Assembly: GCA_016209985.1 (NCBI GenBank)
Contig: JACQVB010000152.1
Coordinates: forward strand, 9,539 to 73,538
Source of the DNA: Gemmatimonadota bacterium
Lineage (GTDB): Bacteria; Gemmatimonadota; Gemmatimonadetes; Gemmatimonadales; GWC2-71-9
Length of the DNA stretch: 64,000 nucleotides
Direction of reading: 5' to 3'
Shown: piece after piece, positions 1 through 64,000 of the stretch
Layout: each line of letters starts with the position of its first letter
Numbering within the stretch: the first letter of the stretch is position 1
Translations under genes and position numbers: made by a program
Notes under the pieces: generated by a model
Database searches by the model: none
What the model saw: only the letters and a program-made list of their open reading frames with translations
What the model was told of the DNA's origin: nothing

Positions 1-154
1 GGATATGGAACTGGACTTCGATGTTCCGGCTGCCACCCGAGCGAGTGCCGGGAATCGGTTCGGCGCCGTAGGTACCCTGGGCGTGTGCCGGGCGGGCGAC
101 TCCGGCGTACCCCTAGGTCATCGCCAGCGCCGCCGACCAAATGGCACGTTGCAT
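1..154 (-). pseudogene. 5' end of a fourth LVIVD-like secreted paralog (runs off the left edge); signal peptide interrupted by an in-frame TAG
   Basis: Minus strand: RBS GAGGAGG (160-166), ATG at 154-152, MQRAIWSAALAMT, TAG at 115-113. The same frame then continues GYAGVARPAHAQGTYGAEPIPGTRSGGSRNIEVQFHI to position 1. The GGSRN-I-x-V segment matches GGSSNVKMLGH / GGSSNIHVLSH / GGSRNVTVVAH in the three full-length paralogs. Confidence 0.4.
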
Positions 155-305
155 GGTAACCTCCTCAAGAGAGATGGCAGATCGGACGGGACGGGGAAGA
201 AAGTGAAGGTGGTCCGCGCCCCGCGCAATGCGCCGGCGCAAAATGAAGCACGCCGCCGGGTTGGACGGCGGTGGTCTGATGCAAAGCTCATGAAGCAGTG
301 ATCTA

Positions 306-333
306 TTGACAGGCTACGTACCGGCATTGTAAT
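306..333 (+). promoter_or_regulatory. Candidate sigma70-type promoter of SusC-1
   Basis: TTGACA (306-311), 16-nt spacer, TGTAAT (328-333), about 75 nt upstream of the ATG at 409. The TATTGAC -35 context is shared with the other two SusC upstream regions. Confidence 0.4.
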
Positions 334-408
334 GAGCACGCTGATCTGTTCCACCGGCGGCCGTCCGGGAACCGCCGTCAGATCGTACCTGCCACCCGAG
401 GAGCACAC

Positions 409-3400
409 ATGATCCCGATCCGATCCGTGATCTGCGCCGCATTGCTGTCGGTGCTCGGCAGTGCGGTGTTGCACGGCCAGACACGCATAGTGACTGGCCG
501 GGTGACCGACTCCCTGACCTCCGAGGCGGTGACCTCGGGTCAGGTGTCGGTGCAGGGCACCACCGTGGGGGCTTCCATCCAGGAGGACGGCACCTTCACC
601 GTGTCGGTGCCGGCACGGGAGGTCACGCTCACGATCCGGAGCATCGGGTTCAAGCGCCGTGACGTGCCGGTGCCAGCCGATCAAAGCACCGTCGCCGTGG
701 CGCTGGCGCGGGACTATTTCCAGCTCGAGGCCATCGTAGTGACGGGGCAGGCGACCGGTGTGGAACGAAAGAACCTCGCCAACTCTGTCGCGTCGGTTAC
801 CGGTGATCAGCTGGTCAAGACGCCTACGGCGAGCGTGGAACAGTCGCTGCAGGGCAAGATTGCCGGCGCCAATATCACCGACAACTCTGGCGCGCCCGGT
901 GGTGGCGTGCTGGTGCGGCTTCGCGGCGTGACCTCGATTATCGGAACCTTCACGCCGCTCTATGTGGTGGATGGCGTCATCGTGTCGGACCAGGCCATCT
1001 TCGGCGGCACCAACCTGCTGCGGCGCGCCTTTACGTCCGCAGGCATCGCGGGCAACCAAGACAATCCGGTCAACCGGATCGCCGACCTCAACCCCAACGA
1101 CATCGAGAGCGTGGAAGTACTCAAGGGGGCGTCGGCCGCCGCGATCTACGGCTCCAAGGCGTCGAACGGCGTGATCATCATCACGACCAAGCGCGGGCGG
1201 GTGGGTGCGCCGCAATTTTCCATTACGCAGCGCTTCGGCGCGGCAAAGGTGGAGCCCCGGGCCCTCTTCAAGTCACGCGCCTTCACCAGTGGTGCCGAGG
1301 CGGCCTCGATTTTCGGGGCCGGGGCTGCGGCCGACTTTGCCGCCGCCGGAGGCCAGACGTTTGATAACGAGAAGTACCTGGTGGGCAACACCGGACTCTC
1401 ATATGAGACCGGCGCGAGCGTGAGCGGCGGTACCGAGACGACCCGCTATTTCGCGTCGGGACTGGTCAAGAGCGACGGCGGCATCGTGCGGGGCACCTTC
1501 GCGGACAAGCAGTCGCTCCGTCTCAACCTGGATCAGAGCGCCGGCAGCCGCCTCCAGCTGGGTCTTTCCTCCGAGGTGATCCACACCACGGCCGACCGCG
1601 GGTTGACCAACAACGAGAACAACGGTACCAGCTGGTACTCCTCGCTGTCGGTGACGCCCAGCTTCTTCGACCTGCGCGGCACCTGTGGCGGGCAGAAGAC
1701 GACCGCGATCCACTGCTCCGACGGTTCGGTTCCCATCTACCCGGAGAACCCCTACGGCAGCAGCAACCCGCTGCAGTCCACTGCGCTGTTCCAGAACCGG
1801 GAGATCGTGTGGCGGTCGCTGTTCACCGGTCGTGCGAGCCTGGACCTGGTGAATAGCGCGCAGCATACGCTGCGCCTGATCGGGGTTGGGGGGGGCGACG
1901 TCTTTACTCAGAAGAACGACATCTACTCACCGCCCGAGCTTTTCTTCGAGGATGACGACGGCCTGCTGGGCACTTCGGTCCTGTCGTTCAGTCAGAGCCA
2001 GAACTTCAATCTGAATACCAACGCGGTCTACACCTTCAAGACCAACAGCGGAACGTCGGCGACCACCCAGCTCGGTGTACAATACGAAACCCGGAACGTG
2101 AACATCGACCGCACCATGGCGCGGAACCTGGTAGGCGGCGTTCACAACCTGCGGTCTGGCACGTCCGTCATCGTCGAGCAAGACAAGCAGCTCACCAAAG
2201 ACTTCGGCTTCTTTGCCCAGGAAGAGTTTCTGACCCTGGGAGAGAAACTCCTACTCACGCTGGGTGTGCGGGGCGACCAGAGCAGCAACAACGGTGATCC
2301 CGACAAGTTGTTCACCTATCCCAAAGCTTCCGCCTCCTACCGGTTGGCGCTGGTCAAAGGAGCGGTGGACGAGCTCAAGCTCCGGGCGGCGCTCGGCTAT
2401 TCGGGCAATCAACCCAAGTACGGTCAGAAGTTCACCGACCTCACGGGCGGTAACATCCTTGGCCTAGCGACCGCGCGCCTGAATCCCAGCGGTACCACCG
2501 GCGCGCCGGACATTCGGCCGGAGCGCCAGCGGGAAATTGAAGGCGGTTTCGACGCGACACTGCTCGGTGGCCGGGGGAACCTCGAATTCACCGTGTTCGA
2601 AAAGCGCGTCTCGGATCTGCTCCTGACGCGCTCGCTCGCGCCGACTACCGGCTTTGCTACCCAGTTCATCAACGCCGGTACATTGCGCACCCGCGGGCTG
2701 GAGGTTTCCCTGTCCCTGATCCCAGTGCAGACGGCCAACCTGACCTGGAATCCACGGGGGAATTTCTTCCTGAACCGGTGCAAGATTGTCACGCTGGGGA
2801 GCGTTCCTGCGTTCCGGCCGATTTCGTTCCTCAACTCGTCGACTTTCGGCTCGACGTTCATCGAGCCCGGCAAGTCGTGCACCCAGTTGGTGGGCAATGA
2901 GATCATCGGTGGGACGGGACAGCTACAGGTGGGCGGGACCCGGCAGCAATTCACGCCCCTCACCGACGCGAACCCCGACTACAAGTTCTCGCTATCCAAC
3001 GAACTCACTTACCGCCGGCTCCGTTTTTACTTCATGCTCGACCGGCAGAGCGGTGGCAGGCTGCTCAACGCGACCGGTTTCCTCTACGATCTCAGCGGCA
3101 CCAGCCCGGACCAGACGACGCCTGGGTGGAAGACGGCAAAGAGCGGCGTCGCCAAAGGGTTAACCGGGAATGAGCGGGCCGACTTCTTCAACCGCGGCAA
3201 GACGCTCGCGTTCTTGGAAGACGCTTCCTATTGGAAGTTGCGTGAGGTGAATCTCACCTATGAGCTCCCATCCAGCTTCGTGCGGAGCGTGTGGGGCGGA
3301 CTTCGGTATGCCCGGGTCGGACTGACCGGCCGGAACCTGCTCACCATCACGCCCTATCGCGGCGCCAATCCCGAGGCCAACGAGATCCAGCGTTCGGCAG

Positions 3401-3477
3401 CGGAAGGCGTGCCATGGGAAATCTGGCCGTATCCACCGAGCCGCAGCTTGTTCCTGAGCATCGACCTGGGCTTCTGA
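409..3477 (+). CDS. SusC/RagA-family TonB-linked outer membrane receptor (copy 1)
   Basis: Signal peptide. N-terminal carboxypeptidase-regulatory-like domain (RIVTGRVTD...GTFTV). Plug signature IESVEVLKGASAAAIYGSKASNGVIIITTKRG. About 1000 aa beta-barrel ending in F. RBS GAGGAG at 398-403. A SusD-like gene follows 2 nt downstream. Confidence 0.9.
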   Translation: MIPIRSVICAALLSVLGSAVLHGQTRIVTGRVTDSLTSEAVTSGQVSVQGTTVGASIQEDGTFTVSVPAREVTLTIRSIGFKRRDVPVPADQSTVAVALARDYFQLEAIVVTGQATGVERKNLANSVASVTGDQLVKTPTASVEQSLQGKIAGANITDNSGAPGGGVLVRLRGVTSIIGTFTPLYVVDGVIVSDQAIFGGTNLLRRAFTSAGIAGNQDNPVNRIADLNPNDIESVEVLKGASAAAIYGSKASNGVIIITTKRGRVGAPQFSITQRFGAAKVEPRALFKSRAFTSGAEAASIFGAGAAADFAAAGGQTFDNEKYLVGNTGLSYETGASVSGGTETTRYFASGLVKSDGGIVRGTFADKQSLRLNLDQSAGSRLQLGLSSEVIHTTADRGLTNNENNGTSWYSSLSVTPSFFDLRGTCGGQKTTAIHCSDGSVPIYPENPYGSSNPLQSTALFQNREIVWRSLFTGRASLDLVNSAQHTLRLIGVGGGDVFTQKNDIYSPPELFFEDDDGLLGTSVLSFSQSQNFNLNTNAVYTFKTNSGTSATTQLGVQYETRNVNIDRTMARNLVGGVHNLRSGTSVIVEQDKQLTKDFGFFAQEEFLTLGEKLLLTLGVRGDQSSNNGDPDKLFTYPKASASYRLALVKGAVDELKLRAALGYSGNQPKYGQKFTDLTGGNILGLATARLNPSGTTGAPDIRPERQREIEGGFDATLLGGRGNLEFTVFEKRVSDLLLTRSLAPTTGFATQFINAGTLRTRGLEVSLSLIPVQTANLTWNPRGNFFLNRCKIVTLGSVPAFRPISFLNSSTFGSTFIEPGKSCTQLVGNEIIGGTGQLQVGGTRQQFTPLTDANPDYKFSLSNELTYRRLRFYFMLDRQSGGRLLNATGFLYDLSGTSPDQTTPGWKTAKSGVAKGLTGNERADFFNRGKTLAFLEDASYWKLREVNLTYELPSSFVRSVWGGLRYARVGLTGRNLLTITPYRGANPEANEIQRSAAEGVPWEIWPYPPSRSLFLSIDLGF

Positions 3478-3479
3478 CC

Positions 3480-4892
3480 ATGACGCCACGAATGAGGAAC
3501 CGCACCATGCGACCGAATGCCAATCGCCGAGTACTCCTGGCGCTCGTGGGCCTCGCCGTTGCCTCGGCATGCAAGAACCTGGATGTTCCCAACCTCAACG
3601 CCCCCGCCATCGGGGACCTGGAAACCGTCCCGACCCGGAGTGGTGTCGCGACGGCGGTTCAGGGCCTGGTGGACGAGCTCCGCTCCAATCAGGGCGGTGT
3701 CGTCGCCACGTTCGGTGCCTTCGGACGCGAGGGATACAATCTCGATCCCAGCAACCCGCAGGCACCGGCCAACATCTACGTGCGTCTCGACCAGGATGCC
3801 GGAGGCGGGTTCTGGACCACAGCCTACCGGATGCTGCGCCAGGGTAAAGTGGTGCTGAGCGCGACGGACAAGGTGGCTGACTTGACCGCCGCTGAAAAGG
3901 AAGGCATCCGCGGCTTTACCAAGACGCTCGAGGCCCTGGCCTTGCTCTACAACATCATGGCCATGGATCAGAGTGGGGCCGCGCTCGACGTGAACGCCCA
4001 GACCGGGGACCCCTTGCCCGATATCAAGTCCAAGGCCGAGGTGTACACCCGGATTCTGCAGTTGCTGGACGAGGCTGCCACCAACCTGAACGCGGCAGGA
4101 TCCAGCTTCGCGTTCGGGCTGCCGCCGGGATTCGCCGGCTTCAACACGCCCGCAACGTTCCTGAAGTTCAACAAGGCCATTCGTGCCAGAGCGAACATTT
4201 ACACCAAGAATTACACTGGGGCCTTGACGGACCTCGCGGCGTCATTCCTCAGCACCACCGCGCCGCTCACGCTCGGCGTGTATCTCGACTTCTCGACCGG
4301 GACCGGCGACGCCGCCAACCCGATCTATGATCCAACGACCCGCCAGCGGTTCGCGCATCCCTCGATCCTGCGCGACGCGCAGCTTCAGGCGGACGGCGTC
4401 ACCAGGGACACGCGGGCCACGTCAAAAGTCGCGCCGATCGACTCGATCATTCGTCACGGCTTCCCGGTGAGTGAGAAGCTCACGGTCTATACCAGCGCGG
4501 GTGCTTCGATTCCCGTCATCCGGAACGAGGAGTTGATCCTGCTTCGGGCCGAGGCCAATCTGGCACTGGGCAGTACGTCGGCGGCCATCGCTGATATAAA
4601 CGTTGTCCGTGCGGCAGCCAGCGGCCTGCCGCCCATCAGCGACCCGTACGTGGCCAACGCGGCCCTCAGGCAGCCGGCCACGCTGCTCGACGAATTGCTG
4701 TACGAGAAGCGCTACTCGCTGTTCTGGGAGTTCGGTACCACCTGGATCGACGCGCGCAATTATGGAAAACTCGCGTTACTCCCGCATGATCGGACAGGCG
4801 ACAAGGTCTTCCCAAACTTCGCCCTGCCCAACCGGGAATGCAGCCAGCGGTCGCCGGCGCCGGCGGGGTGTACGGTTCCGGCGGGGCTGTGA
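3480..4892 (+). CDS. SusD/RagB-family nutrient-binding outer membrane lipoprotein (copy 1)
   Basis: In frame with track ORF 3291-4892, but the ATG at 3480 lies just after the SusC stop. Lipobox LAVASAC. C-terminal motifs RNEELILLRAEA and LLYEKRYSLFWE are shared with the other two SusD-like copies. The start could also be one of the next two Met codons. Confidence 0.8.
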   Translation: MTPRMRNRTMRPNANRRVLLALVGLAVASACKNLDVPNLNAPAIGDLETVPTRSGVATAVQGLVDELRSNQGGVVATFGAFGREGYNLDPSNPQAPANIYVRLDQDAGGGFWTTAYRMLRQGKVVLSATDKVADLTAAEKEGIRGFTKTLEALALLYNIMAMDQSGAALDVNAQTGDPLPDIKSKAEVYTRILQLLDEAATNLNAAGSSFAFGLPPGFAGFNTPATFLKFNKAIRARANIYTKNYTGALTDLAASFLSTTAPLTLGVYLDFSTGTGDAANPIYDPTTRQRFAHPSILRDAQLQADGVTRDTRATSKVAPIDSIIRHGFPVSEKLTVYTSAGASIPVIRNEELILLRAEANLALGSTSAAIADINVVRAAASGLPPISDPYVANAALRQPATLLDELLYEKRYSLFWEFGTTWIDARNYGKLALLPHDRTGDKVFPNFALPNRECSQRSPAPAGCTVPAGL

Positions 4893-4896
4893 GATC

Positions 4897-5024
4897 AAAG
4901 CGGCGGGTAGGCGGTTAGACGGTTGGACGGTTAGTGAAAACGGGAGCTCGTTCGGGCTCCCGTTTTCGCGTTACCACCGGACTCACCAACCGTCCAGCCG
5001 TCCAACCGTCTACCCGCCGCTTTT
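4897..5024. repeat. Tandem-octamer hairpin element (GGACGGTT family), full palindrome
   Basis: Left arm aaagcggcgggtaggcggttagacggttggacggttag. Right arm caccaaccgtccagccgtccaaccgtctacccgccgcttt. The outer ends are perfectly complementary and the right arm carries extra units. Lies between convergent SusD-1 and thrC, and the right arm encodes the thrC C-terminus. Confidence 0.85.
4937..4966. terminator. Bidirectional intrinsic terminator at the core of the 4897-5024 element
   Basis: AAAACGGGAGC / tcgttcgg loop / GCTCCCGTTTT: an 11-bp stem including the A-run and T-run, so it can work on both strands between convergent genes. Confidence 0.65.
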
Positions 5025-6272
5025 CTCCACCAGCGCCGCCACCTCTTTGACTTTCGGTGCGATCACCGGCGCCTCCGGCAAGGCGCCGCTCACCGCCTCC
5101 ACCGTCTTGAGGCCGTTGCCGGTGATGCAGAGGACCACTTCGTCATCCGGTGTGAATCTGCCGGCGCGGGCCAGCGCCAGGGCGCCCGCTACCGTGACTC
5201 CTCCGGCGGTCTCAGTGAAGATGCCGGTGGTCTCCGCGAGCAGCCGGATCCCGGCAATCAGCTCGGCGTCACTCACCGCCTCGGCCCACCCCCCGGTCTC
5301 CTTCATCGCGCGCGCCGCGAACAGGCCGTCCGCCGGGTTTCCGATGGCGATGGAGCGCGCGATCGTGTTCGGCACGACCGGGGTGATTTCCTCGGCGCCG
5401 CTCTGCACCAGGTTCACGATGGGCGCGCAACCCTCGGCCTGGGTGCCATACAGTCGCGGGCATTTGCCGGATACCAGGCCGTCCGCGATGAACTCCTTGA
5501 AGCCCTTTTCCAGTTTGGTGAGGAGCGAGCCGCCGGCCATGGGCGCCACCACCGCCGTCGGGAGCCTCCACCCGAGCTGCTCGGCGATCTCGAACGCGAA
5601 GGTCTTGGAGCCCTCGCCGTAGTAACCGCGCAGATTGACGTTGACGATGCCCCAGCTGTAGCGGTCAGCGAGCTGGGCGCAGAGGCGGTTGACGTCGTCA
5701 TACGTTCCCCGGACCCGAACCAGTCGCGGCCCGTAGATCGCGGTCCCGATGATCTTGCCGATTTCCAGGTCGTGCGGCACGAAGATCCAGGCCACCAGGC
5801 CGGCCCGCGCCGCATGCGCCGCCACCGCGTTCGCCAGATTACCGGTCGAGGCGCACCCGACCGTGTCCAGCCCGAGCGCCTGCGCCGCGTTGACCGCGGT
5901 CGCCACGACGCGGTCCTTGAAGGACAGGCTGGGGTGACACACGCTGTCGTTCTTGATCCACACCCGACCCACCTCGAGCCGCCGCGCCAGCGCGGGTGCT
6001 TCGACCAGGGGAGTGAATCCGGTGTCCAGCGAAAGCTGCGGGTCTCCCTCAAACGGGAGCCACTCCCGGTAACGCCACAAGGAAGGCGCCCGCGACGCGA
6101 TCGTGCCGCGGTCGGGGCGGGGGCGCGCGGGATCGTAGTCGGGATCCAGCGGTCCCAGACACTGGCCGCAAATCGCCGCCGGTTGAGCCGGGCTGGTGTG
6201 ACCGCACAGCCGGCAGCGCAACGGCAAGACCCTGAGCGTCCGGGACTCACGAATCGGGGTGAGCGTCGTCAT
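5010..6272 (-). CDS. thrC: Threonine synthase (PLP-dependent, with N-terminal zinc ribbon)
   Basis: CRLCGH...CGQC zinc ribbon. PLP-lysine motif HPSLSFKDRVV. GNLANAVAAHAARAG and the glycine-rich loop are typical of ThrC. Start taken at the ATG at 6272 (MTTLTPIRE); the track ORF extends to 6329. Confidence 0.88.
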   Translation of the reverse strand: MTTLTPIRESRTLRVLPLRCRLCGHTSPAQPAAICGQCLGPLDPDYDPARPRPDRGTIASRAPSLWRYREWLPFEGDPQLSLDTGFTPLVEAPALARRLEVGRVWIKNDSVCHPSLSFKDRVVATAVNAAQALGLDTVGCASTGNLANAVAAHAARAGLVAWIFVPHDLEIGKIIGTAIYGPRLVRVRGTYDDVNRLCAQLADRYSWGIVNVNLRGYYGEGSKTFAFEIAEQLGWRLPTAVVAPMAGGSLLTKLEKGFKEFIADGLVSGKCPRLYGTQAEGCAPIVNLVQSGAEEITPVVPNTIARSIAIGNPADGLFAARAMKETGGWAEAVSDAELIAGIRLLAETTGIFTETAGGVTVAGALALARAGRFTPDDEVVLCITGNGLKTVEAVSGALPEAPVIAPKVKEVAALVEKSGG

Positions 6273-6493
6273 GATCCATGCTCCTGCTCGAAGCGTCCTT
6301 CTTGCTGGTGAGAGGACGCGGATGGCCAAAGAGCGGTGGGAAACAACAAACCCGCGACAAAACGCCGCGGGTCACTCGCTTTTTAGCCCTTGTTTAGCGT
6401 GGCGGCAATACGCGGCAAATCACCACGGTTCATCAATTGTCCGGATGCTACCTGCTCATTGGCGCCACTGTCAAGGACTGCCTTGCCGTACTT

Positions 6494-6521
6494 TTCCCTC
6501 TTCCCTCTTCCCTTCTCATCC
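6494..6521. repeat. Solo arm of heptamer array (TTCCCTC x3-4; complement of the GGGAAGA family)
   Basis: ttccctc ttccctc ttccctt ctcatcc, immediately 3' of the minus-strand gene 6526-7227. No complementary arm seen nearby. Confidence 0.7.
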
Positions 6522-6525
6522 GTGG

Positions 6526-7227
6526 CTAGATCTTGATTTGCAGACCAAGTCCCACCACCGGCCAGATCTTCAGGTACGAGCGGCCGTTCAGATCCTGCTG
6601 AATCTGGGCCAGCTCGTTGGTTACCTCGGTATCGAACTGGGCCTTGGCGGCGCCGGTGAGGGTGGTGGTCGCGGTGTAGCTCACCTTGGGAGTGCCTTGG
6701 AACATGGCGCCGAGCTCCAGGAGAATTCCCACCTTGCCCCCCATGACGAAGTCGAGTCCCGCGTACGGGGCGACCTTCGCGAAGTCGATTTTTCCCGTGA
6801 TTGTGCCGATCTGCGATGCCGTGTAGGTGGTGCCGCCGATGGTCGTGCTGATGGTGGGATCGGCGCTCACTTCCAGACGATTCCCGTTGCGGACCACACC
6901 GGCCGCGGCGTGAATCGGGCCGAGCAGATGCAGGTCGAACAGAGCATCGAACGACCGCCACTTCACGTTGCCGGCATAGAGGGTGTTCGAGATCGTCATT
7001 TCGCCGTTCAGGCTGGCCCACTGGCCGCCGGCGCGAATGCCCACCCGCGGCAGAAACTTGAACCCGATCTCCGGCCCGAACCCGAGGCTGGTGACCTTGA
7101 GGCCGACGGTAAGGCCGAGGCTGGGCGGCTTCGGTGCACCGGGGACCTGGGCGCCGGCCGGCGCAACCATGGCGATGGTGAGCACCGCGACCGCGATGCC
7201 GGCAGACCGAGGCGTGATCGTCATCAC
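6526..7227 (-). CDS. Putative outer-membrane beta-barrel protein (OmpW/porin-like), function unknown
   Basis: Signal peptide MMTITPRSAGIAVAVLTIAMVAPAGAQ. Alternating hydrophobic and Gly/Thr-rich beta-strand-like pattern throughout. No specific family recognised by eye. Confidence 0.5.
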   Translation of the reverse strand: MMTITPRSAGIAVAVLTIAMVAPAGAQVPGAPKPPSLGLTVGLKVTSLGFGPEIGFKFLPRVGIRAGGQWASLNGEMTISNTLYAGNVKWRSFDALFDLHLLGPIHAAAGVVRNGNRLEVSADPTISTTIGGTTYTASQIGTITGKIDFAKVAPYAGLDFVMGGKVGILLELGAMFQGTPKVSYTATTTLTGAAKAQFDTEVTNELAQIQQDLNGRSYLKIWPVVGLGLQIKI

Positions 7228-7287
7228 AGGATTCCGTGAGTGGAAGATGTCCTATGCTAACGTCTCACGCGCTCACCGCAAGACGGA

Positions 7288-7319
7288 AGAGCCGCTCTCT
7301 CGTGAGGGAAAGCGGCTCT
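7288..7319 (-). terminator. Candidate intrinsic terminator after the zinc-ribbon gene
   Basis: AGAGCCGCT ... AGCGGCTCT 9-bp stem. On the minus strand it is followed by tccgtcttgcgg. Confidence 0.4.
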
Positions 7320-7373
7320 GGCGTGTTGCAATCGGGGTGAGTCCCGCGTCAGCAGCGCGGAAGCAGAACCGCG

Positions 7374-7637
7374 TTACGCGGCGCGACGGCGGTGCGCGTG
7401 GGTAATCGCGCTCTCGCGCGCCAACTCATCCCGTAAGGCTCGACTCTCCGCCACGGCAACAGCTTCCGCTTTTGCGACGGCGGCCTCGAGCGTAATAGGC
7501 GCACTCGGCGTGTAGAGACAGTTCGGGCAGTAGGCGCCCTCTCCGTCCCGCGCGAGCTTGCTCATGTTGCATGCCGGACAATGGCCGAGCAAAGTGGTAC
7601 TCGATGATGGCGTGTCCTCTGCGTATCGCTTGGTCAT
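7374..7637 (-). CDS. Small zinc-ribbon protein, function unknown
   Basis: CPACN...x16...CPNC four-Cys ribbon followed by an Ala/Glu-rich helical tail. Codon usage is GC3-rich. Confidence 0.45.
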   Translation of the reverse strand: MTKRYAEDTPSSSTTLLGHCPACNMSKLARDGEGAYCPNCLYTPSAPITLEAAVAKAEAVAVAESRALRDELARESAITHAHRRRAA

Positions 7638-7984
7638 AGCCCCTCACTCTGGGTGTTACGTGTATCCCGAGTCCTCAAACACCGGCGCGGATGGACGAGT
7701 TCCTCAAACCGCGTTCAATCACCGCAAACCATTACACAGCAGCCACTTAGACCATACGAGTCGATTGCCGGTTCCTTCCCATCAATCAACCAGGGTGCCA
7801 CCGACCTCCGCGCTAACGTGAATCGCCTACGTAGGCCGGGCGAGGTTTGGTGCCGTCGTGAGCCTCGATTGAACCATACTGGTGCAACGCCTGGTCCCCT
7901 CCCACCGGCCTCGGCCATTGCGGGAGACGCGGTCCGCGCGTGACCCAAGGGAAGCAAAGAGCATGCCCTCGTGAGTGCGCGTTC

Positions 7985-8013
7985 TTGACGACTGAACCGG
8001 CCGCCGGTATATG
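7985..8013 (+). promoter_or_regulatory. Candidate sigma70-type promoter of LVIVD paralog 1
   Basis: TTGACG (7985-7990), 17-nt spacer, TATATG (8008-8013), about 40 nt upstream of the ATG at 8055. Confidence 0.35.
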
Positions 8014-8054
8014 CGTGGGGTATCCCAACCGACCCGCCTGCCCGGAGAAAAACC

Positions 8055-9428
8055 ATGCGAGCCCGCAACTTCGGTTTCTACGCTCTCGTCAGTGCGGTTC
8101 TCTACGTGCTGGGTGGGTCCAGCGCGCTGGCGCAGGCGCCGTTCCCGATGACTCCGCGCGCCAAAACCGGCGGGAGCTCAAACGTGAAGATGCTCGGACA
8201 TCTCCCGTTGGAAGGCTATTTCTCGCTGGGTGGAGTTGACATCGAGCAGGAAGTGTCGCGGCCCTTCGTCTACGTCTCCGGAATGAACGACAAGGTTGGC
8301 TTCACCGTCGCGAGCGTGGCGGATCCGGCCAACCCTAAAGTCATCTACCACTGGAGCTTTCCCAAAGTCGAGCGAGACTCGGGACTCGGCGGGGAGAACG
8401 GGCGGTACTTCAAGCTCAAGGGACGCTACTACTACGCCAAGACGGTGCAATTCAACGTGAGGAGCCCGAACGACAGTCTCGGCTTGATTCTGTTCGACGT
8501 GACCGGTCTGCCCGATCCCGCCACGGTCAAGGAGGTCGCCCACATCGGGGCCATCGGCGCGCGAGTAGTTCACGTCTTTCCCTACAAGCACTCTGACGGC
8601 CGCCTCCTGTTACTCACCACGCCGACGGTGGGCCCATACGCCCAGATCTACGACGCGGCGAAACTCCTGAGCAGTGGCGCCCAGGCCGCGCTGGTGTCAC
8701 AGGTCCCCATACCGGCCGACGTGAATCTCAAGCAATTCGCCCGCGGGTATCACGACTCGTACGCGGCGTACGATCCGTCGACCAGAATGGACAAGTTCTA
8801 TGGAGCGGGCACCGGTGGCTTTCACGTCTACGACATCTCCCGCCCGGAAGAGCCCAAACACCTGTTTTCGATGGCCGGGGGCGGCGGCGTGATTGCCGGG
8901 GGACACACGATCATTCCCACGCCGGACGGTCGCTACGCCGTCGGCACCACCGAGCGGCAGTTCTGGCCGGTGTTCGTCTGGGACCTGAGCCCCGGTTTGA
9001 GCGGCGAATCGCGGCTGCTGTCGCAACCGGCGGGATCGTGGGTAGCTGATTGGCAGGATGCAGCGCACATCGTCGAAGTCCGCTGGCCCTATGTGTTCGT
9101 GGCGTCATTCGAGGACGGGCTGCAGGTGTTCAACATCGCGAATCCGCGGCAGCCCAAGACGGAAGGCTGGTACTACACCTGCATGTGCGAACACCAGACC
9201 GGATGGAGCGGCTCGGTCACGAGGCCGGGCACCAGCGTCCTGAATGGCGCCGCCGATATCGACATCCGGAACGCCGACGGGCTGGTCGTGATGACCGACT
9301 ATACCAGTGGGCTTTGGTCGTTCCGCCTGGAAGGCTTCAACGGGTGGAACGGCAGGTATTGGCGGATGCCCAACATTTCAGAGGAGCAGGACTGGGACCG
9401 CGGGCCGGCGATCGCGCCGATTCCCTGA
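8055..9428 (+). CDS. Secreted LVIVD-repeat-like beta-propeller protein (paralog 1, most divergent)
   Basis: Signal peptide ...GGSSALAQA. Shares ordered motifs with 29675-31129 and 31248-32669: GGSSNVKMLGHLPLEG, SRPFVYV, RYFKLKGRYYY, LFDVTGLPD, GYHDSYAAYDP, FYGAGTGGFHVYDIS, GHTIIPTPDGRYAV, VRWPYVFVASFEDGLQVFNIANPRQP, DIDIRNADGLVVMTDYTSGLW, GFNGWNG. Confidence 0.7.
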   Translation: MRARNFGFYALVSAVLYVLGGSSALAQAPFPMTPRAKTGGSSNVKMLGHLPLEGYFSLGGVDIEQEVSRPFVYVSGMNDKVGFTVASVADPANPKVIYHWSFPKVERDSGLGGENGRYFKLKGRYYYAKTVQFNVRSPNDSLGLILFDVTGLPDPATVKEVAHIGAIGARVVHVFPYKHSDGRLLLLTTPTVGPYAQIYDAAKLLSSGAQAALVSQVPIPADVNLKQFARGYHDSYAAYDPSTRMDKFYGAGTGGFHVYDISRPEEPKHLFSMAGGGGVIAGGHTIIPTPDGRYAVGTTERQFWPVFVWDLSPGLSGESRLLSQPAGSWVADWQDAAHIVEVRWPYVFVASFEDGLQVFNIANPRQPKTEGWYYTCMCEHQTGWSGSVTRPGTSVLNGAADIDIRNADGLVVMTDYTSGLWSFRLEGFNGWNGRYWRMPNISEEQDWDRGPAIAPIP

Positions 9429-9462
9429 GTGGCGTATCCTGAGCGATGCGCCCTCGACCGGC

Positions 9463-9651
9463 TCAGTCGCCCAGTCCGAGGACTATCCAGAGCTTCCGGC
9501 GGTATCTCTGGAGGTCGTTCTCGTCTTCGTCCTGATTTTGGTTGGCGCTCGCCGGCTCTTCAGTAACCGTCCCCACGCCCGGTGCCGGTATCCCCGGCTC
9601 CGGTTCGCGGCGCCCCCGGCGAATCCGAGGATCTTTCGGAACCCACGACAT
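9463..9651 (-). CDS. Possible small hypothetical protein (62 aa)
   Basis: ATG at 9651 preceded by GGAGGG. Sequence MSWVPKDPRIRRGRREPEPG...NQDEDENDLQRYRRKLWIVLGLGD. Moderately GC3-rich. No homology recognised, and it could be spurious. Confidence 0.3.
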   Translation of the reverse strand: MSWVPKDPRIRRGRREPEPGIPAPGVGTVTEEPASANQNQDEDENDLQRYRRKLWIVLGLGD

Positions 9652-9824
9652 GCGCCCTCCTGTCCCATGCCGTCCCAAACGTACCGCTGGAGGGGTGAGC
9701 GTTTCGTGAGCTTCTCTTGAAGGACCGTTTCCGGCTGGAACCGTGCGGCGGCCCGTCCGATTGCGGGACCGGCGGGGCGGCCGATACCTTGAGCCTTCCC
9801 CTGAGAGACGGAGCTTTCGACTGC

Positions 9825-12497
9825 ATGCGTCAGATTCGTGCGCTGTATTGCGTCCTGGTGGTCGGGCTGGTCGGGTCGCCGGTGATGGCTCAGGGCCCGC
9901 CGCCGGGCCTTCGCCCGGCCAGGGGCTCCGAAGCGGCTCTAGACAAGAGCTCCCTGATTTCGGCTCTCGTGGGTTCTGCCCCGCACATCGATGGCGAGCT
10001 GAACGATTCCGCCTGGATGCACGTCCCCCCGATCTCCGACTTCGTGCAGAAAGAGCCGGATGAGGGTGGTGCTCCCAGCGAGCGCACCGAAGTCCGCCTC
10101 GTCTACGGCGATGACGCGCTTTACGTCGCGGCCCGGATGTATCACCGGAATCCGGCGGCGATCCGGCGCGCCGTGACCCGACGTGAGGGTGATAGCGACG
10201 CCGAAGTTCTGGACGTCTCTCTCGAAACCTACCTCGACCGGCGCACCGCCTACAGTTTTGCGCTCTCCTCGGGTGGCGTCCGGAAGGACTACTACCACGC
10301 GCAGGATTCCGAGGACGGTGCAGAGCTGACCTTCGATCCGGTATGGCAAGGGCGCAGTCGGGTAGACTCGCTGGGGTGGACGGCCGAGATGCGGATTCCA
10401 TTCTCGCAACTGCGGTTCACCGCCAAGCCGGAACAGGTCTGGGGTCTCCAGATCAAACGGGCGGTGCCGGACAAACATGAGACGGATTACTGGGTGTTGA
10501 TTCCGCGGGCGGCCACCGGATTCCCCTCTCATTTTGGTTTGCTGCGAGGGATCTCCGGCATCCGGCCAGCGCGGCGGCTCGAACTGCTGCCCTACACGGC
10601 GGGTGAAATGACCCTCCGGGCAAACCCGGATCCCGCCGACCCGTTTAACAGCAAGACCGGCGGGCGGGCGGGCGCCGACCTGAAGATGGGATTGGGCCCC
10701 AACCTCACGCTCGACGCGACGGTCAACCCCGATTTCGGTCAGGTGGAGGCCGACCCGGCCGAAGTGAACCTTACCGCCTTCGAGACGGTGTTCGACGAGC
10801 GCCGCCCGTTCTTCATCGAGGGCAACGAGCTGCTACGAGGTCGAGGACTCAATTTCCTGGGTCGCCCGACCTATTTCTACTCGCGCCGCATCGGGGCACC
10901 ACCGCACGTGGGCGCCGCCGGGGACTTCGTTCGCAGTCCCCTCAACACCACAATCGTCGGCGCCACCAAGGTGACCGGACGTCTCGCGTCGGGCCTCTCG
11001 GTCGGCGCCATGGGAGCGGTGACCCCGCGCGAGTGGGCCCGCACCTACTCGGTGACCTCCGGCGCTTTTGCCGACGTGCCGGTCGAGCCGCCGGCTGGCT
11101 TCGGCGTCATCCGGCTCCAACAGGAAGTCGGCCGTGAGAAGTCGACCCTCGGCTGGACGGTGACCGACGTGACCCGCTCGCTCAGCGGACCGGGAAGCCT
11201 GAATACGCTACTCGCGCGCCAGGCGAACACCGCGGGGACCGATTGGCGATTCCGGTTCAAGCAGGGGATGTACGAGTTCACCGGATACGCGGGCTACAGT
11301 CATATTGCGGGCGACGCCCCGGCCATCGCGCGGCTCCAGCGCACCAGCGCCCATTACTTCCAGCGACCCGACCAGACGCACGTTTCCTACGACCCGCAGC
11401 GCACCTCCCTGAGCGGCTATACCGCCGGCATCCGGGGTGACAAGAACGCGGGCCGCTGGACGGTTTGGGGCATTACGCTGAACACCCGCACGCCGGGTTT
11501 CGAGCTCAACGACCTGGGCCAGCTCCGCCGGGGAGATGAGATCGGCTTCAGCGGCGACTTCCAGCTGCGGGACACCAAGCCACACAAGAAGCTTCGCTAT
11601 TGGCAGGTCGGTCACAATTGGGGGACCAACTGGAATTACGGCGGCACGCGGTTGGCCTGGAGATTCAGTCAGAACATCCAGCTGACTTTTCCGAATTTCT
11701 GGCGGTTTTCCTACCGCACGAGCCTGACCACCCGAGGGCTTTCGGATGAGCTCACCCGTGGTGGACCGCTCATGCAGACGGCCAAGGGTTGGAGCGGGCA
11801 GGCGTCGCTGCAGAACCAGAACCAGGCAACCTACTACTGGACCGGCACGTTTAACTGGGGAGTCGACGAGCTGGACGGCTGGAATTGGCAGCTCAGCGCC
11901 GGATTGACTCTCCGGCCCGCGCCACGGTGGCAGGCAACGATCAGTCCCCGATACATCCGTTCGGTCGACGCACGGCAGTATGTCGCCACTCGCACCGGCG
12001 GATCCGCCGCCACGTTCGGGAGTCGTTACATCTTCTCGTATATCGAGCGGAGCACGATCGCTGCGTCGCTCCGATTGAACTACGCCTTCACTCCTGATCT
12101 CACGCTGGAGGCATACGCCGAGCCTTTCGCGGCCAGCGGGCGGTTCTACGATTTTGGTGAGCTGAGCGCGCCGCGGAGCCGCGTGCTCCGCACCTACGGC
12201 CAGGCGGCCGGCACCACGATCACGCGCCAGCCCGACCGGTCGTACGTGGTAACCGACGGCGCCGGCACGCTCACCATCGCCAATCTTGACTTCGATCAGC
12301 TTTCGTTCCGGTCCAACTTCGTGCTGCGGTGGGAATGGGCTCGCGGAAGCACGCTGTTCTTCATCTGGCAGCGGAACCTGCGCTCGTCGACGGCGCTGGG
12401 GGAACTGGTGCGGCCCGGCTCTCTGTGGGACGCAACGACTGCGGCGGGTGACAACTTCGTCGCCGTCAAGCTGACGTACTGGATTGCAGCGAAATAG
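9825..12497 (+). CDS. CBM9-like / DUF5916 domain protein (paralog 1)
   Basis: Signal peptide MRQIRALYCVLVVGLVGSPVMAQ. N-terminal IDGELNDSAWMHVPPISDFVQKEPDEG (CBM9/DOMON-like). Central NPDFGQVEADPAEVNLTAFETVFDERRPFFIEG, typical of DUF5916. Colinear with 56162-58828. The track ORF starts at 9717. Confidence 0.75.
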   Translation: MRQIRALYCVLVVGLVGSPVMAQGPPPGLRPARGSEAALDKSSLISALVGSAPHIDGELNDSAWMHVPPISDFVQKEPDEGGAPSERTEVRLVYGDDALYVAARMYHRNPAAIRRAVTRREGDSDAEVLDVSLETYLDRRTAYSFALSSGGVRKDYYHAQDSEDGAELTFDPVWQGRSRVDSLGWTAEMRIPFSQLRFTAKPEQVWGLQIKRAVPDKHETDYWVLIPRAATGFPSHFGLLRGISGIRPARRLELLPYTAGEMTLRANPDPADPFNSKTGGRAGADLKMGLGPNLTLDATVNPDFGQVEADPAEVNLTAFETVFDERRPFFIEGNELLRGRGLNFLGRPTYFYSRRIGAPPHVGAAGDFVRSPLNTTIVGATKVTGRLASGLSVGAMGAVTPREWARTYSVTSGAFADVPVEPPAGFGVIRLQQEVGREKSTLGWTVTDVTRSLSGPGSLNTLLARQANTAGTDWRFRFKQGMYEFTGYAGYSHIAGDAPAIARLQRTSAHYFQRPDQTHVSYDPQRTSLSGYTAGIRGDKNAGRWTVWGITLNTRTPGFELNDLGQLRRGDEIGFSGDFQLRDTKPHKKLRYWQVGHNWGTNWNYGGTRLAWRFSQNIQLTFPNFWRFSYRTSLTTRGLSDELTRGGPLMQTAKGWSGQASLQNQNQATYYWTGTFNWGVDELDGWNWQLSAGLTLRPAPRWQATISPRYIRSVDARQYVATRTGGSAATFGSRYIFSYIERSTIAASLRLNYAFTPDLTLEAYAEPFAASGRFYDFGELSAPRSRVLRTYGQAAGTTITRQPDRSYVVTDGAGTLTIANLDFDQLSFRSNFVLRWEWARGSTLFFIWQRNLRSSTALGELVRPGSLWDATTAAGDNFVAVKLTYWIAAK

Positions 12498-12566
12498 GTG
12501 CCAGTGCCAGGTTTCAGGTGCCAGAGTTGGGGGTCCCTGTCACCTGGGACCTGACACCTGACACCT
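12497..12566. repeat. Tandem-heptamer hairpin element (CAGGTGC family)
   Basis: Left arm ggtgccagtgccaggtttcaggtgccag. Right arm cacctgggacctgacacctgacacc. Lies between the DUF5916 stop and the kinase start. Confidence 0.75.
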
Positions 12567-12586
12567 TTCGCGTACATTCTTCCCCT

Positions 12587-14218
12587 ATGACGACTCCCCC
12601 TTCGAGCGGAGATCTGGCCGAGGCGCAGATCCACGAACGTCTCGCCAAGGCCCTGGGCGCCCAATATGAAGTCCGCGGCATGCTGGGCCGCGGCGGTTTT
12701 GCCGAGGTGTTTGAGGTCTGGGACAAGTCCCTCGAGCGGCGACTCGCGGTCAAGGTGCTCCGTCCCGATGTGGCCTGGACCTCCGGCATGCTGGCGCGCT
12801 TCAAGCAGGAAGCGAAAGCCGTCGCGCAGCTGGCGCATCCGAACATCCTGCCGATCCATTTCGTCGGTGAAGGCGAGGGCATCATCTACTACGCGATGCC
12901 CTACATCGAGGGCAAGTCCCTCGGCGATGTGCTTCGCACCGAGGGTCGCCTCACACCGGATCGCGCGCTCGCCATCGCGCGCTCCATCTTCGACGCCCTG
13001 GAACACGCCCACCAGAAGGGGCTGATTCACCGGGACATCAAGCCCGACAACATCATGATCGACCAGACCTCGGGCCGGCCCATGCTCGTGGATTTCGGGA
13101 TCGCCAAGCGGATGGAAGGTGGGAAGGGACTCACCCAGACCGGATTCGTCGTCGGTACGCCGCACTACATGAGCCCGGAGCAGGCGTTGGGGCAGGGTGA
13201 TCTCGACCCTCGCTCCGACATCTATGCCATGGGGGCGGTGCTGTTCCAGATGGTGACCGGCACCCCGCCGTTCGACGGCGATACGTCGCAGGAAATTGTG
13301 GCCCAGCACATCACCAAGCAGCCGCCGCTCGCCAGCGAGGTGGACGGGCACATCCCGCAGTGGCTTTCGGACGTGATCGTCCGCTGCATGGCAAAACGTC
13401 CGGCGGATCGGTTCGATAGCGCCCTTCATGCGTCGCAGGCGCTGACGGCCGGTCGGAAGTCAGGGCCCCAGCAGCCGGTGAGCGCTGAGCGGGTGGCACG
13501 CGCCGTGGACGACGAGCGCACCGCGGTGATACCGACGGCGGAGCGGCGGGCCTCGCGGCCGGTGGAGAAACCCTATGTTCCGCCCGATGCCTCGGGTGCC
13601 GCTCCGGCAAGGCGTTCGAAACTGCCGGCCGTGTTGGCCCTGATCGCCCTGCTCGCGCTGGCCGGCGCCGGGGCGTTCTTCTATCTGAATCGTGCTTCCG
13701 TGCTGGTCGAAAACCGCCTGGTGGAGCCGATCCAGCTAACCGCCGGCAGCGAGCGTCACACCATCGATGCGGGAGGCCAATTGACGTTCCCGCTCAAGGC
13801 CGGTGTTGGAGAGGTGAGATGGGTGCTGATCCGTCCCACCACGCCTCAGGGAATCGCCATGGGGCGGGAGATTGGCGGGACCCTGCCGACTGCGGGCCAG
13901 CGGGGCACGAGCCGGCTTACGGTGGACGGGATGTCGGTAGAGCCTCCCGCCTTTGCACCGCTCATCACCAATGAGACGAAGGGCTCGCTCGCCATCACGG
14001 TGAATGCCGGGTTGAGCGGGGCGACGTCATGCAACTGCTGGATACCCGCGGGGGCGACGCGCGCGCGGATCGGCTATTACCCGCTCTACCAGAACAGCAC
14101 GGTGCGCGCGGAGGACCAGTCGGGACGCGCGGCCGGCTTCGGCGATCTGGGCCCGGATGTGGACCAGACTACGGGATCGGTCGGGCTTCGATTTCAGGAG
14201 AAGGACTTCCGGAAGTAA
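12587..14218 (+). CDS. Serine/threonine protein kinase with single TM and unknown extracytoplasmic domain
   Basis: Hanks kinase motifs GRGGFAEV, AVKVL, HRDIKPDNIM, DFGIAK, GTPHYMSPEQ. TM LPAVLALIALLALAGAGAFFYL. About 190-aa C-terminal domain not recognised. Start taken at the ATG at 12587. Confidence 0.88.
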   Translation: MTTPPSSGDLAEAQIHERLAKALGAQYEVRGMLGRGGFAEVFEVWDKSLERRLAVKVLRPDVAWTSGMLARFKQEAKAVAQLAHPNILPIHFVGEGEGIIYYAMPYIEGKSLGDVLRTEGRLTPDRALAIARSIFDALEHAHQKGLIHRDIKPDNIMIDQTSGRPMLVDFGIAKRMEGGKGLTQTGFVVGTPHYMSPEQALGQGDLDPRSDIYAMGAVLFQMVTGTPPFDGDTSQEIVAQHITKQPPLASEVDGHIPQWLSDVIVRCMAKRPADRFDSALHASQALTAGRKSGPQQPVSAERVARAVDDERTAVIPTAERRASRPVEKPYVPPDASGAAPARRSKLPAVLALIALLALAGAGAFFYLNRASVLVENRLVEPIQLTAGSERHTIDAGGQLTFPLKAGVGEVRWVLIRPTTPQGIAMGREIGGTLPTAGQRGTSRLTVDGMSVEPPAFAPLITNETKGSLAITVNAGLSGATSCNCWIPAGATRARIGYYPLYQNSTVRAEDQSGRAAGFGDLGPDVDQTTGSVGLRFQEKDFRK

Positions 14219-14308
14219 GAAGTGAGAAGTGAGAAGTAAGAAGGAAGTGAGAAGTAAGAAGTAAGAAGGAGCTCGTCCTTCTCACTTCTCACTTCTCACT
14301 TCACTTCG
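14212..14308. repeat. Tandem-heptamer hairpin element (GAGAAGT family), full palindrome with unequal arms
   Basis: Left arm of about 8 units (gaagtaa gaagtga gaagtga gaagtaa gaaggaa gtgagaa gtaagaa gtaagaa gga). Loop gctcg. Right arm of about 5 units (tccttct cacttct cacttct cacttca cttc). Contains the stop codons of both convergent genes. Confidence 0.9.
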
Positions 14309-16425
14309 ACGATCTCCACTTTCTCGATCGTCGCCCCCTCCAGCACCGCGTCTACCACCTCCATCCCTTTGGCGACTTCCCCGATGATGGTGTAGTTGTG
14401 GTCCAGTCGGGGATTGTCGACCAGGTTCACGAAGATCTGTCCGTCACCGGTATCGCGTCCGCGGGTGGAAATCCCGACGGTTCCGCGCACATGGGCCTCG
14501 GCTGTGAGCTCGTCGCGCGTGAACGGCCCGTCGCCCCAGTACTCATTCGCTCCGGGGCTGCCGCCCTGGATTACGAAGTTGGGAACCACCCGATGGAACG
14601 TGAGGCCATCGAAGTATCCTGACCTGACCAGCCGGGCGAACCGCTCGACGTTGGTGGGTGCATCGAAGGGCCGCAGCGTCATCTCGAAGGACGCCCCGCC
14701 CCGCATGTGGAACACGGCGCGGGAGCGGGCGAGCTGGGCAATGCTGGCGAGCGCCGGCAGTGACGAATAGGGAAGGGCGTTCGGCGCTGCTTCCTGCGGG
14801 GTCCCGGTCCATTGGGAGAGCATGCGGGCGGTCTCGGTCGCGATCGCCGGGTCCCAATCGTAAAGGTAGACCTGGATCTGGGTACCCTGCTCCGGACCCC
14901 CGAGACTCCCGATCGTCCGAAGCAACGCCATCCGCGCGTCGCGCGAGGTCTCGCGGTTTTCCCCCGTGACCCGCAGCAGGGCCGCATTGAGCGCCGCCAG
15001 GGCCGGCGCCGGGTTCGACGTGCTGTCGAGCGCCCGGGCGGCGGTGATCTGTAGCTGGTAGTCCTTTCGACTCAACGCGGCGATATAGACCGAGTCGGCG
15101 GCGTGTCCCTCGAGCTGGGAAAGGCCACGAATCGCTGCCTCCCGGACATTGTCATTCGCATCGTAGGCCAGTTGAGTCAGAACGGCGTTCTCCTTCAGGA
15201 CGGTGGCCGCGCGCGCCGCGTAGACCCGCACCCACCATGTGGTGTGACCCACGAACGCCGGGAGGAGCGAGTCCGCGCGATCGGGCGCCACGTGCGCGAG
15301 CGAGACGACCGCGTGTGCGCTCTGGTGCCAGGATGGAGCCGGGTTGGCGCCGCGATCGACGAAAGCTGGTGTCAATAGTTTTGCGAAGGCCACGAGTCGA
15401 TCCACCGCTTGCTGCCGGTACTGGGCGTCGCAACCGCCTCCCAGCAGGTCGATGGCCAGGAGAACGACGTGGGGACTCTTGTCGTTCACCGCCTGGAGGA
15501 TCGGACCGCAACCGCCGGTCGCTTTGAGTCGCTGCCCGTAGACTCGGAGGGCGTCGTAGCGAACTAGCGGCGATTCGTCCCGTAAGGCGTTGGAGACCAG
15601 GCGGGCGCGGTCGGCTGCCGAATCCGGACCGCCGGCCGCCATCATGGCGAGGCGGCGAACCTGCGGATCGGCATCCGTGGCGGCCGACTGCATGATGCCC
15701 GGGTCCAGCATGCCGGTTGCGGTCAACGCACCGACGGCCAACCGGCGGACCCGTGCGACGCTGTCGGCTCGGGCGGGAGCGCCGCGACCGCGGCCGGAGA
15801 AGCGTGCAAGCTCCTTCAAGCGGGTAACCGTCTGAGCTCCCGGAGCCGAGGTTCGGCCCGGCGCCCGATAAAAAGCCTCATAGCCGCGCGCGGCGCCGAG
15901 CACGGCGGCAAGGCTGGTGTCGCTCGAGACCTCCAATAGAGCGGCCTCGATCGACGGCGAGCTCCGGTACGGAAGACGTCCCAGCGCTTCGGCGGTCGCC
16001 CCGCGGACCCGGGGGTCGCGCTCGTTCTTGAGGCGTGCCACCAGAGAATCCCGGGCCGGACCAGGATTCCCGTGCGAAACTGCCTGGGCCAGTGCATTGG
16101 CCGCCTCCGCGCGGACCGTGGCGCTGGAGTCGTGGAGTGCGAATGAGATCAGATCGGTGAGATAGAGAATGCCCCGATCCGACCGCATGCTGTCGCGCTC
16201 CAGCCGGCCCAGCCCGCGCACGGTAAGTCGCCGGATCTCGGGGTCCGGGTAGCGGAGCCCTCCGGCGAGTGGGCCAAGTGCCCGCGCCTGCGCCGGCCGC
16301 GAATCTTCGGCTGAGAGAATGGCCGACCACATGACGGCGTCGCGCGGTTGTATGGGTAATTGCGCGGATGCCGGCGCCGGGCAGAGGACGCCGGCCAGGA
16401 TCACCATTCGAAGTCGAATTGTCAT
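14296..16425 (-). CDS. Exported HEAT-repeat protein fused to a C-terminal cyclophilin-type peptidyl-prolyl isomerase
   Basis: Signal peptide ...APASAQ. About 520 aa of HEAT/ARM-like repeats (D..VR..A..AL). C-terminal FHRVVPNFVIQGGSPG...GTVGISTRGRDTGDGQIFVNL...HNYTIIGEV cyclophilin signature. Confidence 0.85.
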   Translation of the reverse strand: MTIRLRMVILAGVLCPAPASAQLPIQPRDAVMWSAILSAEDSRPAQARALGPLAGGLRYPDPEIRRLTVRGLGRLERDSMRSDRGILYLTDLISFALHDSSATVRAEAANALAQAVSHGNPGPARDSLVARLKNERDPRVRGATAEALGRLPYRSSPSIEAALLEVSSDTSLAAVLGAARGYEAFYRAPGRTSAPGAQTVTRLKELARFSGRGRGAPARADSVARVRRLAVGALTATGMLDPGIMQSAATDADPQVRRLAMMAAGGPDSAADRARLVSNALRDESPLVRYDALRVYGQRLKATGGCGPILQAVNDKSPHVVLLAIDLLGGGCDAQYRQQAVDRLVAFAKLLTPAFVDRGANPAPSWHQSAHAVVSLAHVAPDRADSLLPAFVGHTTWWVRVYAARAATVLKENAVLTQLAYDANDNVREAAIRGLSQLEGHAADSVYIAALSRKDYQLQITAARALDSTSNPAPALAALNAALLRVTGENRETSRDARMALLRTIGSLGGPEQGTQIQVYLYDWDPAIATETARMLSQWTGTPQEAAPNALPYSSLPALASIAQLARSRAVFHMRGGASFEMTLRPFDAPTNVERFARLVRSGYFDGLTFHRVVPNFVIQGGSPGANEYWGDGPFTRDELTAEAHVRGTVGISTRGRDTGDGQIFVNLVDNPRLDHNYTIIGEVAKGMEVVDAVLEGATIEKVEIVEVK

Positions 16426-16485
16426 GCCGGGATTATGCAGGGGCAGGTGGCCGCACGGGAGGCCTCAGGGGGTGAGTTTCCAGGC

Positions 16486-16524
16486 TTGACAAGAACTACT
16501 ACACATGTAATACTACGGTCGTAG
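16486..16524 (+). promoter_or_regulatory. Candidate promoter overlapped by BlaI/MecI-type operator dyads
   Basis: TTGACA (16486-16491), 16-nt spacer, TAATAC (16508-16513). Dyad TACA-CA-TGTA at 16500-16509, matching the TACA/TGTA BlaI/MecI operator core. A second dyad CTACG-GT-CGTAG at 16513-24. About 40 nt upstream of the blaI-like ATG. Confidence 0.55.
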
Positions 16525-16559
16525 ATTTCACCTTCGAAACCAGTTAACGAGGTGGTTGA

Positions 16560-16961
16560 ATGTCCGAGCTCCACCAACTGACGGAACTGCAAATCGCGGT
16601 CATGCGCGTGCTCTGGGACAAAGGAGAAGCCACCGTGGCGGAAATCTGGGAGGCGTTGCGCCCCGAGCGGGGACTCGCGCAGACCACCGTGGCCACGCTG
16701 CTCTCTCGCCTCGAGAAACGGGGCGTGGTCGCGCACAAGAGCCGCGCCCGCCAGTACCTCTATCGCGCCACGGTCACCGAATCCGACGTGCGGCGAGTGA
16801 TGGTTCGTGACCTGACCGAGCGCCTGTTCGATGGTGATGTAGCGGCACTGATGAGTCATCTATTGACCGGGCGCGAGGTGACACCCGGCGATCTGGCACG
16901 CGTAAAGAAACTGGTCGAGGCGAAGGAATCGGGTAAGGAGGTGGGTCGTGCTGAGAAGTGA
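16560..16961 (+). CDS. BlaI/MecI/CopY-family transcriptional repressor
   Basis: LTELQIAVMRVLWDKGEATVAEIWEAL...TTVATLLSRLEKRGVV winged-helix of the penicillinase-repressor family. No C-terminal CxC metal motif. RBS GAGGTGG. Overlaps the following M56 gene. Confidence 0.88.
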   Translation: MSELHQLTELQIAVMRVLWDKGEATVAEIWEALRPERGLAQTTVATLLSRLEKRGVVAHKSRARQYLYRATVTESDVRRVMVRDLTERLFDGDVAALMSHLLTGREVTPGDLARVKKLVEAKESGKEVGRAEK

Positions 16962-19173
16962 GACGTTGCTCGCCTGGCTGTTGACCTACGCCTTGCACAG
17001 TACCCTACTGCTGGGCATCGCATGGGTGCTGACTCGCCGCCTGGTGCAGCCCCATGGCGTGAGAGACCTCATCTGGAAGACCGCGTTGATCGGCGGCTTG
17101 GTTTCGTCATCGGTGCAGGTGATCGCGGGGATCGAGCCGGTTGGTGGCAGTTACGCGCTCGAGGCGGCAGCTGCAACCTCGCAGTCGACGGAGTTGCGAC
17201 CCGCCGACCCGCCGACCCGCCCGTCCGCGCTGCGACCCGCCGACCCGCCGACCCGCCTGTCCGCCCTGCGACCCGCCGACCCGCCGACCCGCCGATCTGG
17301 ACTGGTTCTCGCCCTGGCGGGATGGATCATCACCGCCCTCATCCTGGCCGCGCACCTCCTCACCGCGCAGTTCCTGCTCGTGGTGCGCGTCGGCAGGCGC
17401 GCGTTGGTACGGGACGCGCAGTTGGTTGAGCTGGTGGACTTGCTCCGGGAAGAAGCGGGCCTTCGCCACCATATTCGCCTGACGCGTGCGGAAGGCTTGC
17501 CGAGCCCCGTGGCGTTGGGCCTCTCCGAGATCTGCATTCCCGACGCCGCGCTGACCGAGCTGGACCGCGAACAGCAGGAAAGCATGCTGGCCCACGAGCT
17601 GGCGCATCTGGCGCGGCGTGATCCCGTGTGGCTGTTCGTGAGCTGTCTCATCGAGCGGATCTTCTTCTTCCAGCCGCTGAATCGCCTGGCGCGGCGCCGG
17701 ATCCAGGAATCGGCCGAATATCTGTGTGATGACTGGGCCGCGCGGCGCTCCGGCTCAGGTCTTACGCTGGCCAAGTGTCTCGTCAAAGTGGCAGAATGGA
17801 TCGACACGATGCCGGAGCCGGTGCCGGTGTCGGGAATGGCCGAAATGCGCTCCCATTTCGTGTCGCGCATTCATCGCTTGATCGCGAATCATGCCCTGGT
17901 TACCCAGCCCACCCGGCGCTGGCTGGTTCCGGCCGCCATGGGCGCGGTAGCGGTGATCGTGGCCGCCGCACCTGGGGTGACGGCAACGAGGACGGTCGGA
18001 CGGTCGGACGGTCGGACGGGCAGTGCGACATCTCAATCGATTTCCCCGGCGGCCATCGCTACCCGTACGGTCGAGAGCTCGGAAACGCGCCCCGCGACCA
18101 CAACCAACGTGGAATTCACCGTCCGACCGTCTGACCGTCCAACCGTCCAGCCGTCTGACCGTCTGACCGTCGATGCTCCGCCGATGACGCTGGCTCAGAT
18201 CCGGCAGGGACGCGACACGGCCGCGATAACGGCCTTGATGGCGGCACTGAAGGACGAGGATGTGGAGGTCCGTCGGGCGGCCGCCCGGGCGCTGGGCAAC
18301 CGGCGCGATCCGCGGGCCGTACCGGCGCTGATGGCGGCGCTGGGTGACAGCGACGCCGAAGTGCGCGCGAAAGTGGTGGAAGCCCTCGCCGGCCTGCGCG
18401 ACGCGCGGGCGACCGACGGTCTGGTGCGCGCGCTCAAGGACGAGAACGCCGAGGTCCGCGCCCATGCGGCCGAGGCCTTGGGAGAGCTGCCCGATACCCG
18501 GCGCGGCTATTCCGCGGAGGCGCAGCGAGTCATCGCCGCGCTGGCGAGCCTGATGAGCGACGTTTCGGCTGAGGTGCGGAAGGAAGCGATTCAGGCGTTG
18601 CGGGAGGTGAAGGGCGCCCGCCTGACCGACCCGCTGATCACCGCGCTCAAGGATGCCGATGCCGATGTGCGGCAATCAGCCGCGGAGGCGCTCGGCGCGG
18701 CGGAAGCGCGCGGGGCGGTACAGCCGCTGATCGCCGCGCTCTCGGATCCCGCCGCCGACGTGCGTCACGCCGCCGCGCACGCGCTGGGCCATCTCCGGGA
18801 CCCGCAGGCAACCGAACCGCTCACCCGGTTGCTCAAGGACCCCAACGCCGAAGTCCGCCAGGCGGCGGCCGAATCGCTGGGCGAGCTGGAGTTGCCCCAG
18901 GCTCCAGCCGCACTGCTCGAGGCGATGCACGACCAGAGCGCGGAGGTCCGTCACCAGGCGGTTCAGGCGGTCGGCAACATCCGGGACCCCAGGGCGGTGC
19001 CGGCCCTCGCCGGTTTGCTCAACGATCCTGACCCGGATGTCCGTGAAATGGCGATCGAGGCATTGAGCAATATCCGCGACGCGGCGGCCATCGACGCGCT
19101 GGTGTCGGCCCTGCAGTCCAAAGACCCCAATGTGCGCAAACGCGCCGCCGAAGCCCTCGGCGAGCGGAACTGA
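16948..19173 (+). CDS. BlaR1-like M56 family membrane metalloprotease fused to C-terminal HEAT (PBS-lyase type) repeats
   Basis: GTG start overlaps the blaI stop. N-terminal TM helices, HELAHLARRD (HEXXH) and a further TM (WLVPAAMGAVAVIVAAAP). Then a low-complexity linker and about ten repeats of D.DVR..AA.ALG...D.RA...L. Confidence 0.85.
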   Translation: MLRSETLLAWLLTYALHSTLLLGIAWVLTRRLVQPHGVRDLIWKTALIGGLVSSSVQVIAGIEPVGGSYALEAAAATSQSTELRPADPPTRPSALRPADPPTRLSALRPADPPTRRSGLVLALAGWIITALILAAHLLTAQFLLVVRVGRRALVRDAQLVELVDLLREEAGLRHHIRLTRAEGLPSPVALGLSEICIPDAALTELDREQQESMLAHELAHLARRDPVWLFVSCLIERIFFFQPLNRLARRRIQESAEYLCDDWAARRSGSGLTLAKCLVKVAEWIDTMPEPVPVSGMAEMRSHFVSRIHRLIANHALVTQPTRRWLVPAAMGAVAVIVAAAPGVTATRTVGRSDGRTGSATSQSISPAAIATRTVESSETRPATTTNVEFTVRPSDRPTVQPSDRLTVDAPPMTLAQIRQGRDTAAITALMAALKDEDVEVRRAAARALGNRRDPRAVPALMAALGDSDAEVRAKVVEALAGLRDARATDGLVRALKDENAEVRAHAAEALGELPDTRRGYSAEAQRVIAALASLMSDVSAEVRKEAIQALREVKGARLTDPLITALKDADADVRQSAAEALGAAEARGAVQPLIAALSDPAADVRHAAAHALGHLRDPQATEPLTRLLKDPNAEVRQAAAESLGELELPQAPAALLEAMHDQSAEVRHQAVQAVGNIRDPRAVPALAGLLNDPDPDVREMAIEALSNIRDAAAIDALVSALQSKDPNVRKRAAEALGERN
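17194..17301. repeat. 3 x 36-nt in-frame tandem repeat inside the BlaR1-like CDS, each unit containing a CGACCCGC octamer triplet
   Basis: (t/c)tgcgacccgccgacccgccgacccgcc... repeated at 17194, 17230 and 17266. Encodes LRPADPPTRPSA / LRPADPPTRLSA / LRPADPPTRRSG. Confidence 0.9.
17989..18172. repeat. Octamer-array inverted repeat (GGACGGTC family) embedded in frame in the BlaR1-like CDS
   Basis: Left arm gaggacggtcggacggtcggacggtcggacgggcag (17989-18024). Right arm caccgtccgaccgtctgaccgtccaaccgtccagccgtctgaccgtctgaccgtcg (18117-18172). The right arm shares aaccgtccagccgtc with the intergenic element at 4897-5024. Confidence 0.85.
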
Positions 19174-19182
19174 GGAGCGACC

Positions 19183-20655
19183 ATGCTGGGGAACTGGAAA
19201 CTCGCCGGCTTCATGCTGCTCGCCGGAGCCTTCGGCTCAACTGCCGTGCTGGCCGCGCGCCGGCCCGCTCCTTCGCTGCCCCTTCGCTTCGCTCAGGGCG
19301 GCGGCTCAGAGCAGGCTTACCCGCCGAGGACTGATAAGAACGGTCCCGATTCTGCTCGAGTGGCGCGATTCCTGGAAGGGCTGGGCGCCACCGACCCCGT
19401 CGTGTGCGAGATGGCGGTGGATAACCTGGGGAACGGCTGGGGATGGCACAGTCGCCGCGAACCGGTCGGCGTGCTCCGGGACCGCCGCGACGCCGACCGA
19501 GAAGCGCGCAACGCATTCTCGCGCCCGGTCGATGATCCCAAGGCGCTGCCGCTCCTGGTCGACCGGCTGGCGGATCCCAACCCCTGCGTCCGCCGCGCCG
19601 CCGCCCGCATGCTGGGTGCACACCGCAGCGAGATGGCGCGACGGATGCTTCGCGCCAAGCTGCGGGACCCGCAGCCGCAGGTTCGCGAAGCCGCCGCACT
19701 CGGAGTGGGGGAGAGGGAAGACCCGCAAGCATACGACGACCTGCTCCGCGGCTTGCGCGATGCCGATCTCTACGTCGTGCGGATGTCGACGTGGGCGCTG
19801 GGCGAGCTGGAAGACCGCCGCGCCCTCACCGCGCTGGCTGCCCTCCTCGAGAACGCCGACGCGGGTGTGCGGGCCGCCGCGGTGTGGGCGCTGGGAAATC
19901 TGGAGGATGCCAGAGCCGTGCCCGGCCTGATCCAGCGGTTGCAGGATCGTAGCCCCGGCGTGCGCGAGCTGGCGGCGATGGCCCTGGGTGACATCGAGAG
20001 CAAATCTGCCACCCCGGCGTTGATCGACGCGCTGGACGATCAGGATCTGGGCGTGCGGCGCGCCGTGGTGCATGCTCTGGCGGATATCGAAGATCCCAAG
20101 TCGGCGACCGCCCTTGCCGGCCTGTTGCAGGCGAGTGATGCCGGGTTACGCATGGAGGCAGCGCATGCGTTGGGTGAGATCGAGGATCCGCGCTCCGTCT
20201 CCGCATTGAGCCGCGCGCTCAAGGACGAGGACCCCGCGGTTCGTGCGCAAGCCGCGTGGGCGCTCGGGGAAATCGAAGATGCGCGCTCCGCCCCGGCGCT
20301 GGCCCAGGCGGTGGCGGACTCCGATTTGGAAGTGAAAAAGAACGCGGTGCACGCGCTCGGTGAGCTGGACGATCTTCATCAGGCTCCGGCGAATCTCGTG
20401 AACGCGCTGGCGGACGCGAATCCAGAGATCCGGGCCATGGCGGCCGGGGCGCTGGGAGAGATCGGAGATCCCGCTACGGCACCGGCGCTCGGCCGCGCGC
20501 TCCAGGATGAAGTTCCCGAGGTTCGTCGCGAGGCGATCAGAGCGCTGGGCGAGATGGAAGACGCATCGGTCACCTCCCTTCTGGTAGCGGCACTCAAGGA
20601 TTCGGATCCCGAAGTGCGGCGCGAGGCCGCCCAGGCGCTGGGAGATCGAAAGTAG
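19183..20655 (+). CDS. Exported HEAT-repeat (PBS-lyase type) protein
   Basis: Signal peptide MLGNWKLAGFMLLAGAFGSTAVLAA. The remainder is a nearly uninterrupted 31-aa-period repeat (D.D..VR..A..ALGEIED.R....L). RBS GAGGAG. Starts 10 nt after the M56-HEAT gene. Confidence 0.85.
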   Translation: MLGNWKLAGFMLLAGAFGSTAVLAARRPAPSLPLRFAQGGGSEQAYPPRTDKNGPDSARVARFLEGLGATDPVVCEMAVDNLGNGWGWHSRREPVGVLRDRRDADREARNAFSRPVDDPKALPLLVDRLADPNPCVRRAAARMLGAHRSEMARRMLRAKLRDPQPQVREAAALGVGEREDPQAYDDLLRGLRDADLYVVRMSTWALGELEDRRALTALAALLENADAGVRAAAVWALGNLEDARAVPGLIQRLQDRSPGVRELAAMALGDIESKSATPALIDALDDQDLGVRRAVVHALADIEDPKSATALAGLLQASDAGLRMEAAHALGEIEDPRSVSALSRALKDEDPAVRAQAAWALGEIEDARSAPALAQAVADSDLEVKKNAVHALGELDDLHQAPANLVNALADANPEIRAMAAGALGEIGDPATAPALGRALQDEVPEVRREAIRALGEMEDASVTSLLVAALKDSDPEVRREAAQALGDRK

Positions 20656-20666
20656 AGGCTTGAAGT

Positions 20667-22844
20667 TTGACGGAGACACGCCGATGTTGCGGCGTGCGCA
20701 AACGTTTTGCCATCGTCGCCCTCTTCCTTGGGGCGACTTTCGCTCCCGGTGGACCACCGCGATCGTGGAACGGTCCCTCGCTTGCCGATACGACGAGTTT
20801 CTGCGCTCGCGCGCCGGCACCCGCTGATCCCGCGCACGACATCTACTGTCTCGAGCTGATCCCGCGCCCCGACATCCGCGAGGCCACCGGCGTGGTGGAG
20901 CTGCGGCGCCCTCCCTCTCCGTTTGACGTCGCCGTCTCAGTGGAAGGACATCAGCTCTACGACCTGGTAATGACCCTGCAGGGTCTTCCCGACCCCCATT
21001 CGCTGGGGGCGTATGCGACCTATGTGGCGTGGCTCGGACCGCCCAGCCTGTACCCGATGAAGAACCTCGGCGAGGTGCGGAATGGCCGGGTCGAGCTGGG
21101 ACGGGTGGCTCTGGAAAAGTTCATCGTCATGGTGTCAGCCGAATCGTCCGCGACGGTCTCTGAGCGCACCGGGCGACTCGTATTGCGGGGCAACTCACCC
21201 AGCACCCGCATGCAGCGGCACGACGTCCTGATGCTTCCCGGCGGGCCCGGCACGCATTCCATAGAGGCGATGCGCGGCTGGCCCATGCCCCCGATGGACA
21301 CGACGATTCCGATGTACATGCCGGGCATTGAAGCGCTGGTTCCGACCGCGACGCCACTGCTGCCGGTGGCGCCGGGCGGCGCGGTGGTTCCCGAAGCTCG
21401 GCCGCGCACGCTGCTCCCTCTGGCGGATGGTGATACCCTGCGCCTCGAGGCGGGCCTCGTCCGCCGTACCATCAACGGGCAATCGCTGCTGATGTACGGG
21501 TTCAACGGCCAGTATCCCGGCCCGCTGCTCTCAGTCCGGCAGAATGCGACCGTCGTCGTGGACTTCGTCAACCATCTCGATCAGCCGACCGCCGTTCATT
21601 GGCACGGCGTTCGTCTCGAGAACCGGTTCGACGGCGCCGTGGGCGTAACCCAGGAGGCAGTGCCCGCTGGCGGAAGGTTCACCTACCGGGTGCATTTCCG
21701 CGACGCCGGGATCTACTGGTATCACTCGCACTTCCGGGAGGACCTGCAGCAGGACCTCGGCCTCTACGGCAATATGTTGGTCCGCTCGTCTCGCCCTGAC
21801 TACTTCGCGCCGGTAAACCGGGAAGAGACCCTCATGCTCGACGACTTGCTTCTGGGTGACGCCGGCCCGATGCCGTTCGGTGAGGAAACCCCGACCCACG
21901 CACTGATGGGCCGGTTCGGAAACGTTTTCCTTATTAATGGGGAGCCCCGCTACACCCTTGCGGTGGCGCGCGGCGAGGTGGTGCGGTTCTACGTGACGAA
22001 TGTGGCGAACACTCGCAGCTTCAACCTGTCCTTCGGCGGTGCGCCGATCAAGCTGGTCGCGGCGGACGCGGGGAAGTTCGAGCGCGAGTCATGGGTGGAG
22101 AGCGTGTCGATCGCTCCGGCGCAGCGCTACGTGGTGGAGGTGAAATTTCCCGCTACCGGCGACGTGCCGCTGGTGAACCAGGTGCAGGCCATCAACCATT
22201 CCTTCGGCTATTTCTTCCCGCAGTCCGACACGCTGGGGGTCGTCCACGTCGGGAGCCGGGCATTGGCTCGCGACCATAGTGCGGAATTCGCGCGCCTTCG
22301 CACCAACGCCGACGTCGCCGGCGAGATGTCGCGCTACCGCCGGTATTTTACCCGTCCTCTCGATCGCGAACTGGTTCTCACGCTCAAAGTGCACGAGCTG
22401 CCATTCGCGCTGGAGCAGCTTCTGCAAATCGAAACCGGATATTTCAGCCCGGTCGAGTGGAGCGGCACCATGCCCATGATGGACTGGCTCTCCACCGGCA
22501 AGCAGGCGGAATGGACCCTCCGCGATCCGGCGAGTGGCAAGGAGAACATGGCTATCGACTGGCGGTTCAGGGTCGGCGACGTGGTGAAGATCCGGCTGGT
22601 CAACGACCGGAACACGTTGCACGCCATGGCGCACCCGATACACCTTCACGGTCAGCGCTTTCTGGTGCTTTCCCAAAACGGCGTGCCCAACGACGATTTG
22701 GTGTGGAAGGACACGATCCTCGTGCCGGTGGGGTCGACCGCCGAGCTGCTGGTGGAGATGTCGAATCCGGGACGGTGGATGCTGCACTGCCACATCGCGG
22801 AACATTTGCAGGCCGGGATGATGGGAGTGTTCGAAGTGAATTAG
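20667..22844 (+). CDS. Multicopper oxidase with about 230-aa N-terminal extension
   Basis: Copper-ligand motifs HWHG, YWYHSH, HPIHLHG and HCHIAEHLQAGMMG. Start uncertain: TTG at 20667, or GTG at 20694 giving MRKRFAIVALFLGATF. Confidence 0.85.
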   Translation: MTETRRCCGVRKRFAIVALFLGATFAPGGPPRSWNGPSLADTTSFCARAPAPADPAHDIYCLELIPRPDIREATGVVELRRPPSPFDVAVSVEGHQLYDLVMTLQGLPDPHSLGAYATYVAWLGPPSLYPMKNLGEVRNGRVELGRVALEKFIVMVSAESSATVSERTGRLVLRGNSPSTRMQRHDVLMLPGGPGTHSIEAMRGWPMPPMDTTIPMYMPGIEALVPTATPLLPVAPGGAVVPEARPRTLLPLADGDTLRLEAGLVRRTINGQSLLMYGFNGQYPGPLLSVRQNATVVVDFVNHLDQPTAVHWHGVRLENRFDGAVGVTQEAVPAGGRFTYRVHFRDAGIYWYHSHFREDLQQDLGLYGNMLVRSSRPDYFAPVNREETLMLDDLLLGDAGPMPFGEETPTHALMGRFGNVFLINGEPRYTLAVARGEVVRFYVTNVANTRSFNLSFGGAPIKLVAADAGKFERESWVESVSIAPAQRYVVEVKFPATGDVPLVNQVQAINHSFGYFFPQSDTLGVVHVGSRALARDHSAEFARLRTNADVAGEMSRYRRYFTRPLDRELVLTLKVHELPFALEQLLQIETGYFSPVEWSGTMPMMDWLSTGKQAEWTLRDPASGKENMAIDWRFRVGDVVKIRLVNDRNTLHAMAHPIHLHGQRFLVLSQNGVPNDDLVWKDTILVPVGSTAELLVEMSNPGRWMLHCHIAEHLQAGMMGVFEVN

Positions 22845-22866
22845 CCATCAGCCGTCAGCCATCAGT
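22844..22866. repeat. Solo arm of heptamer array (CAGCCAT family)
   Basis: gccatcagccgtcagccatcag directly abutting the multicopper oxidase stop codon. Same unit as the left arm at 60493-60514. Confidence 0.7.
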
Positions 22867-22936
22867 AGTTGACAGGCAAGGTTCTTCTCGTAGTTCTAAG
22901 CGTCCACGATTGGCAAAGATTCTTCCCGGAGTCACC

Positions 22937-24349
22937 ATGAAAACAACGTCGTCGTTCTGCGCTGTTACGCTCGGCTTTGCGTCGTTGCTTTCCGCGCAGG
23001 CGCCCGCGCCGTTGACCTCTGCGCTGCAGCAGTTCGTCGCCGTGCCGGAGGCAGTCGTTGCCCTCACCCACGTCCGGGTGGTCGACGGCGATGGCGTGGC
23101 ACCGGTCGAGGACCAGACGGTCGTGATCGCGAATGGAAAGATCCAGGCGGTGGGCCGGTTCGGCTCGACGCAACCGCCGGCCGGCGCTCGAGTCATGGAT
23201 CTCAACGGCCATACCGTGATTCCGGGCATCGTCGGTCTGCACGACCACTCGTTCTACGGGGGCGGTGGCTGGCCGTACGCGTTCTCCGCGGTCGCGGTCC
23301 CGCGCCTGTATCTGGCATCCGGCGTCACCACGATCCGGACCACCGGCAGCCTGGCGCCCTATGATGAGCTCAACCTCTGGAAGGCGATCGAACGCGGCCA
23401 GTCCGTGGGCCCGAGAATGTTCATCACCGGGCCGTACCTGAACAGCGGCGTGCCCGGGCTCACCGCCATGGTGCGGGTCGATTCAGCGGAGGATGCCCGG
23501 CGGGTGGTGCGCTACTGGGCGGAAGAGGGCGTCACCTGGATCAAGGCGTACGCCAACATCAACCGCGCGGCACTCGGCGCGGCGATCGACGAGGCCCACA
23601 AGCACGGGGTCAAGGTCACCGCGCACCTCTGCTCCGTGGGCTTCCGCGAAGCGGTGGCGCTGGGCATCGATCAGCTCGAGCATGGCCTGCTCACCAACCT
23701 CGAGTATCACCCCAACAAGAAACCGGACGAGTGCCCCCGCGAGCCGATGGACTGGAGCAAGGTGGACGTCAATAGCCCGCAGGTGCAGCAGACCTTCAAG
23801 GACATGGTCTCGCACAATGTGGGAATGACTTCTACGCTGGCCGTTTACGAGATCTCGTACCCCAACCGTCCCCCTCTCGAGCAGCGCGTGCTGGATGCCA
23901 TGTACGAGGGCGCACGGACGAGCTACCTGACCAACCGCGCCAGGATACCGGCGAATCGGTCCGACGTCCCGCTCAAGAAGGCCATGGAGTACGATCTCGC
24001 GTTCGTCAAAGCGGGGGGGCTGCTCGCAGCAGGCGTCGATCCCACCGGCAACGGCGGCGCGCTTCCGGGCTACGGTGACCAGCGGAACTACGAGCTGCTG
24101 ATCGAGGCGGGCTTCACCCCGGTCCAGGCGATCCAGATACTGACGTCGAACGGCGCCAAGGTTCTGGGGAAATACGACGAGTTCGGCACGGTGACGGCGG
24201 GCAAGTCCGCCGATCTCGTCGTCATCAAGGGGAACCCGATCGCGACGCCCGCCGAGATGCGAAATGTCGTGTACGTCTTCAAGCAGGGCGTGGGTTACGA
24301 CTCGCCCAAGCTGATCGAGTCGGTCAAGGGACAGGTGGGACTGAAATGA
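22937..24349 (+). CDS. Secreted amidohydrolase-family protein (copy 1)
   Basis: ATG at 22937 (MKTTSSFCAVTLGFASLLSAQAP) rather than the track start at 22457, which overlaps the oxidase. VIPGIVGLHDHSF metal-binding HxH. KVTAHLCS, GIDQLEH and GVDPTGNG motifs of the metal-dependent hydrolase fold. Confidence 0.8.
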   Translation: MKTTSSFCAVTLGFASLLSAQAPAPLTSALQQFVAVPEAVVALTHVRVVDGDGVAPVEDQTVVIANGKIQAVGRFGSTQPPAGARVMDLNGHTVIPGIVGLHDHSFYGGGGWPYAFSAVAVPRLYLASGVTTIRTTGSLAPYDELNLWKAIERGQSVGPRMFITGPYLNSGVPGLTAMVRVDSAEDARRVVRYWAEEGVTWIKAYANINRAALGAAIDEAHKHGVKVTAHLCSVGFREAVALGIDQLEHGLLTNLEYHPNKKPDECPREPMDWSKVDVNSPQVQQTFKDMVSHNVGMTSTLAVYEISYPNRPPLEQRVLDAMYEGARTSYLTNRARIPANRSDVPLKKAMEYDLAFVKAGGLLAAGVDPTGNGGALPGYGDQRNYELLIEAGFTPVQAIQILTSNGAKVLGKYDEFGTVTAGKSADLVVIKGNPIATPAEMRNVVYVFKQGVGYDSPKLIESVKGQVGLK

Positions 24350-25812
24350 CGAGGGAAGAGGGAAGAGGGAAGAGGGAAGAGTGCATCCCCGTGGCCGCGC
24401 TTTTGTTGGCGGCGGCGACGGCAGCGAACCTGTACGCCCAGGGGCCTCAGCTTTCACCCGAGGTCCGACAGTACGTGAGTGTCGACACGCCGTTGGTTGC
24501 GATCACCCACGTGAAGCTGATCGATGGGACCGGCGCACCGGCTGCCCCCGATCAAACCGTGGTCATTGCCAACGGCAAGATCCAGGTGGTTGGTGCGGCG
24601 GCGACCGTGAAGCCGCCCGCCGGTGCCAGGGTCATGGATCTGACCGGCCACATGCTTATCCCGGGCCTTATCGGGATGCACGATCACACGTTCTATCTCA
24701 CGTACGGCGTCGAGCGGCCCATCCAGAGCAATTACAGTTACCCGCGGCTCTATCTGGGCAGCGGCGTGACGACCATCCGCACCACCGGCAGCATGAGTCC
24801 GTACGCCGAGATCAACATCAAGGCCGAGATCGATCGGGGTGATTCGCCCGGGCCCCACATGTATGTCACCGGCCCCTACATCATCGGTCCCAAGCCCGAT
24901 CCCCGCCTGGAACCGTTCGGCGCGCTGCGGGCTGCGACCCCCGAAGCAGCGCGGCGCGCAGTGGCGTATTGGGCCGAGGAGGGTGCTACCTGGATCAAGG
25001 TCTACGCGAGCATCAGTCGCGCTCAACTCGCGGCGGTAGTCGATGAAGCGCACCAGCACGGGATGAAGGTGACCGGGCATCTTTGCGCGGTGGGATATCG
25101 CGAGGCGGTGGCACTGGGCATCGACCACCTGGAGCACACCCTGTTCGCCAACTCCGAATACGATCCGCAGAAGCAGCCCGACGTCTGCCCACCGACGTAT
25201 CGCAGCGCGATGACGAATCTCGACATCGGGGGAGAACCGGTTCGGGCGACGTTCCGCGATCTCGTTTCCCGCGGTGTCGGAATGACGTCGACGCTGGCGG
25301 TCTACGAGTGCACCGTTCCCGGCCGGCCCACCCGGCACGCCCACGTACTCGAAGCGTTCTCGCCCGAAATGCAACGGGAGGATTCCGTCCGGTTCGCGAC
25401 GGTGTCTCAGGGCAAAGTAGCGTCCTACTGGCCTGCCGTCTTCAAGAAGACCATGGACTACGAGGTCGCGTTCGTGAAAGCGGGCGGGTTGTTGGTGGCC
25501 GGTGTGGATCCGGCGTGGTGCATCACGGCGGGCCGGGGCGACCAGCGGGAATTCGAGCTGCTGGTCGAGGCCGGGTTCACGCCGGTCCAGGCCGTGCAGA
25601 TCATGACCGCAAATGGGGCGAAGGTTCTGGGAATCCTTGACCGGGTGGGCACGGTGACGGCCGGCAAGAACGCCGATTTGGCGGTCATCCGCGGAGACCT
25701 TACCGCGCGCGCTGCCGATATCGAGAACGTGACGCTGGTGTTCAAGGACGGTGTGGGTTTTGATGCGGTGAGGCTGGTCGAGGCGGCGAAGGGGCAGGTG
25801 GGACTGAGATAG
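24346..25812 (+). CDS. Secreted amidohydrolase-family protein (copy 2, tandem paralog)
   Basis: Colinear with 22937-24349: LIPGLIGMHDHTF, KVTGHLCAVGYREAVALGIDHLEH, GVDPAW, TAGKNADLAVI. ATGA overlap with the upstream stop. Alternative GTG start about 45 nt downstream. Confidence 0.8.
   Translation: MTREEGRGKREECIPVAALLLAAATAANLYAQGPQLSPEVRQYVSVDTPLVAITHVKLIDGTGAPAAPDQTVVIANGKIQVVGAAATVKPPAGARVMDLTGHMLIPGLIGMHDHTFYLTYGVERPIQSNYSYPRLYLGSGVTTIRTTGSMSPYAEINIKAEIDRGDSPGPHMYVTGPYIIGPKPDPRLEPFGALRAATPEAARRAVAYWAEEGATWIKVYASISRAQLAAVVDEAHQHGMKVTGHLCAVGYREAVALGIDHLEHTLFANSEYDPQKQPDVCPPTYRSAMTNLDIGGEPVRATFRDLVSRGVGMTSTLAVYECTVPGRPTRHAHVLEAFSPEMQREDSVRFATVSQGKVASYWPAVFKKTMDYEVAFVKAGGLLVAGVDPAWCITAGRGDQREFELLVEAGFTPVQAVQIMTANGAKVLGILDRVGTVTAGKNADLAVIRGDLTARAADIENVTLVFKDGVGFDAVRLVEAAKGQVGLR
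24351..24382. repeat. Solo heptamer array (GAGGGAA x4.5)
   Basis: gagggaa gagggaa gagggaa gagggaa gag at the junction of the two amidohydrolase paralogs. Would encode residues 3-13 (REEGRGKREEC) of the second if the ATG at 24346 is used. Confidence 0.85.
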
Positions 25813-25958
25813 CGATCCGGGCCGTCACCGGGGGGATTGACGCAAGGCGTGCTGCCCCTAAGTTGGGAACCGGAGAGAGACGCGGCTGTCCGCGTCTCGC
25901 CGCGTCCCCTCCGGTAGCTCTGCGTGCTCGCGCAGGAAGCGTTCGAACGGAGGATCCC

Positions 25959-26456
25959 ATGCCCCGCCTCGTTTTGTGCCTCGCCTGTCTCACCCTCCTG
26001 GCCTGTGGTCCGGCACCGCTAAGCCTCAGGGAACGCGCCGTCATCCAGCAGGGGGTCCGAGCCCGTCTGGATGATTGGGCCAAGGCGGTCAACAACAAGA
26101 ACCCGGATGGCTTGGCGTCGTTTTACCACCATGGGCCGGACCTAACCGTGGCTTGGTCCGATGGACGCCGCACCCGCGGCTGGGAGGAGGAGGACGCGGT
26201 CCAGCGCGACTTTCTGGGGAAGACGTCGCAAATCACCTTCACCGTGATTGATCCCGTGATAGATCCCGTCGCGCGAGGCGTGGCGATCGCCAACTACGGG
26301 GTCTCGGTCGATATGGACCAGGACGGTGTGCGCTCGGTTTCGGCCGGACAAGGGACCAGCGTGTGGGCCAAGGATCCGACCGACCAGGTCTGGCGCATCC
26401 GGGCATTGCACACGGGCCGCAAAGAGGTCGCGCCCCCTCCGACGCGGCGCAAGTAG
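25959..26456 (+). CDS. NTF2-like (SnoaL/DUF4440-type) lipoprotein
   Basis: ATG at 25959 after GGAGGA. Lipobox LTLLAC. The RARLDDWAKAVNNKNPDGLASFY pattern is typical of DUF4440/SnoaL-like folds. Confidence 0.6.
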   Translation: MPRLVLCLACLTLLACGPAPLSLRERAVIQQGVRARLDDWAKAVNNKNPDGLASFYHHGPDLTVAWSDGRRTRGWEEEDAVQRDFLGKTSQITFTVIDPVIDPVARGVAIANYGVSVDMDQDGVRSVSAGQGTSVWAKDPTDQVWRIRALHTGRKEVAPPPTRRK

Positions 26457-26488
26457 GAGGGAAGAGACCGGGACGCCGGCATCGGGAC

Positions 26489-27517
26489 CTAGAGGCCCAG
26501 CAGCTTCTCGGCATTCCCTCCGAAGATCTTCGCCTTGTCCCTGGCGGAGATCTCCAGCTCGCCGATCGACTTGACCATCGACCGGATATTCCCGATCTGA
26601 TGCGGGTAGTCGCTTCCCGCTAGGATGTGCTCGGCGCCGGCGAAATCGATGGCGAGCTGCAGGGCATGCGGGTCGAAGTTGACCGTATCGAAATAGAAGT
26701 CCCTGAGATACGCCCTCGGCGGACGCGAGATGTTCTTCCGGCAGGCCGCAAACGCCTTGTAGCCGCGATCCAGTCGCTCTGCCAGGTAGGGAATCGCGCC
26801 GCCCAGGTGGCCCAACACCCAGCGGATCCGCGGGTAGCGCTCCACCACTCCGCTGAAGACGAGCTTCGAGGCAGCCAGGGTCGTGTCCATCAGAAACCCG
26901 ACCAGCGGCATGAGCCAGTACTCCGTCATCGCTTCCACTCCGACCGGCGACTCCGGATGGATATAGAGGACCGCCCCCAGCCGGTTGGCTCTCTCATAGA
27001 GCGGCCAGTAACGCTCGTCCGCCAGCGCCACGCCGTTCACGTTGCTGAACAGCATCGCTCCGGGAAATCCCAGCTCGGTCATGGAGCGATCGAGCTCGCT
27101 CACCGCCGCCGCCGGGTCGTTCAGCGGAAGGGTGGCGAGCGCGGCGAACCGAGGGGAGCGCTCCCGCACGATTGTCGCAAAGGCGTCGTTCACCATCCGG
27201 GCGAACACCACCGCCGTCTGCGGGTCCTCCACATGGGTGCCGGGTGTGGTGAAGGTGATGACCTGGGTGTCGATGCCTTCTTTCTCCAGCACTTTCTGCC
27301 GGAAGTCGATGTCGCGGTGGCCGCGCACGGCCACGTTGTAATCGCCGGGATAGTAGATGACCGGGTTTCCCTCGCGATCGATCTCGCAACGGACTTTTGA
27401 CTTGCCCGACTGCAGCGCCTCGAGATAGGCTGGCGGATAGAAGTGGTTGTGGAAGTCGACGATGCGCGGTCTGCGATCGCTGGCGGTTTTGCCGCTTCGC
27501 CGAATCGGCTTCTTCAC
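26489..27517 (-). CDS. Amidohydrolase_2 family protein (ACMSD-like decarboxylase/hydrolase)
   Basis: IVDFHNHFYPPAYLEAL N-terminal HxH, GSDYPH near the C-terminus. Size and motif order fit PF04909-type enzymes. Confidence 0.75.
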   Translation of the reverse strand: MKKPIRRSGKTASDRRPRIVDFHNHFYPPAYLEALQSGKSKVRCEIDREGNPVIYYPGDYNVAVRGHRDIDFRQKVLEKEGIDTQVITFTTPGTHVEDPQTAVVFARMVNDAFATIVRERSPRFAALATLPLNDPAAAVSELDRSMTELGFPGAMLFSNVNGVALADERYWPLYERANRLGAVLYIHPESPVGVEAMTEYWLMPLVGFLMDTTLAASKLVFSGVVERYPRIRWVLGHLGGAIPYLAERLDRGYKAFAACRKNISRPPRAYLRDFYFDTVNFDPHALQLAIDFAGAEHILAGSDYPHQIGNIRSMVKSIGELEISARDKAKIFGGNAEKLLGL

Positions 27518-28893
27518 AGTGGCTCTCCGATAGATGGGGTATTTGGACTTCTCACTTCTGACTTCTCACTTCTCACTGCTTTTCGTGCCCACAGGTAATA
27601 GACCGGTATACCCAGCGCCACGAGCCCCAATCCGAAGGCACTCTCGCCCGGCGCCGAGATGATCTGGTTAGTGACGATCGCCGCGCAGGCGACGACGAAC
27701 ACGGCGGAAACGACCGGGAATCCCCAGATCCGGTACTGCGGCGCGTACCCGGGCCGCTTGCGGAGGACGAACAGCGCCACCGCCAACAATCCGAAGAAGA
27801 TCCATTCCGTGTAGACGACCCGGGTGAAGAGCACGCGGAATGAGCCGGTCGCAACCAACACTGATGACCAGATTGCCTGGGCGATGATGGCCCGGTGGGG
27901 CGTGCTGAACCGGGGGTGAATGGTGCCGAACCAGCGGAACAGCAGACCGTCTTGCGCCATGGAGTAGTACACCCGGGGCCCGGCAAGGATGACGCCGGAC
28001 AAGGCCCCGAAACTCGAGAATAGCACCAGTGCCGACATCACGCCGCCGCGGCCCGTGCCCAGCACCGCATCGGCTGCGTCGGCCGCGATGCGCGTGGATT
28101 TCGCGACCGCGTCGAGCGGCAGGATGTAGAGATAGACGGCGTTCATCGCGATGTAGCACACCGTCACGATCAGGGTCCCGATCAACAGGGCAGTCGGAAT
28201 GGTCTTTCGGGGATCGATGGTTTCTTCGGCCGCGTAGGTCACCATGTGCCACCCACCGAACGCGAACAGGCCGGCGACGAGGGCCAGGAGAAAGCTTCTG
28301 GCGGAAACGGAGGGAGCGGCGGGACCGCCGGTCGCGACGAAGTGTTCCGGAATACGGCTGCCGAGCGCGAATCCGACCACGATAATGAGCGCCACGGCCA
28401 GCACCTTGCCGATAGTGAATGCGGTCTGCAGCGCGCTACCCTGCTTGACGCCGAGGTAGTTGATGAAGGAAAGCACCAGGATCGCGGCAATGGCAACGAG
28501 GCGGATGCCGGCATCGCCCAGCGGCAGGAAATATCCCACGTACCGCGCGAACACCACCCCGATGGCCGCCACGATTCCGGAATGCATGCTCCAGAACATG
28601 GCCCAGCCCCAGAGAAACCCGAGCGCCGGCGAAAATGATTCTTTGAGAAACACGTACACGCCGCCGGTCCGCGGATAGGCCGACGCCAGCTCGGCACAAA
28701 CCAGCGCGCCGAACAGCGTGAGCATTCCCGCCACGATCCACACGACGAATACACCCGCCACCGTTCCCATGCGTCCGGTGATCTCGGAGGGCTGAACGAA
28801 GATCGACGCGCCGATGATGGTGCCGACCACCATAGCCGTCGCCTGGACGAGGCCGATGGTGCGGCGGAGACCCAAGGTGGGGGAAGAGGTCAT
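27514..28893 (-). CDS. APC-family amino acid permease
   Basis: 12-TM profile. N-terminal LVQATAMVVGTIIGASIF signature of the amino-acid/polyamine/organocation family. Its stop overlaps the start of the amidohydrolase_2 gene. Confidence 0.85.
   Translation of the reverse strand: MTSSPTLGLRRTIGLVQATAMVVGTIIGASIFVQPSEITGRMGTVAGVFVVWIVAGMLTLFGALVCAELASAYPRTGGVYVFLKESFSPALGFLWGWAMFWSMHSGIVAAIGVVFARYVGYFLPLGDAGIRLVAIAAILVLSFINYLGVKQGSALQTAFTIGKVLAVALIIVVGFALGSRIPEHFVATGGPAAPSVSARSFLLALVAGLFAFGGWHMVTYAAEETIDPRKTIPTALLIGTLIVTVCYIAMNAVYLYILPLDAVAKSTRIAADAADAVLGTGRGGVMSALVLFSSFGALSGVILAGPRVYYSMAQDGLLFRWFGTIHPRFSTPHRAIIAQAIWSSVLVATGSFRVLFTRVVYTEWIFFGLLAVALFVLRKRPGYAPQYRIWGFPVVSAVFVVACAAIVTNQIISAPGESAFGLGLVALGIPVYYLWARKAVRSEKSEVRSPNTPSIGEPL
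27546..27580. repeat. Solo heptamer array (complement of GAGAAGT family) inside the permease 3' coding end
   Basis: gacttct cacttct gacttct cacttct cactgct. On the minus strand it encodes ...AVRSEKSEVRS... of the permease tail. Confidence 0.8.
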
Positions 28894-28898
28894 GTCAC

Positions 28899-28995
28899 GA
28901 GAGTGAAGAGTGTAGCGTGAAGAGGGAAGAGTAAAACGGGCGGCGGTTTGGTCGTACTCTTCCCTCTCAACTCTGCACTCTTCACGTTCCCGTTC
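28899..28995. repeat. Tandem-heptamer hairpin element (GTGAAGA/GGGAAGA family), full palindrome
   Basis: Left gagagtgaagagtgtagcgtgaagagggaagagtaaaac. Right gtactcttccctctcaactctgcactcttcacg... Core GTGAAGAGGGAAGAGTA is shared with 41121-41246. Lies between the glbN stop and the permease start. Confidence 0.85.
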
Positions 28996-29470
28996 ACTTG
29001 TTCACGATGTCGTTCTTGGTACTCGCCACGATCCCCAGCAGCTCGTCTTTTTCTTTCTGCGGCACGGTGAACTTGTCGAGACTCTGGGCGAGGTATTGCG
29101 CCGCGACGGTGAACGCGGCTTCGCTGATATGCAGGTCCTTGTGTGCCGTGGGCATGTCGGCGCCGACGTAGACACAGGGACCGCCGGTGGCCGCGCACAG
29201 TTGATCCACGATCATTTGCCGCACCCGCTGCTTGCCCTTCTCGTCGACGTTTTCGAAATAGGCGGCCATCTTCGGGTCGCCCAGCATCCGCGACAGGAAG
29301 TCGTCGGTGACCGCCGCGATCGCGTCGTAGCCGCCCAGCCGTTTGTACAGCGAAGAGGTGGCCTCCGCCGGCGGTCCCGCTGGCGCTTCCTTGGCAGGAG
29401 TGGTTCGCCGGCATGCGGTGATCGTCAGGGCGATGGTTACCAACGTGAACCACACCGTAGTCGCCTTCAT
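28994..29470 (-). CDS. glbN: Group 1 truncated hemoglobin with lipoprotein signal peptide
   Basis: LYKRLGGYDAIAAVTDDFLSRML...AHKDLHISEAAF matches trHbN (2-on-2 globin) helices B-F. N-terminus MKATTVWFTLVTIALTITAC carries a lipobox. Confidence 0.75.
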   Translation of the reverse strand: MKATTVWFTLVTIALTITACRRTTPAKEAPAGPPAEATSSLYKRLGGYDAIAAVTDDFLSRMLGDPKMAAYFENVDEKGKQRVRQMIVDQLCAATGGPCVYVGADMPTAHKDLHISEAAFTVAAQYLAQSLDKFTVPQKEKDELLGIVASTKNDIVNK

Positions 29471-29674
29471 GCGCTGCTACCCTCCTAACGGAACAAGGTC
29501 GGTGAACCCGGGCGAGCAGAACTTAGCGGCAGGCCACCCCAAAGCCAGCGGACTGGATGGCGGCGAAGTTGTTTTTCCCGGCCCAACCATCCATTTTCTG
29601 ACCAGCTAAGGATCGGCACGCCGTCAGCCGTACCTCCGCCATTTCACACTCGTTCTTCCCCTTTGGAGGTCACC

Positions 29675-31129
29675 ATGAGTTGCACGCGCTTGTCCGCGTG
29701 GATCGGGACCGTCGCCTCTGGAATCCTGCTGGTCACGCAGGTAGCCAGCGCCCAGATCCAGGTCGGCGACCCGCGCATGAATGACGTGAGCCGGGGTTTG
29801 AAGCAGCCCCATTTCGGCGGCAGCAGCAACATCCATGTACTCTCGCACATTCCTCTCGGTGCTTGGTCCCACGTCATGGACATCGAGATGGAGCAGGAGC
29901 TGTCCCGGCCCTACGTCTACGTGGCCCGGGCCGACTGGAACAACGATCCGGAGCGGCCTCGCCAGACCGGCGGTCCGATTCAGTATCTGCCGGAAACCTC
30001 CAAGGGCGTGGACATCATTTCGATTAAGGATCCCACCCGCGCCAAGGTGCTCTACTCCTGGCGGATTCCCAATGGAGAGCTGCACCAGGGCACTGGCGGC
30101 ATGGACAACAAGTACTTCAAGCTCAAGGGCCGCTACTACGACATCCAGTCGCTCCAGTTCGGCAATGGTCCGGATGGCGATATCGGAGCCGTGGTCCTCG
30201 ACGTGACCAGCTTGCCCGATACGGCCGGTGTGCGCCAAGTGGGCTTCATCAAGATGCCGGATCAGAATGGTGGCTTCCACAACATCTTCATGTACAAGCA
30301 TTCGGATGGTCGCACCCTTCTGTTTACCAACGCCCGGCGGGTCTACGACATGGAGAAGTTCGTGGCCGGCGCACCCGATTACGGACTCATCGGTCAGGTG
30401 CCCGTGCCGGACGCGGCGGCGCAGGGCAATCCGAATGCCGGCTACCACGACGAGTACGTCGGCTACGACCCCGTCACCAAGCGCGACATCTTCTACGGCG
30501 CGGGCGCCGGCGGCTACCACGTCTATGACGTGAGCAAGCCCGAGACCCCGGTCCTCATCACCACGGTCCAGGGAGTCGCGGGCGTGCGCGGCGGCCACAC
30601 CTTCACGCCCGATCCCACCGGGCGCTATGCGGTAAGCGAAACGGAATACCAGTTTGCGCCATTGCGCATCTTCGATCTCAAGCCCGGCTTCGACGGCACC
30701 GTCAAGGTCATTTCGCGGCCCGTGGGCGCATGGCAGGGCACCTGGGACGGCAACGCCCACAATCACGAGGTGCGCTGGCCTTACGTGTTCGTGTCGGGCT
30801 ACATGGACGGGCTCCAGGTCTTCAACATGATGGATCCCACCAACCCGTACACCGTGGGCTACTACTACACCTGCGATTGCATGCTGCCCGGCGGCGCGAT
30901 CGGCACCGGCCAGAACGGTGGGATGGACGGCGCCTTCGGCGTGGACATCCGCAACGCCGACGGCGTGATCGTGATCAGCGACCGGCGCGGCGGGTTCTGG
31001 GCCTTCAAGATGGACGGGTTCGACGGCTGGAACGGCCACCAGTGGGGCATGCCCAACGTCTCCAGCGTGCAGGACTGGGACAATGGGCCCGACGGGGCAC
31101 CCAAGCCGAGCCGGGTGAGCATGCAGTAA
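29675..31129 (+). CDS. Secreted LVIVD-repeat-like beta-propeller protein (paralog 2)
   Basis: GGAGG RBS, then ATG at 29675 (the track ORF starts at the TTG at 29663). Signal peptide ...TQVASAQ. LVIVD-like strands such as GVDIISIKDP, AVVLDVTSLPD, GGYHVYDVSKPETP, YMDGLQVFNMMDPTNP and DGVIVISDRRGGFW. Confidence 0.75.
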   Translation: MSCTRLSAWIGTVASGILLVTQVASAQIQVGDPRMNDVSRGLKQPHFGGSSNIHVLSHIPLGAWSHVMDIEMEQELSRPYVYVARADWNNDPERPRQTGGPIQYLPETSKGVDIISIKDPTRAKVLYSWRIPNGELHQGTGGMDNKYFKLKGRYYDIQSLQFGNGPDGDIGAVVLDVTSLPDTAGVRQVGFIKMPDQNGGFHNIFMYKHSDGRTLLFTNARRVYDMEKFVAGAPDYGLIGQVPVPDAAAQGNPNAGYHDEYVGYDPVTKRDIFYGAGAGGYHVYDVSKPETPVLITTVQGVAGVRGGHTFTPDPTGRYAVSETEYQFAPLRIFDLKPGFDGTVKVISRPVGAWQGTWDGNAHNHEVRWPYVFVSGYMDGLQVFNMMDPTNPYTVGYYYTCDCMLPGGAIGTGQNGGMDGAFGVDIRNADGVIVISDRRGGFWAFKMDGFDGWNGHQWGMPNVSSVQDWDNGPDGAPKPSRVSMQ

Positions 31130-31210
31130 TTGCGATTGTGGATCGCGGATTGCGGATTGTTTGGAGCCGTGAAGTTGCGCCGCTCCAGACAATCCGCAAT
31201 TGTTTTTGGG
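31127..31210. repeat. Tandem-heptamer hairpin element (TGCGGAT family) acting as likely terminator
   Basis: Left attgcga ttgtgga tcgcgga ttgcgga ttgtttggagc. Right gctccagacaatccgcaattg followed by ttttt. Lies between the two tandem LVIVD paralogs. Confidence 0.8.
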
Positions 31211-31247
31211 TCCACACCGCTGTCGCTACCTGAAACAGGAGTAATTG

Positions 31248-32669
31248 ATGAGCAATCGTCTCCGTGGCTTCGTTATCGCCGCCGCGCTATCGGTCGTGAC
31301 CACGATGCCCGGGCTCGCCCAGAACCCTGACGCCGACCCGAGCCGCAGCGGCTCACGCAGCCTGCGAGCGCCGCACCTGGGTGGCAGCCGCAACGTCACG
31401 GTCGTGGCGCACGTGCCCCTGGGCGGCTGGTCGCAGGTCATGGACATCGAAATGGAGCAGGAACTGTCGCGGCCGTACGTGTACGTGGCCCGCGCCGACT
31501 TTCTGCCCTTGATGAACCAGCAGACGCCGGACGGCCGGATGTCGAAGGGCGTGGACATCATCAGCATCAAAGACCCGGCGCACGCTAGGCGCATCTACTC
31601 GTGGCGGGTGGAGAACCAGGAGCTGCACACCGGCCTGGGCGGCATGGACAACAAGTATTTCAAACTCAAGGGCCGTTACTATGACGTCCAGTCGCTGCAG
31701 TTCTTCCAGGGTGGACCGGATACCGATGTGGGCGCCACGGTGCTGGATGTCACCAACCTGCCCGACACCGCCGGCGTCAAAGAGGTCGGACGTCTGCATG
31801 CCTTCGGCCTTACGACCGGCTTCCACAACATCTTTGCCTACCGACATTCCAACGGGCAGACGCTGCTGATCGCGACCACCTCCGCTTCCTCCGCCAACGT
31901 GTATGACATGGAGAAATTCCTCGCGCGCGGGCCCCAGGACGGCATGGTCGCCAAGGTCCCCAATCCCGATAGCGTTTCGATGGGCATGAAAGGCTACCAC
32001 GATTTATACGTCGGCTACGATCCGACCAACCATCGCGACGTGTTCTACGGCGCGGGCCTGAACGGCTACTACGTATACGACATCAGCAACCTGGCCGATC
32101 CTAAACTGCTGACTTCGATCACCGGCGGGTCGGGGATCTTTATCGCCCACACCATCACACCCGACCCCACGGGCCGCTATGCGGTCGCTGAAGTGGAGTA
32201 TCAGTACTCGCCGCTGCGGATCTACGACCTCAAGCCCGGACTCGACGGCACCGTAAAAACGGTCTCCCGTCCCATCGGCGCATGGGCGAACTCGTGGGAC
32301 GGCAACGCGCACAACCATGAAGTCCGCTGGCCGTATGTATTCGTGGCCGGTTACATGGACGGTCTCCAGGTCTTCAACATGATGGATCCCACCAACCCCT
32401 ACACCGTGGGCGGTTACTACACCTGCGACTGCGTGCTTGGGGTCGGGAAGGAAGGCGCGGGCCAGGTGGGTGGCATGGACGGCGCCTTCGGGGTCGACGT
32501 TCGCAACGCCGATGGTCTGATCGTGGTGAGCGATCGCCGCAGCGGGTTCTGGGCGTTCAAGATGGACGGCTTCGACGGGTGGAATGGTCACCAGTGGGGA
32601 TTGCCTAACGCTTCCAGCGTTCAGGACTGGGACAACGGGCCGGAGGGGGCACCCAAGCAGGTCAGCTGA
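31248..32669 (+). CDS. Secreted LVIVD-repeat-like beta-propeller protein (paralog 3, tandem to paralog 2)
   Basis: AGGAG RBS, then ATG at 31248. Signal peptide ...MPGLAQ. Roughly two-thirds identical by eye to 29675-31129 along its full length, including the C-terminal FKMDGFDGWNGHQWG.PN.SSVQDWDNGP.GAPK. Confidence 0.75.
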   Translation: MSNRLRGFVIAAALSVVTTMPGLAQNPDADPSRSGSRSLRAPHLGGSRNVTVVAHVPLGGWSQVMDIEMEQELSRPYVYVARADFLPLMNQQTPDGRMSKGVDIISIKDPAHARRIYSWRVENQELHTGLGGMDNKYFKLKGRYYDVQSLQFFQGGPDTDVGATVLDVTNLPDTAGVKEVGRLHAFGLTTGFHNIFAYRHSNGQTLLIATTSASSANVYDMEKFLARGPQDGMVAKVPNPDSVSMGMKGYHDLYVGYDPTNHRDVFYGAGLNGYYVYDISNLADPKLLTSITGGSGIFIAHTITPDPTGRYAVAEVEYQYSPLRIYDLKPGLDGTVKTVSRPIGAWANSWDGNAHNHEVRWPYVFVAGYMDGLQVFNMMDPTNPYTVGGYYTCDCVLGVGKEGAGQVGGMDGAFGVDVRNADGLIVVSDRRSGFWAFKMDGFDGWNGHQWGLPNASSVQDWDNGPEGAPKQVS

Positions 32670-32676
32670 GCGAATG

Positions 32677-32705
32677 CGAGCCGACGCGCCGCCAGTCTCG
32701 GCTCG
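32677..32705. terminator. Candidate terminator hairpin between convergent LVIVD-3 and antiporter genes
   Basis: CGAGCCGA ... TCGGCTCG 8-bp stem with a 13-nt loop, followed by ttgg. Confidence 0.35.
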
Positions 32706-32728
32706 TTGGCGTCCAATGGGGTCGGCGT

Positions 32729-33922
32729 TCACGAAGGCGCGGGGGAAGGGCGATCTTCTCCGGTTTCGTGCCAGACGTCCATCTCGGGCGCTGGAAGTCG
32801 AAGGGCCCATCCAGGAATAACGGTGTTCGACAGCGTGTAGATCATCAGCCCGCCCGACAGGGCGGGCGACACCGTAAACGTCTCCTGCAGGATGTTGACA
32901 ATCACCAGACCGAACACCAGCGTCGGCAGCATGCTCACGCCGATGCGCGCACCCTCCCGCAGCGGCTCTCCCAGCGCCATCCGGCGGTGGAGCGCCACCA
33001 CCAGGACCCGCAGTGGCAACACGACGATGAGAAAGCCGGCGGCGAACAGCAACGCGCCGATGCCGAAGGCGTCCTTACGTAGGTGCAACCCGGCACTGAA
33101 GAAGTAGAACGGGATGAAAACGGAGGCGAAGACTTCTACCGCGTGGAGCATGCGCTCGGAGGCGATCGCGGGCAGGCGCATCCGGAAGCGCTGCGCGGTG
33201 ACCCCGGCCACGAAGGCACCCACCAGGTAGTAGACGCCCAACCGCCGCGTGACCGACGCGCACACCACGGCGATCATGAGCAGAAACGCGAACTCCGAGT
33301 TCGGGGCGTACGGCGCGATCCTCGCGGCGAATATCCGGAAGATCGCGGGCAGGAGCAGAATGATGCCGCCGAGGGTCAGGAGCGATAGCGATAGGCGGCC
33401 CGTATTGGTCGACTGGAGCGTAAAGAAGAGAACCACCAGAGCCACGATCTCGGTCGCGACCGCCTTGGACTTAATCCAGAAGCGCTCGGCGTCGGACACT
33501 CCGAGCGAAGGGAGGGAGTCGAGGATGAACCCCGTCGAGGGCGTCAGCAGCGCCAGTGCCACCAGGACGGCGGGCCGCCAACTCAGCTGGAACCCAGCTT
33601 GCACCATCCACGAGACCAGCGCTAGTGCCGCCAAGCCGAAGGCGACGTGCTGCAACAGCACACGCAGCTCGCGCCGGAGCTCGTGGAAGTCGATATCGAG
33701 TCCGGCGAACAGGAACAGGGACACGATGCCGAGGACGGCCAGCACCGCGATGGTGAGGTCCTGGCCGAAGAGGCCGAGCCCCATCCCCGCCACGGCGCCC
33801 AGCGCGACACAGGTGACCGCAGCGGGCAGGCGAAAGCGCTGCAGCACCCGCGGAATCACGAACAAGGCGAACAGCAGGACGACGTAGTCTAGTTCCGAGG
33901 GAAGCTTGGCGGTCTCCGGCAT
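32729..33922 (-). CDS. Cation:proton antiporter (CPA family, Kef/NhaP-like membrane domain only)
   Basis: About 12 TM helices. The N-terminal LFALFVIPRVLQRFRLPAAVTCVALGAVAG pattern is typical of the Na_H_Exchanger domain. No KTN/RCK domain. Confidence 0.75.
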   Translation of the reverse strand: MPETAKLPSELDYVVLLFALFVIPRVLQRFRLPAAVTCVALGAVAGMGLGLFGQDLTIAVLAVLGIVSLFLFAGLDIDFHELRRELRVLLQHVAFGLAALALVSWMVQAGFQLSWRPAVLVALALLTPSTGFILDSLPSLGVSDAERFWIKSKAVATEIVALVVLFFTLQSTNTGRLSLSLLTLGGIILLLPAIFRIFAARIAPYAPNSEFAFLLMIAVVCASVTRRLGVYYLVGAFVAGVTAQRFRMRLPAIASERMLHAVEVFASVFIPFYFFSAGLHLRKDAFGIGALLFAAGFLIVVLPLRVLVVALHRRMALGEPLREGARIGVSMLPTLVFGLVIVNILQETFTVSPALSGGLMIYTLSNTVIPGWALRLPAPEMDVWHETGEDRPSPAPS

Positions 33923-34173
33923 CAGTGAACGGCTCCGCAGTGTGACATGTTCTCGTCCTGGCGATCCGAAGTCCGCCTGGTGTGGTTCGGCGATCCATGC
34001 CAGGTGTTGCGACTTGCCCGGTGCAAGTTTGGCTCAGGACGGAGCCGGCCGGTAGCCCGGGTCTTCAGCCGCGGTCCATGCCTTCCGCATGGACCGACCG
34101 AGTGTCTCCCAGGAATCGCGGCCGCGTCGCTTCTCCGGCGCGCCCGATTCGGGTCTGCCGGGCGCAGTACTAC

Positions 34174-34185
34174 ATTGATATCAAT
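34174..34185. promoter_or_regulatory. AT-rich palindrome ATTGATATCAAT (site 1)
   Basis: Perfect 12-bp palindrome in the divergent antiporter/mscS intergenic region, 18 nt upstream of the mscS GTG and just before its AAGGAG RBS. Same core at 35275 and 38997. Confidence 0.5.
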
Positions 34186-34202
34186 AGTCCCGTCAAGGAG
34201 GC

Positions 34203-35267
34203 GTGCCCGTGTTCGATACCAACATCCTCGGCAACTCGCTCCGGCAATGGTCGTACGCGGTTCTGGTCGCGCTGGGACTGTTTCTCACGCTGCGCTTCCT
34301 GGTTCGCGTGGCGCACGCGCGGCTGGCGGCGTTCGCCGCGCGGACGGCGACGCTCTGGGATGACATCATCGTCCATGCGCTGGGTCGCACCCAGGCGTTC
34401 TTCATCCCGCTGCTCTGCCTCGCCGTCGGAAGCGCGGCGCTGGGTCTCCCCCCCGCGGCTCGGAGCGTGGTACGGGCCGCGCTGGTCCTCGGCGTCCTGT
34501 TCCAGGGCGGCCTGTGGCTGTCCGCCGGTTTCATGCGCTGGCTTCAAGGGTATGTCCAACGCCGGCTGACCGCAGATCGGGCCGCCGCGACCACCATGAC
34601 CGCGGTCGCCTTTGGTGTCAAAGCGCTACTGTGGTCCATCATTCTGCTGGTGGCGCTCGACAATGTCGGCGTCAACGTCACCACGCTGGTGACCGGGCTG
34701 GGGGTCGGCGGCGTGGCCGTGGCCCTCGCGGTCCAGAACATTCTGGGCGATCTCTTCGCATCGCTGTCGATCGTGCTCGACAAGCCGTTCGTCATCGGCG
34801 ATTTCATCATCGTGGACGAACTGCTCGGCTCGGTCGAGCACATTGGACTCAAGACCACCAGGGTGCGCAGTCTCTGGGGAGAGCAGGTGGTCTTCTCCAA
34901 CAGCGATCTGCTGAAGAGCCGGCTGCGGAACTTCGGGCGCATGGCCGAGCGCCGGGTCAGCTTCCAGCTGGGTGTGACCTATCAGACCTCGCGGACGGGA
35001 CTGAAAAAGATTCCGGGGATCATCCAGGAGGCGATCGAGGCACAGCCCCGGACCCGGTTCGATCGCTCGCATTTCAAGGCGTATGGCGACTTCGCGCTCA
35101 CCTTCGAGTCCGTCTACTACGTCTTGTCCCCGGAATACAACATGTATATGGACATCCAGCAGGCCATCAACTTGCGACTCCACCAGCGGTTCGAGGACGA
35201 GGGGATCGAGTTCGCCTATCCGACCCAAACGGTATACCTGGAACGCACTGGGACGCGGGGCACCTAG
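34203..35267 (+). CDS. Small-conductance mechanosensitive channel (MscS family)
   Basis: GLGVGGVAVALAVQNILGDLFASLSIVLDKPFVIGDFI pore-helix/beta-domain signature. Three or more N-terminal TM helices. RBS AAGGAG. Confidence 0.88.
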   Translation: MPVFDTNILGNSLRQWSYAVLVALGLFLTLRFLVRVAHARLAAFAARTATLWDDIIVHALGRTQAFFIPLLCLAVGSAALGLPPAARSVVRAALVLGVLFQGGLWLSAGFMRWLQGYVQRRLTADRAAATTMTAVAFGVKALLWSIILLVALDNVGVNVTTLVTGLGVGGVAVALAVQNILGDLFASLSIVLDKPFVIGDFIIVDELLGSVEHIGLKTTRVRSLWGEQVVFSNSDLLKSRLRNFGRMAERRVSFQLGVTYQTSRTGLKKIPGIIQEAIEAQPRTRFDRSHFKAYGDFALTFESVYYVLSPEYNMYMDIQQAINLRLHQRFEDEGIEFAYPTQTVYLERTGTRGT

Positions 35268-35274
35268 TGATTAG

Positions 35275-35286
35275 ATTGATATCAAT
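35275..35286. promoter_or_regulatory. AT-rich palindrome ATTGATATCAAT (site 2)
   Basis: Perfect 12-bp palindrome 8 nt after the mscS stop and 76 nt upstream of the otsB ATG. Confidence 0.5.
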
Positions 35287-35361
35287 ATAGTGCCTGGCCT
35301 CGACGCGGGGTGTTTCGGTCGTGGGGACCTCGCCCCGTTCCCTCCCCACGCAGGAGCCACG

Positions 35362-36207
35362 ATGATCACCCATCCGGAAACGGCGAGCCATGCCGCGCGC
35401 ACGGCCGTCCAGTCGCCGGTGCTCGCGCTGCAGCGAAACTTGGCGACGTGGCTGGCTTGGCGACCCACCCTGGCCCTGTTCCTGGATTACGACGGTACCC
35501 TCATTTCCATCGCGGAACGGCCGGACCACGCCCTGCTGTCGGATGCCGCCCGCGAGGCGCTGGTGAACGCCGCGCGCGCTCCCAACCTCGACGTCGTCAT
35601 CGTCTCCGGGCGCGCGCTCGCCGACCTCCAGGCCCGGATCGGCATCTCGGGACTCACGTATGTGGGGAATCACGGGTTCGAAATCGAAGGACCCGGGCTT
35701 TCGGGGGTGGCGCCCGACGTCAAGCGGTTCCACGGCAACTTGGCGCGCGCGGCGCACGAGCTCGAAGAGCTGCGGGTCGAAGGCGGATGGGTGGAGCGCA
35801 AGGGTCCGACCCTCAGCTATCACCTCCGGCAGGTCGCCCGGCAGGGCCAGCCGGGTGCCGCTCGCCGTGCACGCGCGATCCTGCGGCGCCACGGTCTCCG
35901 GGTGCTTGTCGGGAACGCGATTGTCGAGGGCAGCCCCCCGATCGAGTGGCACAAGGGTGCCGCGGTCCTGCACGTCCTTGGCTTGCGGTACGGCGCTGAC
36001 TGGATCTCCCGGGTGCGGGCGCTCTACCTGGGCGACGATGCGACCGATGAGGACGCCTTCCGCTCGCTCAAGAGCATCGGCCGATCGGTGTGCGTCACGC
36101 CGGGCGAACCTGCCGTCACCCTCGCCGACTATTGTCTCCCCGATCCGGCGCACGTGGTGCAACTGGTCGGCTGGCTCGGGTCCGGGGGCTTCCAGCCGCC
36201 CGGCTGA
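35362..36207 (+). CDS. otsB: Trehalose-6-phosphate phosphatase
   Basis: HAD motifs LFLDYDGTL, VVIVSGR, YVGNHGFEI and YLGDDATDEDAF. AGGAG RBS before the ATG at 35362. The track ORF starts at 35290. Confidence 0.85.
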   Translation: MITHPETASHAARTAVQSPVLALQRNLATWLAWRPTLALFLDYDGTLISIAERPDHALLSDAAREALVNAARAPNLDVVIVSGRALADLQARIGISGLTYVGNHGFEIEGPGLSGVAPDVKRFHGNLARAAHELEELRVEGGWVERKGPTLSYHLRQVARQGQPGAARRARAILRRHGLRVLVGNAIVEGSPPIEWHKGAAVLHVLGLRYGADWISRVRALYLGDDATDEDAFRSLKSIGRSVCVTPGEPAVTLADYCLPDPAHVVQLVGWLGSGGFQPPG

Positions 36208-36409
36208 TCTCGCGCGCGATCTCCCCCTAGGGCCCGGGTCAGGGGGGCTCGCGTCTCGGCCGCGGGGACCCGGTGTGTGCGGCTCTGGTACCGACCCGAT
36301 TCCAACGTTACCTGCATGCCGATTCGGTTGATTGGCGGTTCGCGCTGCGCGAAGAGCTCCGCGCCCGCATCGACGGCGCCACGATTGCGGTCGCTATATT
36401 CCATCCCGC

Positions 36410-36958
36410 ATGGTCATCAGCCGACCGGAACGCCGCATCCCCTTGCGCGCCCCCTCGAAATCACGACCTCGGTCGGCTGCTTCCGCCCGCCGCCGGAAGC
36501 GGGGGAACACCGCCGGTATTGTCCAGGGTCTGCGACGGATCGTCAAGGCGCTGCACTCCTATTCCCGGCAAGTCCACCGACAGTTCGGGCTTACCGGGCC
36601 ACAGTTGTGGGCGCTGAAGACCCTGGAGGGCGGAACAACAATGTCGACCGGGCAGCTCGCCTCGGCGTTGGCGGTGCACCAGAGCAGTGCGTCGCTCCTG
36701 CTCAATCGGCTGGAACGACGTGGCCTGGTGCGACGGCTTCGCAGCGGCCATGACCGGAGGGTGGTCCACGTCCGGCTCACGGCGCGTGGGAGCGCCTTGG
36801 CCGCGAAGGCGCCCGAGGCTGCCCAAGGGCGATTGCTGCACGCCCTCGATCTGATGCCCGCCGCGGAGGTTGGCAAACTCCGGGCGGCGGTCGATCGCTT
36901 GGTGCAAGCGATGGAGGCGACCGACGTAGTCGCCCCCTTCTTCTTCAGCGACGGCTAG
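36410..36958 (+). CDS. MarR-family transcriptional regulator
   Basis: LTGPQLWALKTLEGG..MSTGQLASALAVHQSSASLLLNRLERRGLVRRLRSGHDRRVVHVRLT winged helix-turn-helix. Start at the ATG at 36410 is uncertain. Confidence 0.8.
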   Translation: MVISRPERRIPLRAPSKSRPRSAASARRRKRGNTAGIVQGLRRIVKALHSYSRQVHRQFGLTGPQLWALKTLEGGTTMSTGQLASALAVHQSSASLLLNRLERRGLVRRLRSGHDRRVVHVRLTARGSALAAKAPEAAQGRLLHALDLMPAAEVGKLRAAVDRLVQAMEATDVVAPFFFSDG

Positions 36959-37038
36959 CGCCGTGCCAACTTGTTTCGCCTAAGGTTTCGCCCATGGCCA
37001 CCACTAGGCCCAACAAGTTGGAGCGGCACTAGCGGTGC

Positions 37039-38730
37039 TCAGGACCAGCCGATATGGAGTTGCGGCTTGAGTGTGGGCCAGTCCGCCGGTGCGCTGAGCA
37101 GGATGAGCCGATCACCGACCTCGAGCGGCGCGTCGGGACGTGGGGCCAGCATCCGTTCCCCTCGCAGGATGGCCACAATTTCGGTGTTCGGTCCGATCCG
37201 TCGCTCCCCATTGGGAGGGTGGCCCACCAGATCGCTTCCGTCCCGTAAGACGCCGATCATGAGCCGTCGTCTATCCGGCAGGTCAACCGGGATGCCGCAC
37301 TGGAGCAACGAGACCAGGTCGAGCCGGCCCACATCGGGCGGTAACGGCTGATCGTGCTGCCTCAGGATGTCCAACGCGATCCGCAGATGCTCCGCGTGAT
37401 GGGCCGGTGAGTCCGCGCGACCACCCACTTGAGACTCGTACAGGCTGGGGTATTTGACCCGATGCGCGAGGGCCTGGTGCACCAGGTAGCTGAGGGAAAC
37501 GGTAAGGGCGGCCGGCACCAGCAGGGTATACCCGCCCGTCATTTCGATCACCATCATCAAGGTCGCGAACGGCACGTGCGCCGCACCGGCGAATACCGCT
37601 GCCATGCCGACCACCGCGAAGGGGGCTGGTGGTTGGCCGAACAGCGCCGCAAAGGTGCCGCCCAACATCGTACCCACGAAGAGCGTCGGGGCGAACACGC
37701 CACCCGATCCACCCGAGGCGACTGTCAGGGACAGGGCGATGGGCTTGGTAACGAGCAGCAGTGCCAGCACGGCTAGCGTGAGCCGGCCGTCGATGGCTTC
37801 CTGCATCCAGCCGTAGCCGCCACCCAGTATCTCGCGAACGCCCAGGGCGAGCAGGCCGACCGTCAGCCCGCCGAGCGCCGGCTTCAACCAGCGAGGAATC
37901 GGAATCGCATGGAAGATGTCGCGGGTCCGGTAGAAGAGGACGGGTAGCGCAGTTGCCACCAACCCGCCCGCGATACCGAGCGCCGCGTACCACGGGTACT
38001 GCGACACGGCCGGTGCGGCGAGGGTGCCGGGAACGTGGAATAAGGGTTGCCACCCCAGCACTATCCCGCTCAGGGCGTAGGCCACGACCGAGCTGAGGGT
38101 GGAGAAGAGCAGCGCCCCCGACTCGAACTCCATGTTCACGTACATCACTTCGACCGACATGAGCGCCGTACCGACGGGGGAGCGGAAGATCGCGGCTAGG
38201 CCGGCGGCCATCCCGATCAGCAGCAGCAGCCGGGTATCCGCTTCCGAGCGCTTGCGTAACCGGGCATACAACGATCCAATGCCCGCGGTAATCAGCGCCA
38301 CCGGGCCTTCGCGACCGGCCGCTCCGCCCGAGCCGATGGTGATAGCGGACGCCAGCAGCTTCACGATGGGCACTCGCGCTCGCACCACGCCCGCGGCGCG
38401 ATGGAAGGCGCGGATGACGGCATCGGTGCCGTGTCCTTCGGCTTCCGGAGCGAATCCGTAGACCAAGGCGCCCGCGAGGAGGCCGCCGAAGGTGGTGACG
38501 ATGGGGATGGGCCACAAGCCGTGGGGACCGACGGTCTCCCCCAACGTCCCCCCTTCGGCGGGCAATCCGGGAGGGCGGTAGCCGGCCATGCGGGTAAGCA
38601 AGAGGTCCTGCGCCAGGTGCAACAGCGCGTTGAACAGGACGGCCGCGACGGCGCCCGCGACGCCCAGCAGCAGCGAATCGATCAGTAGGCGGCGTTGCCG
38701 AGCCTGGGCCTGCGTGGTACGAGGCGTCAC
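37039..38730 (-). CDS. ClC-family chloride channel/antiporter with C-terminal TrkA_C (RCK_C) domain
   Basis: Selectivity motifs GSGGAAGREGP and GSGGVFAPTLF. About 10-12 TM helices. C-terminal GERRIGPNTEIVAILRGERMLAPRPDAPLEVGDRLILL matches TrkA_C. GTG start. Confidence 0.88.
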   Translation of the reverse strand: MTPRTTQAQARQRRLLIDSLLLGVAGAVAAVLFNALLHLAQDLLLTRMAGYRPPGLPAEGGTLGETVGPHGLWPIPIVTTFGGLLAGALVYGFAPEAEGHGTDAVIRAFHRAAGVVRARVPIVKLLASAITIGSGGAAGREGPVALITAGIGSLYARLRKRSEADTRLLLLIGMAAGLAAIFRSPVGTALMSVEVMYVNMEFESGALLFSTLSSVVAYALSGIVLGWQPLFHVPGTLAAPAVSQYPWYAALGIAGGLVATALPVLFYRTRDIFHAIPIPRWLKPALGGLTVGLLALGVREILGGGYGWMQEAIDGRLTLAVLALLLVTKPIALSLTVASGGSGGVFAPTLFVGTMLGGTFAALFGQPPAPFAVVGMAAVFAGAAHVPFATLMMVIEMTGGYTLLVPAALTVSLSYLVHQALAHRVKYPSLYESQVGGRADSPAHHAEHLRIALDILRQHDQPLPPDVGRLDLVSLLQCGIPVDLPDRRRLMIGVLRDGSDLVGHPPNGERRIGPNTEIVAILRGERMLAPRPDAPLEVGDRLILLSAPADWPTLKPQLHIGWS

Positions 38731-38993
38731 CGGGAGGGCAACGAAGTAGCGTGGCGATGCGCTCGGCCTTCGCGAACTCCATATGCTGATTCGCCCGTGA
38801 TATCGAGACCACCGGGGCGGAGCGTGTCGAGGCGCATCGCACCGCTATTGACCAGCCTCTCCACGGATGCGCGCCCCGTCTCGTGACGCCAGCGCATCGC
38901 GCACCGTCGCGAGTCCGTCGTCGTCACCGAGCCCAGCCGCTGCGCTGGGCGTGGTACGCCGCGCGGCCAATGGAAAAGGGACATGTTGAACGA

Positions 38994-39011
38994 TACATTG
39001 ATACCAATGTA
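38994..39011. promoter_or_regulatory. AT-rich palindrome TACATTGATACCAATGTA (site 3)
   Basis: 18-bp palindrome with one central mismatch. The core ATTGATACCAAT differs by one base from sites 1 and 2. Lies in the divergent ClC/deaminase intergenic region. Confidence 0.5.
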
Positions 39012-39133
39012 CCAGATCGGGTGCGAGTCGCCATCGTGGGCGCTCCTCTCGCCTTCTCGCTTTTCTCCTGTTCCCAGACTCCATTATTCGGAGGCGCGTG
39101 GGAGACGGGGCCAGGGACAAAAGGAGGAGAGCG

Positions 39134-39607
39134 GTGCGGGTAGAACGCAGATTCATGCGGCTGGCGATCCAGGAATGCCGCAAGGGCATTCGCGCCGGCC
39201 AGTCTCCTTTCGGCGCGGTGATCGTCCGGGGATCCCGGGTGGTGAGCCGGGCCCACAACGGTGTCTGGAAAGAGACGGACATCACGGCGCATGCCGAGGT
39301 GCGGGCTATCCGCCGCGCGTGCCGGAAGCTCAAGACCATCGACCTGTCGGGGTGCGTGATCTATTCCACCTGCGAACCGTGCCCCATGTGCTTTGCCGCC
39401 TGCCACTGGGCCAAGCTCGACGCGATCGTCTTTGGAGCGACCATCGCCGCCGCCGCGAGGCTCGGGTTCAGCGAGCTCTCGCTCTCCAATCGCGAAATGA
39501 AGCGCGAGGGGGGGAGCCCCATCGAGGTCGTCCCCGGAGTGCTGAAAAAAGAGACTCGGCAGCTGTTCGAGGTGTGGGAGAAGATAGGGAAGGGGAGACT
39601 CTACTGA
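39134..39607 (+). CDS. CMP/dCMP-type zinc deaminase (TadA/guanine-deaminase-like nucleoside deaminase)
   Basis: HAEVRAI...CEPCPMCFAACHWA zinc-binding motifs. GTG at 39134 is preceded by AAGGAGGAG. The track ORF starts at 39098. Confidence 0.8.
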   Translation: MRVERRFMRLAIQECRKGIRAGQSPFGAVIVRGSRVVSRAHNGVWKETDITAHAEVRAIRRACRKLKTIDLSGCVIYSTCEPCPMCFAACHWAKLDAIVFGATIAAAARLGFSELSLSNREMKREGGSPIEVVPGVLKKETRQLFEVWEKIGKGRLY

Positions 39608-39610
39608 GAA

Positions 39611-39692
39611 GGCGGTGCGTGGTACGTGGTGCGTGGGGTCTTCCGGAGAGGCCCACTCACCACGCACCACGCACCACTCACCACTCACCGCT
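39611..39692. repeat. Tandem-heptamer hairpin element (GTGCGTG family), full palindrome
   Basis: Left ggcggtgcgtggtacgtggtgcgtgg. Right ccactcaccacgcaccacgcaccactcaccactcaccgc. Lies between the convergent deaminase and DEAD-box genes. Confidence 0.85.
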
Positions 39693-40904
39693 TTATCGTC
39701 GCCCTCTCCGCATGCCGCTCCTCGCCCTGATCGACCGTTCGGGCCGTGGCGCTTCCGGCGCTTTGGGCTCGAGCGGCGCCAGCGAAGGCTCCAGACCCGG
39801 AACCACGTCCCGCGGGAACGTCCGGCCGATCAGTTTTTCGATATCCGCCATCAGCAGCCATTCGTCCGGCGACATGAGAGTCAGCGCCAGCCCGTCGGCG
39901 CCGGCGCGGGCCGTGCGGCCCACCCGGTGCACGTAGACCTCGGGGTCCTTGGGCACGTCGTAGTTGATCACCATCTGAATGTCGTCCACGTCGATCCCCC
40001 GTGCCGCGATATCCGTCGCGACCAGGATATTGGTGGTGCCGTCGCGGAACTCGTCCAGCGTACGCATGCGGGTGCTCTGGGCCTTGTCGCCGTGCATGGC
40101 AGCCGCCCGGATCCCTTCGCGGCGGAGGTAGCTCACCAGCTTGTCCGCTCCGAACTTGGTGCGGGTGAAGATCAGCTTGCGGCCGTGAGGGTGAACCTTG
40201 AGGATCTGCGCCAGCGCGATCCGCTTGGCGGGCTTGTCCAGCGCGTAAATGCCGTGCTCGATTCCGTCGGCGGGCGAAGCGCGGCGGCCAATTTCGACCG
40301 ACGCGTGTCCCTGCATGGCGCGATGGGCCAGTGCTTCGACGTCATTGGAGATCGTGGCCGAGAAGAGCATCGTCTGCCGTTGGTCGGGAAGCGCGTCGAG
40401 AATGCGGCGAACGTCCGGGGCGAAACCCATGTCGAGCATCCGGTCCGCTTCGTCGAGGACCAGAATCTCGAGATTCGAGTAGTTGAGGTGGCCGCGCTCC
40501 ATGTGATCGAGGAGTCGTCCGGGGGTTGCCACCACCAGGTCCACCCCGCGCGCCAGTGCCGTGGTCTGCGGCTCCATCCCGACCCCGCCGTAGATCGCGA
40601 CCGAACGAAGTGAGAGGTGTTTGCCGTACGCACGCGCCCGCTCGAGCACCTGCTCGCACAGCTCCCGAGTGGGCACCAATACCAGGGCCCGCAGTTTGTG
40701 ATTGGGTGATTGGGCCAGTCGCTGCAGAATGGGAAGCACGAACGCGGCGGTCTTGCCGGTGCCCGTCTGTGCGGACCCGATGACGTCGCGGCCGCCCAGG
40801 GCCAGCGGAATGGATTCGGTCTGAATCGGCGTGGGTAAGGTGTAGCCTTCATCGGCTACCGCGCGCACCAGCTCGGGAATGAGACCCAGTTCTCTAAAAG
40901 GCAT
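39693..40904 (-). CDS. DEAD-box ATP-dependent RNA helicase (RhlE-like)
   Basis: Q-motif F.ELGL, AQTGTGKTAAF, PTRELC, DEAD, SAT, HGD...R and HRVGRTARAG. Short basic C-terminal tail. Confidence 0.92.
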   Translation of the reverse strand: MPFRELGLIPELVRAVADEGYTLPTPIQTESIPLALGGRDVIGSAQTGTGKTAAFVLPILQRLAQSPNHKLRALVLVPTRELCEQVLERARAYGKHLSLRSVAIYGGVGMEPQTTALARGVDLVVATPGRLLDHMERGHLNYSNLEILVLDEADRMLDMGFAPDVRRILDALPDQRQTMLFSATISNDVEALAHRAMQGHASVEIGRRASPADGIEHGIYALDKPAKRIALAQILKVHPHGRKLIFTRTKFGADKLVSYLRREGIRAAAMHGDKAQSTRMRTLDEFRDGTTNILVATDIAARGIDVDDIQMVINYDVPKDPEVYVHRVGRTARAGADGLALTLMSPDEWLLMADIEKLIGRTFPRDVVPGLEPSLAPLEPKAPEAPRPERSIRARSGMRRGRR

Positions 40905-41120
40905 CTACCAGGAAACTCCTGACACACACTACACATCGGCGACGATGGCCCGATGCCACCGCGTCCATGCCGCTGCTCGATATGGCGAACCTGGGGAGTG
41001 AGACCGGGGTGTGTAAAGCGCCGGTGCCCGCACCTGAGCGGGACCGTCCTTCGTGGGGATGCCAGCTCGCGGTTCGAATACTACGGTGAGAAGTGTAACT
41101 GGTTGTGGGGATTGACGCTA

Positions 41121-41246
41121 GTGCAGTGAAGAGTTTGAGAGTGAAGAGGGAAGAGTAAACCTCTCAAGGGAAGAATCGCTCACCAGCGTGCGTCGATCTT
41201 CCCATGGGGTCTTACTCTTCCCTCTTCACTCTCAACTCTTCACGCC
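41121..41246. repeat. Tandem-heptamer hairpin element (GTGAAGA/GGGAAGA family), full palindrome with about 52-nt loop
   Basis: Left gtgcagtgaagagtttgagagtgaagagggaagagtaa. Right cttactcttccctcttcactctcaactcttcacgcc. The right arm contains the MFS stop codon (…KGVKS*). Confidence 0.88.
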
Positions 41247-42431
41247 TTTTTGAAGTTGTCTCATGGACAGAATCCCCAACGCCGGTCCGATCGCGAGCGG
41301 CACGAACGCGCGCTCCCAGCCCCAGGCGTCGACCCAGACCGGGACCAGCCGGATGGTGACGATCGTTAGCAGGAAGCCGAGACACGTCTGCATCGTGAGG
41401 GCGGTGCCGACGTGCTCCTGGGGTGCCAGCTCGGTGATGCAGGCGGAGAATTGGGCCGAGTCGGCGACCACGGCGAATCCCCACAGCAGCGCCACGCCCA
41501 TCAACGTCGACAGAGGCGCGTGAATCAGCCCGCCAATCCAGAGACAACACGCTCCGCTCACGGCCATGGCGACAATGGTCACGGTCGAGCGCCCCCACCG
41601 GTCGGCCAGGATCCCGGCGACCACGCACCCCAGCCCGCCCGCGGCGATGGTGGCAAAGGCGAGAGTCGGAGCCGCCGCGGCGCTCAACGAGCGTTCCTGC
41701 GCGATGTAGGCCCAGAACGCCGCCATGGCGCTCCACATCGCATAGAGCTCCCACATGTGCCCGAGATAGCCGCCGGTCGCGAGCCGCACCCCGCGATCTC
41801 CCACTACGCGCGCCAGCGCGTGGTAGTCGAACGGCTGGCTCGCCGCCTGGTATGGTCCCTCCCGGATCAGGATGAGAAGGAGCAGGCCCGCGAGGACCGC
41901 CCCCAGCGCCGCGATCCACAGCACCTCGCGCCAGGCACCGGCCGGCACCGCCACCCGCGCCAGGTTGGGCGCCGCGGAACCCAGGGTCAGGGCCCCGATC
42001 AATACCCCGATAGCCATGCCTCGGCGCTCGCGCCACCATCCGGCGGCGATCTTCATTCCCGGTGGATACACGCCTGCGAGCGCCGCGCCGGTGAGACCCC
42101 GGAGCAGGAGCCCCACCCCGGGTGAAACGCCGGGGATGGTGACGACAGCCGTCGCTACGCCGGCGAGTACCGCGCTCCCGGCGGCGAGCAGCCGCGGGCT
42201 CCAGCGGTCGCTCAACATCATGATGGCCGAGAGGAGCGTACCGATGACGAAGCCCAGCTGAACGGCCATGGTGAGCCACGCCTGGAAGCGGCTGGAGGCC
42301 TGCCATTCGAGGGCCATTGCCCCACTGACGACCGTCGCGGCAAACCACGGCATCATGCCGAAGACCATGGCCGCGGCGAGCCACGTCAGCTGAACCGCAG
42401 GATGAGCCGGACCGAGGGACCGGTTGGGCAT
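41232..42431 (-). CDS. MFS transporter
   Basis: 12 predicted TM helices. MFS loop motif region GMLSDRWSPR / ADRWGR. Start at the ATG at 42431 or the TTG at 42437. Confidence 0.8.
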   Translation of the reverse strand: MPNRSLGPAHPAVQLTWLAAAMVFGMMPWFAATVVSGAMALEWQASSRFQAWLTMAVQLGFVIGTLLSAIMMLSDRWSPRLLAAGSAVLAGVATAVVTIPGVSPGVGLLLRGLTGAALAGVYPPGMKIAAGWWRERRGMAIGVLIGALTLGSAAPNLARVAVPAGAWREVLWIAALGAVLAGLLLLILIREGPYQAASQPFDYHALARVVGDRGVRLATGGYLGHMWELYAMWSAMAAFWAYIAQERSLSAAAAPTLAFATIAAGGLGCVVAGILADRWGRSTVTIVAMAVSGACCLWIGGLIHAPLSTLMGVALLWGFAVVADSAQFSACITELAPQEHVGTALTMQTCLGFLLTIVTIRLVPVWVDAWGWERAFVPLAIGPALGILSMRQLQKGVKS

Positions 42432-42460
42432 CCGCAAAACTAGTCAGCCGGGTGTTTCCA

Positions 42461-42498
42461 CCAAAACACGAGCGCGGGTCTTCGGGAGACCCGCGCTC
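42461..42498 (-). terminator. Terminator-like hairpin immediately upstream of the MFS start codon (possible attenuator or end of an unannotated minus-strand RNA)
   Basis: Minus strand: GAGCGCGGGTCT cccga AGACCCGCGCTC (12-bp perfect stem, 42470-42498), followed by GTGTTTTGG (42461-42469). About 25 nt before the MFS ATG. Confidence 0.5.
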
Positions 42499-43016
42499 GC
42501 GCTCACGTTGGGGGAGGGGGACTACTGTGCGGCTTTGAGTTTTGCGAGTGCGATCGTCCGCCCGGACTCAGGGCCAGACGGGTGGCCAGTCCCATGCGGC
42601 GGCGTGCGGTCCGCTTTTCGGACGTCGATTGAGGCGTCGGTATCGAGGTCATTGTCTCTGTGGCGCACTGCGCCGCTTGCACAATCCGTACCCGATAACG
42701 GGGTCCCGTAATGCCTCACCGTCTCGTATCGAAACGCAAAGTCACTCGGAGGCAAGACCTTATGATCGCTTTCACACTCTCTTCATGACCGGGGGCGCAA
42801 GCTGGCCCGGCTCTGACGGACGAGCTATTGACTGTTTGACTGGTTAAAGGTTTTTTTAGCCACGAGGAGTAAGGGTTTTCCTCCTCGTCCGTATCCCAAT
42901 TTTCCCCTAGGAGTTTCGTCCCGGTAACCAGGCCGGGGCGTCGTTGCTTGTGGTGTTTGACGCCACGGCATGCAGGTGAACGGCAATCCCCGAGTCGGGA
43001 AAAGGAGGCAGTTCGT

Positions 43017-46000
43017 ATGCGAAACAGGTTTGGTCTGTTTGCAGCCATCCTGATCGTCTTCGGCGTGGGCACGACCCAGGCGCAGACGCGGGTGGTCACC
43101 GGCAAGGTGACGGACTCGCTGACGGCCGAGCCGCTCACGTCGGGGCAGGTCTCCGTGGTCGGCACGACCATCGGGACCGCGATCAAGGAAGACGGCACGT
43201 TCACCCTGGCCGCGCCGGCGCGCGACGTGATGCTCAGCGTGCGAAGCATCGGGTTCAAGCGCCGGGACGTAGCCGTGCCGGCCAGCACCAACACGGCGCA
43301 AGTGGCGCTCGAGCGCGACTATTTCCAGCTCGAGGCCATCGTAGTCACCGGCCAGGCGACCGGCGTGGAAAAGAGGAATCTCGCCAACGCGGTCGCCTCC
43401 ATCACCGGCGACCAGGTCACCAAGGTCCCCACCTCCAGTGTCGAGCGTGCCTTACAGGGGAAAGTCGCCGGCGCCCAGATCATGGATGTCAACGGTGCGC
43501 CCGGCGGGGGTAATCTGGTCCGGATCCGGGGCATCACGTCGCTGATCGGTGCCTACACCCCGCTCTACGTGGTGAACGGCGTCATCGTGAGCGACGCGAT
43601 CATTGCCCGGGGCACCAATACCATCACTCGTGCCGGCGGCACCAACATCGCCCAGACCAACCAGGCCAACGGGGTGGATGACGAGTCCAACGCCATCAAC
43701 CGCATCGCCGACCTGAATCCCAACGATATCGAGAGCGTCGAGGTGCTGAAGGGCGCTTCCGCCTCGGCGATCTACGGATCCAAGGCCTCCAACGGCGTGA
43801 TCATCATTACCACCAAAAAGGGCCGCGTGGGCGCGCCGCAGTTCGCCGTGACCCAGCGGTTCGGGCAGTCCAGGCTGAGCAACAAGTATGGCACCCGGTG
43901 CTTCAATGACCTGGCCGAGGCGACGTCGGTCTCGCGTGGCTTCGGACCCACCAACGGCGCGTCCTTCGTGCCGGGGGTCTGCCATGATTTCGAAGAGGAG
44001 TTGTTCGGCCGGCCTGCGCTGCACTACGAGACGTCCGGGAGCATGAGCGGCGGGACGGAAAACACCCGCTACTACGCCTCGCTGCTGAACAAGCACGAGG
44101 GCGGTATCGTCCCGCGGAGCTTCGCCAACAAGCAGGCGCTGACGATGAACATCGACCAGAACATCGGTTCCCGGCTCCAGCTTTCGATCAGTAGCCAGAC
44201 CATGCACACGCAGGACGATCGCGGGCTCACCGGGAACGAGAATAACAGCTCCACCCTCCAGTCTTCGTACTATGGGATCCCGAGCTGGATCGACTGGCGC
44301 GGGACCTGTCCCGATGGTTCTCGGGTGGAGAACCCCGGAAAGCCCTGCAAGGGAGCGACCTTCGCCTACGCCTCCCCGTATGTGAACAGCAATGCCTTCC
44401 AGACCGTGGCACTGATGCAGGACCGGGAATCAGTGTGGCGGGAAATCGGCTCCGCCAAGGTGCAGCTCGACGTGCTCAACACCGCGAAGCACACCTTGCG
44501 CTTCATCTCCGTCGGTGGTGGAGACGTATTCACCCAGAAGAACGCGGTCCACGCGCCGCCGGAGCTGCAGTTCGAGCAGGGCAGCGGGGTCCCCGGGACC
44601 AACGTGCTCTCCTTCAGCCAGAGCCAGCAGTTCAACGTCAACAGCAACCTGGTCTATACCCTGAAGACCTCGGCCTTCTCGGCCACGACCCAGGCGGGCA
44701 TCCAGTTCGAGTCATCCGACCTGGACATCGGCCGGGTGCAAGCCCGCAACGTGATCAGCGGGTTGTTCAATATCGACAAGGGTACGGTCACCATGACCGA
44801 CCACAGCCGGCAGCGGGTGCGCGACGTGGGGTACTTCGCGCAGGAAGAATTCCTGACGCTGGGGGAGAAGCTGCTCCTCACGATCGGCGGACGGGCGGAC
44901 CAGAGCAGCAACAACTCGGACGCCTCCAAGCTGTATTTCTACCCCAAGTCATCGATCTCGTACCGTATTCCCAATATCGGTCCGGTGAACGAACTCAAGC
45001 TCCGCGCCGCCTACGGCAATTCGGGCAACCGGCCGTTCTACGGCCAGAAGTTCACCGAGCTCAATTCGGCCAACATCGGCGGGGTGCCAACCGACCGGGT
45101 TTCCGGCACGACGGCGGATCCCGACCTCCACCCGGAGCGTGAGCGGGAAATCGAGGGCGGCTTCGATGCCACCTTGCTGGGCAGCCGCGCCAATGTGGAG
45201 TTCACGGTCTACGACAAGAAGGTGTCGGAAGTACTGTTGCAGCGCGCGCTTGCTCCCAGCATGGGTTTCAGCACCCTGATCTTCAACGGCGCGGCGATGC
45301 GTACCCGCGGACTCGAGGCACAGTTGAATCTGGTGCCGGTCCAGACGGCCGAGTTCCAGTGGAATCCGCGGTTCGGGTTCCACATGCACCGCTGCAACGT
45401 GCTGGACCTGGCGGGCCTGCCGCCCTTCCGGCCCACGTCTCGGCACAACAGCGCCACCAGCGGTCACACCTGGCTGGCGCCCGACTCCTCCTGTACCCAG
45501 ATCTATGCGCGCGATACCTTGGGCGCCTTGGGCATGAACGACACGGTGGCCCCGGACGGCACCACCCAGCCGCTCGGCACGCGGGTGACCCGCAAGATCG
45601 GCGATCAGCAGCCCAGGTACAACTTCACCGTCGCCAACGACGTGAGCTGGAAGCGCTTCAAGCTCTACTTCCTGTGGGAACACCAGAAGGGCGGCCTGTT
45701 CGTCAACTTCACCTTGACCTCTTACGATTCGTTCCACTCCAGTCCTGACTTCCTGACGCCGAGGTTCGCGGGTGACACGGTGGGGGCCGGGCGCGCCAGG
45801 ATCAACGCGTTCAATCGCGGCACTGCGCGTGCCCACCTGCTGGACGCCACGTTCTGGAAGATGCGCGATCTGACCTTGAGCTATGATCTGCCGCCGTCGT
45901 TGACGCGGAAGCTCTGGAGCGGCGCCCGCTACGTGCGGGCCAGCATCAGCGGCCGCAACCTGATCACGATCAGCGACTACCAGGGCTACGACCCCGAAGG

Positions 46001-46100
46001 CGAGCTGGTGGCCCGCTCGCTGGCGCAGGGCTCCCAGTGGGAACTGTGGGTCTATCCGCCCAGCCGGCAGGTCTTCTTCTCGGTGGACGTGGGGTTCTGA
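43017..46100 (+). CDS. SusC/RagA-family TonB-linked outer membrane receptor (copy 2)
   Basis: AAAGGAGG RBS, then ATG at 43017. MRNRFGLFAAILIVFGVGTTQAQ signal peptide. The N-terminal 190 aa are about three-quarters identical by eye to copies 1 and 3. IESVEVLKGASASAIYGSKASNGVIIITTKKG. Terminal F. Confidence 0.9.
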   Translation: MRNRFGLFAAILIVFGVGTTQAQTRVVTGKVTDSLTAEPLTSGQVSVVGTTIGTAIKEDGTFTLAAPARDVMLSVRSIGFKRRDVAVPASTNTAQVALERDYFQLEAIVVTGQATGVEKRNLANAVASITGDQVTKVPTSSVERALQGKVAGAQIMDVNGAPGGGNLVRIRGITSLIGAYTPLYVVNGVIVSDAIIARGTNTITRAGGTNIAQTNQANGVDDESNAINRIADLNPNDIESVEVLKGASASAIYGSKASNGVIIITTKKGRVGAPQFAVTQRFGQSRLSNKYGTRCFNDLAEATSVSRGFGPTNGASFVPGVCHDFEEELFGRPALHYETSGSMSGGTENTRYYASLLNKHEGGIVPRSFANKQALTMNIDQNIGSRLQLSISSQTMHTQDDRGLTGNENNSSTLQSSYYGIPSWIDWRGTCPDGSRVENPGKPCKGATFAYASPYVNSNAFQTVALMQDRESVWREIGSAKVQLDVLNTAKHTLRFISVGGGDVFTQKNAVHAPPELQFEQGSGVPGTNVLSFSQSQQFNVNSNLVYTLKTSAFSATTQAGIQFESSDLDIGRVQARNVISGLFNIDKGTVTMTDHSRQRVRDVGYFAQEEFLTLGEKLLLTIGGRADQSSNNSDASKLYFYPKSSISYRIPNIGPVNELKLRAAYGNSGNRPFYGQKFTELNSANIGGVPTDRVSGTTADPDLHPEREREIEGGFDATLLGSRANVEFTVYDKKVSEVLLQRALAPSMGFSTLIFNGAAMRTRGLEAQLNLVPVQTAEFQWNPRFGFHMHRCNVLDLAGLPPFRPTSRHNSATSGHTWLAPDSSCTQIYARDTLGALGMNDTVAPDGTTQPLGTRVTRKIGDQQPRYNFTVANDVSWKRFKLYFLWEHQKGGLFVNFTLTSYDSFHSSPDFLTPRFAGDTVGAGRARINAFNRGTARAHLLDATFWKMRDLTLSYDLPPSLTRKLWSGARYVRASISGRNLITISDYQGYDPEGELVARSLAQGSQWELWVYPPSRQVFFSVDVGF

Positions 46101-46102
46101 CC

Positions 46103-47602
46103 ATGAAAACGCCAATGAGGAATACCATGAGATACATGAATGCGGCGAAGGTGCTCGCCTTCGGTTCCGCCATCCTGGTGGCCGGTGCCTGCAAGACGCT
46201 GGATGCGCCAGACCAGAACGCCAACACCTTACAGGGCCTGATCAGCGAGCCCACCCGAGCCGGCGTAATTTCGGCGACCCAGGGACTGCTGTCAGGCATG
46301 CGGGCAGCGGGCCCGTGCACCGCATCCTGCGCGTACCTCGGGCGCGAGGGGTTCAACCTCGATCCCAGTAACCCGCAGAACGTTTCTACCCTCTACATCA
46401 CGGGCAGTGATTTCGCGTCGTGGACCACGACCTATTCCAACAACAAGCAGGCCGACCTCATCCTCACGGCCCTGGGCACCGTCGCGGGGTTTACCGCGGC
46501 GCAGAAAGAGGGCATCGCTGGCATCGCTCAGACGGTGAAGGCGGTGGATCTCATGTACACCATCCAGACCACGGACCAGACCGGCGCGGCACTGGAGGTA
46601 CCGGCGAATCCCACCGATCCGGTACCCCCGCTGGCGAGCAGGGCTCAAGTCTACGCCCGTATTTTCTCGCTGCTCGACTCGGCCAATGCCCACCTCGCTG
46701 CGGCCGGTACCAGTTTTCCGATCGTGTTCCCCGCGGGCTTCGCCGGTTTTACCACGCCGGCAAACTTTGCCAAGTTCAATCGCGCCATCAAGGCTCGCGT
46801 CGATGTGTCCTTCGGCGATTACACCGCCGCGCTTACCGACCTCGCGGCATCGTTCCTGAATGCCGCTCCCACCTCGCTGGCGCAATTGAATACCGGGGTG
46901 TACCACACCTACTCCACCAACGCGGGTGACGCGACCAACGGTGTCTACGACGCCACCGACCGCCAGCGTTTCGCGCATACCAGCTACGCGACCGAGGCTC
47001 AGCTTCAGGCAGGGGCGACCCCCGGTGACACCACCAAGCGGGATGCGCGGTTTCTGCGGAAGTTCGGAGCGGTGCGGAACGCCAGTGGAAACGCCATCGT
47101 GGGGGGGCTCGACCGCTACGGCTTCCACATCAACTGGGCCTTCCGGGTTTACAACAGCCTGGCCGATGCGATTCCAGTGATTCGGAACGAGGAGCTGATC
47201 CTGCTCCGGGCGGAAGCCAGACTGGCATGCACCGGCGTCGCGCCGGCCCCCGGCTGTACTACCAACGCGGCGGACCGGGCGGCAGCACTGGCAGATATCA
47301 ACACGGTCCGCACGGTATCGGGCGGCCTGGCGACCTTGCCGGACGAGTTGACGATCAATGTGGCCCATCCCAATACCGGCGACCCGCTGCTGGATGAGTT
47401 GTTGTACAACAAGCGGTATTCGATGGTCTGGGAAGGCGGGTACCGGCTGTTCGATGGGCGGAAGTACGGGATTCTGGCGCAGTTGCCGCACGATCAGACC
47501 GGGCACGTCGTGTTCCCGTATTCGCGTCTGCCTTCCAGTGAATGCGCGCAGCGTAACATTCCGGAGGACACGGGCGTTTGCAAACCGCCCACCGGGCTGT
47601 AG
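46103..47602 (+). CDS. SusD/RagB-family outer membrane lipoprotein (copy 2)
   Basis: ATG 2 nt after the SusC-2 stop. Lipobox LVAGAC. RNEELILLRAEA and LLYNKRYSMVWE motifs. Confidence 0.8.
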   Translation: MKTPMRNTMRYMNAAKVLAFGSAILVAGACKTLDAPDQNANTLQGLISEPTRAGVISATQGLLSGMRAAGPCTASCAYLGREGFNLDPSNPQNVSTLYITGSDFASWTTTYSNNKQADLILTALGTVAGFTAAQKEGIAGIAQTVKAVDLMYTIQTTDQTGAALEVPANPTDPVPPLASRAQVYARIFSLLDSANAHLAAAGTSFPIVFPAGFAGFTTPANFAKFNRAIKARVDVSFGDYTAALTDLAASFLNAAPTSLAQLNTGVYHTYSTNAGDATNGVYDATDRQRFAHTSYATEAQLQAGATPGDTTKRDARFLRKFGAVRNASGNAIVGGLDRYGFHINWAFRVYNSLADAIPVIRNEELILLRAEARLACTGVAPAPGCTTNAADRAAALADINTVRTVSGGLATLPDELTINVAHPNTGDPLLDELLYNKRYSMVWEGGYRLFDGRKYGILAQLPHDQTGHVVFPYSRLPSSECAQRNIPEDTGVCKPPTGL

Positions 47603-47672
47603 CCCTCCCTCCCTTCCTTCGGGCACCTCGCGGGAGGCATGCCAGAACAAGAGGGTGAAGAATGAATCAGTC

Positions 47673-47710
47673 AGGGCGGCGGGAGCGATCCCGCCGCCCT
47701 TGCTGTTGGC
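47673..47710 (+). terminator. Intrinsic terminator after SusD-2
   Basis: AGGGCGGCGGGA gcga TCCCGCCGCCCT 12-bp perfect stem followed by tgctgttgg. Confidence 0.6.
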
Positions 47711-47798
47711 CCTGCCCAAGAGATGAATGGGAAACCGGAAGGTACGAAATGAAGGAAGCCCTGTGGAGGTGGTGCAACCAGCTTTTGGGCGTTCCATA

Positions 47799-47828
47799 TT
47801 GACAACCCAACGTACGTCAAGGTATTAA
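47799..47828 (+). promoter_or_regulatory. Candidate sigma70-type promoter of SusC-3
   Basis: TTGACA (47799-47804), 18-nt spacer, TATTAA (47823-47828). About 150 nt upstream of the ATG at 47976. Confidence 0.4.
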
Positions 47829-47975
47829 CCACACCATCGCAACAGCCAAGACATCGGGAAAGCCTTATCAGCGGCAGTGGCAGGCACCACGGCGCTTTCT
47901 GACGCGGCAGTCCGGCCCGCGCGGGAGCGTCGTTTCCACAGGGTGGCAGTTCGCTTCTCAACAGGAGGAAAGCCT

Positions 47976-50900
47976 ATGAGGTACAGGTCTGTTCTATCGG
48001 CGTTAGCGTTGTTGTTCCTCGCCCTAGGGTCCGCGTCCGCCCAGACACGCATCGTGACCGGACGGGTGACGGACTCCCTGACCAACGAGGTGATCACCTC
48101 GGGTCAGGTTTCCGTTCAGGGGACGACGACCGGGACGACCATCGCGGATGACGGCACGTTTACCATTGCCGTGCCGATGCGCGACGTCGTTCTGCAAGTC
48201 CGCAGCATCGGGTTCAAGCGTAAGGACGTGGCCGTCCCCACCAGCCAGAATGCGGTGAACGCGAGTCTGGCGCGGGACTACTTCCAGCTCGAGGCGATCG
48301 TGGTTACCGGACAGGCCACGGGCGTTGAGCGCAAGAACCTGGCGAACGCCGTGGCCACGGTGAGCGCCGATCAACTGGTGAAGGCGCCCACGGCGAGTGT
48401 GGAACAGTCGCTCCAGGGCAAGATGGCCGGCGCCGACATCAACCAGAATAACGGCGCGCCGGGCGGCGGCAACATCGTCCGGATGCGTGGCGTGACGTCG
48501 ATCATCGGCTCGTTCCAGCCGCTCTACGTGGTGGACGGCGTGATCGTCAGCAACGCCGAGATCGGGCGCGGCACCAACCTGATTCAGCGGGCCTACACCG
48601 GGCCCGGGATCGTGCCGACCACCGACAATCAGGACAACGCGGTCAACCGGATCGCGGACCTGAATCCCAACGACATCGAGAGCGTCGAGGTGCTGAAGGG
48701 CGCCGCGGCCTCCGCGATCTACGGCTCCAAGGCTTCCAACGGCGTGATCCTGATTACCACCAAGCGCGGCCGCACGGGGGGCGCGCAGTACTCGCTGGTC
48801 CAGCGGGTCGGCGCTTCCAAAATCAGCAATACCTACGGCACCCGCTGCTACGCGAGCGCCGCCGAGGCTACCGCGGTATTCGGTGTCCAGGGAGGCACGG
48901 ACTTCGCGTCCGGGGTGTGCCATGACTTCGAGGACGAGCTCTACGGCAAGCCGGCCTACGCCACCGAGACCTCGGTCAGTGTGAGCGGCGGAAGCGAGAA
49001 CACTCGCTATTTCTCCTCGGCGCTGGTGAAGCATGATGGCGGGATCTCGCCCCGCACCTATGCCGACAAGCAGTCCCTGCGGCTGAATCTCGACCAGAAC
49101 ATCGGCAGCAGGATCCAGGTTGCGTGGAGCGGTGACATCATCCACGTCGCCAACGACCGCGGGCTGTTCAACAACGAGAACAACGGCAGTCCCTCGCAGG
49201 CCGCGCTCTCGTCCATGCCGAGCTTTATCGACTATCGGGGTGTTTGTCCGGACGGCAGCCGGGTGGAGAATCCCGGCAAGCCCTGCACCGGCGCCACCTA
49301 TCCGCGGACCTCGCCCTACGCTTTCAGCAATCCGTTCGAGTCGGTGGGGAGGGTATCGAACAAGGAGTCTGTGTGGCGGTCCATCTTCACCACCCGGGTC
49401 AATTTTGACCTGATCAGCAGCGCGCAGAACACGCTGCGCATCACCGGCAACGGCGGCGGCGACATCTTTACCCAGAAGAACCAGGTGATTTCCCCGCCCG
49501 ACGTGCAGTTCGAGGCGCTGGACGGGAAACTGGGCAGCTCGGCCATCGGGTTCGGGCAGAGCCAACAGTTCAACGTGAACGGCAACATCGTCTACACGTT
49601 CAAGACCAGCAGCGGGATGTCGGCCACGACCCAGGCGGGCATTCAGTACGAGACCAATGACCTGGATCGCGACAATACCCTGACCGAGAACCTCATCGGT
49701 GGGCAGACCAACCAGGGCCTGGGAACCGTGGTCACGGTGCAGCAGTATCGCGAACGCATCCGCGATCTGGGCTTCTTCGGCCAGGAAGAGCTGCTCCTCT
49801 TCAACGAGCGGCTGCTGTTGACGGCCGGCCTTCGCGCCGACAAGAGCAGCAACAACTCAGACCCGAAAAAGCTCTCCTACTATCCGAAGGGCGCGGCGTC
49901 GTACCGGCTTCCGGTCTCGGGCTTCCTGAGCGAGCTGAAAGTACGGGCGGCGATGGGCCAGTCGGGCAACCGGCCTTCCTACGGGCAGAAGTTCACCGCC
50001 CTGAACGGGGCGAACATCAACGGGCTGCCGATCTCGACCGTCAGCAACACCGCCGCGGCATCCGACCTCCGCCCCGAGCGCCAGACGGAGCTGGAAGGGG
50101 GCCTGGACGCGACCCTGTTCGGCGGTCGCGCGAACCTCGAGGTCACAGTCTACCAGAAGGGCATCAAGGACCTGCTCCTGACCCGGACGCTGACGCCGAC
50201 CGCGGGCTTCACCACGTTGGTCTATAACGGTGTGTTCAAGGATTCCACCGGGGCCGAGCAGACCACCCGGATCCGGAACAAGGGCCTCGAGCTGGCGCTC
50301 ACCATCCTGCCGGTGCAGACGCCTTCCTTCCAGTGGAATGCGCGGGGGACGTTCTTCAGGAACAAGTGCACGGTGCTCAGCACACCGGCCACATTCCGGC
50401 CCATCTCGTTCTTCAACTTCAACCAGTTCGGCACCACCCAGATCGAGAAGGACAGCTCCTGCACGCAGATCTACGCCAACGACAGTCTCGGCCGGTACGG
50501 ACCGAGCGACACCAAGAGACCGAACGGAACCACTGGCGTGATCGGCGAGGTGGTGAACCGGAGAATCGGTGATAACGCGCCCGACTGGCGGTTTGGCCTT
50601 TCGAACGAATTCACCTTCAAGCGGTTCAGACTCTACGCCCTGGTAGAGCACCAGCAGGGCGGCCTCATCGTGAACTTCAGCCGCTACACGTATGACGCGG
50701 TCGGCAACTCTGCCGATCAGAAGGTGGACGCCGGCTTCGGCTTGACCGGCGACCAGCGGGTGAACACTGCCAACAACAAGACGGCACTTGGGACCGCGAC
50801 CCACCCGGCTACGTATACCAAGCTGCGGGAAGCGTCGATCGGCTACGATCTTCCGACCTCGTTCACCAGAAAGATCTGGAGCGGCGCGCGCTACATTCGC

Positions 50901-51068
50901 CTGAACGTGACCGGGCGCAATCTGATGACGTGGTCCGAGTACAAGAAGGTGGGTTACGATCCGGAAGTGCAGCAGGTGGCCCGCTCGCTCGCGGTCGAAT
51001 CGACCTGGGAGCTGTGGGCCTATCCGTCGAGCCGCAGCGTCTACTTCACCGTCGACCTGGGGTTCTAG
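47976..51068 (+). CDS. SusC/RagA-family TonB-linked outer membrane receptor (copy 3)
   Basis: AGGAGGA RBS, then ATG at 47976. Signal peptide ...LGSASAQ. Same N-terminal domain and plug signatures (IESVEVLKGAAASAIYGSKASNGVILITTKRG). Terminal F. Confidence 0.9.
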   Translation: MRYRSVLSALALLFLALGSASAQTRIVTGRVTDSLTNEVITSGQVSVQGTTTGTTIADDGTFTIAVPMRDVVLQVRSIGFKRKDVAVPTSQNAVNASLARDYFQLEAIVVTGQATGVERKNLANAVATVSADQLVKAPTASVEQSLQGKMAGADINQNNGAPGGGNIVRMRGVTSIIGSFQPLYVVDGVIVSNAEIGRGTNLIQRAYTGPGIVPTTDNQDNAVNRIADLNPNDIESVEVLKGAAASAIYGSKASNGVILITTKRGRTGGAQYSLVQRVGASKISNTYGTRCYASAAEATAVFGVQGGTDFASGVCHDFEDELYGKPAYATETSVSVSGGSENTRYFSSALVKHDGGISPRTYADKQSLRLNLDQNIGSRIQVAWSGDIIHVANDRGLFNNENNGSPSQAALSSMPSFIDYRGVCPDGSRVENPGKPCTGATYPRTSPYAFSNPFESVGRVSNKESVWRSIFTTRVNFDLISSAQNTLRITGNGGGDIFTQKNQVISPPDVQFEALDGKLGSSAIGFGQSQQFNVNGNIVYTFKTSSGMSATTQAGIQYETNDLDRDNTLTENLIGGQTNQGLGTVVTVQQYRERIRDLGFFGQEELLLFNERLLLTAGLRADKSSNNSDPKKLSYYPKGAASYRLPVSGFLSELKVRAAMGQSGNRPSYGQKFTALNGANINGLPISTVSNTAAASDLRPERQTELEGGLDATLFGGRANLEVTVYQKGIKDLLLTRTLTPTAGFTTLVYNGVFKDSTGAEQTTRIRNKGLELALTILPVQTPSFQWNARGTFFRNKCTVLSTPATFRPISFFNFNQFGTTQIEKDSSCTQIYANDSLGRYGPSDTKRPNGTTGVIGEVVNRRIGDNAPDWRFGLSNEFTFKRFRLYALVEHQQGGLIVNFSRYTYDAVGNSADQKVDAGFGLTGDQRVNTANNKTALGTATHPATYTKLREASIGYDLPTSFTRKIWSGARYIRLNVTGRNLMTWSEYKKVGYDPEVQQVARSLAVESTWELWAYPSSRSVYFTVDLGF

Positions 51069-51070
51069 CC

Positions 51071-52513
51071 ATGACCCGCACAGAGAGGATTCGCGCTATG
51101 CGCACGTATCAGGCGACCGCCCTGCTCGGCATGGTTCTGACGCTGGGCGCGTGCAAGGGCCCGTTTGACGCCCCGAACCAGAACGCCAGCACGCTCAACG
51201 AGCTGGTGAGCGGCACCCCGAGCAAGGTGGCGGTGGCTACCGCGGCTCAAGGGTTGTTTTCCGGCATCCGCGGCGCCAACCAGGCGCTGGGATTGGGCAT
51301 TCTCGGACGCGAGGCATACAGCCTCGATGTCAGTAATCCCCAGAGTACGCCTCAGTTCTACACCACGTACAATCAGCTGACGGCGTACTGGGGAGCGTAT
51401 ACCAACAACAAGCAGGCGGACATCGTGATCGCCGCGGCGGACAAGGCGGTTGGCGTCACGGCGGCCGAGCGGGAAGGGTTCAAGGGCTTTGCCAAGACCA
51501 TGAAGGCCCTGCAGCTCTTCTATGTCATCCGCAATACGGATGTCGGCGGTGCGGCGCTGGATGCATTGGGTGACCCCACCGATCCGCCGCCCGCCATCGT
51601 CGGCAAGCCGCAGGTCTACGCCCAGATCCTGACCTGGCTGGATGAGGCCCAGACGCATCTGCTGGCGGCAGGCTCGACACTGCCGTTGTCGATGACCACC
51701 GGGTTCAGCGATTTCGGTACTCCGGCGACGTTCCTCAAGTTCAACCGAGCCATTCGGGCCAAGGTGAACCTCACCAACGCCGCGTACGCGGCGGCGCTGA
51801 CGGACCTTGGTGGCTCGTTCCTGGATGTGACCAAGCCGTTGTCATCCGGGGCGTACAACACCTACAGTACCCTCTCGGGGGATGCCCTGAATGGGCTGTT
51901 CGATCCCACCGCCCGGCAGCGGTATGCCCATGGATGGCTCGCAAGGGATGCGAAGCTTCAAGCGGGAGCCGCCCCGGGAGACACCACCAAACGAGATCTT
52001 CGGTTCCTGACCAAGATCTACGGCTTGCCGGCGTTTTCCCGGTACAACTTCAACATCAACTGGGCGTTCCAGCGGTATCCGACTAACACCACGCCCACAC
52101 CGGTCCTCAAGAACGAGGAGCTGATCCTGATTCGGGCGGAGGCGAACATTCAGAACAGCACCACGACCGGTGCGGACCCGCTGGACGACATCAACCTGGT
52201 CCGGACGACGTCCGGCAATCTCCCGGCGATCAGCGCAGCGACCTGGGCGCTGCTCAGCATCCCTGAGAAGCGGGACACCCTGCTCTACGAAAAACGCTAT
52301 TCCCTGATGTACGAGGGTGGCGATCGTTGGGTGGATCTGCGGAGATACGGTCTGCTGGGCACGTTGCCGGCAGACAGGAAAGCCGGGGTGGGGACGGTGA
52401 CGGTGACCGATCTCATCTGGCCGAACCTGCGCATTCCGGTGAATGAATGCGTGCCGAGGGGTGCCAATCAGCCGGCTGGCTGTACCGCGCAGCCTGGTAT
52501 TCCCGGAGTCTGA
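51071..52513 (+). CDS. SusD/RagB-family outer membrane lipoprotein (copy 3)
   Basis: ATG 2 nt after the SusC-3 stop. Lipobox LTLGAC. KNEELILIRAEA and LLYEKRYSLMYE motifs. Confidence 0.8.
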   Translation: MTRTERIRAMRTYQATALLGMVLTLGACKGPFDAPNQNASTLNELVSGTPSKVAVATAAQGLFSGIRGANQALGLGILGREAYSLDVSNPQSTPQFYTTYNQLTAYWGAYTNNKQADIVIAAADKAVGVTAAEREGFKGFAKTMKALQLFYVIRNTDVGGAALDALGDPTDPPPAIVGKPQVYAQILTWLDEAQTHLLAAGSTLPLSMTTGFSDFGTPATFLKFNRAIRAKVNLTNAAYAAALTDLGGSFLDVTKPLSSGAYNTYSTLSGDALNGLFDPTARQRYAHGWLARDAKLQAGAAPGDTTKRDLRFLTKIYGLPAFSRYNFNINWAFQRYPTNTTPTPVLKNEELILIRAEANIQNSTTTGADPLDDINLVRTTSGNLPAISAATWALLSIPEKRDTLLYEKRYSLMYEGGDRWVDLRRYGLLGTLPADRKAGVGTVTVTDLIWPNLRIPVNECVPRGANQPAGCTAQPGIPGV

Positions 52514-52517
52514 GCTG

Positions 52518-52650
52518 AAAGGGGAAGAGGGAAGCGGGAGGAGGGAAGCGTAAACCCTCACTCCTTAAGTGACGCGGCGCTTCGAGTACCTTCGGAGCGC
52601 CGCGTCAGTGTTTTACTCCTCCTTGTTCCCCTTCGCTCCGCTCAGGGGGG
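52518..52650. repeat. Purine-rich/pyrimidine-rich heptamer-array element (GGGAAGA-like) flanking a perfect hairpin
   Basis: Left ggggaagagggaagcgggaggagggaagcg. Right tactcctccttgttccccttcgctcc, which is imperfectly complementary. The right arm encodes the M20 C-terminus (...GAKGNKEE*). Confidence 0.65.
52570..52615 (+). terminator. Intrinsic terminator after SusD-3 (shared with the convergent M20 gene)
   Basis: TGACGCGGCGCT (52570-81) / 14-nt loop / AGCGCCGCGTCA (52596-607), followed by gtgtttt. Confidence 0.65.
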
Positions 52651-53818
52651 CGCCTCGTCCCTCTTCCCCACAGTACCGGACCGCTGTGTCGGCGAGAATC
52701 TCCGCGAGCTTCATCGCTGATTCGATGTCTACCCACTCTTCCGCCGCGTGCGCTCCCGCACCCGCCGGACCCATCACGACCGTTTCTACGCCGGCAGCGG
52801 ACAGCAGGGCAGAGTCCATCCAGGGCGTGTCACCAACGAAGGGGGGCTGCTGGCCGAGCACGTTGGTGCTGGCCGCCGCCAGGGAGCGAACGATGCCTGC
52901 CTCGGGCTTCACTTCGAACGGCTCGCGGGCGAGCAGGGTTTTCACCGTGGCGGCAAACCCGCCGTCAGCCTTCGAGAGCCGATTCACAATGTCCTGGATC
53001 TCACCCACCACCTGGCGCTCGGATTCGCCCGGAACCGTGCGCCGCTCGATCCCCAGCCTGCAGCTGGCCGCGTAGGTACTGAGCCCGGTCCCACCCTGCA
53101 GCGTTGCCGCATGGAGCGAAGGAGGACCGACCAGCGGGTGAGGCTTACGGGAGCGGACGTCCCGCTCCAGGCGCTCGAGCTCGGCCAGCACCCGTCCCAT
53201 TCGCATGTTGGCATCGATGCCCAGCTCGAACTTGCTGCCGTGCGCCGCGCGGCCCTGGGTCTCGACCTCGAGCCAGACAAACCCCTTGTGGGCGAGACAG
53301 ATCTTGAGCGCGGTGGGTTCGGTGACGATGGCACCATCTACGCGATAACGGCTGACCAGGTCCGCCGTTCCAATGCTCGCTACCTCTTCATCCGCCACTG
53401 CAGCAATCAGGAGGTCCCCTGCGAGGCGAACGCCGGCATCGACCAGGGCCTTTGCCGCGCCGATCTGTGCTGCCAGGCTGCCCTTCATGTCGTAGGCGCC
53501 GCGGCCGTAGAGCTTTCCGTTTCGTACCGTCCCCGAAAATGGCTCGGGCATTCCCTCCACCCCGACGGTGTCGTAATGGGCGTTCAACATTAGCGACTTC
53601 CCGCCCCCCCTTCCGCGCAGCACGCCAACCACGCTGACCCGGCCGGGCTCCGGCTCATGCACGGAGACGTCCAGCCCGAGACGCTCGAGCGTCTCAATGA
53701 CGAAACTGGCGATCTCTGACTCTCCCTGTCCTTTCGCCGAGAGCCCAGGGTTGACGGAATTGATCTGGACCAGGCGCGCGAGCGTCCTGACTGTGAAGTC
53801 GTGGTCAATGGGAGGCAT
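52613..53818 (-). CDS. M20-family metallopeptidase (ArgE/DapE/carboxypeptidase-like)
   Basis: SLMLNAHYDTVGV, VADEEVASIG and the GPAGAGAHAAEEWV motif order are typical of M20/M25/M40 dimetal hydrolases. Confidence 0.8.
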   Translation of the reverse strand: MPPIDHDFTVRTLARLVQINSVNPGLSAKGQGESEIASFVIETLERLGLDVSVHEPEPGRVSVVGVLRGRGGGKSLMLNAHYDTVGVEGMPEPFSGTVRNGKLYGRGAYDMKGSLAAQIGAAKALVDAGVRLAGDLLIAAVADEEVASIGTADLVSRYRVDGAIVTEPTALKICLAHKGFVWLEVETQGRAAHGSKFELGIDANMRMGRVLAELERLERDVRSRKPHPLVGPPSLHAATLQGGTGLSTYAASCRLGIERRTVPGESERQVVGEIQDIVNRLSKADGGFAATVKTLLAREPFEVKPEAGIVRSLAAASTNVLGQQPPFVGDTPWMDSALLSAAGVETVVMGPAGAGAHAAEEWVDIESAMKLAEILADTAVRYCGEEGRGAPLSGAKGNKEE

Positions 53819-53871
53819 GAATTTCCCCGGCAGATGATGGGATCACGTCATGCCGCCGTACCGTCATGCCG

Positions 53872-55827
53872 CTATTTCTGCCAGACGTTGTTCGCGCGGT
53901 TGACGTCGGGAAATGCCTTGGCGGCGTCGATCTCGACCCTGGTTACTCCGCTGCTCGCCGGTACCGAGATCGTCGCCGTGCTCGCGCCCTTAAGCCACGT
54001 CTCCACCGGAATTTCCCGCTCCATGGTCTGGCCGGAAGAGAGCGTCAGGGTGAGCCGGACCGGCATCGGGACCAAGCCCTTGTCCTCGATGGTCACGACC
54101 GTGCTGTCGCCGTGGGTTTCCACCCCGGCCACCGCCTGGTCCAGCGTCCACGTTTCGTAGTACCAGCTCCGCCAGAACCAGGAGAGGTCCCTTCCAGCGG
54201 CGGCATTGAATTGGTTGAAGAAGTCCCAGGGCGTTGGATGCTTGAAGGCCCAGTCACCGATGAAGCTCCGCAAGCCCCGCAGGAAGGCGTCTTCTCCGAT
54301 CAGGCCGCGCAGCGCGTACAGCACGGTCGCGGGCTTCTGATAGGAGGAGACGACGTAGGCGCCCGGAAGCTGGAAATCGGTCCAGCGCATCATGGCGTCT
54401 TCCCGGCTGGTGCCGGCGACGTGGAAATAGGCCTCGCGCTCGGAGCTTTCCGGGTCCGAGCCCTGGAAGAAGTCCTTCCGGCCCTGGGTTTCGTGGAAGT
54501 CCGTGGTGCCTTCGTCGATCCACCCGTAACGGGTCTCATCCGCACCGACGATCATGGGGATCCACATGTGGGCCAGTTCGTGCACCGTTACGGCATACAC
54601 CGTAGTGTCATCGGCGCCGTTGAGCGCGCTGATCAGGGTCATCATGGGGTACTCCATGCCGCCACTCACGATGTCTTTCCCTTCGATCACGCTCATGTGT
54701 GACCAGGGATAGGGATACCCCGTGAAGCGGGAGAGAAACTCGATGGAATGACGCCCATAGCGCGCGGACTGTTGCCAGAGCGGGGCAATGGCCCGGTACA
54801 CCGCGTCCACCCGCGCGTAATCGGGCTTGCCGTCGTGGTCGCGATCGCCCACCGCGGCGCGGACCGCGTCCCACTTCGATTCCTTGCTGGCGCTGAATGA
54901 CACGTCGCGCACGTTTTTCGCCGTGTAGTGCCACGTGAGCCGGTCTTTCTTGCCGGGTTTGGTCGTGCGATTGGACCAGATGTCTTCGGTAGTGATGATG
55001 GGAATGACGCTGTCGCTTTGCTCTGCCTGTTTGAGGCGCCGGACGGTCACTTCATTGAGCACCGAGTCGGCGTTCTGCAGCTCGCCGGTGGCGATTACGA
55101 TCCAGCCCTTGGGCGCCTCGATCGTCACGTCGTAGTCCGCGTAGCCCATGTAGAACTCGGCCGTGCCGAGGTATTGATCCCGATTCCAGCCGATCACGTC
55201 GTCATATACGGCAATCTGCGGGTACCAGTACGCCAGGAAGAACAGGTTCTGGGCGCTCCAGCCCATCCGGCCGGCGCCATTCTGGGGGACGATAAAGGCC
55301 CAGTCGGCGCCGATATCCACCGAGTCGCCGGGAGCCAGCGGGCGGGGGAGCCGGAGGATGAGAATGGTCCCGTTGATCTGGTAGCCTGCGCCCATGCGTG
55401 TGTCCCGTGCGATCTGCTGGCCGGCCACGGTCAGCCGCCGTAACTCCATGCCCGGCGTCACCTGCTGGCGCTCGTTTCTGGCGGCCCCGGCCAGGTGAAT
55501 GTTCTGGTACAGGTGCATGGCCACCTGGCTCAGGGTATCGGGCGAGCCGTTGTAGTACATGATACGACCGGTGCCCTCGAGCACGTGGCGCTCGACGTCG
55601 AGCTTTGCCGTGAGCTTGTAGTTGGCGCGCTGCTGCCAGTAGCGGGGCCCGGGTTTCCCGGTCGTGGTACGGGTGCCTTTCGCGACGGCCGCCTGAAACT
55701 CCGCCGGTGGAACGACCGGGTAGGGAGCCGGGCGTGGCACTGCGGTTCGAGCGTCCTGTGCCAACGATATGCGCGCGCTCAACAGCAAGGCAAGAGCATT
55801 CGTGATACTGAAAAACCTGCGGATCAT
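53872..55827 (-). CDS. Secreted M1-family metallopeptidase (aminopeptidase N-like)
   Basis: Signal peptide ...RISLAQDA. GGMEYPMMT (GxMEN-type exopeptidase motif) and HELAHMW...x18...WIDEGTTDF (HExxH-E). Confidence 0.85.
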   Translation of the reverse strand: MIRRFFSITNALALLLSARISLAQDARTAVPRPAPYPVVPPAEFQAAVAKGTRTTTGKPGPRYWQQRANYKLTAKLDVERHVLEGTGRIMYYNGSPDTLSQVAMHLYQNIHLAGAARNERQQVTPGMELRRLTVAGQQIARDTRMGAGYQINGTILILRLPRPLAPGDSVDIGADWAFIVPQNGAGRMGWSAQNLFFLAYWYPQIAVYDDVIGWNRDQYLGTAEFYMGYADYDVTIEAPKGWIVIATGELQNADSVLNEVTVRRLKQAEQSDSVIPIITTEDIWSNRTTKPGKKDRLTWHYTAKNVRDVSFSASKESKWDAVRAAVGDRDHDGKPDYARVDAVYRAIAPLWQQSARYGRHSIEFLSRFTGYPYPWSHMSVIEGKDIVSGGMEYPMMTLISALNGADDTTVYAVTVHELAHMWIPMIVGADETRYGWIDEGTTDFHETQGRKDFFQGSDPESSEREAYFHVAGTSREDAMMRWTDFQLPGAYVVSSYQKPATVLYALRGLIGEDAFLRGLRSFIGDWAFKHPTPWDFFNQFNAAAGRDLSWFWRSWYYETWTLDQAVAGVETHGDSTVVTIEDKGLVPMPVRLTLTLSSGQTMEREIPVETWLKGASTATISVPASSGVTRVEIDAAKAFPDVNRANNVWQK

Positions 55828-56005
55828 GAACCGAGCTCCGACGAGAGGGCACTGGAAATTACCAACTTGGCACGAGCATTGCTTTCCGGCGTGGCATCTT
55901 GAAAACGCGAAGACGGTTTACGGCGTGGCATACCGGAGATTCCTGCAAGGCAGATGCCGCTGTGGGGTGGGGAGGAGGCCTCTATGAAAAAGGGCAGGCT
56001 GTCAT

Positions 56006-56133
56006 CCCCTCGCTCCGCTCGGGGCAGGCTCTGAGCCGCGAAGCGGCGACGGAGCCGGCCTTCGGTAAGAGCGACGGTTGCGTCGTGCCACTGAGGCTAT
56101 GGCTCCTTCCCCCTCGCTTCGCTCGGGGTCAGG
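56006..56133. repeat. Two direct copies of a 23-24-nt GC-rich motif (CCCCTCGCTYCGCTCGGGGYCAGG) bracketed by inverted GTCATCC/GGATGAC
   Basis: Copy 1 at 56006-56028 is preceded by gtcatcc. Copy 2 at 56110-56133 runs into ggatgac. Lies in the intergenic region between DUF5916-2 and the M1 peptidase. A related string ccttcgcttcgctcagggcggcggctcagagcaggc occurs inside the CDS at 19281-19316. Confidence 0.6.
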
Positions 56134-56161
56134 ATGACGGGCGCTCGCCTTCGCTTTTCAA

Positions 56162-58828
56162 TTAGAAAGAAATCCAGTAATTCACCTTCAGCATGATGGT
56201 GTTTGACGAAGGCGCCGCGAACAGGTCTCCCAGATTCTGCGACAGCTGGAAGCGACCATCCGACGATCCGTCGCTGCGCCCGTGCTGCCAGACCAGGAAG
56301 ATGGTGGAGCCCGGCCGGTACTCCCACCGGAGCACCGTGTTCGAGCGGAAGGAGAGATAGGTGAAGTCGGGATTCCCCAGGTCGTAGTCGGCGGTGCCGT
56401 CGCGATCGAGGTCGACCGATACCCCACCCCCGGCATTGGCGATCAGCCGATCAGTGCCGAAGACGTCCCAGCGATCGTCGAACCGGGCGGCTCGCGGATT
56501 GCTGACCCGTTTGTAGTCGACATAGCGGCCGGCCGAGACGAAGGGCTGCGCCCAGATCTGCAGGGTGAGCGTGGGGGTGACGGTGATGTTCCCGCGGAAG
56601 TGCATGCCCAGGGTGGTTTGCCGAAGTCCACCGAAGAAGTAGGTGCGCTGGCCAAGGACGTCGGCGTCGGCGAGGTATTGCCAATCGTCGCTGTGCCACT
56701 CGAGTCCCGGGGACCAGGACAGGTCGATGTTGGCGGCAGGCCTCCAGACCACTTCCGTGGAGATTCCGGCCGAGCGCGTGTTGCGTGTATCATCCTGGCG
56801 GAAGAACCAGCCGTTCAGAAAGAAGTACAGCGGCTTTCGGTCGTCGGTGTAGAATCCCACCCATCCGTTCCAGGCGCCGGGCCGAACGATGGCGGGGCCG
56901 CCGCGCAGGGCCTCCCTACCGAGTGAGCGCCAGTTTCGGTTGACACCCCCGAAGCCGCCCCAGTAGTTCAGGAACTTGAAGTTGAAATTGACGTTGCCGC
57001 CGAGGCTGGTGCGGTCCCAGCCATAGTCGTAGTTGGACCACTCGTTGATGTTGGCGCCGAAGAACCGGAACACCTTGCCCGGCTTCTGCCAGCGGCGATT
57101 GAGCCAGAAGTACTGGCCGTGCCAGTCGACCGAACCCTGGAAGCCGGCATCGTTGACCTCGAAGCCCGGCGAGCGCGTATCGATCCCAGTCGAGAAACGC
57201 CAGTCGCCGCCCCCATTCTTGCCCACGCTCACGTTTCCACCGAAACCCGACAGGGCGGTGCGGGTGGAATCGTACGAGCCGTAATCCCGGTCCGGGCGCT
57301 GGAAGTAGCGGGCGCTGGAACGCTGGGTCAGGTTGATCGCATTCGCCGAGCCGCGGACATCGCTCACCGCGAAGAAGCCGGAGAAGTAGTAGGTGTCGTG
57401 CCGGAACCGGTGGTTCCAGTCCAGGCCTCCGGCGTAGGCGTCGCGGCGAAGGAAGTCGAGGTTCGGCGTCAAGGCGCGATCGACACCGGTGGCAAAGATC
57501 CCCACGCGGGTTTTCCCGCCGCGGTACTCACGCGCCACCCGGCCGACCAGATAGGTGGAACGCGGCTCGACCGCATCGGCGTGGCGTGCGCCGGCGGAGT
57601 CGACGACCGCCGCGTTTTCTCGCGCCGTCTCCGCGCCCAGCAACCCGATGGTCCAACCGCCGCGGGTCTTTCCCGACAATTTGGTCGCACCGATGATCCG
57701 GGTCTGGGCGACGTCCTGAGCGTAGCCGCCACGGGGGTCCGCGCTGCCCTGGGGCGCGCGGCCAATGCGCCGGGAGTAGAAGAGTCCCTGGCTGTTGCCG
57801 TCGCCGCCACCCAGCGCGAATCGAAACACGTCCGAGCCCTCGGTAAAGAAGGGACGCCGTTCCGAGAAATAGTTTTCAAATGCCGAAAGGTTGACTTGTG
57901 CCGGGTCGGCTTCGACCTGCCCGAAATCCGGATTGATGGTCGCCTGGAGCGTGAGATTGGATCCGATGCCGACTTTGACGTCGCCGCCCACCGTAGCGCG
58001 CCGGTCGGTTCCGGTCCGGAACGGATTCCCGGCTTCGCTGGGACGGTAGGCGGTGCTTCCGACCGTGTACGGGAGGACCTCGAGCCGGCGTGGCGGACGG
58101 ATTCCCCTGATCCCGGTGAGGTCGCCCATTTGCGAGATGGTCCCGGATGCGTTCTTGGGGATCAGCTTCCACTGCTGCAGCTCGTTCAGCCGGGCGATCT
58201 TGCGGTAGACATCGAACCCGAACTGGTGTTCTTCGGTCTCGGCGAACCGCAGTTGGCTGAACGGAATCCGGAACTCGGCCGTCCATCCTTCTGCATCGCG
58301 CGACACCGCGACATCCCACACGGCGTCCCAGGAATTGTCGGTATTGGAATCGTCATACCAGTACACGTCCCGCTTTACCCCGGCGGGATTGACGGCGAAC
58401 TCGAAGGCGGTGCGGCGATCCCGATAGGAGTCGATCACCACCCCGATCCAGTCGGAGGGAGAATCGACGTCGCGCCGCGTGAGCTGGGCGGTGATCCGGT
58501 CGGGCTGCGAGTCGAAGGCGCGTACTCCTATGTAGATGGCGTCGTCGGTATAGACGACGTGCGCTTCGGTCCGCTCGGTCCCGGGTTGTCCTTCATTGGG
58601 ATCGCGCTGGGTGAAATCGGCAATGGCGGGGGCGTTCCGCCAGGTAGCGTCATCCAGGCGACCATCCAACCGCACTGCATCGGGGGCCGCGCGAACCGCG
58701 CGGGCGAGCGCCATCAACGAGGTGGTTTCGATCCTGGTGGACTGCTGCTGCGCGCCTGCCAGACTGGTCCATGCGGCGAAGCCCCAAGCGGCCATCGACC
58801 AAACGGCTGTTTGCGAACGTGGGCCCAC
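56162..58828 (-). CDS. CBM9-like / DUF5916 domain protein (paralog 2)
   Basis: LDGRLDDATWRNAPAIADFTQRDPNEG and NPDFGQVEADPAQVNLSAFENYFSERRPFFTEG. Colinear with 9825-12497. Start assumed at the GTG at 58828 after GGAGG (MGPRSQTAVWSMAAWGFAAWTSLAGAQ). The track ORF starts at 58864. Confidence 0.75.
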   Translation of the reverse strand: MGPRSQTAVWSMAAWGFAAWTSLAGAQQQSTRIETTSLMALARAVRAAPDAVRLDGRLDDATWRNAPAIADFTQRDPNEGQPGTERTEAHVVYTDDAIYIGVRAFDSQPDRITAQLTRRDVDSPSDWIGVVIDSYRDRRTAFEFAVNPAGVKRDVYWYDDSNTDNSWDAVWDVAVSRDAEGWTAEFRIPFSQLRFAETEEHQFGFDVYRKIARLNELQQWKLIPKNASGTISQMGDLTGIRGIRPPRRLEVLPYTVGSTAYRPSEAGNPFRTGTDRRATVGGDVKVGIGSNLTLQATINPDFGQVEADPAQVNLSAFENYFSERRPFFTEGSDVFRFALGGGDGNSQGLFYSRRIGRAPQGSADPRGGYAQDVAQTRIIGATKLSGKTRGGWTIGLLGAETARENAAVVDSAGARHADAVEPRSTYLVGRVAREYRGGKTRVGIFATGVDRALTPNLDFLRRDAYAGGLDWNHRFRHDTYYFSGFFAVSDVRGSANAINLTQRSSARYFQRPDRDYGSYDSTRTALSGFGGNVSVGKNGGGDWRFSTGIDTRSPGFEVNDAGFQGSVDWHGQYFWLNRRWQKPGKVFRFFGANINEWSNYDYGWDRTSLGGNVNFNFKFLNYWGGFGGVNRNWRSLGREALRGGPAIVRPGAWNGWVGFYTDDRKPLYFFLNGWFFRQDDTRNTRSAGISTEVVWRPAANIDLSWSPGLEWHSDDWQYLADADVLGQRTYFFGGLRQTTLGMHFRGNITVTPTLTLQIWAQPFVSAGRYVDYKRVSNPRAARFDDRWDVFGTDRLIANAGGGVSVDLDRDGTADYDLGNPDFTYLSFRSNTVLRWEYRPGSTIFLVWQHGRSDGSSDGRFQLSQNLGDLFAAPSSNTIMLKVNYWISF

Positions 58829-58994
58829 CGGGACCTCCAAGGAATTGCGACCTGTCTCGAGCACTACGGTCTGGTACCGAAGAAGTTGCGACCGTTCGGG
58901 TGGTTAGATGCCGTGGAAGAGGAAAGGGTTGCTTCGCGGCGGGTGGCGTTTCGGTCTGCACCGACGAGGGGGGCATGGGAGGCATGGGAGCGAT

Positions 58995-59095
58995 GAGGAG
59001 TAAGAAGTAAAAGAGGTAAGAAGTGAGAAGTGAGAAGTAAGAAGGGAGAAGTAAGAAGGGAGCCCGTCCTGGGCTCCCGTCTCACTTCTGTGCTT
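58995..59095. repeat. Tandem-heptamer element (GAGAAGT family) with long left arm, short right arm and a GC hairpin core
   Basis: gaggagtaagaagtaaaagaggtaagaagtgagaagtgagaagtaagaagggagaagtaagaa + GGGAGCCC gtcct GGGCTCCC (59058-59078) + gtctcacttctg. Immediately 3' of the minus-strand ferredoxin gene, so a likely terminator. Confidence 0.85.
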
Positions 59096-59369
59096 AGTGG
59101 GTAGCGCGGCCTTTGGCTACTTCGCGCTCGACGCCGCCTTCGAAGAACTCCTTGTTCTTGGCGATGTAGGACTTCCACTGGTCCGGCGTGTCTTCCTCGG
59201 GGAAAATCGCCGTCACCGGGCACTCTGGCTCGCACGCTCCGCAATCGATGCATTCGTCCGGATGTATGTAGAGCTGATCCGGGCCTTCATAAATGCAGTC
59301 AACCGGGCACACATCAACACACCCCCGGTCTTTCACATTGATGCAGGGCTCGGCGATGATATAAGGCAT
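59094..59369 (-). CDS. fdxA: 7Fe (3Fe-4S + 4Fe-4S) ferredoxin
   Basis: [26 protein letters not shown] (Cx7Cx3CP) plus [12 protein letters not shown] (CxxCxxCx3CP), the Azotobacter-type pattern. Confidence 0.85.
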
Positions 59370-59443
59370 GCTGTCTCCGACTCTTGGGATCGACCGGCGA
59401 AAGAATGACCGTAACCGCCATGTATGTCAAGCGGATACGTCCC

Positions 59444-59524
59444 GAGTGCGGAGTGCGGAGCTGGGAGTGCGGAGTGAACGGCCGCGAACCTACCACTCCG
59501 CATTCCGCACTCCGCATTCCGCAC
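59444..59524. repeat. Tandem-heptamer hairpin element (GAGTGCG family) in a divergent promoter region
   Basis: Left gagtgcg gagtgcg gagctgg gagtgcg gagtg. Right cactcc gcattcc gcactcc gcattcc gcac. Lies between the ferredoxin start (59369, minus) and the BtuF-like start (59585, plus). Confidence 0.85.
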
Positions 59525-59584
59525 TTGAGAACACTCCGTACTCAGGATTGCCTCTCCACCACGACGCTTACATCATTACATAGT

Positions 59585-60532
59585 ATGCGAATCGCCTCGC
59601 TGCTTGCCAGCGCCACCGAGATCGTCTACGAGCTGGGCCTGCAGGATCACCTCGTCGCGATCTCGCACGAATGCGATTATCCGCCCGACGCTCTGACCCG
59701 GCCTCGACTCAGCCGCCCGCATTTTGACCCAACCGGCCTCTCGAGCGGTGCCATCGATGCCGCGGTCCGGGAGAGCATGGCTCGCCACGGGAGCGTCTAT
59801 ACCATCGATGAGGACCTGCTTCGCCGCCTTCAGCCGGATCTGATTCTCGCCCAGGCGGTGTGCGAGGTATGCGCGGTGCCGACCTCGCTGGCGGCCACCG
59901 TTTCGGAGGCACTGGGAACCAGACCCCGCATTCTCTCCCTCGACTGCCACACGGTGTCGGATATCCTGGATGCGGTGGTTTTCGTGGCGGAAGCAGCCGG
60001 TATTGTCGGTCGCGGCAGGGACGTGTCCCGCAGGCTTCAGGGCCGGCTCGATCGGGTCGCAGCGCGCGTTCAGGGCTCTGCGCCGCCGCGGGTTCTCGCC
60101 ATCGAATGGCTGGAGCCTCCGTTCGTGCCGGGACATTGGACCCCGGAAATGATCACCATTGCGGGAGGGATCGACGTGTTCGGCGCGCCGGCGCGTCCAT
60201 CACGGCAGCTCACCTGGGAACAGATCTCGGGTGCAGATCCCGACGTCCTGGTGATCATGCCCTGTGGATATGGAATCGATCGGGCCCGCGCGGACGCCGG
60301 CCGGAATGCCGAGCGCCTCCTGGCCGTCGCGCCACGCGCGGTCGAATCCGGACGGGCCTATGTGGTGGACGGCTCAGCATATTTCAATCGGTCGGGGCCG
60401 AGGATGATAGTCGGGGTGGAGATACTGGGCGCATTGCTGCATCCGGAGCGGGCTCCGAATATCGATCTGACCAACAAAGCTCAGGTCTGGAAGCCATCAG
60501 CCATCAGCCATCAGAGCTTGGCGAACCTTTGA
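59585..60532 (+). CDS. BtuF-like periplasmic-binding-protein-fold protein (Peripla_BP_2) without signal peptide
   Basis: MRIASLLASATEIVYELGLQDHLVAISHECDYP and DLILAQ..C.VC are typical of cobalamin/siderophore-binding type III SBPs. No signal peptide. No obvious RBS, and TTACAT-ca-TTACAT sits directly upstream. The track ORF start at 59384 would read through the hairpin element. Confidence 0.65.
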   Translation: MRIASLLASATEIVYELGLQDHLVAISHECDYPPDALTRPRLSRPHFDPTGLSSGAIDAAVRESMARHGSVYTIDEDLLRRLQPDLILAQAVCEVCAVPTSLAATVSEALGTRPRILSLDCHTVSDILDAVVFVAEAAGIVGRGRDVSRRLQGRLDRVAARVQGSAPPRVLAIEWLEPPFVPGHWTPEMITIAGGIDVFGAPARPSRQLTWEQISGADPDVLVIMPCGYGIDRARADAGRNAERLLAVAPRAVESGRAYVVDGSAYFNRSGPRMIVGVEILGALLHPERAPNIDLTNKAQVWKPSAISHQSLANL

Positions 60533-60572
60533 TCGCGGTGCCCAGTGACGGCTGACGGCTGACGGCTGATGG
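60493..60572. repeat. Tandem-heptamer hairpin element (CAGCCAT family), full palindrome
   Basis: Left gccatcagccatcagccatcag, which encodes ...SAISHQ... of the BtuF-like C-terminus. Right gtgacggctgacggctgacggctgatggc. Confidence 0.85.
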
Positions 60573-60591
60573 CAATCAACTGGAGGACAGT

Positions 60592-61020
60592 GTGAGATAC
60601 GACCCACGTCTCGTCCAACCGATGCGCGAAGAGCTCACGCGGGTGGGATTTGAGGAGTTGCGGACCCCGGATGCCGTGGACGCCGCGCTCACCCAGCCCG
60701 AAGGGACGGTCCTGGTGGTGGTGAACTCGGTGTGCGGATGCGCCGCCGGCCGTGCCCGTCCGGGTGTGCTCAAGGCGCTCAAGCACGCCACCCGCCCCGA
60801 ACGGTTGACCACCGTGTTCGCCGGCATGGACATGGAAGCCACCGAGCGAGCCCGCAGCTACTTCAAGGGGTACGGCCCGTCCTCGCCCTGCATCGCGCTG
60901 TTCCGGGGCGGGTCCCTGGTCCACATGATGGAGCGGCGGGACATCGAGGGACGGGAAGCGGAGCAGATCGCCGGGGTCTTGCGGGAAGCGTTCGACAAGT
61001 ACTGCGTTCGCGCCGCCTGA
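60592..61020 (+). CDS. Bacilliredoxin (BrxA/BrxB, DUF1094 family)
   Basis: MRYDPRLVQPMREELT..GF.EL and the VVNSVCGCAAG CGC active site. Size 142 aa. GTG start after GGAGGA. Confidence 0.8.
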   Translation: MRYDPRLVQPMREELTRVGFEELRTPDAVDAALTQPEGTVLVVVNSVCGCAAGRARPGVLKALKHATRPERLTTVFAGMDMEATERARSYFKGYGPSSPCIALFRGGSLVHMMERRDIEGREAEQIAGVLREAFDKYCVRAA

Positions 61021-61736
61021 TCCTTCTCGATCCGCACGCCCGGCCGATCATCGCGCACCGGGGTGCGAGTGGCGAATTCCCGGAGAACACGCTGGCGGCA
61101 TTCGCCGAGGGTCTGGCGCAAGGCGCCGATGCGCTGGAGCTCGACGTTCGAACCACGGCCGATGATGTCCCGGTCGTGTTACACGACGCCACGCTCGACC
61201 GTACCACCAGCGCGCGGGGCGCGATTCGCCAACTTCGCCTGGAACAGCTGCGGGGCGCCGATGCGGGGCGGGGTGAGCGGGTGCCGACGCTGGCTGAGGT
61301 CCTGGAGCACTTCCCGGGGGTGGCGCTGATCGTCGAAATCAAGGAATCGGGAGCAGCGAGAGCGGCGAAGCGGGTGGTGGCGGACCAGCGAGCGCAGGAT
61401 CGGGTTCTGATGGGGGCGTTCGAGCACTCGGCGTTGGCCCCCTTCGGGCCGGGCTGGTTTCGCAGCGCCTCCCGGCGGGAAACCGCGTTCTTCTGGGCGG
61501 CGGCGCGGCTCCGAGCGCCGCGCTGGCGGGGTCGCTATCACGCGTTTACGGTCCCGGAGCGGTCTGGGCGGCTGTACGTCGTCGATCAGGCCTTTGCGGC
61601 CCTGGCACGGCGAACCAACATTCCGGTGCACGTGTGGACAGTGGACGATGTGGAGCAGGGACGCCGGCTGCGCGGATTGGGTGTGTGCGGGTTGATCACG
61701 AATTTTCCGGGGCGGCTCAAGGCGGCCGGCCTGTGA
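61017..61736 (+). CDS. Glycerophosphodiester phosphodiesterase (GDPD family); start codon unresolved
   Basis: IIAHRGASGEFPENTLAAFAEGLAQGADALELDVRTTADDVPVVLHDATLDRTT signature. No ATG/GTG/TTG in frame between the domain start and the upstream gene. CTG at 61017 overlaps the brx TGA. The long track ORF from 60732 overlaps brx out of frame. Confidence 0.7.
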   Translation: MILLDPHARPIIAHRGASGEFPENTLAAFAEGLAQGADALELDVRTTADDVPVVLHDATLDRTTSARGAIRQLRLEQLRGADAGRGERVPTLAEVLEHFPGVALIVEIKESGAARAAKRVVADQRAQDRVLMGAFEHSALAPFGPGWFRSASRRETAFFWAAARLRAPRWRGRYHAFTVPERSGRLYVVDQAFAALARRTNIPVHVWTVDDVEQGRRLRGLGVCGLITNFPGRLKAAGL

Positions 61737-61758
61737 CGGCGCCTTCCATGGAGGATGC

Positions 61759-63036
61759 ATGCGATCGGTGATCACCGCTGTGACTTGCGGACTGGTTCTT
61801 TGCGGCTCGGCCGCGGCGCAAGGGGCGCCACAGCGACAGGTGGCCTGCCGCCCCGACAATGCGGAGCTCAAGCTTCCTGCGGGCTTCTGCGCGCTCATCG
61901 TGGCCGATTCGATCGGCCAGGCCCGCCAGGTCGCGGTGCGCCCCAATGGCGACGTCTTCGTGGCGGTTTCCGGTCGCTCGGGAGGCGGGGTAGTGGCGCT
62001 GCGTGACACCACGGGCGACGGCATAGCCGACGTGCGCGAGCGGTTTGGGCCGGGGGCCGGCGGCAATGGGATTGCGGTCAAGGGCGATTGGCTCTACTTC
62101 GCGCCCAACGATGCGGTGGTGCGCTACTCGATTCCGGCGGGAGCCCTCAAGCCAACCGCCCCTCCGGACACGATCGTGGCAGGTCTTCCGGCTTCCCGGG
62201 GCCATGTGGCCAAGAGCATCGCCTTCGGCTCGGGCGGCGCCTTGTACGTGAACATCGGGTCCCAGACCAACTCCTGCCAGGAACAGGATCGCCAGGAAGG
62301 GTCTCCCGGCAGGGACCCATGCACCGAGCTCGAGACTCGCGGCGGCATCTGGGGTTTCGACCCGGATCGGAAGCAGCAGACGGAGGCCGATGGAAAGCGC
62401 TATGCCACCGGGCTGCGGAACACGGTCGCTCTCTTTTCCCGACCGTCCGACAACCAGCTGTTTGGTCTGGTCCACGGCCGGGACGGTCTGTTCCAGCAAT
62501 GGGGAAAACTCTTCACGGCGGAGCAGAGCGCCGAGCTGCCGGCCGAGATCTTCGTGCATCTCGACGAGGGCGATGATTACGGCTGGCCCTACTGCTACTA
62601 CGATCATCAGCAGGGCAAGAAGATGCTCAATCCGGAATACGGGGGAGATGGCAAGCAGACCGGACGCTGCGAGCAGAAGAAAGCCCCGTTGATGGGCTTC
62701 CCTGGTCATTGGGCGCCCAATGGGGGCACCTTCTACACTGGCAGTCAATTCCCGGCGCCGTACCGGGGAGGTGTGTTCGTCGCATTTCATGGATCCTGGA
62801 ATCGTGAGCCGCTGGCCCAGCAGGGCTACAAGGTGGTGTTCATCCCCTTCGAGGGGGCCAAGCCGACGGGTAAGTACGAGACCTTCGCCGACGGCTTTGC
62901 GGGCACCAATGTGACCCCACGGGGCGCGCTTCATCGTCCGGTGGGCGTGGCGCAGGGCCCGGACGGGTCGCTGTACGTAACCGACGACCAGGCAGGCCGG
63001 ATCTACCGGATCGTGTATCGCGGGGCGACGCGCTAG
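61759..63036 (+). CDS. PQQ-dependent sugar (glucose/sorbosone) dehydrogenase family protein, secreted
   Basis: Signal peptide ...CGSAAAQGA. GLRNTVALF, DDYGWPYCYYD, HWAPNG and GRIYRIVY beta-propeller motifs of soluble aldose dehydrogenases. Confidence 0.78.
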   Translation: MRSVITAVTCGLVLCGSAAAQGAPQRQVACRPDNAELKLPAGFCALIVADSIGQARQVAVRPNGDVFVAVSGRSGGGVVALRDTTGDGIADVRERFGPGAGGNGIAVKGDWLYFAPNDAVVRYSIPAGALKPTAPPDTIVAGLPASRGHVAKSIAFGSGGALYVNIGSQTNSCQEQDRQEGSPGRDPCTELETRGGIWGFDPDRKQQTEADGKRYATGLRNTVALFSRPSDNQLFGLVHGRDGLFQQWGKLFTAEQSAELPAEIFVHLDEGDDYGWPYCYYDHQQGKKMLNPEYGGDGKQTGRCEQKKAPLMGFPGHWAPNGGTFYTGSQFPAPYRGGVFVAFHGSWNREPLAQQGYKVVFIPFEGAKPTGKYETFADGFAGTNVTPRGALHRPVGVAQGPDGSLYVTDDQAGRIYRIVYRGATR

Positions 63037-63038
63037 GA

Positions 63039-64000
63039 GTGCGCCGGCCCGCCTGGGTCCTCCTTATCGCGCTGTTGCCGGCAGCGGCGTGTCGCCCTGA
63101 TCGGAGCAAGGTCCGGATCGGCATCGCGGTGGAGCCGGGGTGGTATCCGGCGGTCCGGCTCGCGCAGGCCGAGCTCCAGGATCTTCCCATCGAATGGATC
63201 GCCGACTCGACCCGTAACGTTCAGGTCGCGGCGTCGGCGCTCGATTACGCCGAATGGCTGGTCGCCCAGCGGGTAGCACTCGTCGTGGGTCATTCCGGCA
63301 GCCGGGGGTCGGTGGCCGCGAGCACGGTGTACGCACCGCACGGAATCGTGCAGGTGGCACCGGTCGCGACGACCCGCAAGCTCACGTCGTCCGGGGGCAG
63401 GGCGTTCGGGTTGGTGCCCGACGACTCGGTAGAAGGAGCCTACATCGTCGCCTTCCTGGATAGCGCCCTGCACGCGCGCCGGGTTGCGATCCTGTATCAC
63501 CAGGACGAATTCGGCATTGGCATCCGGGACGGCGTGGTCGGCGAGCTGAACCGCCGGCAGATCGCTGTTGTGGACGAGCGGTACTTCACTCCGGAAGGAG
63601 CCACCGGGCCTTCGGTGGATGTCTCCGTGCTACTCGCCGCCGCCATGCGCTCGGCTCCGGACGTGATCGTCTTGGGCGCGCGCATCGCCGAGACGCGCGA
63701 TGTCGCCGCCTACCTCCGCAAGCATTCCCTGAAAATCCCCGTGGTCTGCAGCGACGGGAGTTACGTGCTGCCGCCGGACCTGAAAAACCGCAACCTGTCG
63801 GATCTCGAGGGTTTCTACATCGTCCGATTCTGGAGCCCGGGCCGCGATTCCACGGCGACCGAGTTTGCCGAGAAGTTCCGGCGTCGATTCGGGTACGTGC
63901 CCGACCAATCCGAGGCGTTCACGTATGATGCGGTGAAGCTGGTGGGAGCGGCGGTTCGCGCGGGCGCCCGCTCTCCGGCCGATTTCTCCCGGGCCCTGGG
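63039..64000 (+). CDS. Type-1 periplasmic binding-fold lipoprotein (LivK/Peripla_BP_6-like ABC substrate-binding protein), 3' partial
   Basis: Not in the ORF track because it has no stop in the window. GTG at 63039, 2 nt after the upstream stop, gives MRRPAWVLLIALLPAAAC (lipobox). Continues RIGIAVE...VVGHSGSRGS...GLVPDDSVEGAYIVAFL...VAILYHQDEFGIG...FTYDAVKLVGAAV, open to the window end. Confidence 0.65.
   Translation, partial: MRRPAWVLLIALLPAAACRPDRSKVRIGIAVEPGWYPAVRLAQAELQDLPIEWIADSTRNVQVAASALDYAEWLVAQRVALVVGHSGSRGSVAASTVYAPHGIVQVAPVATTRKLTSSGGRAFGLVPDDSVEGAYIVAFLDSALHARRVAILYHQDEFGIGIRDGVVGELNRRQIAVVDERYFTPEGATGPSVDVSVLLAAAMRSAPDVIVLGARIAETRDVAAYLRKHSLKIPVVCSDGSYVLPPDLKNRNLSDLEGFYIVRFWSPGRDSTATEFAEKFRRRFGYVPDQSEAFTYDAVKLVGAAVRAGARSPADFSRAL

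Follow-up and report, generated by a model that had tools for sequence, protein, structure and literature searches.

The window, a 64-kb stretch of DNA from a Gemmatimonadales MAG, carries microsatellite palindromes, i.e., tandem arrays of a 7-nt or 8-nt unit that mostly come as inverted pairs, on or a few bases from stop codons. All 17 loci listed by the initial annotation proved real (17/17 with period-7/8 arrays by Tandem Repeats Finder, which reports an array at each, and direct reading). The gene map was derived from a custom codon log-odds caller. The elements are the following.

E1, 4897-5024, unstranded: paired; octamer arms CGGTTAGA x3.9 (4904-4934) and CCAACCGT x3.1 (4986-5010) enclosing a perfect A-tract/GC-stem/T-tract hairpin (4937-4966), together inverted repeat I1; between a convergent SusD-like gene (stop 4892, +) and PALP gene (stop 5010, -).
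E2, 6494-6521, unstranded: solo arm; TTCCCTC x2.9 (minus strand, GGGAAGA), 5 nt past the stop of gene 6526-7227 (-); it immediately precedes a promoter-like site (6474-6445) and the next gene's SAM riboswitch.
E3, 12497-12566, unstranded: paired; left arm of GGTGCCA type, right arm CCTGACA x4.4; begins at the stop of a DUF5916 gene (12497, +), ahead of a Ser/Thr kinase gene.
E4, 14212-14308, unstranded: paired; GAAGTAA/GAGAAGT x8.6 versus CTTCTCA x3.6; between the convergent kinase gene (stop 14218, within the first units) and PPIase-HEAT gene (stop 14296).
E5, 17194-17301, plus strand: direct array only; CGACCCGC x11.4, 36-nt super-period x2.8; in frame, inside the first hypervariable linker encoded by a BlaR1-like M56/HEAT gene (16948-19173).
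E6, 17989-18172, plus strand: paired arrays; GGACGGTC x3.8 and ACCGTCCG x6.8, spacing 99 nt, together inverted repeat I8 (93% complementary); in frame, within the second linker encoded by the E5 gene (peptides GRSDGRT and TVRPSDRPTV).
E7, 22844-22866, unstranded: solo arm; AGCCATC x3.3, beginning within the stop codon of a multicopper oxidase gene (22844, +).
E8, 24351-24382, unstranded: solo arm; GAGGGAA x4.4 with four G3 tracts, 2 nt past the stop of an amidohydrolase gene (23012-24349) and 9 nt ahead of the next start.
E9, 27546-27580, unstranded: solo arm; ACTTCTC x4.4 (gene sense, GAGAAGT), within the extra C-terminal tail of an amino-acid permease (27514-28893, -; 459 residues, Pfam domain up to 416).
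E10, 28899-28995, unstranded: paired; GTGAAGA/GGGAAGA arms with inner boundary GGAAGAGTAAAAC, inverted repeat I12; between a globin stop (28994, -) and the permease start.
E11, 31127-31210, unstranded: array; ATTGCGG x4.6, the 5' strand of a long stem (predicted to hold about 20 unbroken pairs), with TTTTT after it; starts within the stop codon that closes gene 29690-31129 (+).
E12, 39611-39692, unstranded: paired; GGTGCGT x3.3 versus CCACTCA x5.3; between a convergent cytidine-deaminase gene (stop 39607) and DEAD-box helicase gene (stop 39693).
E13, 41121-41246, unstranded: paired; GTGAAGA/GGGAAGA arms, inverted repeat I7, both inner ends marked by the motif GGAAGAGTAAAMC and the centre nesting a second GGGAAGA-type hairpin followed by TTTTT; overlaps the stop of an MFS gene (41232, -).
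E14, 52518-52650, unstranded: GGGAAGA x3.9 arm and a degenerate complement, enclosing a GC stem of 17 bp plus T-run (52570-52607); between a convergent SusD-like gene (stop 52513) and M20 peptidase gene (stop 52613).
E15, 58995-59095, unstranded: AGTAAGA x8.3 versus only about 1.5 complementary units, beside a core hairpin (59058-59078) past which, in the ferredoxin sense, the array forms a pyrimidine-rich tail; adjoins the stop (59094, -) of a previously unlisted ferredoxin gene (59094-59369, minus strand).
E16, 59444-59524, unstranded: paired; GAGTGCG x4.7 versus TCCGCAT x3.9; in the divergent region between the ferredoxin and Peripla_BP_2 genes, directly upstream of the ferredoxin TTGACA -35-like box.
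E17, 60493-60572, unstranded: paired; AGCCATC x3.3 versus TGACGGC x4.0, alone among the pairs in having its C-rich arm 5'; the Peripla_BP_2 gene takes its final 13 codons from the left arm and has its stop (60532) in the loop.

A large excess of arrays and a strict 7/8-nt periodicity are established. Specifically, 23 period-7/8 arrays of at least 2.8 copies occur in the window, against 0.67 on average and at most 3 in 30 dinucleotide-preserving shuffles of it, and window arrays with a period of 5, 6, 9, or 10 are essentially absent. Per 100 kb, the period-7/8 density reaches 36 in the window, 13.2 at other Gemmatimonadota loci, and 2.6 in Rokubacteria controls; arrays with a period of 6, 9, or 12 do not differ between these three sets. 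The hairpin-array architecture occurs across Gemmatimonadota, relatives displaying the same design, and whether a period of 7 or 8 is favoured varies by genome, independent of unit sequence. An assembly artefact was rejected, as the same architecture is present in many independent MAG assemblies and 60493-60572 is base-for-base identical in two Logan assemblies of separate sequencing runs.

Inverted partner arms were recovered as claimed, for example at 4880-5040 (58-nt arms, 83% complementary), 17990/18119 (30 nt, 93% complementary), and 28903/28955 (31 nt, 87% complementary). Predicted minimum free energies of the elements range from -47 to -122 kcal/mol, and the fold of E16 scores z = -6.7 to -8.5 relative to shuffles. 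The arms follow a strict polarity, an established and new finding absent from the first description: the G/purine-rich arm is 5' and the C/pyrimidine-rich arm 3' in 24 of 25 pairs, on both strands, and in about 18 of 19 pairs once orthologs and duplicates are dropped. The inequality of arms described for E4 holds (8.6 versus 3.6 units), and the enclosed GC hairpins were located at 4937-4966, 52570-52607, and 59058-59078, giving E1, E14, and E15 classical terminator cores, with the CTTCTTA array itself as the tail in E15. Canonical hairpin-plus-T-run terminators are not enriched (11 versus 12.1 and 6 versus 12.5 in shuffles). Mismatches between arms are mostly transitions and fall on the two strands in equal shares, so that a strand-specific G-U signature of RNA-level selection is lacking.

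Placement at transcript ends is likewise established. Thirteen of the 17 window loci abut or overlap a stop codon, within 0 to 14 nt, and in relatives 20 of 37 arrays lie at most 20 nt from a stop. Elements sit in 4 of the 7 convergent junctions of the window, in 9 of the 20 co-directional ones, and in 1 of the 7 divergent ones, which are nearly element-free despite being the longest non-coding stretches. The proposed association with gene boundaries is thus supported, with the qualification that some copies lie in frame within coding linkers: 4 of 17 loci are fully or partly coding, in disordered linkers or C-terminal tails, and the in-frame copies in disordered protein linkers are an established feature. 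Several earlier assignments had to be revised. E5, listed as a hairpin element, is a direct array with a 36-nt super-period inside coding sequence; E6 lies within the same coding sequence; E9 and the left arm of E17 both encode C-terminal tails; and E16 sits in a divergent promoter region and is not a gene-end element.

The same unit families recur at unlinked loci. E10 and E13 indeed share the core GTGAAGAGGGAAGAGTA, and their arms are 92% and 80% identical, compared with 68 to 76% between E10 and its own orthologs; copying or gene conversion between loci may therefore have taken place. The motif GGAAGMGTAAAMC is found at five inner arm ends (5 matches versus 0.06 expected), placing the conserved motif at inner, not outer, element ends, and GGAGCYCGTYC is common to the centres of E1, E4, and E15. 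In the relatives L056 and L068, non-orthologous loci carry GAGAAGT and CCTGACA arrays, and a near-identical 21-mer appears in the same context in contigs with the gene order carB-greA/yhbY-rlmE, which we take to be proteobacterial.

Orthologous sites keep hairpins while the units of both arms change. At the E10 site, the orthologs L054 and L055 retain the hairpin with GGGAAAC units, and both sides have changed in 13 of 34 pairs among the three orthologs (compensatory); E16 is kept in L068, with both sides changed in 4 of 29 pairs. In the ortholog L071, E6 is conserved and the E5 linker holds the inverted pair GGACGGTC/CGACCGTC. E4 and E6 have kept both unit and position in comparisons at about 65% amino-acid identity, and orthologous-site elements were found in genomes at only 63 to 82% amino-acid identity. 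The E7 array is missing at the orthologous junction in L054; at the E9 site, the L054 permease (421 aa) is without an array and a (GGGGAGC)n array fills that position in L055; the E11 site holds a GGAGGGA hairpin in L054, a plain terminator in L055, and nothing in L056; and the close relatives L068 to L070 have a plain CCCCGGCC..GGCCGGGGTTTT terminator at the E15 site. Near-identical strains differ in element presence as well as copy number, and in the sole presence/absence comparison about 150 nt are replaced by about 95 nt of 3' region, with no clean insertion. The slippage-type dynamics suggested initially are borne out by one array that has 6.4 copies in one of three near-identical strains and 4.4 in each of the other two, by E4, whose 8.6/3.6 units face 5.3/5.1 of the same unit in the ortholog L072, and by recent multi-unit duplications, i.e., 25-nt and 36-nt super-periods with 96% identity. 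Site persistence with co-changing arms and variation between strains are established, and the elements are a lineage-wide class of many unit types kept at orthologous sites, not one dispersed family.

Judged from position only, the elements most likely act as a transcript-end signal. In the reading that we prefer, at a probability of about one half and again on positional grounds only, slippage-grown stems serve as terminators and 3'-end-protecting hairpins with little U-tract dependence. Replication slippage would make the arrays and alter their length, with a lineage-specific preference for a step of 7 to 8 nt; complementarity of the arms may be kept by selection on the stem, by palindrome-templated (template-switch) repair, or both, and ectopic copying or gene conversion may homogenise arms across loci of one genome. 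The long RNA stem would, often bidirectionally, terminate transcription independently of factors and obstruct 3' exonucleases. Purine-RNA/pyrimidine-DNA hybrids are more stable than pyrimidine-RNA/purine-DNA hybrids; with the purine-first order, the last-transcribed arm and surplus 3' units would form the weak pyrimidine-RNA/purine-DNA hybrid, which could replace the U-tract, canonical hairpin-plus-T-run terminators being at chance frequency in the genome. Counting against a terminator are the T-run missing from most outer stems, the solo arms (four in the window, many in relatives), which can form no hairpin, the copies inside coding sequence (E5, E6, the L071 pairs, and L006/L015 9007-9077), where termination would be harmful, and E16, which lies between divergent genes, where no transcript would be expected to need termination, and yet is conserved.

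It is rather unlikely that the arrays are a neutral or selfish DNA-level by-product without a function of their own, generated by a lineage-specific replication or repair quirk that causes frequent 7- to 8-nt slippage and palindrome-templated copying, and piling up where tolerated, i.e., in 3' untranslated DNA round pre-existing terminator hairpins, disordered linkers, and C-terminal tails. Arrays that reach stop codons and enter coding tails (E4, E9, E17) fit such unconstrained growth into tolerated space equally well as function, and the in-frame arrays in hypervariable linkers, the numerous solo arms, the fast gain, loss, and copy-number change between near-identical strains, the plain terminator or nothing at some orthologous sites, the genome-dependent choice of period whatever the unit sequence, and the G-U-compatible mismatches without strand bias point in the same direction. 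However, the 24/25 polarity is symmetric about the hairpin centre, a pattern not expected from leading/lagging-strand asymmetry, and the by-product reading would have to add a polar step; the constancy of unit and site in E4 and E6, the compensatory changes in the conserved E16, and the near absence of elements from the long divergent junctions (1/7) also argue against a by-product. Non-autonomous mobile elements of the REP/REPIN or MITE type, with a transposase elsewhere in the genome, terminator-like targets, and slippage as a secondary process, are improbable. Mobility would suit the unit families shared by unlinked loci, the GAGAAGT and CCTGACA arrays at non-orthologous loci in L056 and L068, the non-periodic homology (E10/E13 arms, GGAAGMGTAAAMC at five inner ends, GGAGCYCGTYC in three centres), a paralogous similarity exceeding the orthologous one, and the 21-mer in presumably proteobacterial contigs. 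Yet outer terminal inverted repeats and target-site duplications are absent and the conserved motif marks inner ends, no transposase or Y1 (RAYT-type) domain occurs among the window proteins scanned, orthologous sites are occupied despite only 63 to 82% amino-acid identity, the single presence/absence case is an exchange and not an insertion, and at least nine unrelated unit types would require many separate element families.

Multi-site binding platforms or non-B DNA/RNA structures regulating expression, with hairpin potential secondary, are likewise improbable; candidates would be G-quadruplexes or a cold-shock-type, Rho-type, or other single-strand binder seated at one protein per 7 to 8 nt. 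The GGGAAGA family, with at least four G3 tracts (E8, E14, L054, L055), resembles the Xanthomonas and Nostoc repeats that form G4 in vitro (PMC4692102), and CspB, according to work cited in PMC4679880, binds heptamer repeats with one protein per unit. Solo arrays stand in operon spacers or 5' leaders (after PALP in L012, L013, L016, and L018; before ferredoxin in L068), and the CCTGACA array provides -35-like hexamers. Against platforms, most unit types (GAGAAGT, GGACGGTY, TGCGGAT, CAGCCAT, GTGCGTG, GAGTGCG, and CAGGTGC) are without G3 tracts and form no stable G4, the unit sequences are too diverse for a single sequence-specific binder, and the arms co-vary to keep pairing, which a single-strand platform would not require.

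Rfam gave no match to the elements. As stated initially, they are not CRISPR and lack MITE-type terminal inverted repeats plus target duplications, the presence/absence case being a wholesale replacement of the 3' region; REP or MITE identity was rejected on the missing outer terminal inverted repeats and target-site duplications. The initial annotation recognised no described REP/BIME-type family in them, and they are not REPs, but their kind has already been described as Xanthomonas heptamer pairs. There, inverted heptamer-array pairs were reported no farther than about 28 nt from the ORF upstream (Rehm 2015, PMC4692102). This GGGAATC heptamer class is the closest described system and shares stop-codon proximity, convergent pairing, and length variation with the window elements; compared with the Xanthomonas "heptamer repeat pairs," the window version is dense and multi-unit. 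A functional analogy is offered by the dual role of E. coli REPs, which are 3'UTR terminators and mRNA stabilisers (bioRxiv 10.64898/2026.03.23.713779).

All 17 array/hairpin loci of the window (E1 to E17) contain period-7 or period-8 arrays, as determined by Tandem Repeats Finder and by reading each sequence. In total, 23 such arrays are present, compared with a mean of 0.67 and a maximum of 3 in 30 dinucleotide shuffles of the window; 18 have period 7 and five have period 8 (0.27 and 0.40 in the shuffles, respectively). Arrays of period 5, 6, 9, or 10 are essentially absent from the window; a nonamer array adjoining E15 (GGGAGGCAT ×2.6, 58968-58990) has a period unlike that of all other elements. 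Inverted partners, stems of 25 to 58 nt, and unit numbers that differ between the two arms agree with the description in the initial annotation. Folding energies of the elements range from −47 to −122 kcal/mol, and folding z-scores of −6.7 to −8.5 were obtained for E16, which lies between the divergent genes for a ferredoxin and a Peripla_BP_2 protein. Two independent Logan contigs, L073 and L074, have their first position at window position 59498, which falls within E16's right arm; the arrays apparently interrupt the graphs of short-read assemblies. An assembler artefact was ruled out by reproduction in independent assemblies: arrays recur in many independent MAGs, and the region of E17 matches the window exactly in two Logan assemblies of separate runs. 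The elements are real, strongly non-random, and lineage-wide.

Genes were mapped with a codon log-odds caller trained on long ORFs of the window, and a ferredoxin ORF (59094-59369, minus strand) was added after the region had been read. With a GC content of approximately 64% across its whole length, the window carries ordinary chromosomal genes for kinases, HEAT-repeat proteins, amidohydrolases, transporters, a ferredoxin, peptidases, and three SusC/SusD-like pairs, and it contains no tRNA or tmRNA genes. The following features were recorded besides the elements:

409-4892, 43017-47602, and 48012-52513: three paralogous SusC/SusD-like pairs (TonB-dependent receptor plus lipoprotein), 72 to 80% identical in DNA over stretches of up to 300 nt
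6362-6436, minus strand: SAM_alpha (SAM-II) riboswitch match, 36.8 bits (gathering threshold, 36)
6474-6445, minus strand: promoter-like site TTGACA-18-TAGCAT preceding the SAM_alpha match
8055-9428, 29690-31129, and 31248-32669: three paralogous proteins of approximately 475 residues without a Pfam domain
16560-20655: operon resembling BlaI/BlaR1, with an M56 sensor-protease whose C-terminal domain is long and made of HEAT repeats; another HEAT-repeat protein comes after it

The SAM_alpha match was the only one in a gathering-score scan of the window with Rfam 15, which returned no match at any element. The gene downstream of it encodes a PLP-dependent (PALP) enzyme and has its nearest relatives in Gemmatimonadales MAGs (identity up to 80%); the host is itself of the Gemmatimonadales, outside the Alphaproteobacteria, the namesake of the family. 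The 475-residue paralogs belong to a family with 2386 homologs at E ≤ 1e-30, which is multi-copy in Gemmatimonadota genomes and has at least 10 listed members on a single 3.86-Mb contig. The architecture of the BlaI/BlaR1-like operon recurs widely among Gemmatimonadota and Thermoanaerobaculia.

Of the 17 loci, 13 overlap a stop codon or begin 0 to 14 nt from one, and in E4 the stop codon is located within the first unit. Elements occupy four of seven convergent, nine of 20 co-directional, and one of seven divergent junctions. The association with gene boundaries noted in the initial annotation is supported, with informative exceptions: E5, E6, E9, and half of E17 are coding, and E16 lies between divergent genes, just upstream of a TTGACA box for the ferredoxin gene. 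Specifically, E5 and E6 run in frame through two hypervariable linkers of the BlaR1-like M56/HEAT protein, and both E9, in the tail of a permease, and the left arm of E17, in the Peripla_BP_2 gene, encode C-terminal tails past the Pfam domains. Among the relatives, 20 of 37 arrays are positioned within 20 nt of a stop codon. An AGGAAAC/TTCCTGT pair is present in L010, which is labelled G. aurantiaca. The codon log-odds caller assigned to coding sequence, at a distance of 755 nt from the stop, an inverted octamer pair, CGGAACGC ×3.6 and GCCGTTCC ×4.4, separated by only 8 nt and identical in two MAGs (L006, 9007-9077; L015, 9008-9078). At 12536-12578, the (CCTGACA)n arm of E3 provides the −35-like hexamer of a promoter-like match, CTGACA-16-TACATT. 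In four genera, solo pyrimidine-rich arrays (arrays without an inverted partner), conserved in position and drifting in unit, take up the short stretch that separates the PALP gene from the downstream gene, which from its N-terminal sequence looks like a ThiS/MoaD-type sulfur carrier:

L012, 9280-9304: solo array, unit CCCGTCTT
L013, 11220-11244: solo array, unit CTCGTCTT
L016, 11225-11246: solo array, unit CCCGTCC
L018, 1599-1619: solo array, unit CGACTCC

The density of period-7/8 arrays is 36 per 100 kb in the window, 13.2 in other Gemmatimonadota loci (336 kb), and 2.6 in Rokubacteria loci of similar GC content (458 kb); for periods 6, 9, and 12, the sets do not differ. Orthologous sites were compared in retrieved contigs of other genomes. 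At the E10 site, between a globin stop and a permease start, a hairpin is kept in two syntenic contigs (L054 and L055; neighbouring protein approximately 82% identical) with units GGGAAAC in place of GTGAAGA/GGGAAGA, and 13 of 34 predicted pairs have changed on both sides. The E9 site carries a (GGGGAGC)n array in L055 and none in L054, and the E11 site features a GGAGGGA hairpin in L054, a plain terminator in L055, and nothing in L056. The ortholog of E4 in L072 retains the unit GAGAAGT, with 5.3 and 5.1 copies and a different loop, and in L071 inverted GGACGGTC pairs are kept in frame in both linkers of the BlaR1-like gene. Very close relatives are represented by three contigs in which the encoded ferredoxin protein is identical. 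They keep E16, with four of 29 pairs compensated, have a plain CCCCGGCC..GGCCGGGGTTTT terminator at the site of E15 (at the ferredoxin stop), and show a new (GACACCT)n array of 6.4, 4.4, and 4.4 copies directly before the ferredoxin start. The latter array (495-539 in L068) is solo, has the same unit as the CCTGACA of E3, and replaces the GGAGA Shine-Dalgarno-like sequence of the window. Thus, gain, loss, unit turnover, and copy-number change were all directly observed, with presence/absence differences between orthologous loci and unit-number differences both in the ferredoxin leader and between E4 and L072. The slippage-type growth suggested in the initial annotation is well supported.

All but one of 25 paired elements (24, the exception being E17) have the G/purine-rich arm on the 5′ side on both strands; after removal of orthologs and duplicates, the proportion is approximately 18 of 19. 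Parts of elements are shared between loci. The motif GGAAGMGTAAAMC is present at the inner arm ends of E10, E13 (at the stop of an MFS gene), and E14 (between convergent genes for a SusD-like protein and an M20 peptidase), with five occurrences versus 0.06 expected, and encloses centres of 16, 47, and 53 nt, respectively. The centres of E1, E4, and E15 have GGAGCYCGTYC in common despite different arms; allowing one mismatch, this motif is not enriched overall (18 versus 10.2), its exact occurrences alone being concentrated in element centres. Between E10 and E13, arm identity reaches 92% and 80%; E10 and its own orthologs agree at 68 to 76%. This suggests that loci of one genome are copied or converted from one another. 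When metagenomes were scanned for a 21-mer common to E10 and E13, only two matches were obtained, which share a single orthologous greA locus in another lineage (L057, 137-157; L058, 3143-3170; GC content, 54 to 61%), where a purine-first GGGAAGA-type hairpin including the exact 21-mer of E10 directly follows greA. From the gene order carB-greA and yhbY-rlmE, we take these contigs to be proteobacterial, and the architecture accordingly appears to be broader than one phylum. Nine matches of a 17-mer in viral contigs of 40 to 44% GC were taken as chance matches. Stop codons in all three frames were considered as a unifying property of the units; this holds for GAGAAGT and GTGAAGA and fails for GGGAAGA, GGACGGTC, GCCATCA, and TGCGGAT.

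Textbook terminator cores are embedded in E1, E14, and E15, with a T-rich run after each stem and, in E1, a preceding A-tract; in E15, the array itself forms the T-rich tail. The cores of E14 and E15 passed a terminator scan, as the two best hairpin-plus-T-run sites of the window, and that of E1 nearly did so; E11 and E13 are followed by TTTTT. Hairpin-plus-T-run sites as such are not in excess over shuffles in the window (11 versus 12.1 and 6 versus 12.5), and automatic T-tail scoring, muddied by flanking sequence, found no consistent T-run after the outer stems and none after most of them. Taken together, the stop-codon position, the enrichment between convergent genes, the embedded cores, the co-variation of the arms, and the polarity favour a role of the elements as transcript-end stem-loops serving termination and 3′ protection. 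A combination of termination with mRNA 3′ protection has now been demonstrated for the REPs of E. coli (bioRxiv 10.64898/2026.03.23.713779). The purine-first order would offer a mechanistic rationale for termination: the 3′ arm and surplus 3′ units would be transcribed as pyrimidine-rich RNA on purine DNA, the weakest hybrid type, which could replace the U-tract. Gemmatimonadota are widespread in soil, but hardly any molecular genetics exists for this phylum. If the stems are their main terminators, terminator prediction and operon calling in this phylum need another model. The elements would also be a natural system in which to study the making of functional RNA structure by slippage and palindrome-templated repair. 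A practical effect is that short-read assemblies appear to be broken and that protein C-termini and linkers are created or extended.

Alternatively, the elements may be tolerated by-products of a DNA-level process without a function of their own. The copies in coding regions, the solo arms, and the location of E16 in a divergent region keep this reading alive, as does the lack of a strand-specific G-U signature of RNA-level selection: a comparison of G-U-compatible with A-C mismatches between arms gave 17 on the plus and 21 on the minus strand, too even a split to be informative. We consider this reading unlikely, albeit the one-in-several kind of unlikely, and favour the transcript-end stem-loops. 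A mobile family of the REP or MITE type is less likely: the homology between loci does require some copying mechanism, but outer terminal repeats, target duplications, and a transposase in the window are absent, and the elements persist at orthologous sites. Models based on G-quadruplexes or protein platforms account for no more than the GGGAAGA family or the solo arms. A bolder reading is distinctly improbable. The heptamer/octamer palindromes would constitute a self-propagating, transposase-independent system across several phyla (Gemmatimonadota, Xanthomonas, cyanobacteria, and, through its greA locus, the apparently proteobacterial contig), in which a polar DNA-level process, which could be template switching or 3′-end extension at hairpin-stalled or broken forks, writes G-rich repeats towards the hairpin centre and copies them between loci, the cell using the products as U-tract-free bidirectional terminators. 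If true, such a system would explain the long-noted excess of 7-nt repeats in bacterial genomes.

Our literature search yielded no description of these elements for Gemmatimonadota, and several known classes were compared with them. The initial annotation had excluded a CRISPR array, a class defined by direct repeats of 23 to 50 nt and unique spacers about as long, and this is confirmed by units of 7 to 8 nt that are contiguous, have an inverted partner, and lack spacers. Its statement that terminal inverted repeats and target duplications of the MITE type are missing was borne out. At E15, the empty-site comparison indicates replacement rather than insertion, without a target-site duplication; the conserved motif of E10, E13, and E14 is located at the inner, not the outer, arm ends. 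REP/BIME (REPIN) elements of Enterobacteria and Pseudomonas resemble the present ones in that they are extragenic palindromes which abound at the 3′ ends of genes and in convergent junctions and evolve in concert within a genome; in E. coli, they serve as partial terminators and stabilise mRNA. However, each REP consists of one imperfect palindrome of 20 to 40 nt, occurs in many near-identical copies with a family consensus, including a conserved GTAG end in E. coli and Pseudomonas, and is mobilised by RAYT transposases, whereas the arms described here are built from 7-8 nt units in tandem, which fall into at least nine types, vary in number, and lack a common consensus. No RAYT (IS200/IS605-like Y1 transposase) was found among the proteins of the 64-kb window scanned with Pfam. 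Canonical, including bidirectional, intrinsic terminators likewise place a GC-rich stem just after stops, especially between convergent genes, but the outer stems here are repeat-built, span 25 to 58 bp, and mostly lack a U-tract, and some copies are located off transcript ends.

Neisseria DNA uptake sequences, which are single, non-tandem 10-12 nt oligomers driven genome-wide by uptake bias in transformation, form inverted pairs preferentially at gene 3′ ends that double as terminator stems; here, too, an over-represented short oligomer gives rise to inverted pairs at these ends, but nothing suggests uptake specificity. The STRR of cyanobacteria and the TAACTGA repeats of Beggiatoaceae are direct 7-nt tandem repeats, dispersed, mostly intergenic, and variable in copy number, which lie mainly just upstream of start codons, with one inverted case in 170 sets (PMC4679880). 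With a single dominant unit and no hairpin architecture, they represent a different arrangement.

Since 2007, bacteria have been noted to contain heptamer repeats in excess. To our knowledge, neither this excess nor the inverted heptamer pairs reported near Xanthomonas stop codons in 2015 have an accepted function or mechanism. The heptameric repeats of Xanthomonas (GGGAATC) and Nostoc (GGGGAYT), present in 2 to 26 copies (Rehm et al. 2015, PLoS One; PMC4692102), are the closest described phenomenon and have every architectural feature in common with the present elements except the G4-capable unit. Intergenic in 89 to 93% of cases, they lie at a mean distance of 28 nt from the upstream ORF, frequently overlap its stop, are under-represented between divergent genes, and are without a link to IS elements; one Xanthomonas genome contains 186 arrays, with 70 to 75 convergent two-array cases per genome, and related species differ in array length but share the type (single or inverted pair); no function was found (PMC4692102). 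The present elements likewise show head-to-tail 7-nt units in excess over other lengths, a location near stops that is rare between divergent genes, convergent pairs with the G-rich arm first (in 24 of 25 pairs), and unit numbers that vary at a conserved site and type (E4 and L072, the E10 site in L054 and L055, E16 and L068, and the ferredoxin leader). What differs is the unit: in place of a G4-capable GGGNATC-type repeat with at least four G3 tracts, G3 tracts occur only in the GGGAAGA family, whose sequence is not GGGNATC, and are lacking in GAGAAGT, GGACGGTY, TGCGGAT, CAGCCAT, GTGCGTG, GAGTGCG, and CAGGTGC, so that G4 formation is not the common denominator and, given the many unit types, neither unit sequence nor G-quadruplex potential can be the common factor. 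Within its 64 kb, the window, moreover, holds not one but at least nine unrelated unit types, both heptamers and octamers, and approximately one locus per 3.8 kb compared with 186 arrays in one whole Xanthomonas genome, in another phylum and with some copies in frame in coding linkers; compensatory arm evolution and the wrapping of classical terminator cores, documented for the present elements, do not appear in that paper (PMC4692102). The elements, whose function we infer, open no new category but sharpen an old open question, the window being an extreme and more easily analysed form of the heptamer phenomenon. What the Gemmatimonadales elements bring to the known class is a multiplicity of unit types, octamers, a greater density, copies in frame, and evidence that the arms co-evolve.

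Follow-up and report, generated by a model that had tools for sequence, protein, structure and literature searches.

The 64-kb stretch of DNA analysed here (the window) carries a cassette of three genes, blaI, M56-HEAT and sHEAT, which is phylum-wide, being found across Gemmatimonadota. It represents a so far uncharacterised variant of BlaI/BlaR1, the switch that senses beta-lactams; BlaI/BlaR systems are the standard example of signalling through the regulated proteolysis of a repressor. Judging from gene content, domains, catalytic conservation, the operator/promoter footprint, co-conservation, coupling and predicted topology, the cassette probably works as an autoregulated proteolytic switch of the BlaI/BlaR (M56) type, with a periplasmic HEAT solenoid as its input and sHEAT always as its third gene. 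A sequence-only reading of the locus had proposed a switch of this kind with an extracytoplasmic HEAT input, and the invariant HEXXH/EXXXD motifs, the conserved operator and the predicted topology speak for it. In the literature, we found no paper on an M56-HEAT protein.

The five open reading frames described in that reading are present exactly where it had placed them, with their domains at E-values far past chance (ORF check and Pfam; Table 1). In the window, the blaI and sensor genes share a 14-nt overlap. The sHEAT gene follows the sensor gene in the order given earlier and starts 9 nt past the sensor stop, not 10 nt.

Table 1. Features of the locus in window positions; promoter, operator, transmembrane and topological assignments are predictions
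Feature	Position	Strand	Remarks
HEAT-cyclophilin gene	14296-16425	-	709 aa; signal-like N-terminus, HEAT repeats, cyclophilin
Cyclophilin PPIase domain	14323-14691	-	aa 579-701 of HEAT-cyclophilin protein
Cassette promoter, sigma-70 type	16486..16514	+	TTGACA, 17-nt spacer, AATACT; alternatively TAATAC after 16 nt
Putative operator	16498..16525	.	28-bp palindrome, two BlaI/CopY-type boxes
blaI-type repressor gene	16560-16961	+	133 aa; Penicillinase_R
M56-HEAT sensor protease gene	16948-19173	+	741 aa; Peptidase_M56 and HEAT_2/HEAT_PBS
TM1	16966-17034	+	sensor
TM2	17074-17133	+	sensor
Outer loop L2	17134-17298	+	sensor
TM3	17299-17376	+	sensor
Cytoplasmic gluzincin domain	17377-17913	+	HELAH 17593-17607, EYLCD 17716-17730
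TM4	17914-17982	+	sensor
Disordered tether	17983-18189	+	~70 aa
Ten-repeat HEAT solenoid	18190-19170	+	sensor
sHEAT gene	19183-20655	+	490 aa; N-terminal hydrophobic signal-like segment, HEAT_2/HEAT_PBS remainder
Signal or anchor segment	19183-19257	+	sHEAT
Family-specific N-terminal module	19342-19617	+	GPDS, C75 (19405-19407), C135 (19585-19587)
Multicopper oxidase (MCO) gene	20667-22844	+	725 aa; three Pfam Cu-oxidase domains
MCO conserved N-terminal beta domain	20799-21206	+	Met/Pro-rich linker after
MCO laccase/CueO-like core	21435-22841	+	neighbour of cassette

The cassette was compared across 82 related loci, or 83 with the window. Every one of the 80 retained loci shows the order blaI, M56-HEAT, sHEAT, as do L082 and L083; a blaI-type gene adjoins the sensor gene in every locus where the contig permits, and sHEAT stands third after the sensor in almost all of them. 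The gap from blaI to the sensor gene ranges from -25 to +37 nt, and the commonest value for the gap from the sensor gene to sHEAT is -4 nt, a 4-nt overlap. A check of neighbourhood conservation thus retained these three genes and dropped the MCO and HEAT-cyclophilin genes that had been read together with them, which are mere local neighbours. A scan of species-representative genomes yielded 224 relatives, and the 120 best-scoring homolog clusters listed are M56+HEAT proteins without exception, most of them close to full length; they show 38-69% identity and come from Gemmatimonadota and Thermoanaerobaculia. No cultured host of the cassette was found in the cluster look-up, which returned MAG names only. 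Three loci (L022, L039 and L048) have split sensors. Frameshifting at a simple repeat was rejected as the general cause, as only the junction in L048 has such a repeat (1/3).

The repressor matches Penicillinase_R (PF03965; E=6.9e-30; 104 bits against a cut-off of 22.6) and aligns end to end, over 106-115 residues, with S. aureus BlaI (1sd4) and MecI (1sd6). Its earlier assignment to the BlaI/MecI type, lacking the CxC motif of CopY, holds, since it has no cysteine at all. Among the 79 family repressors (78 related loci and the window), no CxC motif or Cys pair was found. None of them has a metal-binding Cys, which speaks against the tie to copper that had been drawn. CopY/CopR belong to the same winged-helix family and use the same 10-bp box (PMC7253601), but they carry a C-terminal CxCxxxxCxC and have no M56 protease, whereas the repressor here has no Cys and has an M56 partner. 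A CopY-type copper repressor was rejected on the missing CxCxxxxCxC, the missing Cys and a TIGR02698 (CopY-type) score of 78 bits, under the cut-off of 122 bits; copper sensing by the repressor was rejected because it has no Cys. No evident ligand-binding or metal site was seen in the BlaI sequences compared. The cleavage site of BlaI/MecI, N101-F102 in S. aureus BlaI (PMC1935004), aligns with H100-L101, which lies inside the largely (at least 70-90%) conserved segment ERLFDGDVAALVSHLL (79 sequences). The residues themselves, H-L as against N-F, differ, and this counts against the switch reading.

The cassette promoter is the sole promoter-like site within 14000-26500, and its -10 element sits at the centre of the operator palindrome, between the boxes TACACATGTA (16500-16509) and TACGGTCGTA (16514-16523). 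The palindrome has the consensus ACTACRnnYGTAATATTACRnnYGTAGT, and the tandem box is unique within the window, where 0.02 would be expected by chance. Boxes lie upstream of blaI in 77/78 loci, spaced by 14 bp in 51 loci and by 15 bp in 9, and TTGAC and TAATAT keep constant positions relative to them in 60 aligned loci. Operators of the TACANNTGTA type are known for BlaI/MecI (PMC1935004) and for CopY (PMC7253601). A palindromic footprint of this type at the repressor's own promoter is what marks a BlaI-family operator, and we predict that the repressor binds it. The 1.37 Mb of loci contain 147 boxes, and 142 of these sit at blaI promoters. The search for further regulon members in the window and these loci left 5 boxes outside blaI promoters, at or below chance, and the operator-box scan found no regulated gene within +/-10 kb besides the cassette itself.

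The sensor contains a Peptidase_M56 domain (PF05569) at aa 123-309 (75 bits against a cut-off of 31) with HELAH at aa 216-220, and HEAT_2/HEAT_PBS repeats at aa ~415-740 (Pfam). H216, E217, H220, E257 and D261 show no variation across 44 sequences, and HEXXH, EXXXD and FQPLN are conserved in the aligned sensor homologs, none of which has a degenerate HEXXH; the same active-site motifs define BlaR orthologs in bioRxiv 10.64898/2026.08.03.742534. In the AF2 model (pLDDT 82.6), four long hydrophobic helices accompany a protease domain modelled with confidence and a disordered tether. The HEAT solenoid of the model (pLDDT 94-98) comprises 20 helices and therefore ten repeats, in agreement with the intact M56 protease and roughly ten C-terminal repeats first described.

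Densities of K+R in 120 homologs are 0.04 at the N-terminus, 0.22 in L1, 0.09 in L2, 0.18 after TM3 and 0.08 after TM4. On account of this distribution over the loops, a cytoplasmic HEAT domain, the outcome that a topology check might have returned, was rejected. Hydropathy, the positive-inside rule and the AF2 model together predict a cytoplasmic protease domain and a HEAT solenoid outside on a ~70-aa tether. The predicted arrangement, with four TM helices, the protease flanked by TM3 and TM4 and an external C-terminal domain, is that of BlaR1/MecR1. For the HEAT domain, the median net charge is -10.5. Because a long disordered tether separates the solenoid from TM4, it is difficult to picture how binding would be relayed to the protease, which counts against the switch reading; in BlaR1 the sensor domain lies close to the membrane.

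A beta-lactam sensor was rejected: the penicillin-binding (transpeptidase/class D beta-lactamase-like) domain is absent and HEAT repeats take its place. Since the C-terminus consists of HEAT repeats and the NCBIfam blaR1_generic score is low (33 bits against a cut-off of 400), the protein is an atypical BlaR and not a sensor of beta-lactams. A direct sequence match to BlaR1 (8exp/8exs) at aa 125-262 is weak (E=6e-4), and a Foldseek search of the PDB with the complete sensor model, in which the solenoid dominates, returned HEAT/ARM solenoids only and no M56-BlaR1 match. Over stretches of four to six repeats, Foldseek gave TM-scores of 0.87-0.88 (target-normalised) to alphaRep-type HEAT proteins. 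The repeats are near the 31-residue consensus of alphaRep/PBS-lyase HEAT proteins (Mth187-like; CpcE/F, NblB, YibA), with 36-40% identity to alphaRep designs. In contrast to PBS-lyase HEAT proteins, they are predicted to be extracytoplasmic, and the locus has no linked bilin-related genes. Identity as a phycobilin lyase or NblB was rejected (121-152 bits against NCBIfam cut-offs of 300-330), the likeness being at repeat level only.

The third gene had been read as encoding a signal-bearing protein made otherwise entirely of HEAT repeats, and a hydrophobic N-terminus and HEAT_2/HEAT_PBS matches agree with this; the N-terminal module, however, is specific to the family. A hydrophobic N-terminal segment is present in most loci (63/78 sHEAT orthologs pass the filter). 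Many sHEAT proteins may be membrane-anchored, because many of their N-termini lack an obvious AXA cleavage site. Downstream of the module the HEAT repeats are variable and their number differs widely, giving lengths from ~220 to ~640 aa. Even short (~220 aa) and distant forms retain the module, and its two Cys are ~98% conserved, which is compatible with an extracytoplasmic disulfide; a C75-C135 bond is putative. Matches to the module number only 109 in a set of 1.84 billion cluster representatives. The sHEAT and sensor HEAT sequences fall into separate orthologous groups, the best matches of each lying within its own class (51/51 in each). Its occurrence with blaI and M56-HEAT in almost all of the 82 related loci supports sHEAT as a co-conserved partner of the sensor, either exported or membrane-anchored.

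We infer the cleavage of BlaI, the kind of signal and the part played by sHEAT as follows. One or more BlaI dimers on the 28-bp palindrome, with its two TACRnnYGTA boxes over the -10 element, would repress blaI, M56-HEAT and sHEAT. The sensor would consist of four TM helices, a gluzincin domain in the cytoplasm and a periplasmic solenoid of ten repeats on a ~70-aa tether. Altered binding at the solenoid, most likely of a protein or peptide ligand or of sHEAT itself, would switch the protease on, which would then cut BlaI within the conserved dimerisation segment at its C-terminus, so derepressing the operon. Induced sHEAT would feed back by sequestering the ligand or by binding the sensor again.

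What sHEAT does within such a switch can be pictured in more than one way. Soluble HEAT paralogs had been suggested as partners of the sensor, and this was sustained for sHEAT, co-conserved in almost all of the 82 loci, and not for HEAT-cyclophilin, an independent and widespread family. It is possible, and we hold this tentatively, that sHEAT binds the sensor solenoid in the periplasm as a co-sensor or feedback inhibitor, much as CpxP acts on CpxA, and that its own state is sensed, be it free or bound, or with the Cys pair oxidised or reduced. Strict gene pairing with translational coupling, the family-restricted N-terminal module with its Cys pair, retained in the shortest and most distant forms, and a solenoid strongly conserved at scaffold residues only all favour such a role; the likeness to CpxP, however, is analogy and not homology, and the C75-C135 disulfide is putative.

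That sHEAT is instead an effector, binding the same periplasmic ligand as the sensor solenoid and sequestering or neutralising it, for example a protein or peptide toxin, appears somewhat less likely, even though analogy with BlaR1 would suggest it: the BlaR1 sensor resembles a class D beta-lactamase (for the likeness to beta-lactamases, PMC7593790), and BlaR1 induces a beta-lactam-binding effector. sHEAT holds the position of the effector gene in bla/mec loci, is the sole non-regulatory gene always present, and has repeats of the alphaRep/PBS-HEAT type, which make protein-binding surfaces. Against this stand the ancient divergence of the two orthologous groups, evident from the class-specific best matches, the absence from the sensor of the Cys-containing module of sHEAT, and a repeat number so variable as to be odd in a specific binder. 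A narrower proposal, for which we see rather poor odds, is that the sensor reads the state of sHEAT through docking of the Cys-pair module on the solenoid, with undocking activating the M56 protease. Undocking might come about through titration by a periplasmic protein ligand, or when the disulfide is reduced or not formed. If true, this would make it the first protease of the BlaR type to be gated by a partner protein, and would give Gemmatimonadota a phylum-wide periplasmic protein- or redox-sensing pathway.

The sequence-only reading had named the copper oxidase as the output of the switch. The assignment of the gene as such is sound: Cu-oxidase_3, Cu-oxidase and Cu-oxidase_2 domains follow from aa ~257 onward (Pfam), and the copper motifs HWHG, HSH, HPIHLH and HCHIAEH....M, all four found in the translation, are invariant in 37 homologs. 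Three cupredoxin domains and four His-rich copper motifs identify a laccase/CueO-like MCO by sequence. The AF2 model (pLDDT 86.3) matches Thermus laccase (E=1e-39) and CueO in Foldseek, in the laccase core only. The N-terminal extension has no Pfam match, as had been said, but measures ~255 aa instead of ~230 aa and contains a conserved beta domain. An alternative start, GTG 20694, is possible and gives the 716-aa form in the protein collection.

A copper/redox or envelope-stress system with the downstream MCO as its dedicated output is improbable. The gene lies on the same strand 11-38 nt past sHEAT with no promoter- or terminator-like site between, the gene order is identical in the closest relative (L001), and BlaI is related to CopY, if below the TIGR02698 cut-off. 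However, MCO adjoins the cassette in only 2/83 loci, the window and L001; it belongs to a conserved ~720-aa family that is abundant and widespread on its own, at 57-77% identity; L081 places it beside the same two amidohydrolases with no BlaI cassette; the family BlaIs have no CxC or Cys pair; and no Cys, His or Met is conserved in the HEAT domain of the sensor. MCO output is not supported as a feature of the system itself. In this genome and in its closest relative, MCO and the two amidohydrolases lie directly downstream of the cassette, and no terminator-like site occurs on the + strand before 25469, so that transcription may read through into them. As a caution for annotation, the adjoining copper oxidase should not be read as regulon output.

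The divergent gene does encode the exported HEAT-cyclophilin fusion described earlier, with a signal-like N-terminus, HEAT repeats and a cyclophilin domain, and full-length homologs form at least 120 clusters. The window and L001 are the only loci in which it lies near the cassette, and in L001 another gene separates it from blaI; it is not part of the cassette.

Very improbable, finally, is that M56-HEAT is no transducer but serves other substrates as a membrane protease or scaffold, BlaI answering to something else: no signal is known for any atypical BlaR, and some of them have no sensor domain (PMC13492132; bioRxiv 10.64898/2026.08.03.742534), but the sensor gene is universally coupled to blaI, its active site is invariant, and BlaI itself has no evident ligand-binding or metal site.

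The favoured switch reading places the cassette beside BlaR1/BlaI and MecR1/MecI of S. aureus and Bacillus licheniformis, with which it shares a repressor gene ahead of a coupled M56 metalloprotease, four TM helices, HEXXH and EXXXD between TM3 and TM4, a C-terminal domain after TM4, and a TACANNTGTA-type operator with autoregulation, here deduced from the footprint. It differs in having a ten-repeat HEAT solenoid on a tether in place of the penicillin-binding sensor, no beta-lactamase or PBP gene, an exported HEAT paralog always as third gene, a Gram-negative-type host (Gemmatimonadota) and H-L in place of N-F at the aligned cleavage residues. In the atypical BlaIR systems CenIR of C. difficile (PMC13492132) and PvmSR of P. 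aeruginosa (bioRxiv 10.64898/2026.08.03.742534), as in the BlaIR of M. tuberculosis and M. abscessus, the C-terminal regions of the sensors are short, disordered or absent, whereas the sensor here ends in a large, well-folded repeat domain and comes with an exported partner of its own. For about 96% of M56 proteins, a BlaI is encoded no more than five genes away, and a penicillin-binding domain occurs in only ~6% of them; most lack a beta-lactam sensor, and none of their signals is known (PMC13492132). HEAT is absent from the M56 architectures with at least 100 InterPro entries in Kurtz et al. (PMC13492132). With its large folded sensor, obligate exported partner and sharply defined operator and promoter, the cassette is therefore a tractable entry point to what non-beta-lactam BlaR proteins sense and how the signal crosses the membrane to the M56 protease. 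It also illustrates an extracytoplasmic use, by predicted topology, of alphaRep-type HEAT repeats.

PADLOC found no defence system in the sequence, only generic HEAT and winged-helix likeness. A sequence-run search found the window sequence in four DNA runs, and no RNA runs, of one groundwater metagenome. Logan contigs confirm the window sequence, the sole differences being repeat-related joints.

The window carries a three-gene autoregulated unit, the cassette, in which a BlaI-type repressor (blaI), an M56 protease with an intact active site and a predicted outward-facing HEAT solenoid (the sensor) and an exported HEAT-repeat paralog (sHEAT) stand behind an operator placed on the -10 element. 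A multicopper oxidase gene (MCO) and a divergent HEAT-cyclophilin gene flank it. All five reading frames of the sequence-only reading were found with exactly the boundaries it had assigned, and Pfam searches confirmed its M56, HEAT_2/HEAT_PBS, Penicillinase_R and multicopper oxidase domains, as well as a signal-bearing sHEAT that is otherwise essentially all HEAT repeats. The sensor gene overlaps blaI by 14 nt, and sHEAT adjoins the sensor as described, with a spacing of 9 rather than 10 nt. A groundwater metagenome is the source of the window, and the named homologs of all five proteins are almost all from Gemmatimonadota MAGs.

Features of the cassette and its surroundings (window coordinates unless marked aa)
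Feature	Position	Strand	Description
DUF5916 protein	9717-12497		926 aa, 4 kb upstream of the cassette
Heptamer arrays	14212-14302		inverted, (GAAGTRA)n then (CTTCTCA)n
HEAT-cyclophilin	14296-16425	-	HEAT-repeat protein fused to cyclophilin
blaI	16560-16961	+	Penicillinase_R winged-helix repressor, E=6.9e-30; no cysteine
sensor	16948-19173	+	Peptidase_M56, 75 bits against a cut-off of 31; intact HELAH at aa 216
L2 array	17195-17293		(CGACCCGC)n, 36-bp unit x2.8
PVSGMAExRS coil	17809-17856		sensor aa 288-303
Tether arrays	17990-18019, 18118-18171		(GGACGGTC) x3.8 and reverse complement (ACCGTCCG) x6.8
sensor HEAT part	aa ~415 to C-terminal end		HEAT_2/HEAT_PBS repeats
sHEAT	19183-20655	+	hydrophobic N-terminus, remainder HEAT repeats
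High-depth stretch	19264-19318		~40 nt just past the signal-like segment of sHEAT
sHEAT C75, C135	19405-19407, 19585-19587		cysteine pair
MCO	20667-22844	+	three-domain multicopper oxidase from aa ~257
MCO beta domain	20799-21206		aa 45-180
DUF5916 paralog	56162-58864		
AGTAAGA array	58999-59062		similar to the heptamer arrays

The best-scoring 120 clusters of sensor homologs all contain both M56 and HEAT domains, with 38-69% identity and mostly near full length. Relatives were sought across GTDB species, each represented by a single genome; the query alignment was restricted to the M56 part to keep HEAT repeats from dominating the hits. Of the 224 relatives found, the best 80 were taken with 10-kb flanks, and farther variants were sampled only via two further loci (L082 and L083) reached through protein identity; ORFs were labeled by BLASTP against the window proteins and clustered all against all. 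BlaI, M56-HEAT and a second HEAT protein follow each other in this order on a single strand in essentially every locus, which bears out the soluble HEAT protein as a co-conserved partner. By strict automatic criteria, the trio was recovered in 73 of 81 loci; among the other eight, four are truncated at contig ends and four had their HEAT gene overlooked by the automatic filter, as a long HEAT-labeled ORF overlapping the sensor is listed there. The trio is also found in both further loci, one on a 4.6-Mb contig and the other with a 990-aa sensor 38% identical to that of the window. In the related loci, the gap between blaI and the sensor gene ranges from -25 to +37 nt, and that between the sensor gene and sHEAT is most commonly -4 nt.

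Other gene families are each common to at most 26 of the 81 loci, and flanking genes encode rhodanese, DUF4442, nitronate monooxygenase, PALP enzymes and similar proteins. MCO and HEAT-cyclophilin adjoin the cassette only in the window and its closest relative, L001 ("bacterium HR33", M56 part 70% identical), so the proposed co-conservation of four genes holds for the cassette trio but not for MCO. A DUF5916 homolog directly follows sHEAT in three loci (L030, L050 and L055).

Upstream of blaI lies TTGACA-17-AATACT, the sole promoter-like site in 12.5 kb, together with a pair of 10-bp palindromes, TACACATGTA and TACGGTCGTA, at a distance of 14 bp from each other. The known box of BlaI/MecI (PMC1935004) and CopY (PMC7253601) is TACANNTGTA. 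The tandem box occurs once in the window versus 0.02 expected by chance, and 77 of 78 loci have boxes in front of blaI. In the consensus of 60 box-aligned loci, TTGAC-N7-ACTACRnnYGTAATATTACRnnYGTAGT, the operator is a 28-bp palindrome with the -10 element at its centre. Across 1.37 Mb of loci, 142 of 147 boxes are at blaI promoters, and the box scan detected no further regulated gene within 10 kb of the cassette. Box conservation, -10 centring and this distribution are strong comparative evidence that the cassette is autorepressed. Many other Gemmatimonadales loci, L013 and L018-L027 among them, have a conserved TGAAACC motif ~20 nt upstream of the -35 element and CCGTC directly 5' of TTGAC; both are missing in the window and L001 and may be a further site of regulation or mark where the upstream gene ends.

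The window repressor fits the BlaI family in its Penicillinase_R domain and operator footprint and aligns with S. aureus BlaI and MecI along its whole length. The cut reported for BlaI/MecI at N101-F102 (PMC1935004) maps to H100-L101 within the segment ERLFDGDVAALVSHLL, which is largely (at least 70-90%) conserved in 79 BlaI sequences. No member of this set contains CxC or more than one cysteine, in line with the CxC-less repressor described earlier; the CopY metal site is thus lacking, and metal sensing in the CopY mode is ruled out.

The protease site is not degenerate in orthologs: H216, E217 and H220 (HEXXH) and E257 and D261 (EXXXD) are invariant in sensor homologs, as are FQPLN and the coil motif PVSGMAExRS. 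HEXXH and EXXXD are the motifs by which BlaR orthologs are recognized (bioRxiv 10.64898/2026.08.03.742534). Hydropathy indicates four transmembrane segments (TM1-TM4). K+R density in 120 homologs is 0.04 at the N-terminus, 0.22 in Loop 1, 0.09 in Loop 2 (L2), 0.18 after TM3 and 0.08 after TM4, and the median net charge of the HEAT domain is -10.5, which together give a predicted topology with the N-terminus out, the protease in and the HEAT domain out, the same arrangement as in BlaR1 and the extracytoplasmic placement that had been proposed. In the AF2 model (pLDDT 82.6), four long helices accompany a confidently modelled protease domain and a solenoid of 20 helices (pLDDT 94-98), with disorder in the L2 loop (aa 63-114) and in a ~70-aa tether (aa 346-414). 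The solenoid repeats belong to the alphaRep/PBS-HEAT type, with strong conservation only at scaffold Asp and Arg positions. The PVSGMAExRS coil lies between two protease-domain helices, with a pLDDT below its surroundings. An autocleavage or active-site-occluding loop has been reported in BlaR1, and by analogy the coil is a candidate for such a loop.

Octamer arrays within the sensor gene are confined to its two disordered outer segments. The L2 array encodes RPADPPTRxSAL three times. The tether arrays can pair into a stem of ~29 bp (RNA fold z=-4.3), and since contigs from the same metagenomes carry both arms around other short spacers, they look like a dispersed inverted-array element lying in frame in the linker. 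In 3 of 80 loci (L022, L039 and L048), a frameshift in the tether splits the M56 and HEAT parts into separate overlapping ORFs, with (CCAACA) x20 at the L048 junction, which could be assembly error or true length/phase variation.

In most sHEAT orthologs the N-terminus bears a hydrophobic segment (a hydropathy filter accepts 63 of 78), which in some resembles a cleavable signal peptide (VLA-A in the window protein) and in others an anchor. Outside the repeats, the sHEAT family shares an N-terminal module of its own (GPDS, V60, P72, C75, GN.W, C135, W204). C75 and C135 are 98% conserved among 63 orthologs, are retained in the distant L083 and may form a periplasmic disulfide or redox-sensitive pair. 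With the N-terminal module as query, phmmer matched only 109 proteins among 1.84 billion cluster representatives, close to the N-terminus in almost all, indicating that the module is private to the sHEAT family. The C-terminal repeat number varies, giving lengths of ~220 to ~640 aa. Sensor solenoids and sHEATs form two orthologous groups, with 51/51 best matches for each falling in its own class in another genome, which argues for an old duplication with both copies maintained. The high-depth stretch in sHEAT has a word depth of 350-2900x in metagenome contigs versus ~10x in its flanks and is common to very abundant other sequences.

By analogy with the family, a change at the periplasmic solenoid would activate the cytoplasmic protease, which would cut BlaI in its dimerisation segment and derepress the operon (PMC7593790, PMC13492132). 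Any allosteric scheme meets its chief obstacle in the long tether, disordered in the model; such a linker points away from a rigid conformational relay and towards partner docking, clustering or outer-part proteolysis as the means of control. Two roles for sHEAT are about equally plausible: a feedback partner docking on the sensor or, following BlaR1/beta-lactamase logic, an induced binder of the sensor's ligand.

The sensor agrees with the M56/BlaR family in its M56 domain and motifs, predicted topology and adjacent repressor gene but not in the penicillin-binding sensor domain, and the HEAT proteins fall short of the equivalog thresholds of phycobilin lyases. Among 254 M56 architectures, only ~6% have a penicillin-binding domain, and HEAT is absent from those that count at least 100 InterPro entries (Kurtz et al. 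2026, PMC13492132). Automatic annotation already names both domains in sensor homologs, and our literature search found no work on M56-HEAT proteins. The cassette stands out for its phylum-wide conservation, folded repeat sensor and obligate exported paralog.

The proposal that MCO is the output of the switch is not supported. MCO proteins of ~720 aa with an N-terminal extension form a large, well-conserved family (57-77% identity, nearly all matches covering at least 90% of the query), and in L081, which lacks the BlaI cassette, MCO follows unrelated genes and precedes one gene and the same amidohydrolase pair as in the window. Judged by gene order, MCO thus belongs to an MCO-amidohydrolase block that abuts the cassette by chance in the window lineage. 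MCO starts 11-38 nt past sHEAT (TTG 20667 or GTG 20694), and as the window has no plus-strand terminator-like site before 25469 on this side, read-through from the cassette is possible, though only as a by-product of how the genes happen to be arranged in this lineage. The MCO core matches Thermus laccase and CueO. Its extension, said to be unrecognized and ~230 aa long, indeed matches no Pfam family but spans ~255 aa and contains a conserved all-beta domain (AF2 pLDDT about 95) with an invariant C46 and C61 pair followed by a Met/Pro-rich linker; this extension defines the MCO family in Gemmatimonadota.

The ~700-aa HEAT-cyclophilin fusion is likewise a widespread family in its own right. In L001, a further gene (3351-4040, minus strand) stands between it and blaI; its product, 229 aa long and exported, has charged repeats of the DRRE type and no Pfam match, and is missing from the window. 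The heptamer arrays lie where the kinase and HEAT-cyclophilin genes converge and are probably a terminator hairpin that acts in both directions.

Follow-up and report, generated by a model that had tools for sequence, protein, structure and literature searches.

Intragenic simple sequence repeats (SSRs) form contingency loci in Haemophilus and Neisseria, and the Foldback elements of eukaryotes have long terminal inverted repeats built from short tandem repeats. Rickettsia palindromic elements (RPEs) are described as dispersed hairpin repeats that lie in frame in many unrelated functional genes, with units of ~100–150 bp sharing a conserved full-length consensus (Ogata et al. 2000, summarised in PMC10969869). 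In the REP/BIME/REPIN systems with their RAYT (Y1) transposases, REPs are single imperfect palindromes of 20–40 nt (PMC3333891), while the GGGAATC heptamers of Xanthomonas and Nostoc (PMC4692102) and the TAACTGA repeats of Beggiatoaceae (PMC4679880) are long-unit SSRs.

Here we describe, in a 64,000-nt stretch of Gemmatimonadota DNA (the window), an inverted pair of 8-nt tandem arrays inside a gene encoding an M56 metalloprotease with HEAT repeats, and compare the octamer-array family to which it belongs with these systems; our literature search found no description of the exact octamer unit, its encoded peptides or Gemmatimonas repeats. Like the RPEs, the octamer arrays are dispersed, multi-copy within a lineage and in frame in unrelated genes at fold-compatible positions. 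By contrast, octamer copies share their arms only, these being 8-nt arrays of variable length around a locus-specific spacer, most copies are intergenic, and the family comes from a different phylum and lacks sequence similarity to the RPEs. The spacer in the M56-HEAT gene is single-copy and unlike those of an orthologue, L001, and a conserved full-length consensus is therefore missing. With REP, BIME and REPIN sequences the family shares high copy number, a mostly extragenic location, palindromic character, the lack of target-site duplications and inverted doublets in fixed relative orientation at gene ends; unlike REPs, it consists of 8-mer tandem arrays that wrap cargo of up to 450 nt and also occur in coding sequence, as in the M56-HEAT gene.

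The head-to-tail 8-nt units, genome-wide over-representation and variable unit number are those of long-unit SSRs (5–11 nt), and, like GGGAATC, TAACTGA and the cyanobacterial STRR, these are lineage-specific, G-rich, mostly non-coding arrays of 7–8-nt units spread genome-wide. Some heptamer arrays of Xanthomonas axonopodis pv. citri lie in convergent inverted pairs, as in the octamer family, and a two-tetrad quadruplex is likewise conceivable for the octamer F strand, (GGNN)n. Direct arrays are nevertheless the rule in those repeats, whereas strictly polar, cargo-wrapping pairs dominate in the octamer family and in-frame copies recur. As in MITEs, small dispersed copies with unrelated flanks have inverted arms around a variable centre (terminal inverted repeats of 30 nt at 93% here, and 41 pairs elsewhere), and, as in Foldback elements, the arms are tandem units of variable number. 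Unlike either, the octamer pairs have no conserved tips, and visual inspection of the 15-nt flanks of 41 pairs, whose array boundaries are fuzzy, revealed neither target-site duplications nor conserved termini; the analysis, which covered 8-kb windows around matches, identified no parent transposase. Unlike a cut-and-paste MITE, moreover, some pairs enclose native host sequence, namely the linker in the window and the Iso_dh N-terminus at another locus, L060. Finally, the repeat resembles the Haemophilus and Neisseria contingency loci in being intragenic, with a unit that is not a multiple of three and unit changes that shift the frame, but its arrays are short, belong to a genome-wide family and have the same length in contigs from three samples.

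Repeat blocks within an M56-HEAT gene

The host gene (16948–19173, forward strand) encodes, in a single frame, a 741-aa M56 (BlaR1-type) membrane metalloprotease with ~10 HEAT repeats (PF05569, 75.3 bits, cut-off 31; HEAT_2, E = 3.6e-82). The protein contains the HEXXH zinc motif as HELAH at residues 216–220 and four TM helices, which are visible in the structure model, and gives a weak match to the BlaR1 structures 8EXP and 8EXS that spans the HELAH motif. Directly upstream, and overlapping the start of the host gene, lies a BlaI/CopY-type repressor gene (16560–16961, forward strand; PF03965 Penicillinase_R, E = 6.9e-30); a sigma-70-like promoter lies at 16486–16514. A Pfam search detected no penicillin-binding (transpeptidase-like) sensor domain at the C-terminus, where the HEAT repeats are located instead; the protein is a member of the M56 family and not a BlaR1 orthologue. 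A terminator scan gave no match within the gene, and the ORF list and translation confirmed that the reading frame runs uninterrupted across both repeat blocks.

The linker preceding the HEAT repeats contains the inverted pair, which the preliminary description had placed within 1–2 nt of the coordinates given here and whose encoded peptides it had read correctly. The left (F) arm, at 17990–18019 on the forward strand, is (GGACGGTC)x3.75 with a 30/30 match to the consensus and 100% matches between its units, and encodes VGRSDGRTG. The right (R) arm, at 18118–18171 on the same strand, is (GACCGTCY)x6.75 with a 48/54 match, also called as (ACCGTCYR)x6.8 with 84% matches; it differs from the consensus by six transitions, encodes TVRPSDRPTVQPSDRLTV, and lacks the T variant in the one codon phase in which it would give TGA or TAG. 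The arms are inverted across 30 nt with 93% complementarity and are 98–99 nt apart, and shuffled sequence yielded no comparable match. Between them, at 18020–18117 on the forward strand, lies a 98-nt coding linker (SATSQSISPAAIATRTVESSETRPATTTNVEF), none of whose three forward frames contains a stop. In the source metagenome the left arm reached a read depth of 307 against 10.8 in its flanks, whereas the spacer had a depth of 10.8, equal to that of the unique flanks, and is thus single-copy.

The second block, again displaced by 1–2 nt from its earlier placement, is an in-frame tandem repeat of 3 x 36 nt at 17195–17302 on the forward strand. Tandem Repeats Finder called a period-36 array at 17195–17293 (2.8 copies, 96% matches), and direct reading gave units at 17195–17230, 17231–17266 and 17267–17302, with the last 9 nt of the third unit diverging. 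Each unit is composed of (CGACCCGC)x3 plus 12 nt, and the units translate as L-RPADPPTRPSA, L-RPADPPTRLSA and L-RPADPPTRRSG. Exact 24-mers of this repeat (n=3) occur nowhere else in the window, where shuffles expect 0, while the read depth on the array was 216 against ~11 in the flanks, indicating that the repeat unit is multi-copy within the community. The 36-nt repeat resembles the inverted pair only loosely: its octamer, CGACCCGC, is related but not the same, and it has no inverted partner.

The 36-nt repeat falls in loop 1 (residues 65–113), between TM helices H36-59 and H114-147, and the inverted pair in residues 342–417; both segments have pLDDT < 50 and are coil in the model. A comparison of 21 homologues found the same two segments unalignable and variable in length, and by model and alignment both repeat sites are hypervariable loops, probably extracytoplasmic. 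Other orthologues contain unrelated proline-rich duplications of 36 or 24 nt in the same loop 1.

A polar octamer-array family

An exact 22-mer scan identified more than 118 octamer-array loci, ~80% of them in Gemmatimonadales MAGs and at least 16 in one single MAG. Across the source metagenome, arm read depth was 140–307 against ~11 in the flanks, a 10- to 30-fold ratio, and many further copies combined the same arms with short spacers of differing sequence. Only 4 matches were obtained in 2.9 million viral contigs, which argues that the octamer repeat is not phage-associated, and Rfam searches of the window and 14 array-rich loci returned SAM-II riboswitch matches only, with no family over the arrays or the second palindrome.

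The unit is quasi-palindromic (GAC-S-GTC-S), and the pairs have a fixed polarity, with the G-rich (GGACGGTC)n lying 5′ of the C-rich (GACCGTCC)n on either strand. F-then-R pairs numbered 41 and R-then-F pairs 0; in a relaxed search, a partner lay downstream of 36 F arrays and upstream of 38 R arrays, with 0 in the opposite arrangement, amounting to 74 versus 0 for the G-rich-5′ polarity overall. None of the octamer-array loci outside Gemmatimonadota had a pair. Spacers are heterogeneous across the family: pairs enclose terminators, other palindromes or small 23S_rRNA_IVP genes. In occasional cases the enclosed segment is native coding sequence, as at L060, where the arms lie on either side of the region in which translation of an Iso_dh gene starts. 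At three loci of one MAG (L011, L054 and L068), inner units and spacer are shared at unrelated sites and the outer units number 5 to 19.

The window itself contains an intergenic member at 4897–5024, with convergent ORFs on either side and no strand assigned. Its outer arms, (GGTTRGAC)n at 4904–4934 and (RRCCGTCY)n at 4986–5010, enclose an inner terminator hairpin at ~4937–4967, with A and T runs outside, and its RNA is predicted to fold at -101.6 kcal/mol (z = -12.8). The 15-mer AACCGTCCAGCCGTC reported earlier is indeed common to the right arm in the M56-HEAT gene (18141–18155) and to this element (4988–5002), and the view that the linker arms are copies of a mainly intergenic repeat was borne out, the same octamer family building the compound terminator.

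The family is predominantly extragenic, but in-frame arrays also occur in genes for a DnaE-type polymerase (two MAGs, with R arrays at the same site), RarA/MgsA, an amidohydrolase, TGT, Iso_dh and Peptidase_MA_2; seven such genes were verified by Pfam, besides the window gene and L001. The octamer unit gives zero stop codons across six frames, and all three frames of a strand encode one peptide, GRSDGRTV on one strand and DRPTVRPS on the other. Searching 5.8 billion proteins with (GRSDGRTV)n and (DRPTVRPS)n returned 52 strong matches, all hypothetical ORFs of 60–118 aa, in a search that scores short inserts in long proteins too low to be informative on real hosts.

Orthologues and the age of the arrays

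All of the best 120 homologues, from Gemmatimonadota and Thermoanaerobaculia, combine PF05569 and HEAT in one protein of 558–990 aa, and the architecture recurs in over 2000 homologues at E <= 1e-10, nearly all of them repeat-free. The repeat-encoded peptides are absent from 118 of the best 120. The orthologue variation in presence and copy number that the preliminary description had predicted was found: L001, from another project, has two octamer pairs, with the same linker occupied, and the sister orthologue L002 has none. A metagenome search for closer orthologues gave best matches of 53–61% identity, none with octamer arrays.

The proposal that the element fused an M56 protease gene to a formerly separate HEAT gene finds support in the position of the arms exactly on the domain boundary and on the capacity of stop-free repeats to bridge two ORFs. 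It is refuted by the 120 fused best homologues, 118 of them repeat-free; the M56-HEAT architecture is far older than the repeats, and the repeats do not explain the fusion. An assembly artefact was also conceivable, given that short-read assemblies break at repeats and several loci terminate in arrays. Logan contigs from three independent groundwater metagenome runs, however, agree base for base, reproducing 16900–17295 and 17266–18400 with 0 differences and 0 gaps, and the same design is present in L001, leaving fusion or artefact with a negligible chance of being right.

Between the window gene and L001, four-fold sites are 41% identical against a chance expectation of ~35% and are thus saturated, and the window spacer shows no significant similarity to the L001 spacers (z = 1.0; 85 of 500 shuffles did equally well). 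The arms of both genes nonetheless match the octamer consensus at 89–100%, which makes the octamer arrays either young or actively homogenised.

Origin and possible roles of the repeat blocks

Taking these observations together, we consider, at a probability of roughly 0.68, that the repeat blocks ride in frame as passengers and are copies from a family of 8-nt tandem arrays that extends across the Gemmatimonadales. The polar inverted pairs would serve as long outer stems enclosing terminators, other palindromes and small cargo genes, and slippage would alter array length. In the present gene, a single pair and a related solo array lie in two disordered, length-variable loops of an ancient M56-HEAT signal transducer. 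An array could survive within a gene because its unit is stop-free in six frames; a unit of 8 is not a multiple of 3 and so yields the same hydrophilic or proline-rich peptide in each frame, making any net length in multiples of 3 harmless in a floppy linker, and selection would purge only frame-breaking lengths and stop-creating unit variants. The blocks in the M56-HEAT loops appear to be tolerated passengers, and we infer that they are near-neutral and that slippage or gene conversion maintains the arrays.

Pairs in the linkers of two saturated lineages (the window and L001), together with the recurrent DnaE site, could reflect selection or site-specific targeting and not neutral tolerance, and near-consensus arms would be equally expected if selection acted on a hairpin or on a site bound by protein. 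The unique coding spacer here and the native coding spacer at L060 mean that insertion of a single mobile unit does not explain these copies. An unlikely alternative is an undescribed, sequence-specific process in Gemmatimonadales by which polar stems of tandem octamers are assembled around DNA segments already in place, which may include terminators, REP-like palindromes, 23S_rRNA_IVP/Avd-like genes and native coding segments; such a process may add repeats in a templated manner to 3′ ends where DNA is broken, or may depend on a dedicated hairpin-acting recombinase. Quite unlikely, in our judgement, is a functional mRNA element, in which the predicted ~30-bp arm stem between the M56 and HEAT modules regulates the transcript and would adjust how stable the mRNA is or how fast translation and membrane insertion proceed, serving in poorly translated mRNA as an RNase III substrate or ribosome roadblock. 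The arm-pair RNA is predicted to fold at -102.8 kcal/mol (z = -4.08), which no shuffle equals, and the near-consensus state of the arms against saturated neutral sites, the occupied linker of L001 and the arms around the Iso_dh translation start at L060 point the same way, as does the enclosure of 23S_rRNA_IVP genes by the same arms; rRNA intervening sequences likewise have stems, and these are cut by RNase III. Yet 118 of the best 120 homologues and the sister L002 work without the pair, two of the six right-arm substitutions produce A-C mismatches while the other four are wobble-compatible, a proportion no higher than transitions would give by chance, and translating ribosomes would hold the stem open.

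A protein-level role, in which selection would favour the proline-rich PADPPTR and DRPTVRPS repeats as an interaction motif or as an extended spacer in the periplasm, is improbable. In its favour are the proline-rich, hydrophilic nature of peptides in extracytoplasmic linkers, the duplications acquired independently in loop 1 of other orthologues, and the growth of the 36-nt repeat in frame-preserving steps; against it, the window and L001 are conserved at the level of the nucleotide unit, synonymous positions included, and match intergenic copies, the left arm encodes the unrelated GRSDGRT, and the peptides are missing from nearly all of the best homologues. Phase variation driven by SSRs is a well-established phenomenon elsewhere among bacteria (PMC12721329), and a contingency switch would have gain or loss of one or two 8-nt units shift the frame, giving an M56-only protein of 392–408 aa ending in the right arm, while compensating changes in both arms would re-code just the linker. 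In simulations, all 8- or 16-nt changes in either arm ended at TGA from right-arm T-variant units, 24-nt changes preserved the frame, and adding 8 nt to the F arm while removing 8 nt from the R arm gave a full-length protein with a new linker; dispersed copies do vary in unit number, from 5 to 19. We nevertheless regard such a switch as highly improbable, as arrays of 3.75 and 6.75 units are short for rapid switching, contigs from three samples, which hide rare variants, are identical in length, and in a mostly intergenic family on/off control makes little sense in the housekeeping DnaE-type polymerase, TGT and RarA.

Returning to the passenger reading, the period-8 unit, frame-independent and stop-free, offers a simple explanation of tolerance, and the arrays are a second clear case, after the Rickettsia RPEs, of a dispersed hairpin repeat that functional genes repeatedly contain in frame. 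In the M56-HEAT gene itself the repeats give no indication of a new function. Stop-free octamer arrays also matter for annotation, since they produce spurious short ORFs, put odd low-complexity inserts into real proteins and break short-read assemblies. The absolute polarity (74 to 0) and the bracketing of diverse cargo constrain the origin of such repeats; if a stem-building process does exist, the dsRNA or DNA stems, coding ones included, might serve as RNase III sites or length-variable switches.

Repeat blocks within the M56-HEAT gene

Tandem Repeats Finder placed three arrays within the M56-HEAT gene: one of period 36 at 17195-17293 (2.8 copies, 96% matches) and two of octamers, (GGACGGTC)3.8 without mismatch at 17990-18019 and (ACCGTCYR)6.8 at 18118-18171. 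The two octamer arrays, the left (F) and right (R) arms, are inverted with 93% complementarity over 30 nt and lie 98-99 nt apart, and neither octamer pattern was found in dinucleotide-preserving shuffles of the window. The ORF at 16948-19173 (741 aa, GTG start) stays open across the 36-nt block and the inverted pair, and its translation agrees with the in-frame placement and the peptides given in the preliminary description. Three independent groundwater metagenome runs gave Logan contigs with 0 differences from the window over 16900-17295 and 17266-18400, so the structure is not the assembly error that the same description had named as a possible refutation.

When 21 homologues were aligned, the repeat sites were the only two unalignable, widely length-variable segments, namely loop 1, which lies between helices 2 and 3 and holds the 36-nt repeat, and linker 2, which runs from the last helix to the first HEAT repeat and holds the inverted pair. 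In the AlphaFold2 model of the protein (mean pLDDT 76.7, HEAT domain mostly >90), residues 65-113 and 342-417 were coil with pLDDT <50, flanked by confident helices (H36-59, H114-147, H326-345 and H415-433), and by analogy with BlaR1 topology both segments should face the periplasm. The M56 domain (PF05569, motif HELAH), which scored 75.3 bits with the cut-off at 31, is followed by ~10 HEAT repeats, and the membrane and protease core aligned weakly to the BlaR1 structures 8EXP/8EXS.

A BlaI/CopY-type repressor gene overlaps the start of the M56-HEAT gene, a sigma-70-like promoter is predicted upstream, genes for a secreted HEAT protein and a multicopper oxidase lie downstream, and a HEAT-cyclophilin gene lies upstream on the opposite strand, in an order repeated at L001 and L002, the two nearest orthologous loci. 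The repressor, M56-HEAT, secreted HEAT and multicopper oxidase genes form an operon-like cluster (16560-22844) conserved in L002, and this content and conservation suggest a copper or envelope-stress signalling module, not beta-lactam sensing.

Orthologues and the age of the arrays

More than 2000 database proteins matched the M56-HEAT protein at E <= 1e-10, and each of the 120 best combined M56 and HEAT Pfam domains in a single chain (558-990 aa). The named ones among these 120 belonged to Gemmatimonadota or Thermoanaerobaculia, and repeat-encoded peptides occurred only in the window protein and in P0002, the L001 protein. The proposal that the element had joined separate M56 and HEAT genes therefore fails, none of the 120 being split; such a fusion and an artefactual origin of the blocks are, even taken together, scarcely credible. 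By protein comparison, the architecture is old and the repeats came late.

Presence and copy number of the arrays vary among orthologues. The L001 gene, whose product and the window protein are 72.0% identical across conserved columns, has these octamer arrays as two in-frame pairs, one in loop 1 (670-699/776-807) and one in the same linker 2 as the window pair (1563-1584/1698-1728). The L002 gene has none, its linker holding an AAC/ACC-type repeat instead; its product P0003 is slightly closer to P0002 (74.7%) than the window protein is to either P0002 or P0003 (70.9%). More distant metagenome orthologues (<=61% identity) also had no octamer arrays, and in several of them loop 1 contained in-frame duplications of 36 or 24 nt unrelated to the octamers. 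Tandem duplications of this kind occur in the same loops at L125 1699-1771, L139, L143 and L144 (each 36-nt x2), L145 2585-2654, L138 2978-3129 and L158 1626-1687, marking the loops as general hot spots of proline-rich repeat expansion.

Between the window gene and L001, four-fold degenerate sites are 41% identical, against ~35% expected from composition, and are saturated, yet the arms of the two genes agree with the octamer consensus at 30/30, 48/54, 30/30, 30/32, 21/22 and 31/31 positions, while their spacers share no significant similarity. Judged from these divergences, the arms cannot be passively inherited DNA and must be either recent or continuously homogenised.

A family of paired octamer arrays

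Exact GGACGGTCGGACGGTCGGACGG matches in one genome per species gave at least 118 stretches; ~80% of the matches listed came from Gemmatimonadales or Gemmatimonadaceae MAGs, a single MAG among them containing at least 16 stretches, and viral contigs gave four matches in 2.9 million. Source-metagenome depth was ~11 in flanking sequence but reached 140-307 across the arms and 216 across the CGACCCGC array, and many other contigs there linked the same arms by short, differing spacers. The 15-mer said to be common to the right arm and an intergenic element is real (18141-18155 and 4988-5002), the latter copy lying in an octamer-family compound terminator (4897-5024; predicted fold -101.6 kcal/mol, z = -12.8), in keeping with arms that are copies of a repeat found mostly between genes.

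Among the Gemmatimonadales loci listed, (GGACGGTC)n preceded (GACCGTCC)n in 41 pairs and followed it in 0, a relaxed partner search gave a polarity of 74 to 0, and none of the non-Gemmatimonadota loci among the matches listed had a pair. Adjacent 7-8-nt arrays in the family loci and the window formed inverted pairs in 61/92 cases, with the G-rich array 5' in 57/61, including 15/19 pairs of other unit sequences. The octamer unit is a quasi-palindrome, GAC-S-GTC-S (as at 17990-18019), so in direct orientation an F array shares 75% identity with an R array; as (GGNN)n, the F strand conforms to the motif of a two-tetrad G-quadruplex.

The inter-arm content is heterogeneous (11-451 nt) and includes simple hairpins of terminator-like form, another palindrome of very high abundance (GTCAYCCYGAGCGNAGCGARGG and its complement), a cargo of ~440 nt whose product is a four-helix-bundle protein of 23S_rRNA_IVP/bAvd-like type (PF05635, E = 7e-33) and native coding sequence. 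The cargo ORF, reminiscent of rRNA intervening sequences, lies between long arms in three different MAGs (L013 5751-6201, L025 2321-2755 and L031 732-1175). At L060 (3397-3821), the arms bracket part of an Iso_dh gene: the left one is in its 5' leader, the right one is in frame ~120 codons downstream of its start, and the 358 nt between them include the codons for its first 115 residues. Three loci of one MAG have inner units and spacer in common but differ in the number of outer units (5, 8 or 19) and are flanked by unrelated sequence, indicating dispersal and slippage.

As outlined in PMC10969869, Rickettsia palindromic elements likewise lodge in frame in unrelated genes, but have a conserved full-length consensus that the octamer family lacks. 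REP/REPIN doublets reach similar copy numbers, are likewise polar and also lack target duplications, whereas the present family is made of tandem 8-mers (PMC3333891). Also alike are the G-rich heptamers of Xanthomonas and Nostoc, whose arrays occasionally form convergent pairs (PMC4692102), and other long-unit SSRs (PMC4679880). Full-text literature searches yielded no description of the octamer unit, its peptides or Gemmatimonas repeats.

Other elements were seen alongside. Inverted heptamer pairs stand at seven or more window gene ends (14212-14302, 28900-28990, 31129-31205, 39614-39689, 58999-59090, 59444-59523 and 60492-60573), each with its own unit and nearly always with the G- or purine-rich arm 5'; L002 943-1052 has a different pair at the position orthologous to 14212-14302. 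Purine-rich arrays (GAGGGAA)n and (GGGAAGM)n at or ahead of start codons (24351-24381 and 52522-52548) look like tandem Shine-Dalgarno-like motifs. The REP-like GTCAYCCYGAGCGNAGCGARGG palindrome, covered by no Rfam family, occurs in Gemmatimonadales loci (L012, L034, L048, L052, L069, L088 and others), often nested between octamer arms, and in the window as a half-copy at 19281-19302 (-), in frame in the adjoining HEAT gene (PLRFAQGG); full copies are in frame in the L048 DnaE-type polymerase (VTLSGAKG...LRSAQGD). A SAM-II riboswitch match (SAM_alpha, RF00521) at 6362-6436 (-), scoring 36.8 against a gathering score of 36, sits upstream of ORF 5010-6329 (-), and another (41.2 bits) lies at L090 7220-7289; the family name refers to Alphaproteobacteria, and both matches are in Gemmatimonadales DNA.

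Coding tolerance and competing explanations

Translation of array-spanning ORFs followed by Pfam checks identified in-frame octamer arrays in genes for a DnaE-type polymerase (two MAGs, same site), RarA/MgsA, an amidohydrolase, TGT, Iso_dh and a Peptidase_MA_2 protein. The polymerases of the two MAGs share 72% identity (56% at four-fold sites) and are a second case of one site occupied in diverged orthologues. With a period of 8, (GGACGGTC)n encodes one cyclic peptide, GRSDGRTV, in all three frames, its complement encodes DRPTVRPS in all three, and no stop codon occurred in the six; (CGACCCGC)n encodes RPADPPTR. The common variant GACCGTCT has one TGA per 24 nt, and the three T-variant units of the window right arm occupy only the two codon phases reading Ser-Asp or Arg-Leu-Thr, with 0 in the phase giving TGA or TAG, a pattern that in this small sample is consistent with purifying selection on the translated frame. 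Since the 36-nt unit is made up of three octamers and a further 12 nt, it can expand without loss of the reading frame.

We consider the repeat blocks to be tolerated passengers of a lineage-wide octamer-array family, with a probability of roughly two in three; slippage or conversion would keep the arrays uniform, and in-gene arrays would be filtered only for frame and stop codons. The arms might alternatively act as a functional mRNA stem, as 17975-18185 is predicted to fold at -102.8 kcal/mol (z = -4.08) with the arms in an almost continuous stem; we regard such a role as unlikely. No intrinsic terminator was predicted inside the gene. A spacer function of the repeat peptides at the protein level, for which the disordered, length-variable segments would be the setting, seems less likely again, the peptides being confined to two of the 120 best homologues.

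Phase-variable truncation would be conceivable from simulation, in which gain or loss of 1 or 2 units in either arm led to a stop at a right-arm TGA and a 392-408-aa product without the HEAT domain. Simulated 24-nt changes kept the frame, with opposite changes in both arms re-coding was confined to the spacer, whose three forward frames are all open, and contigs from three samples contained no length variants of the arrays; such switching may be judged quite improbable. Three observations sit least well with the passenger interpretation: one site is occupied more than once in diverged orthologues, arm polarity is absolute, and some pairs bracket native sequence. Together they point to an array seeding mechanism other than simple cut-and-paste insertion. 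For the M56-HEAT gene itself, we judge the arrays to have low functional significance.
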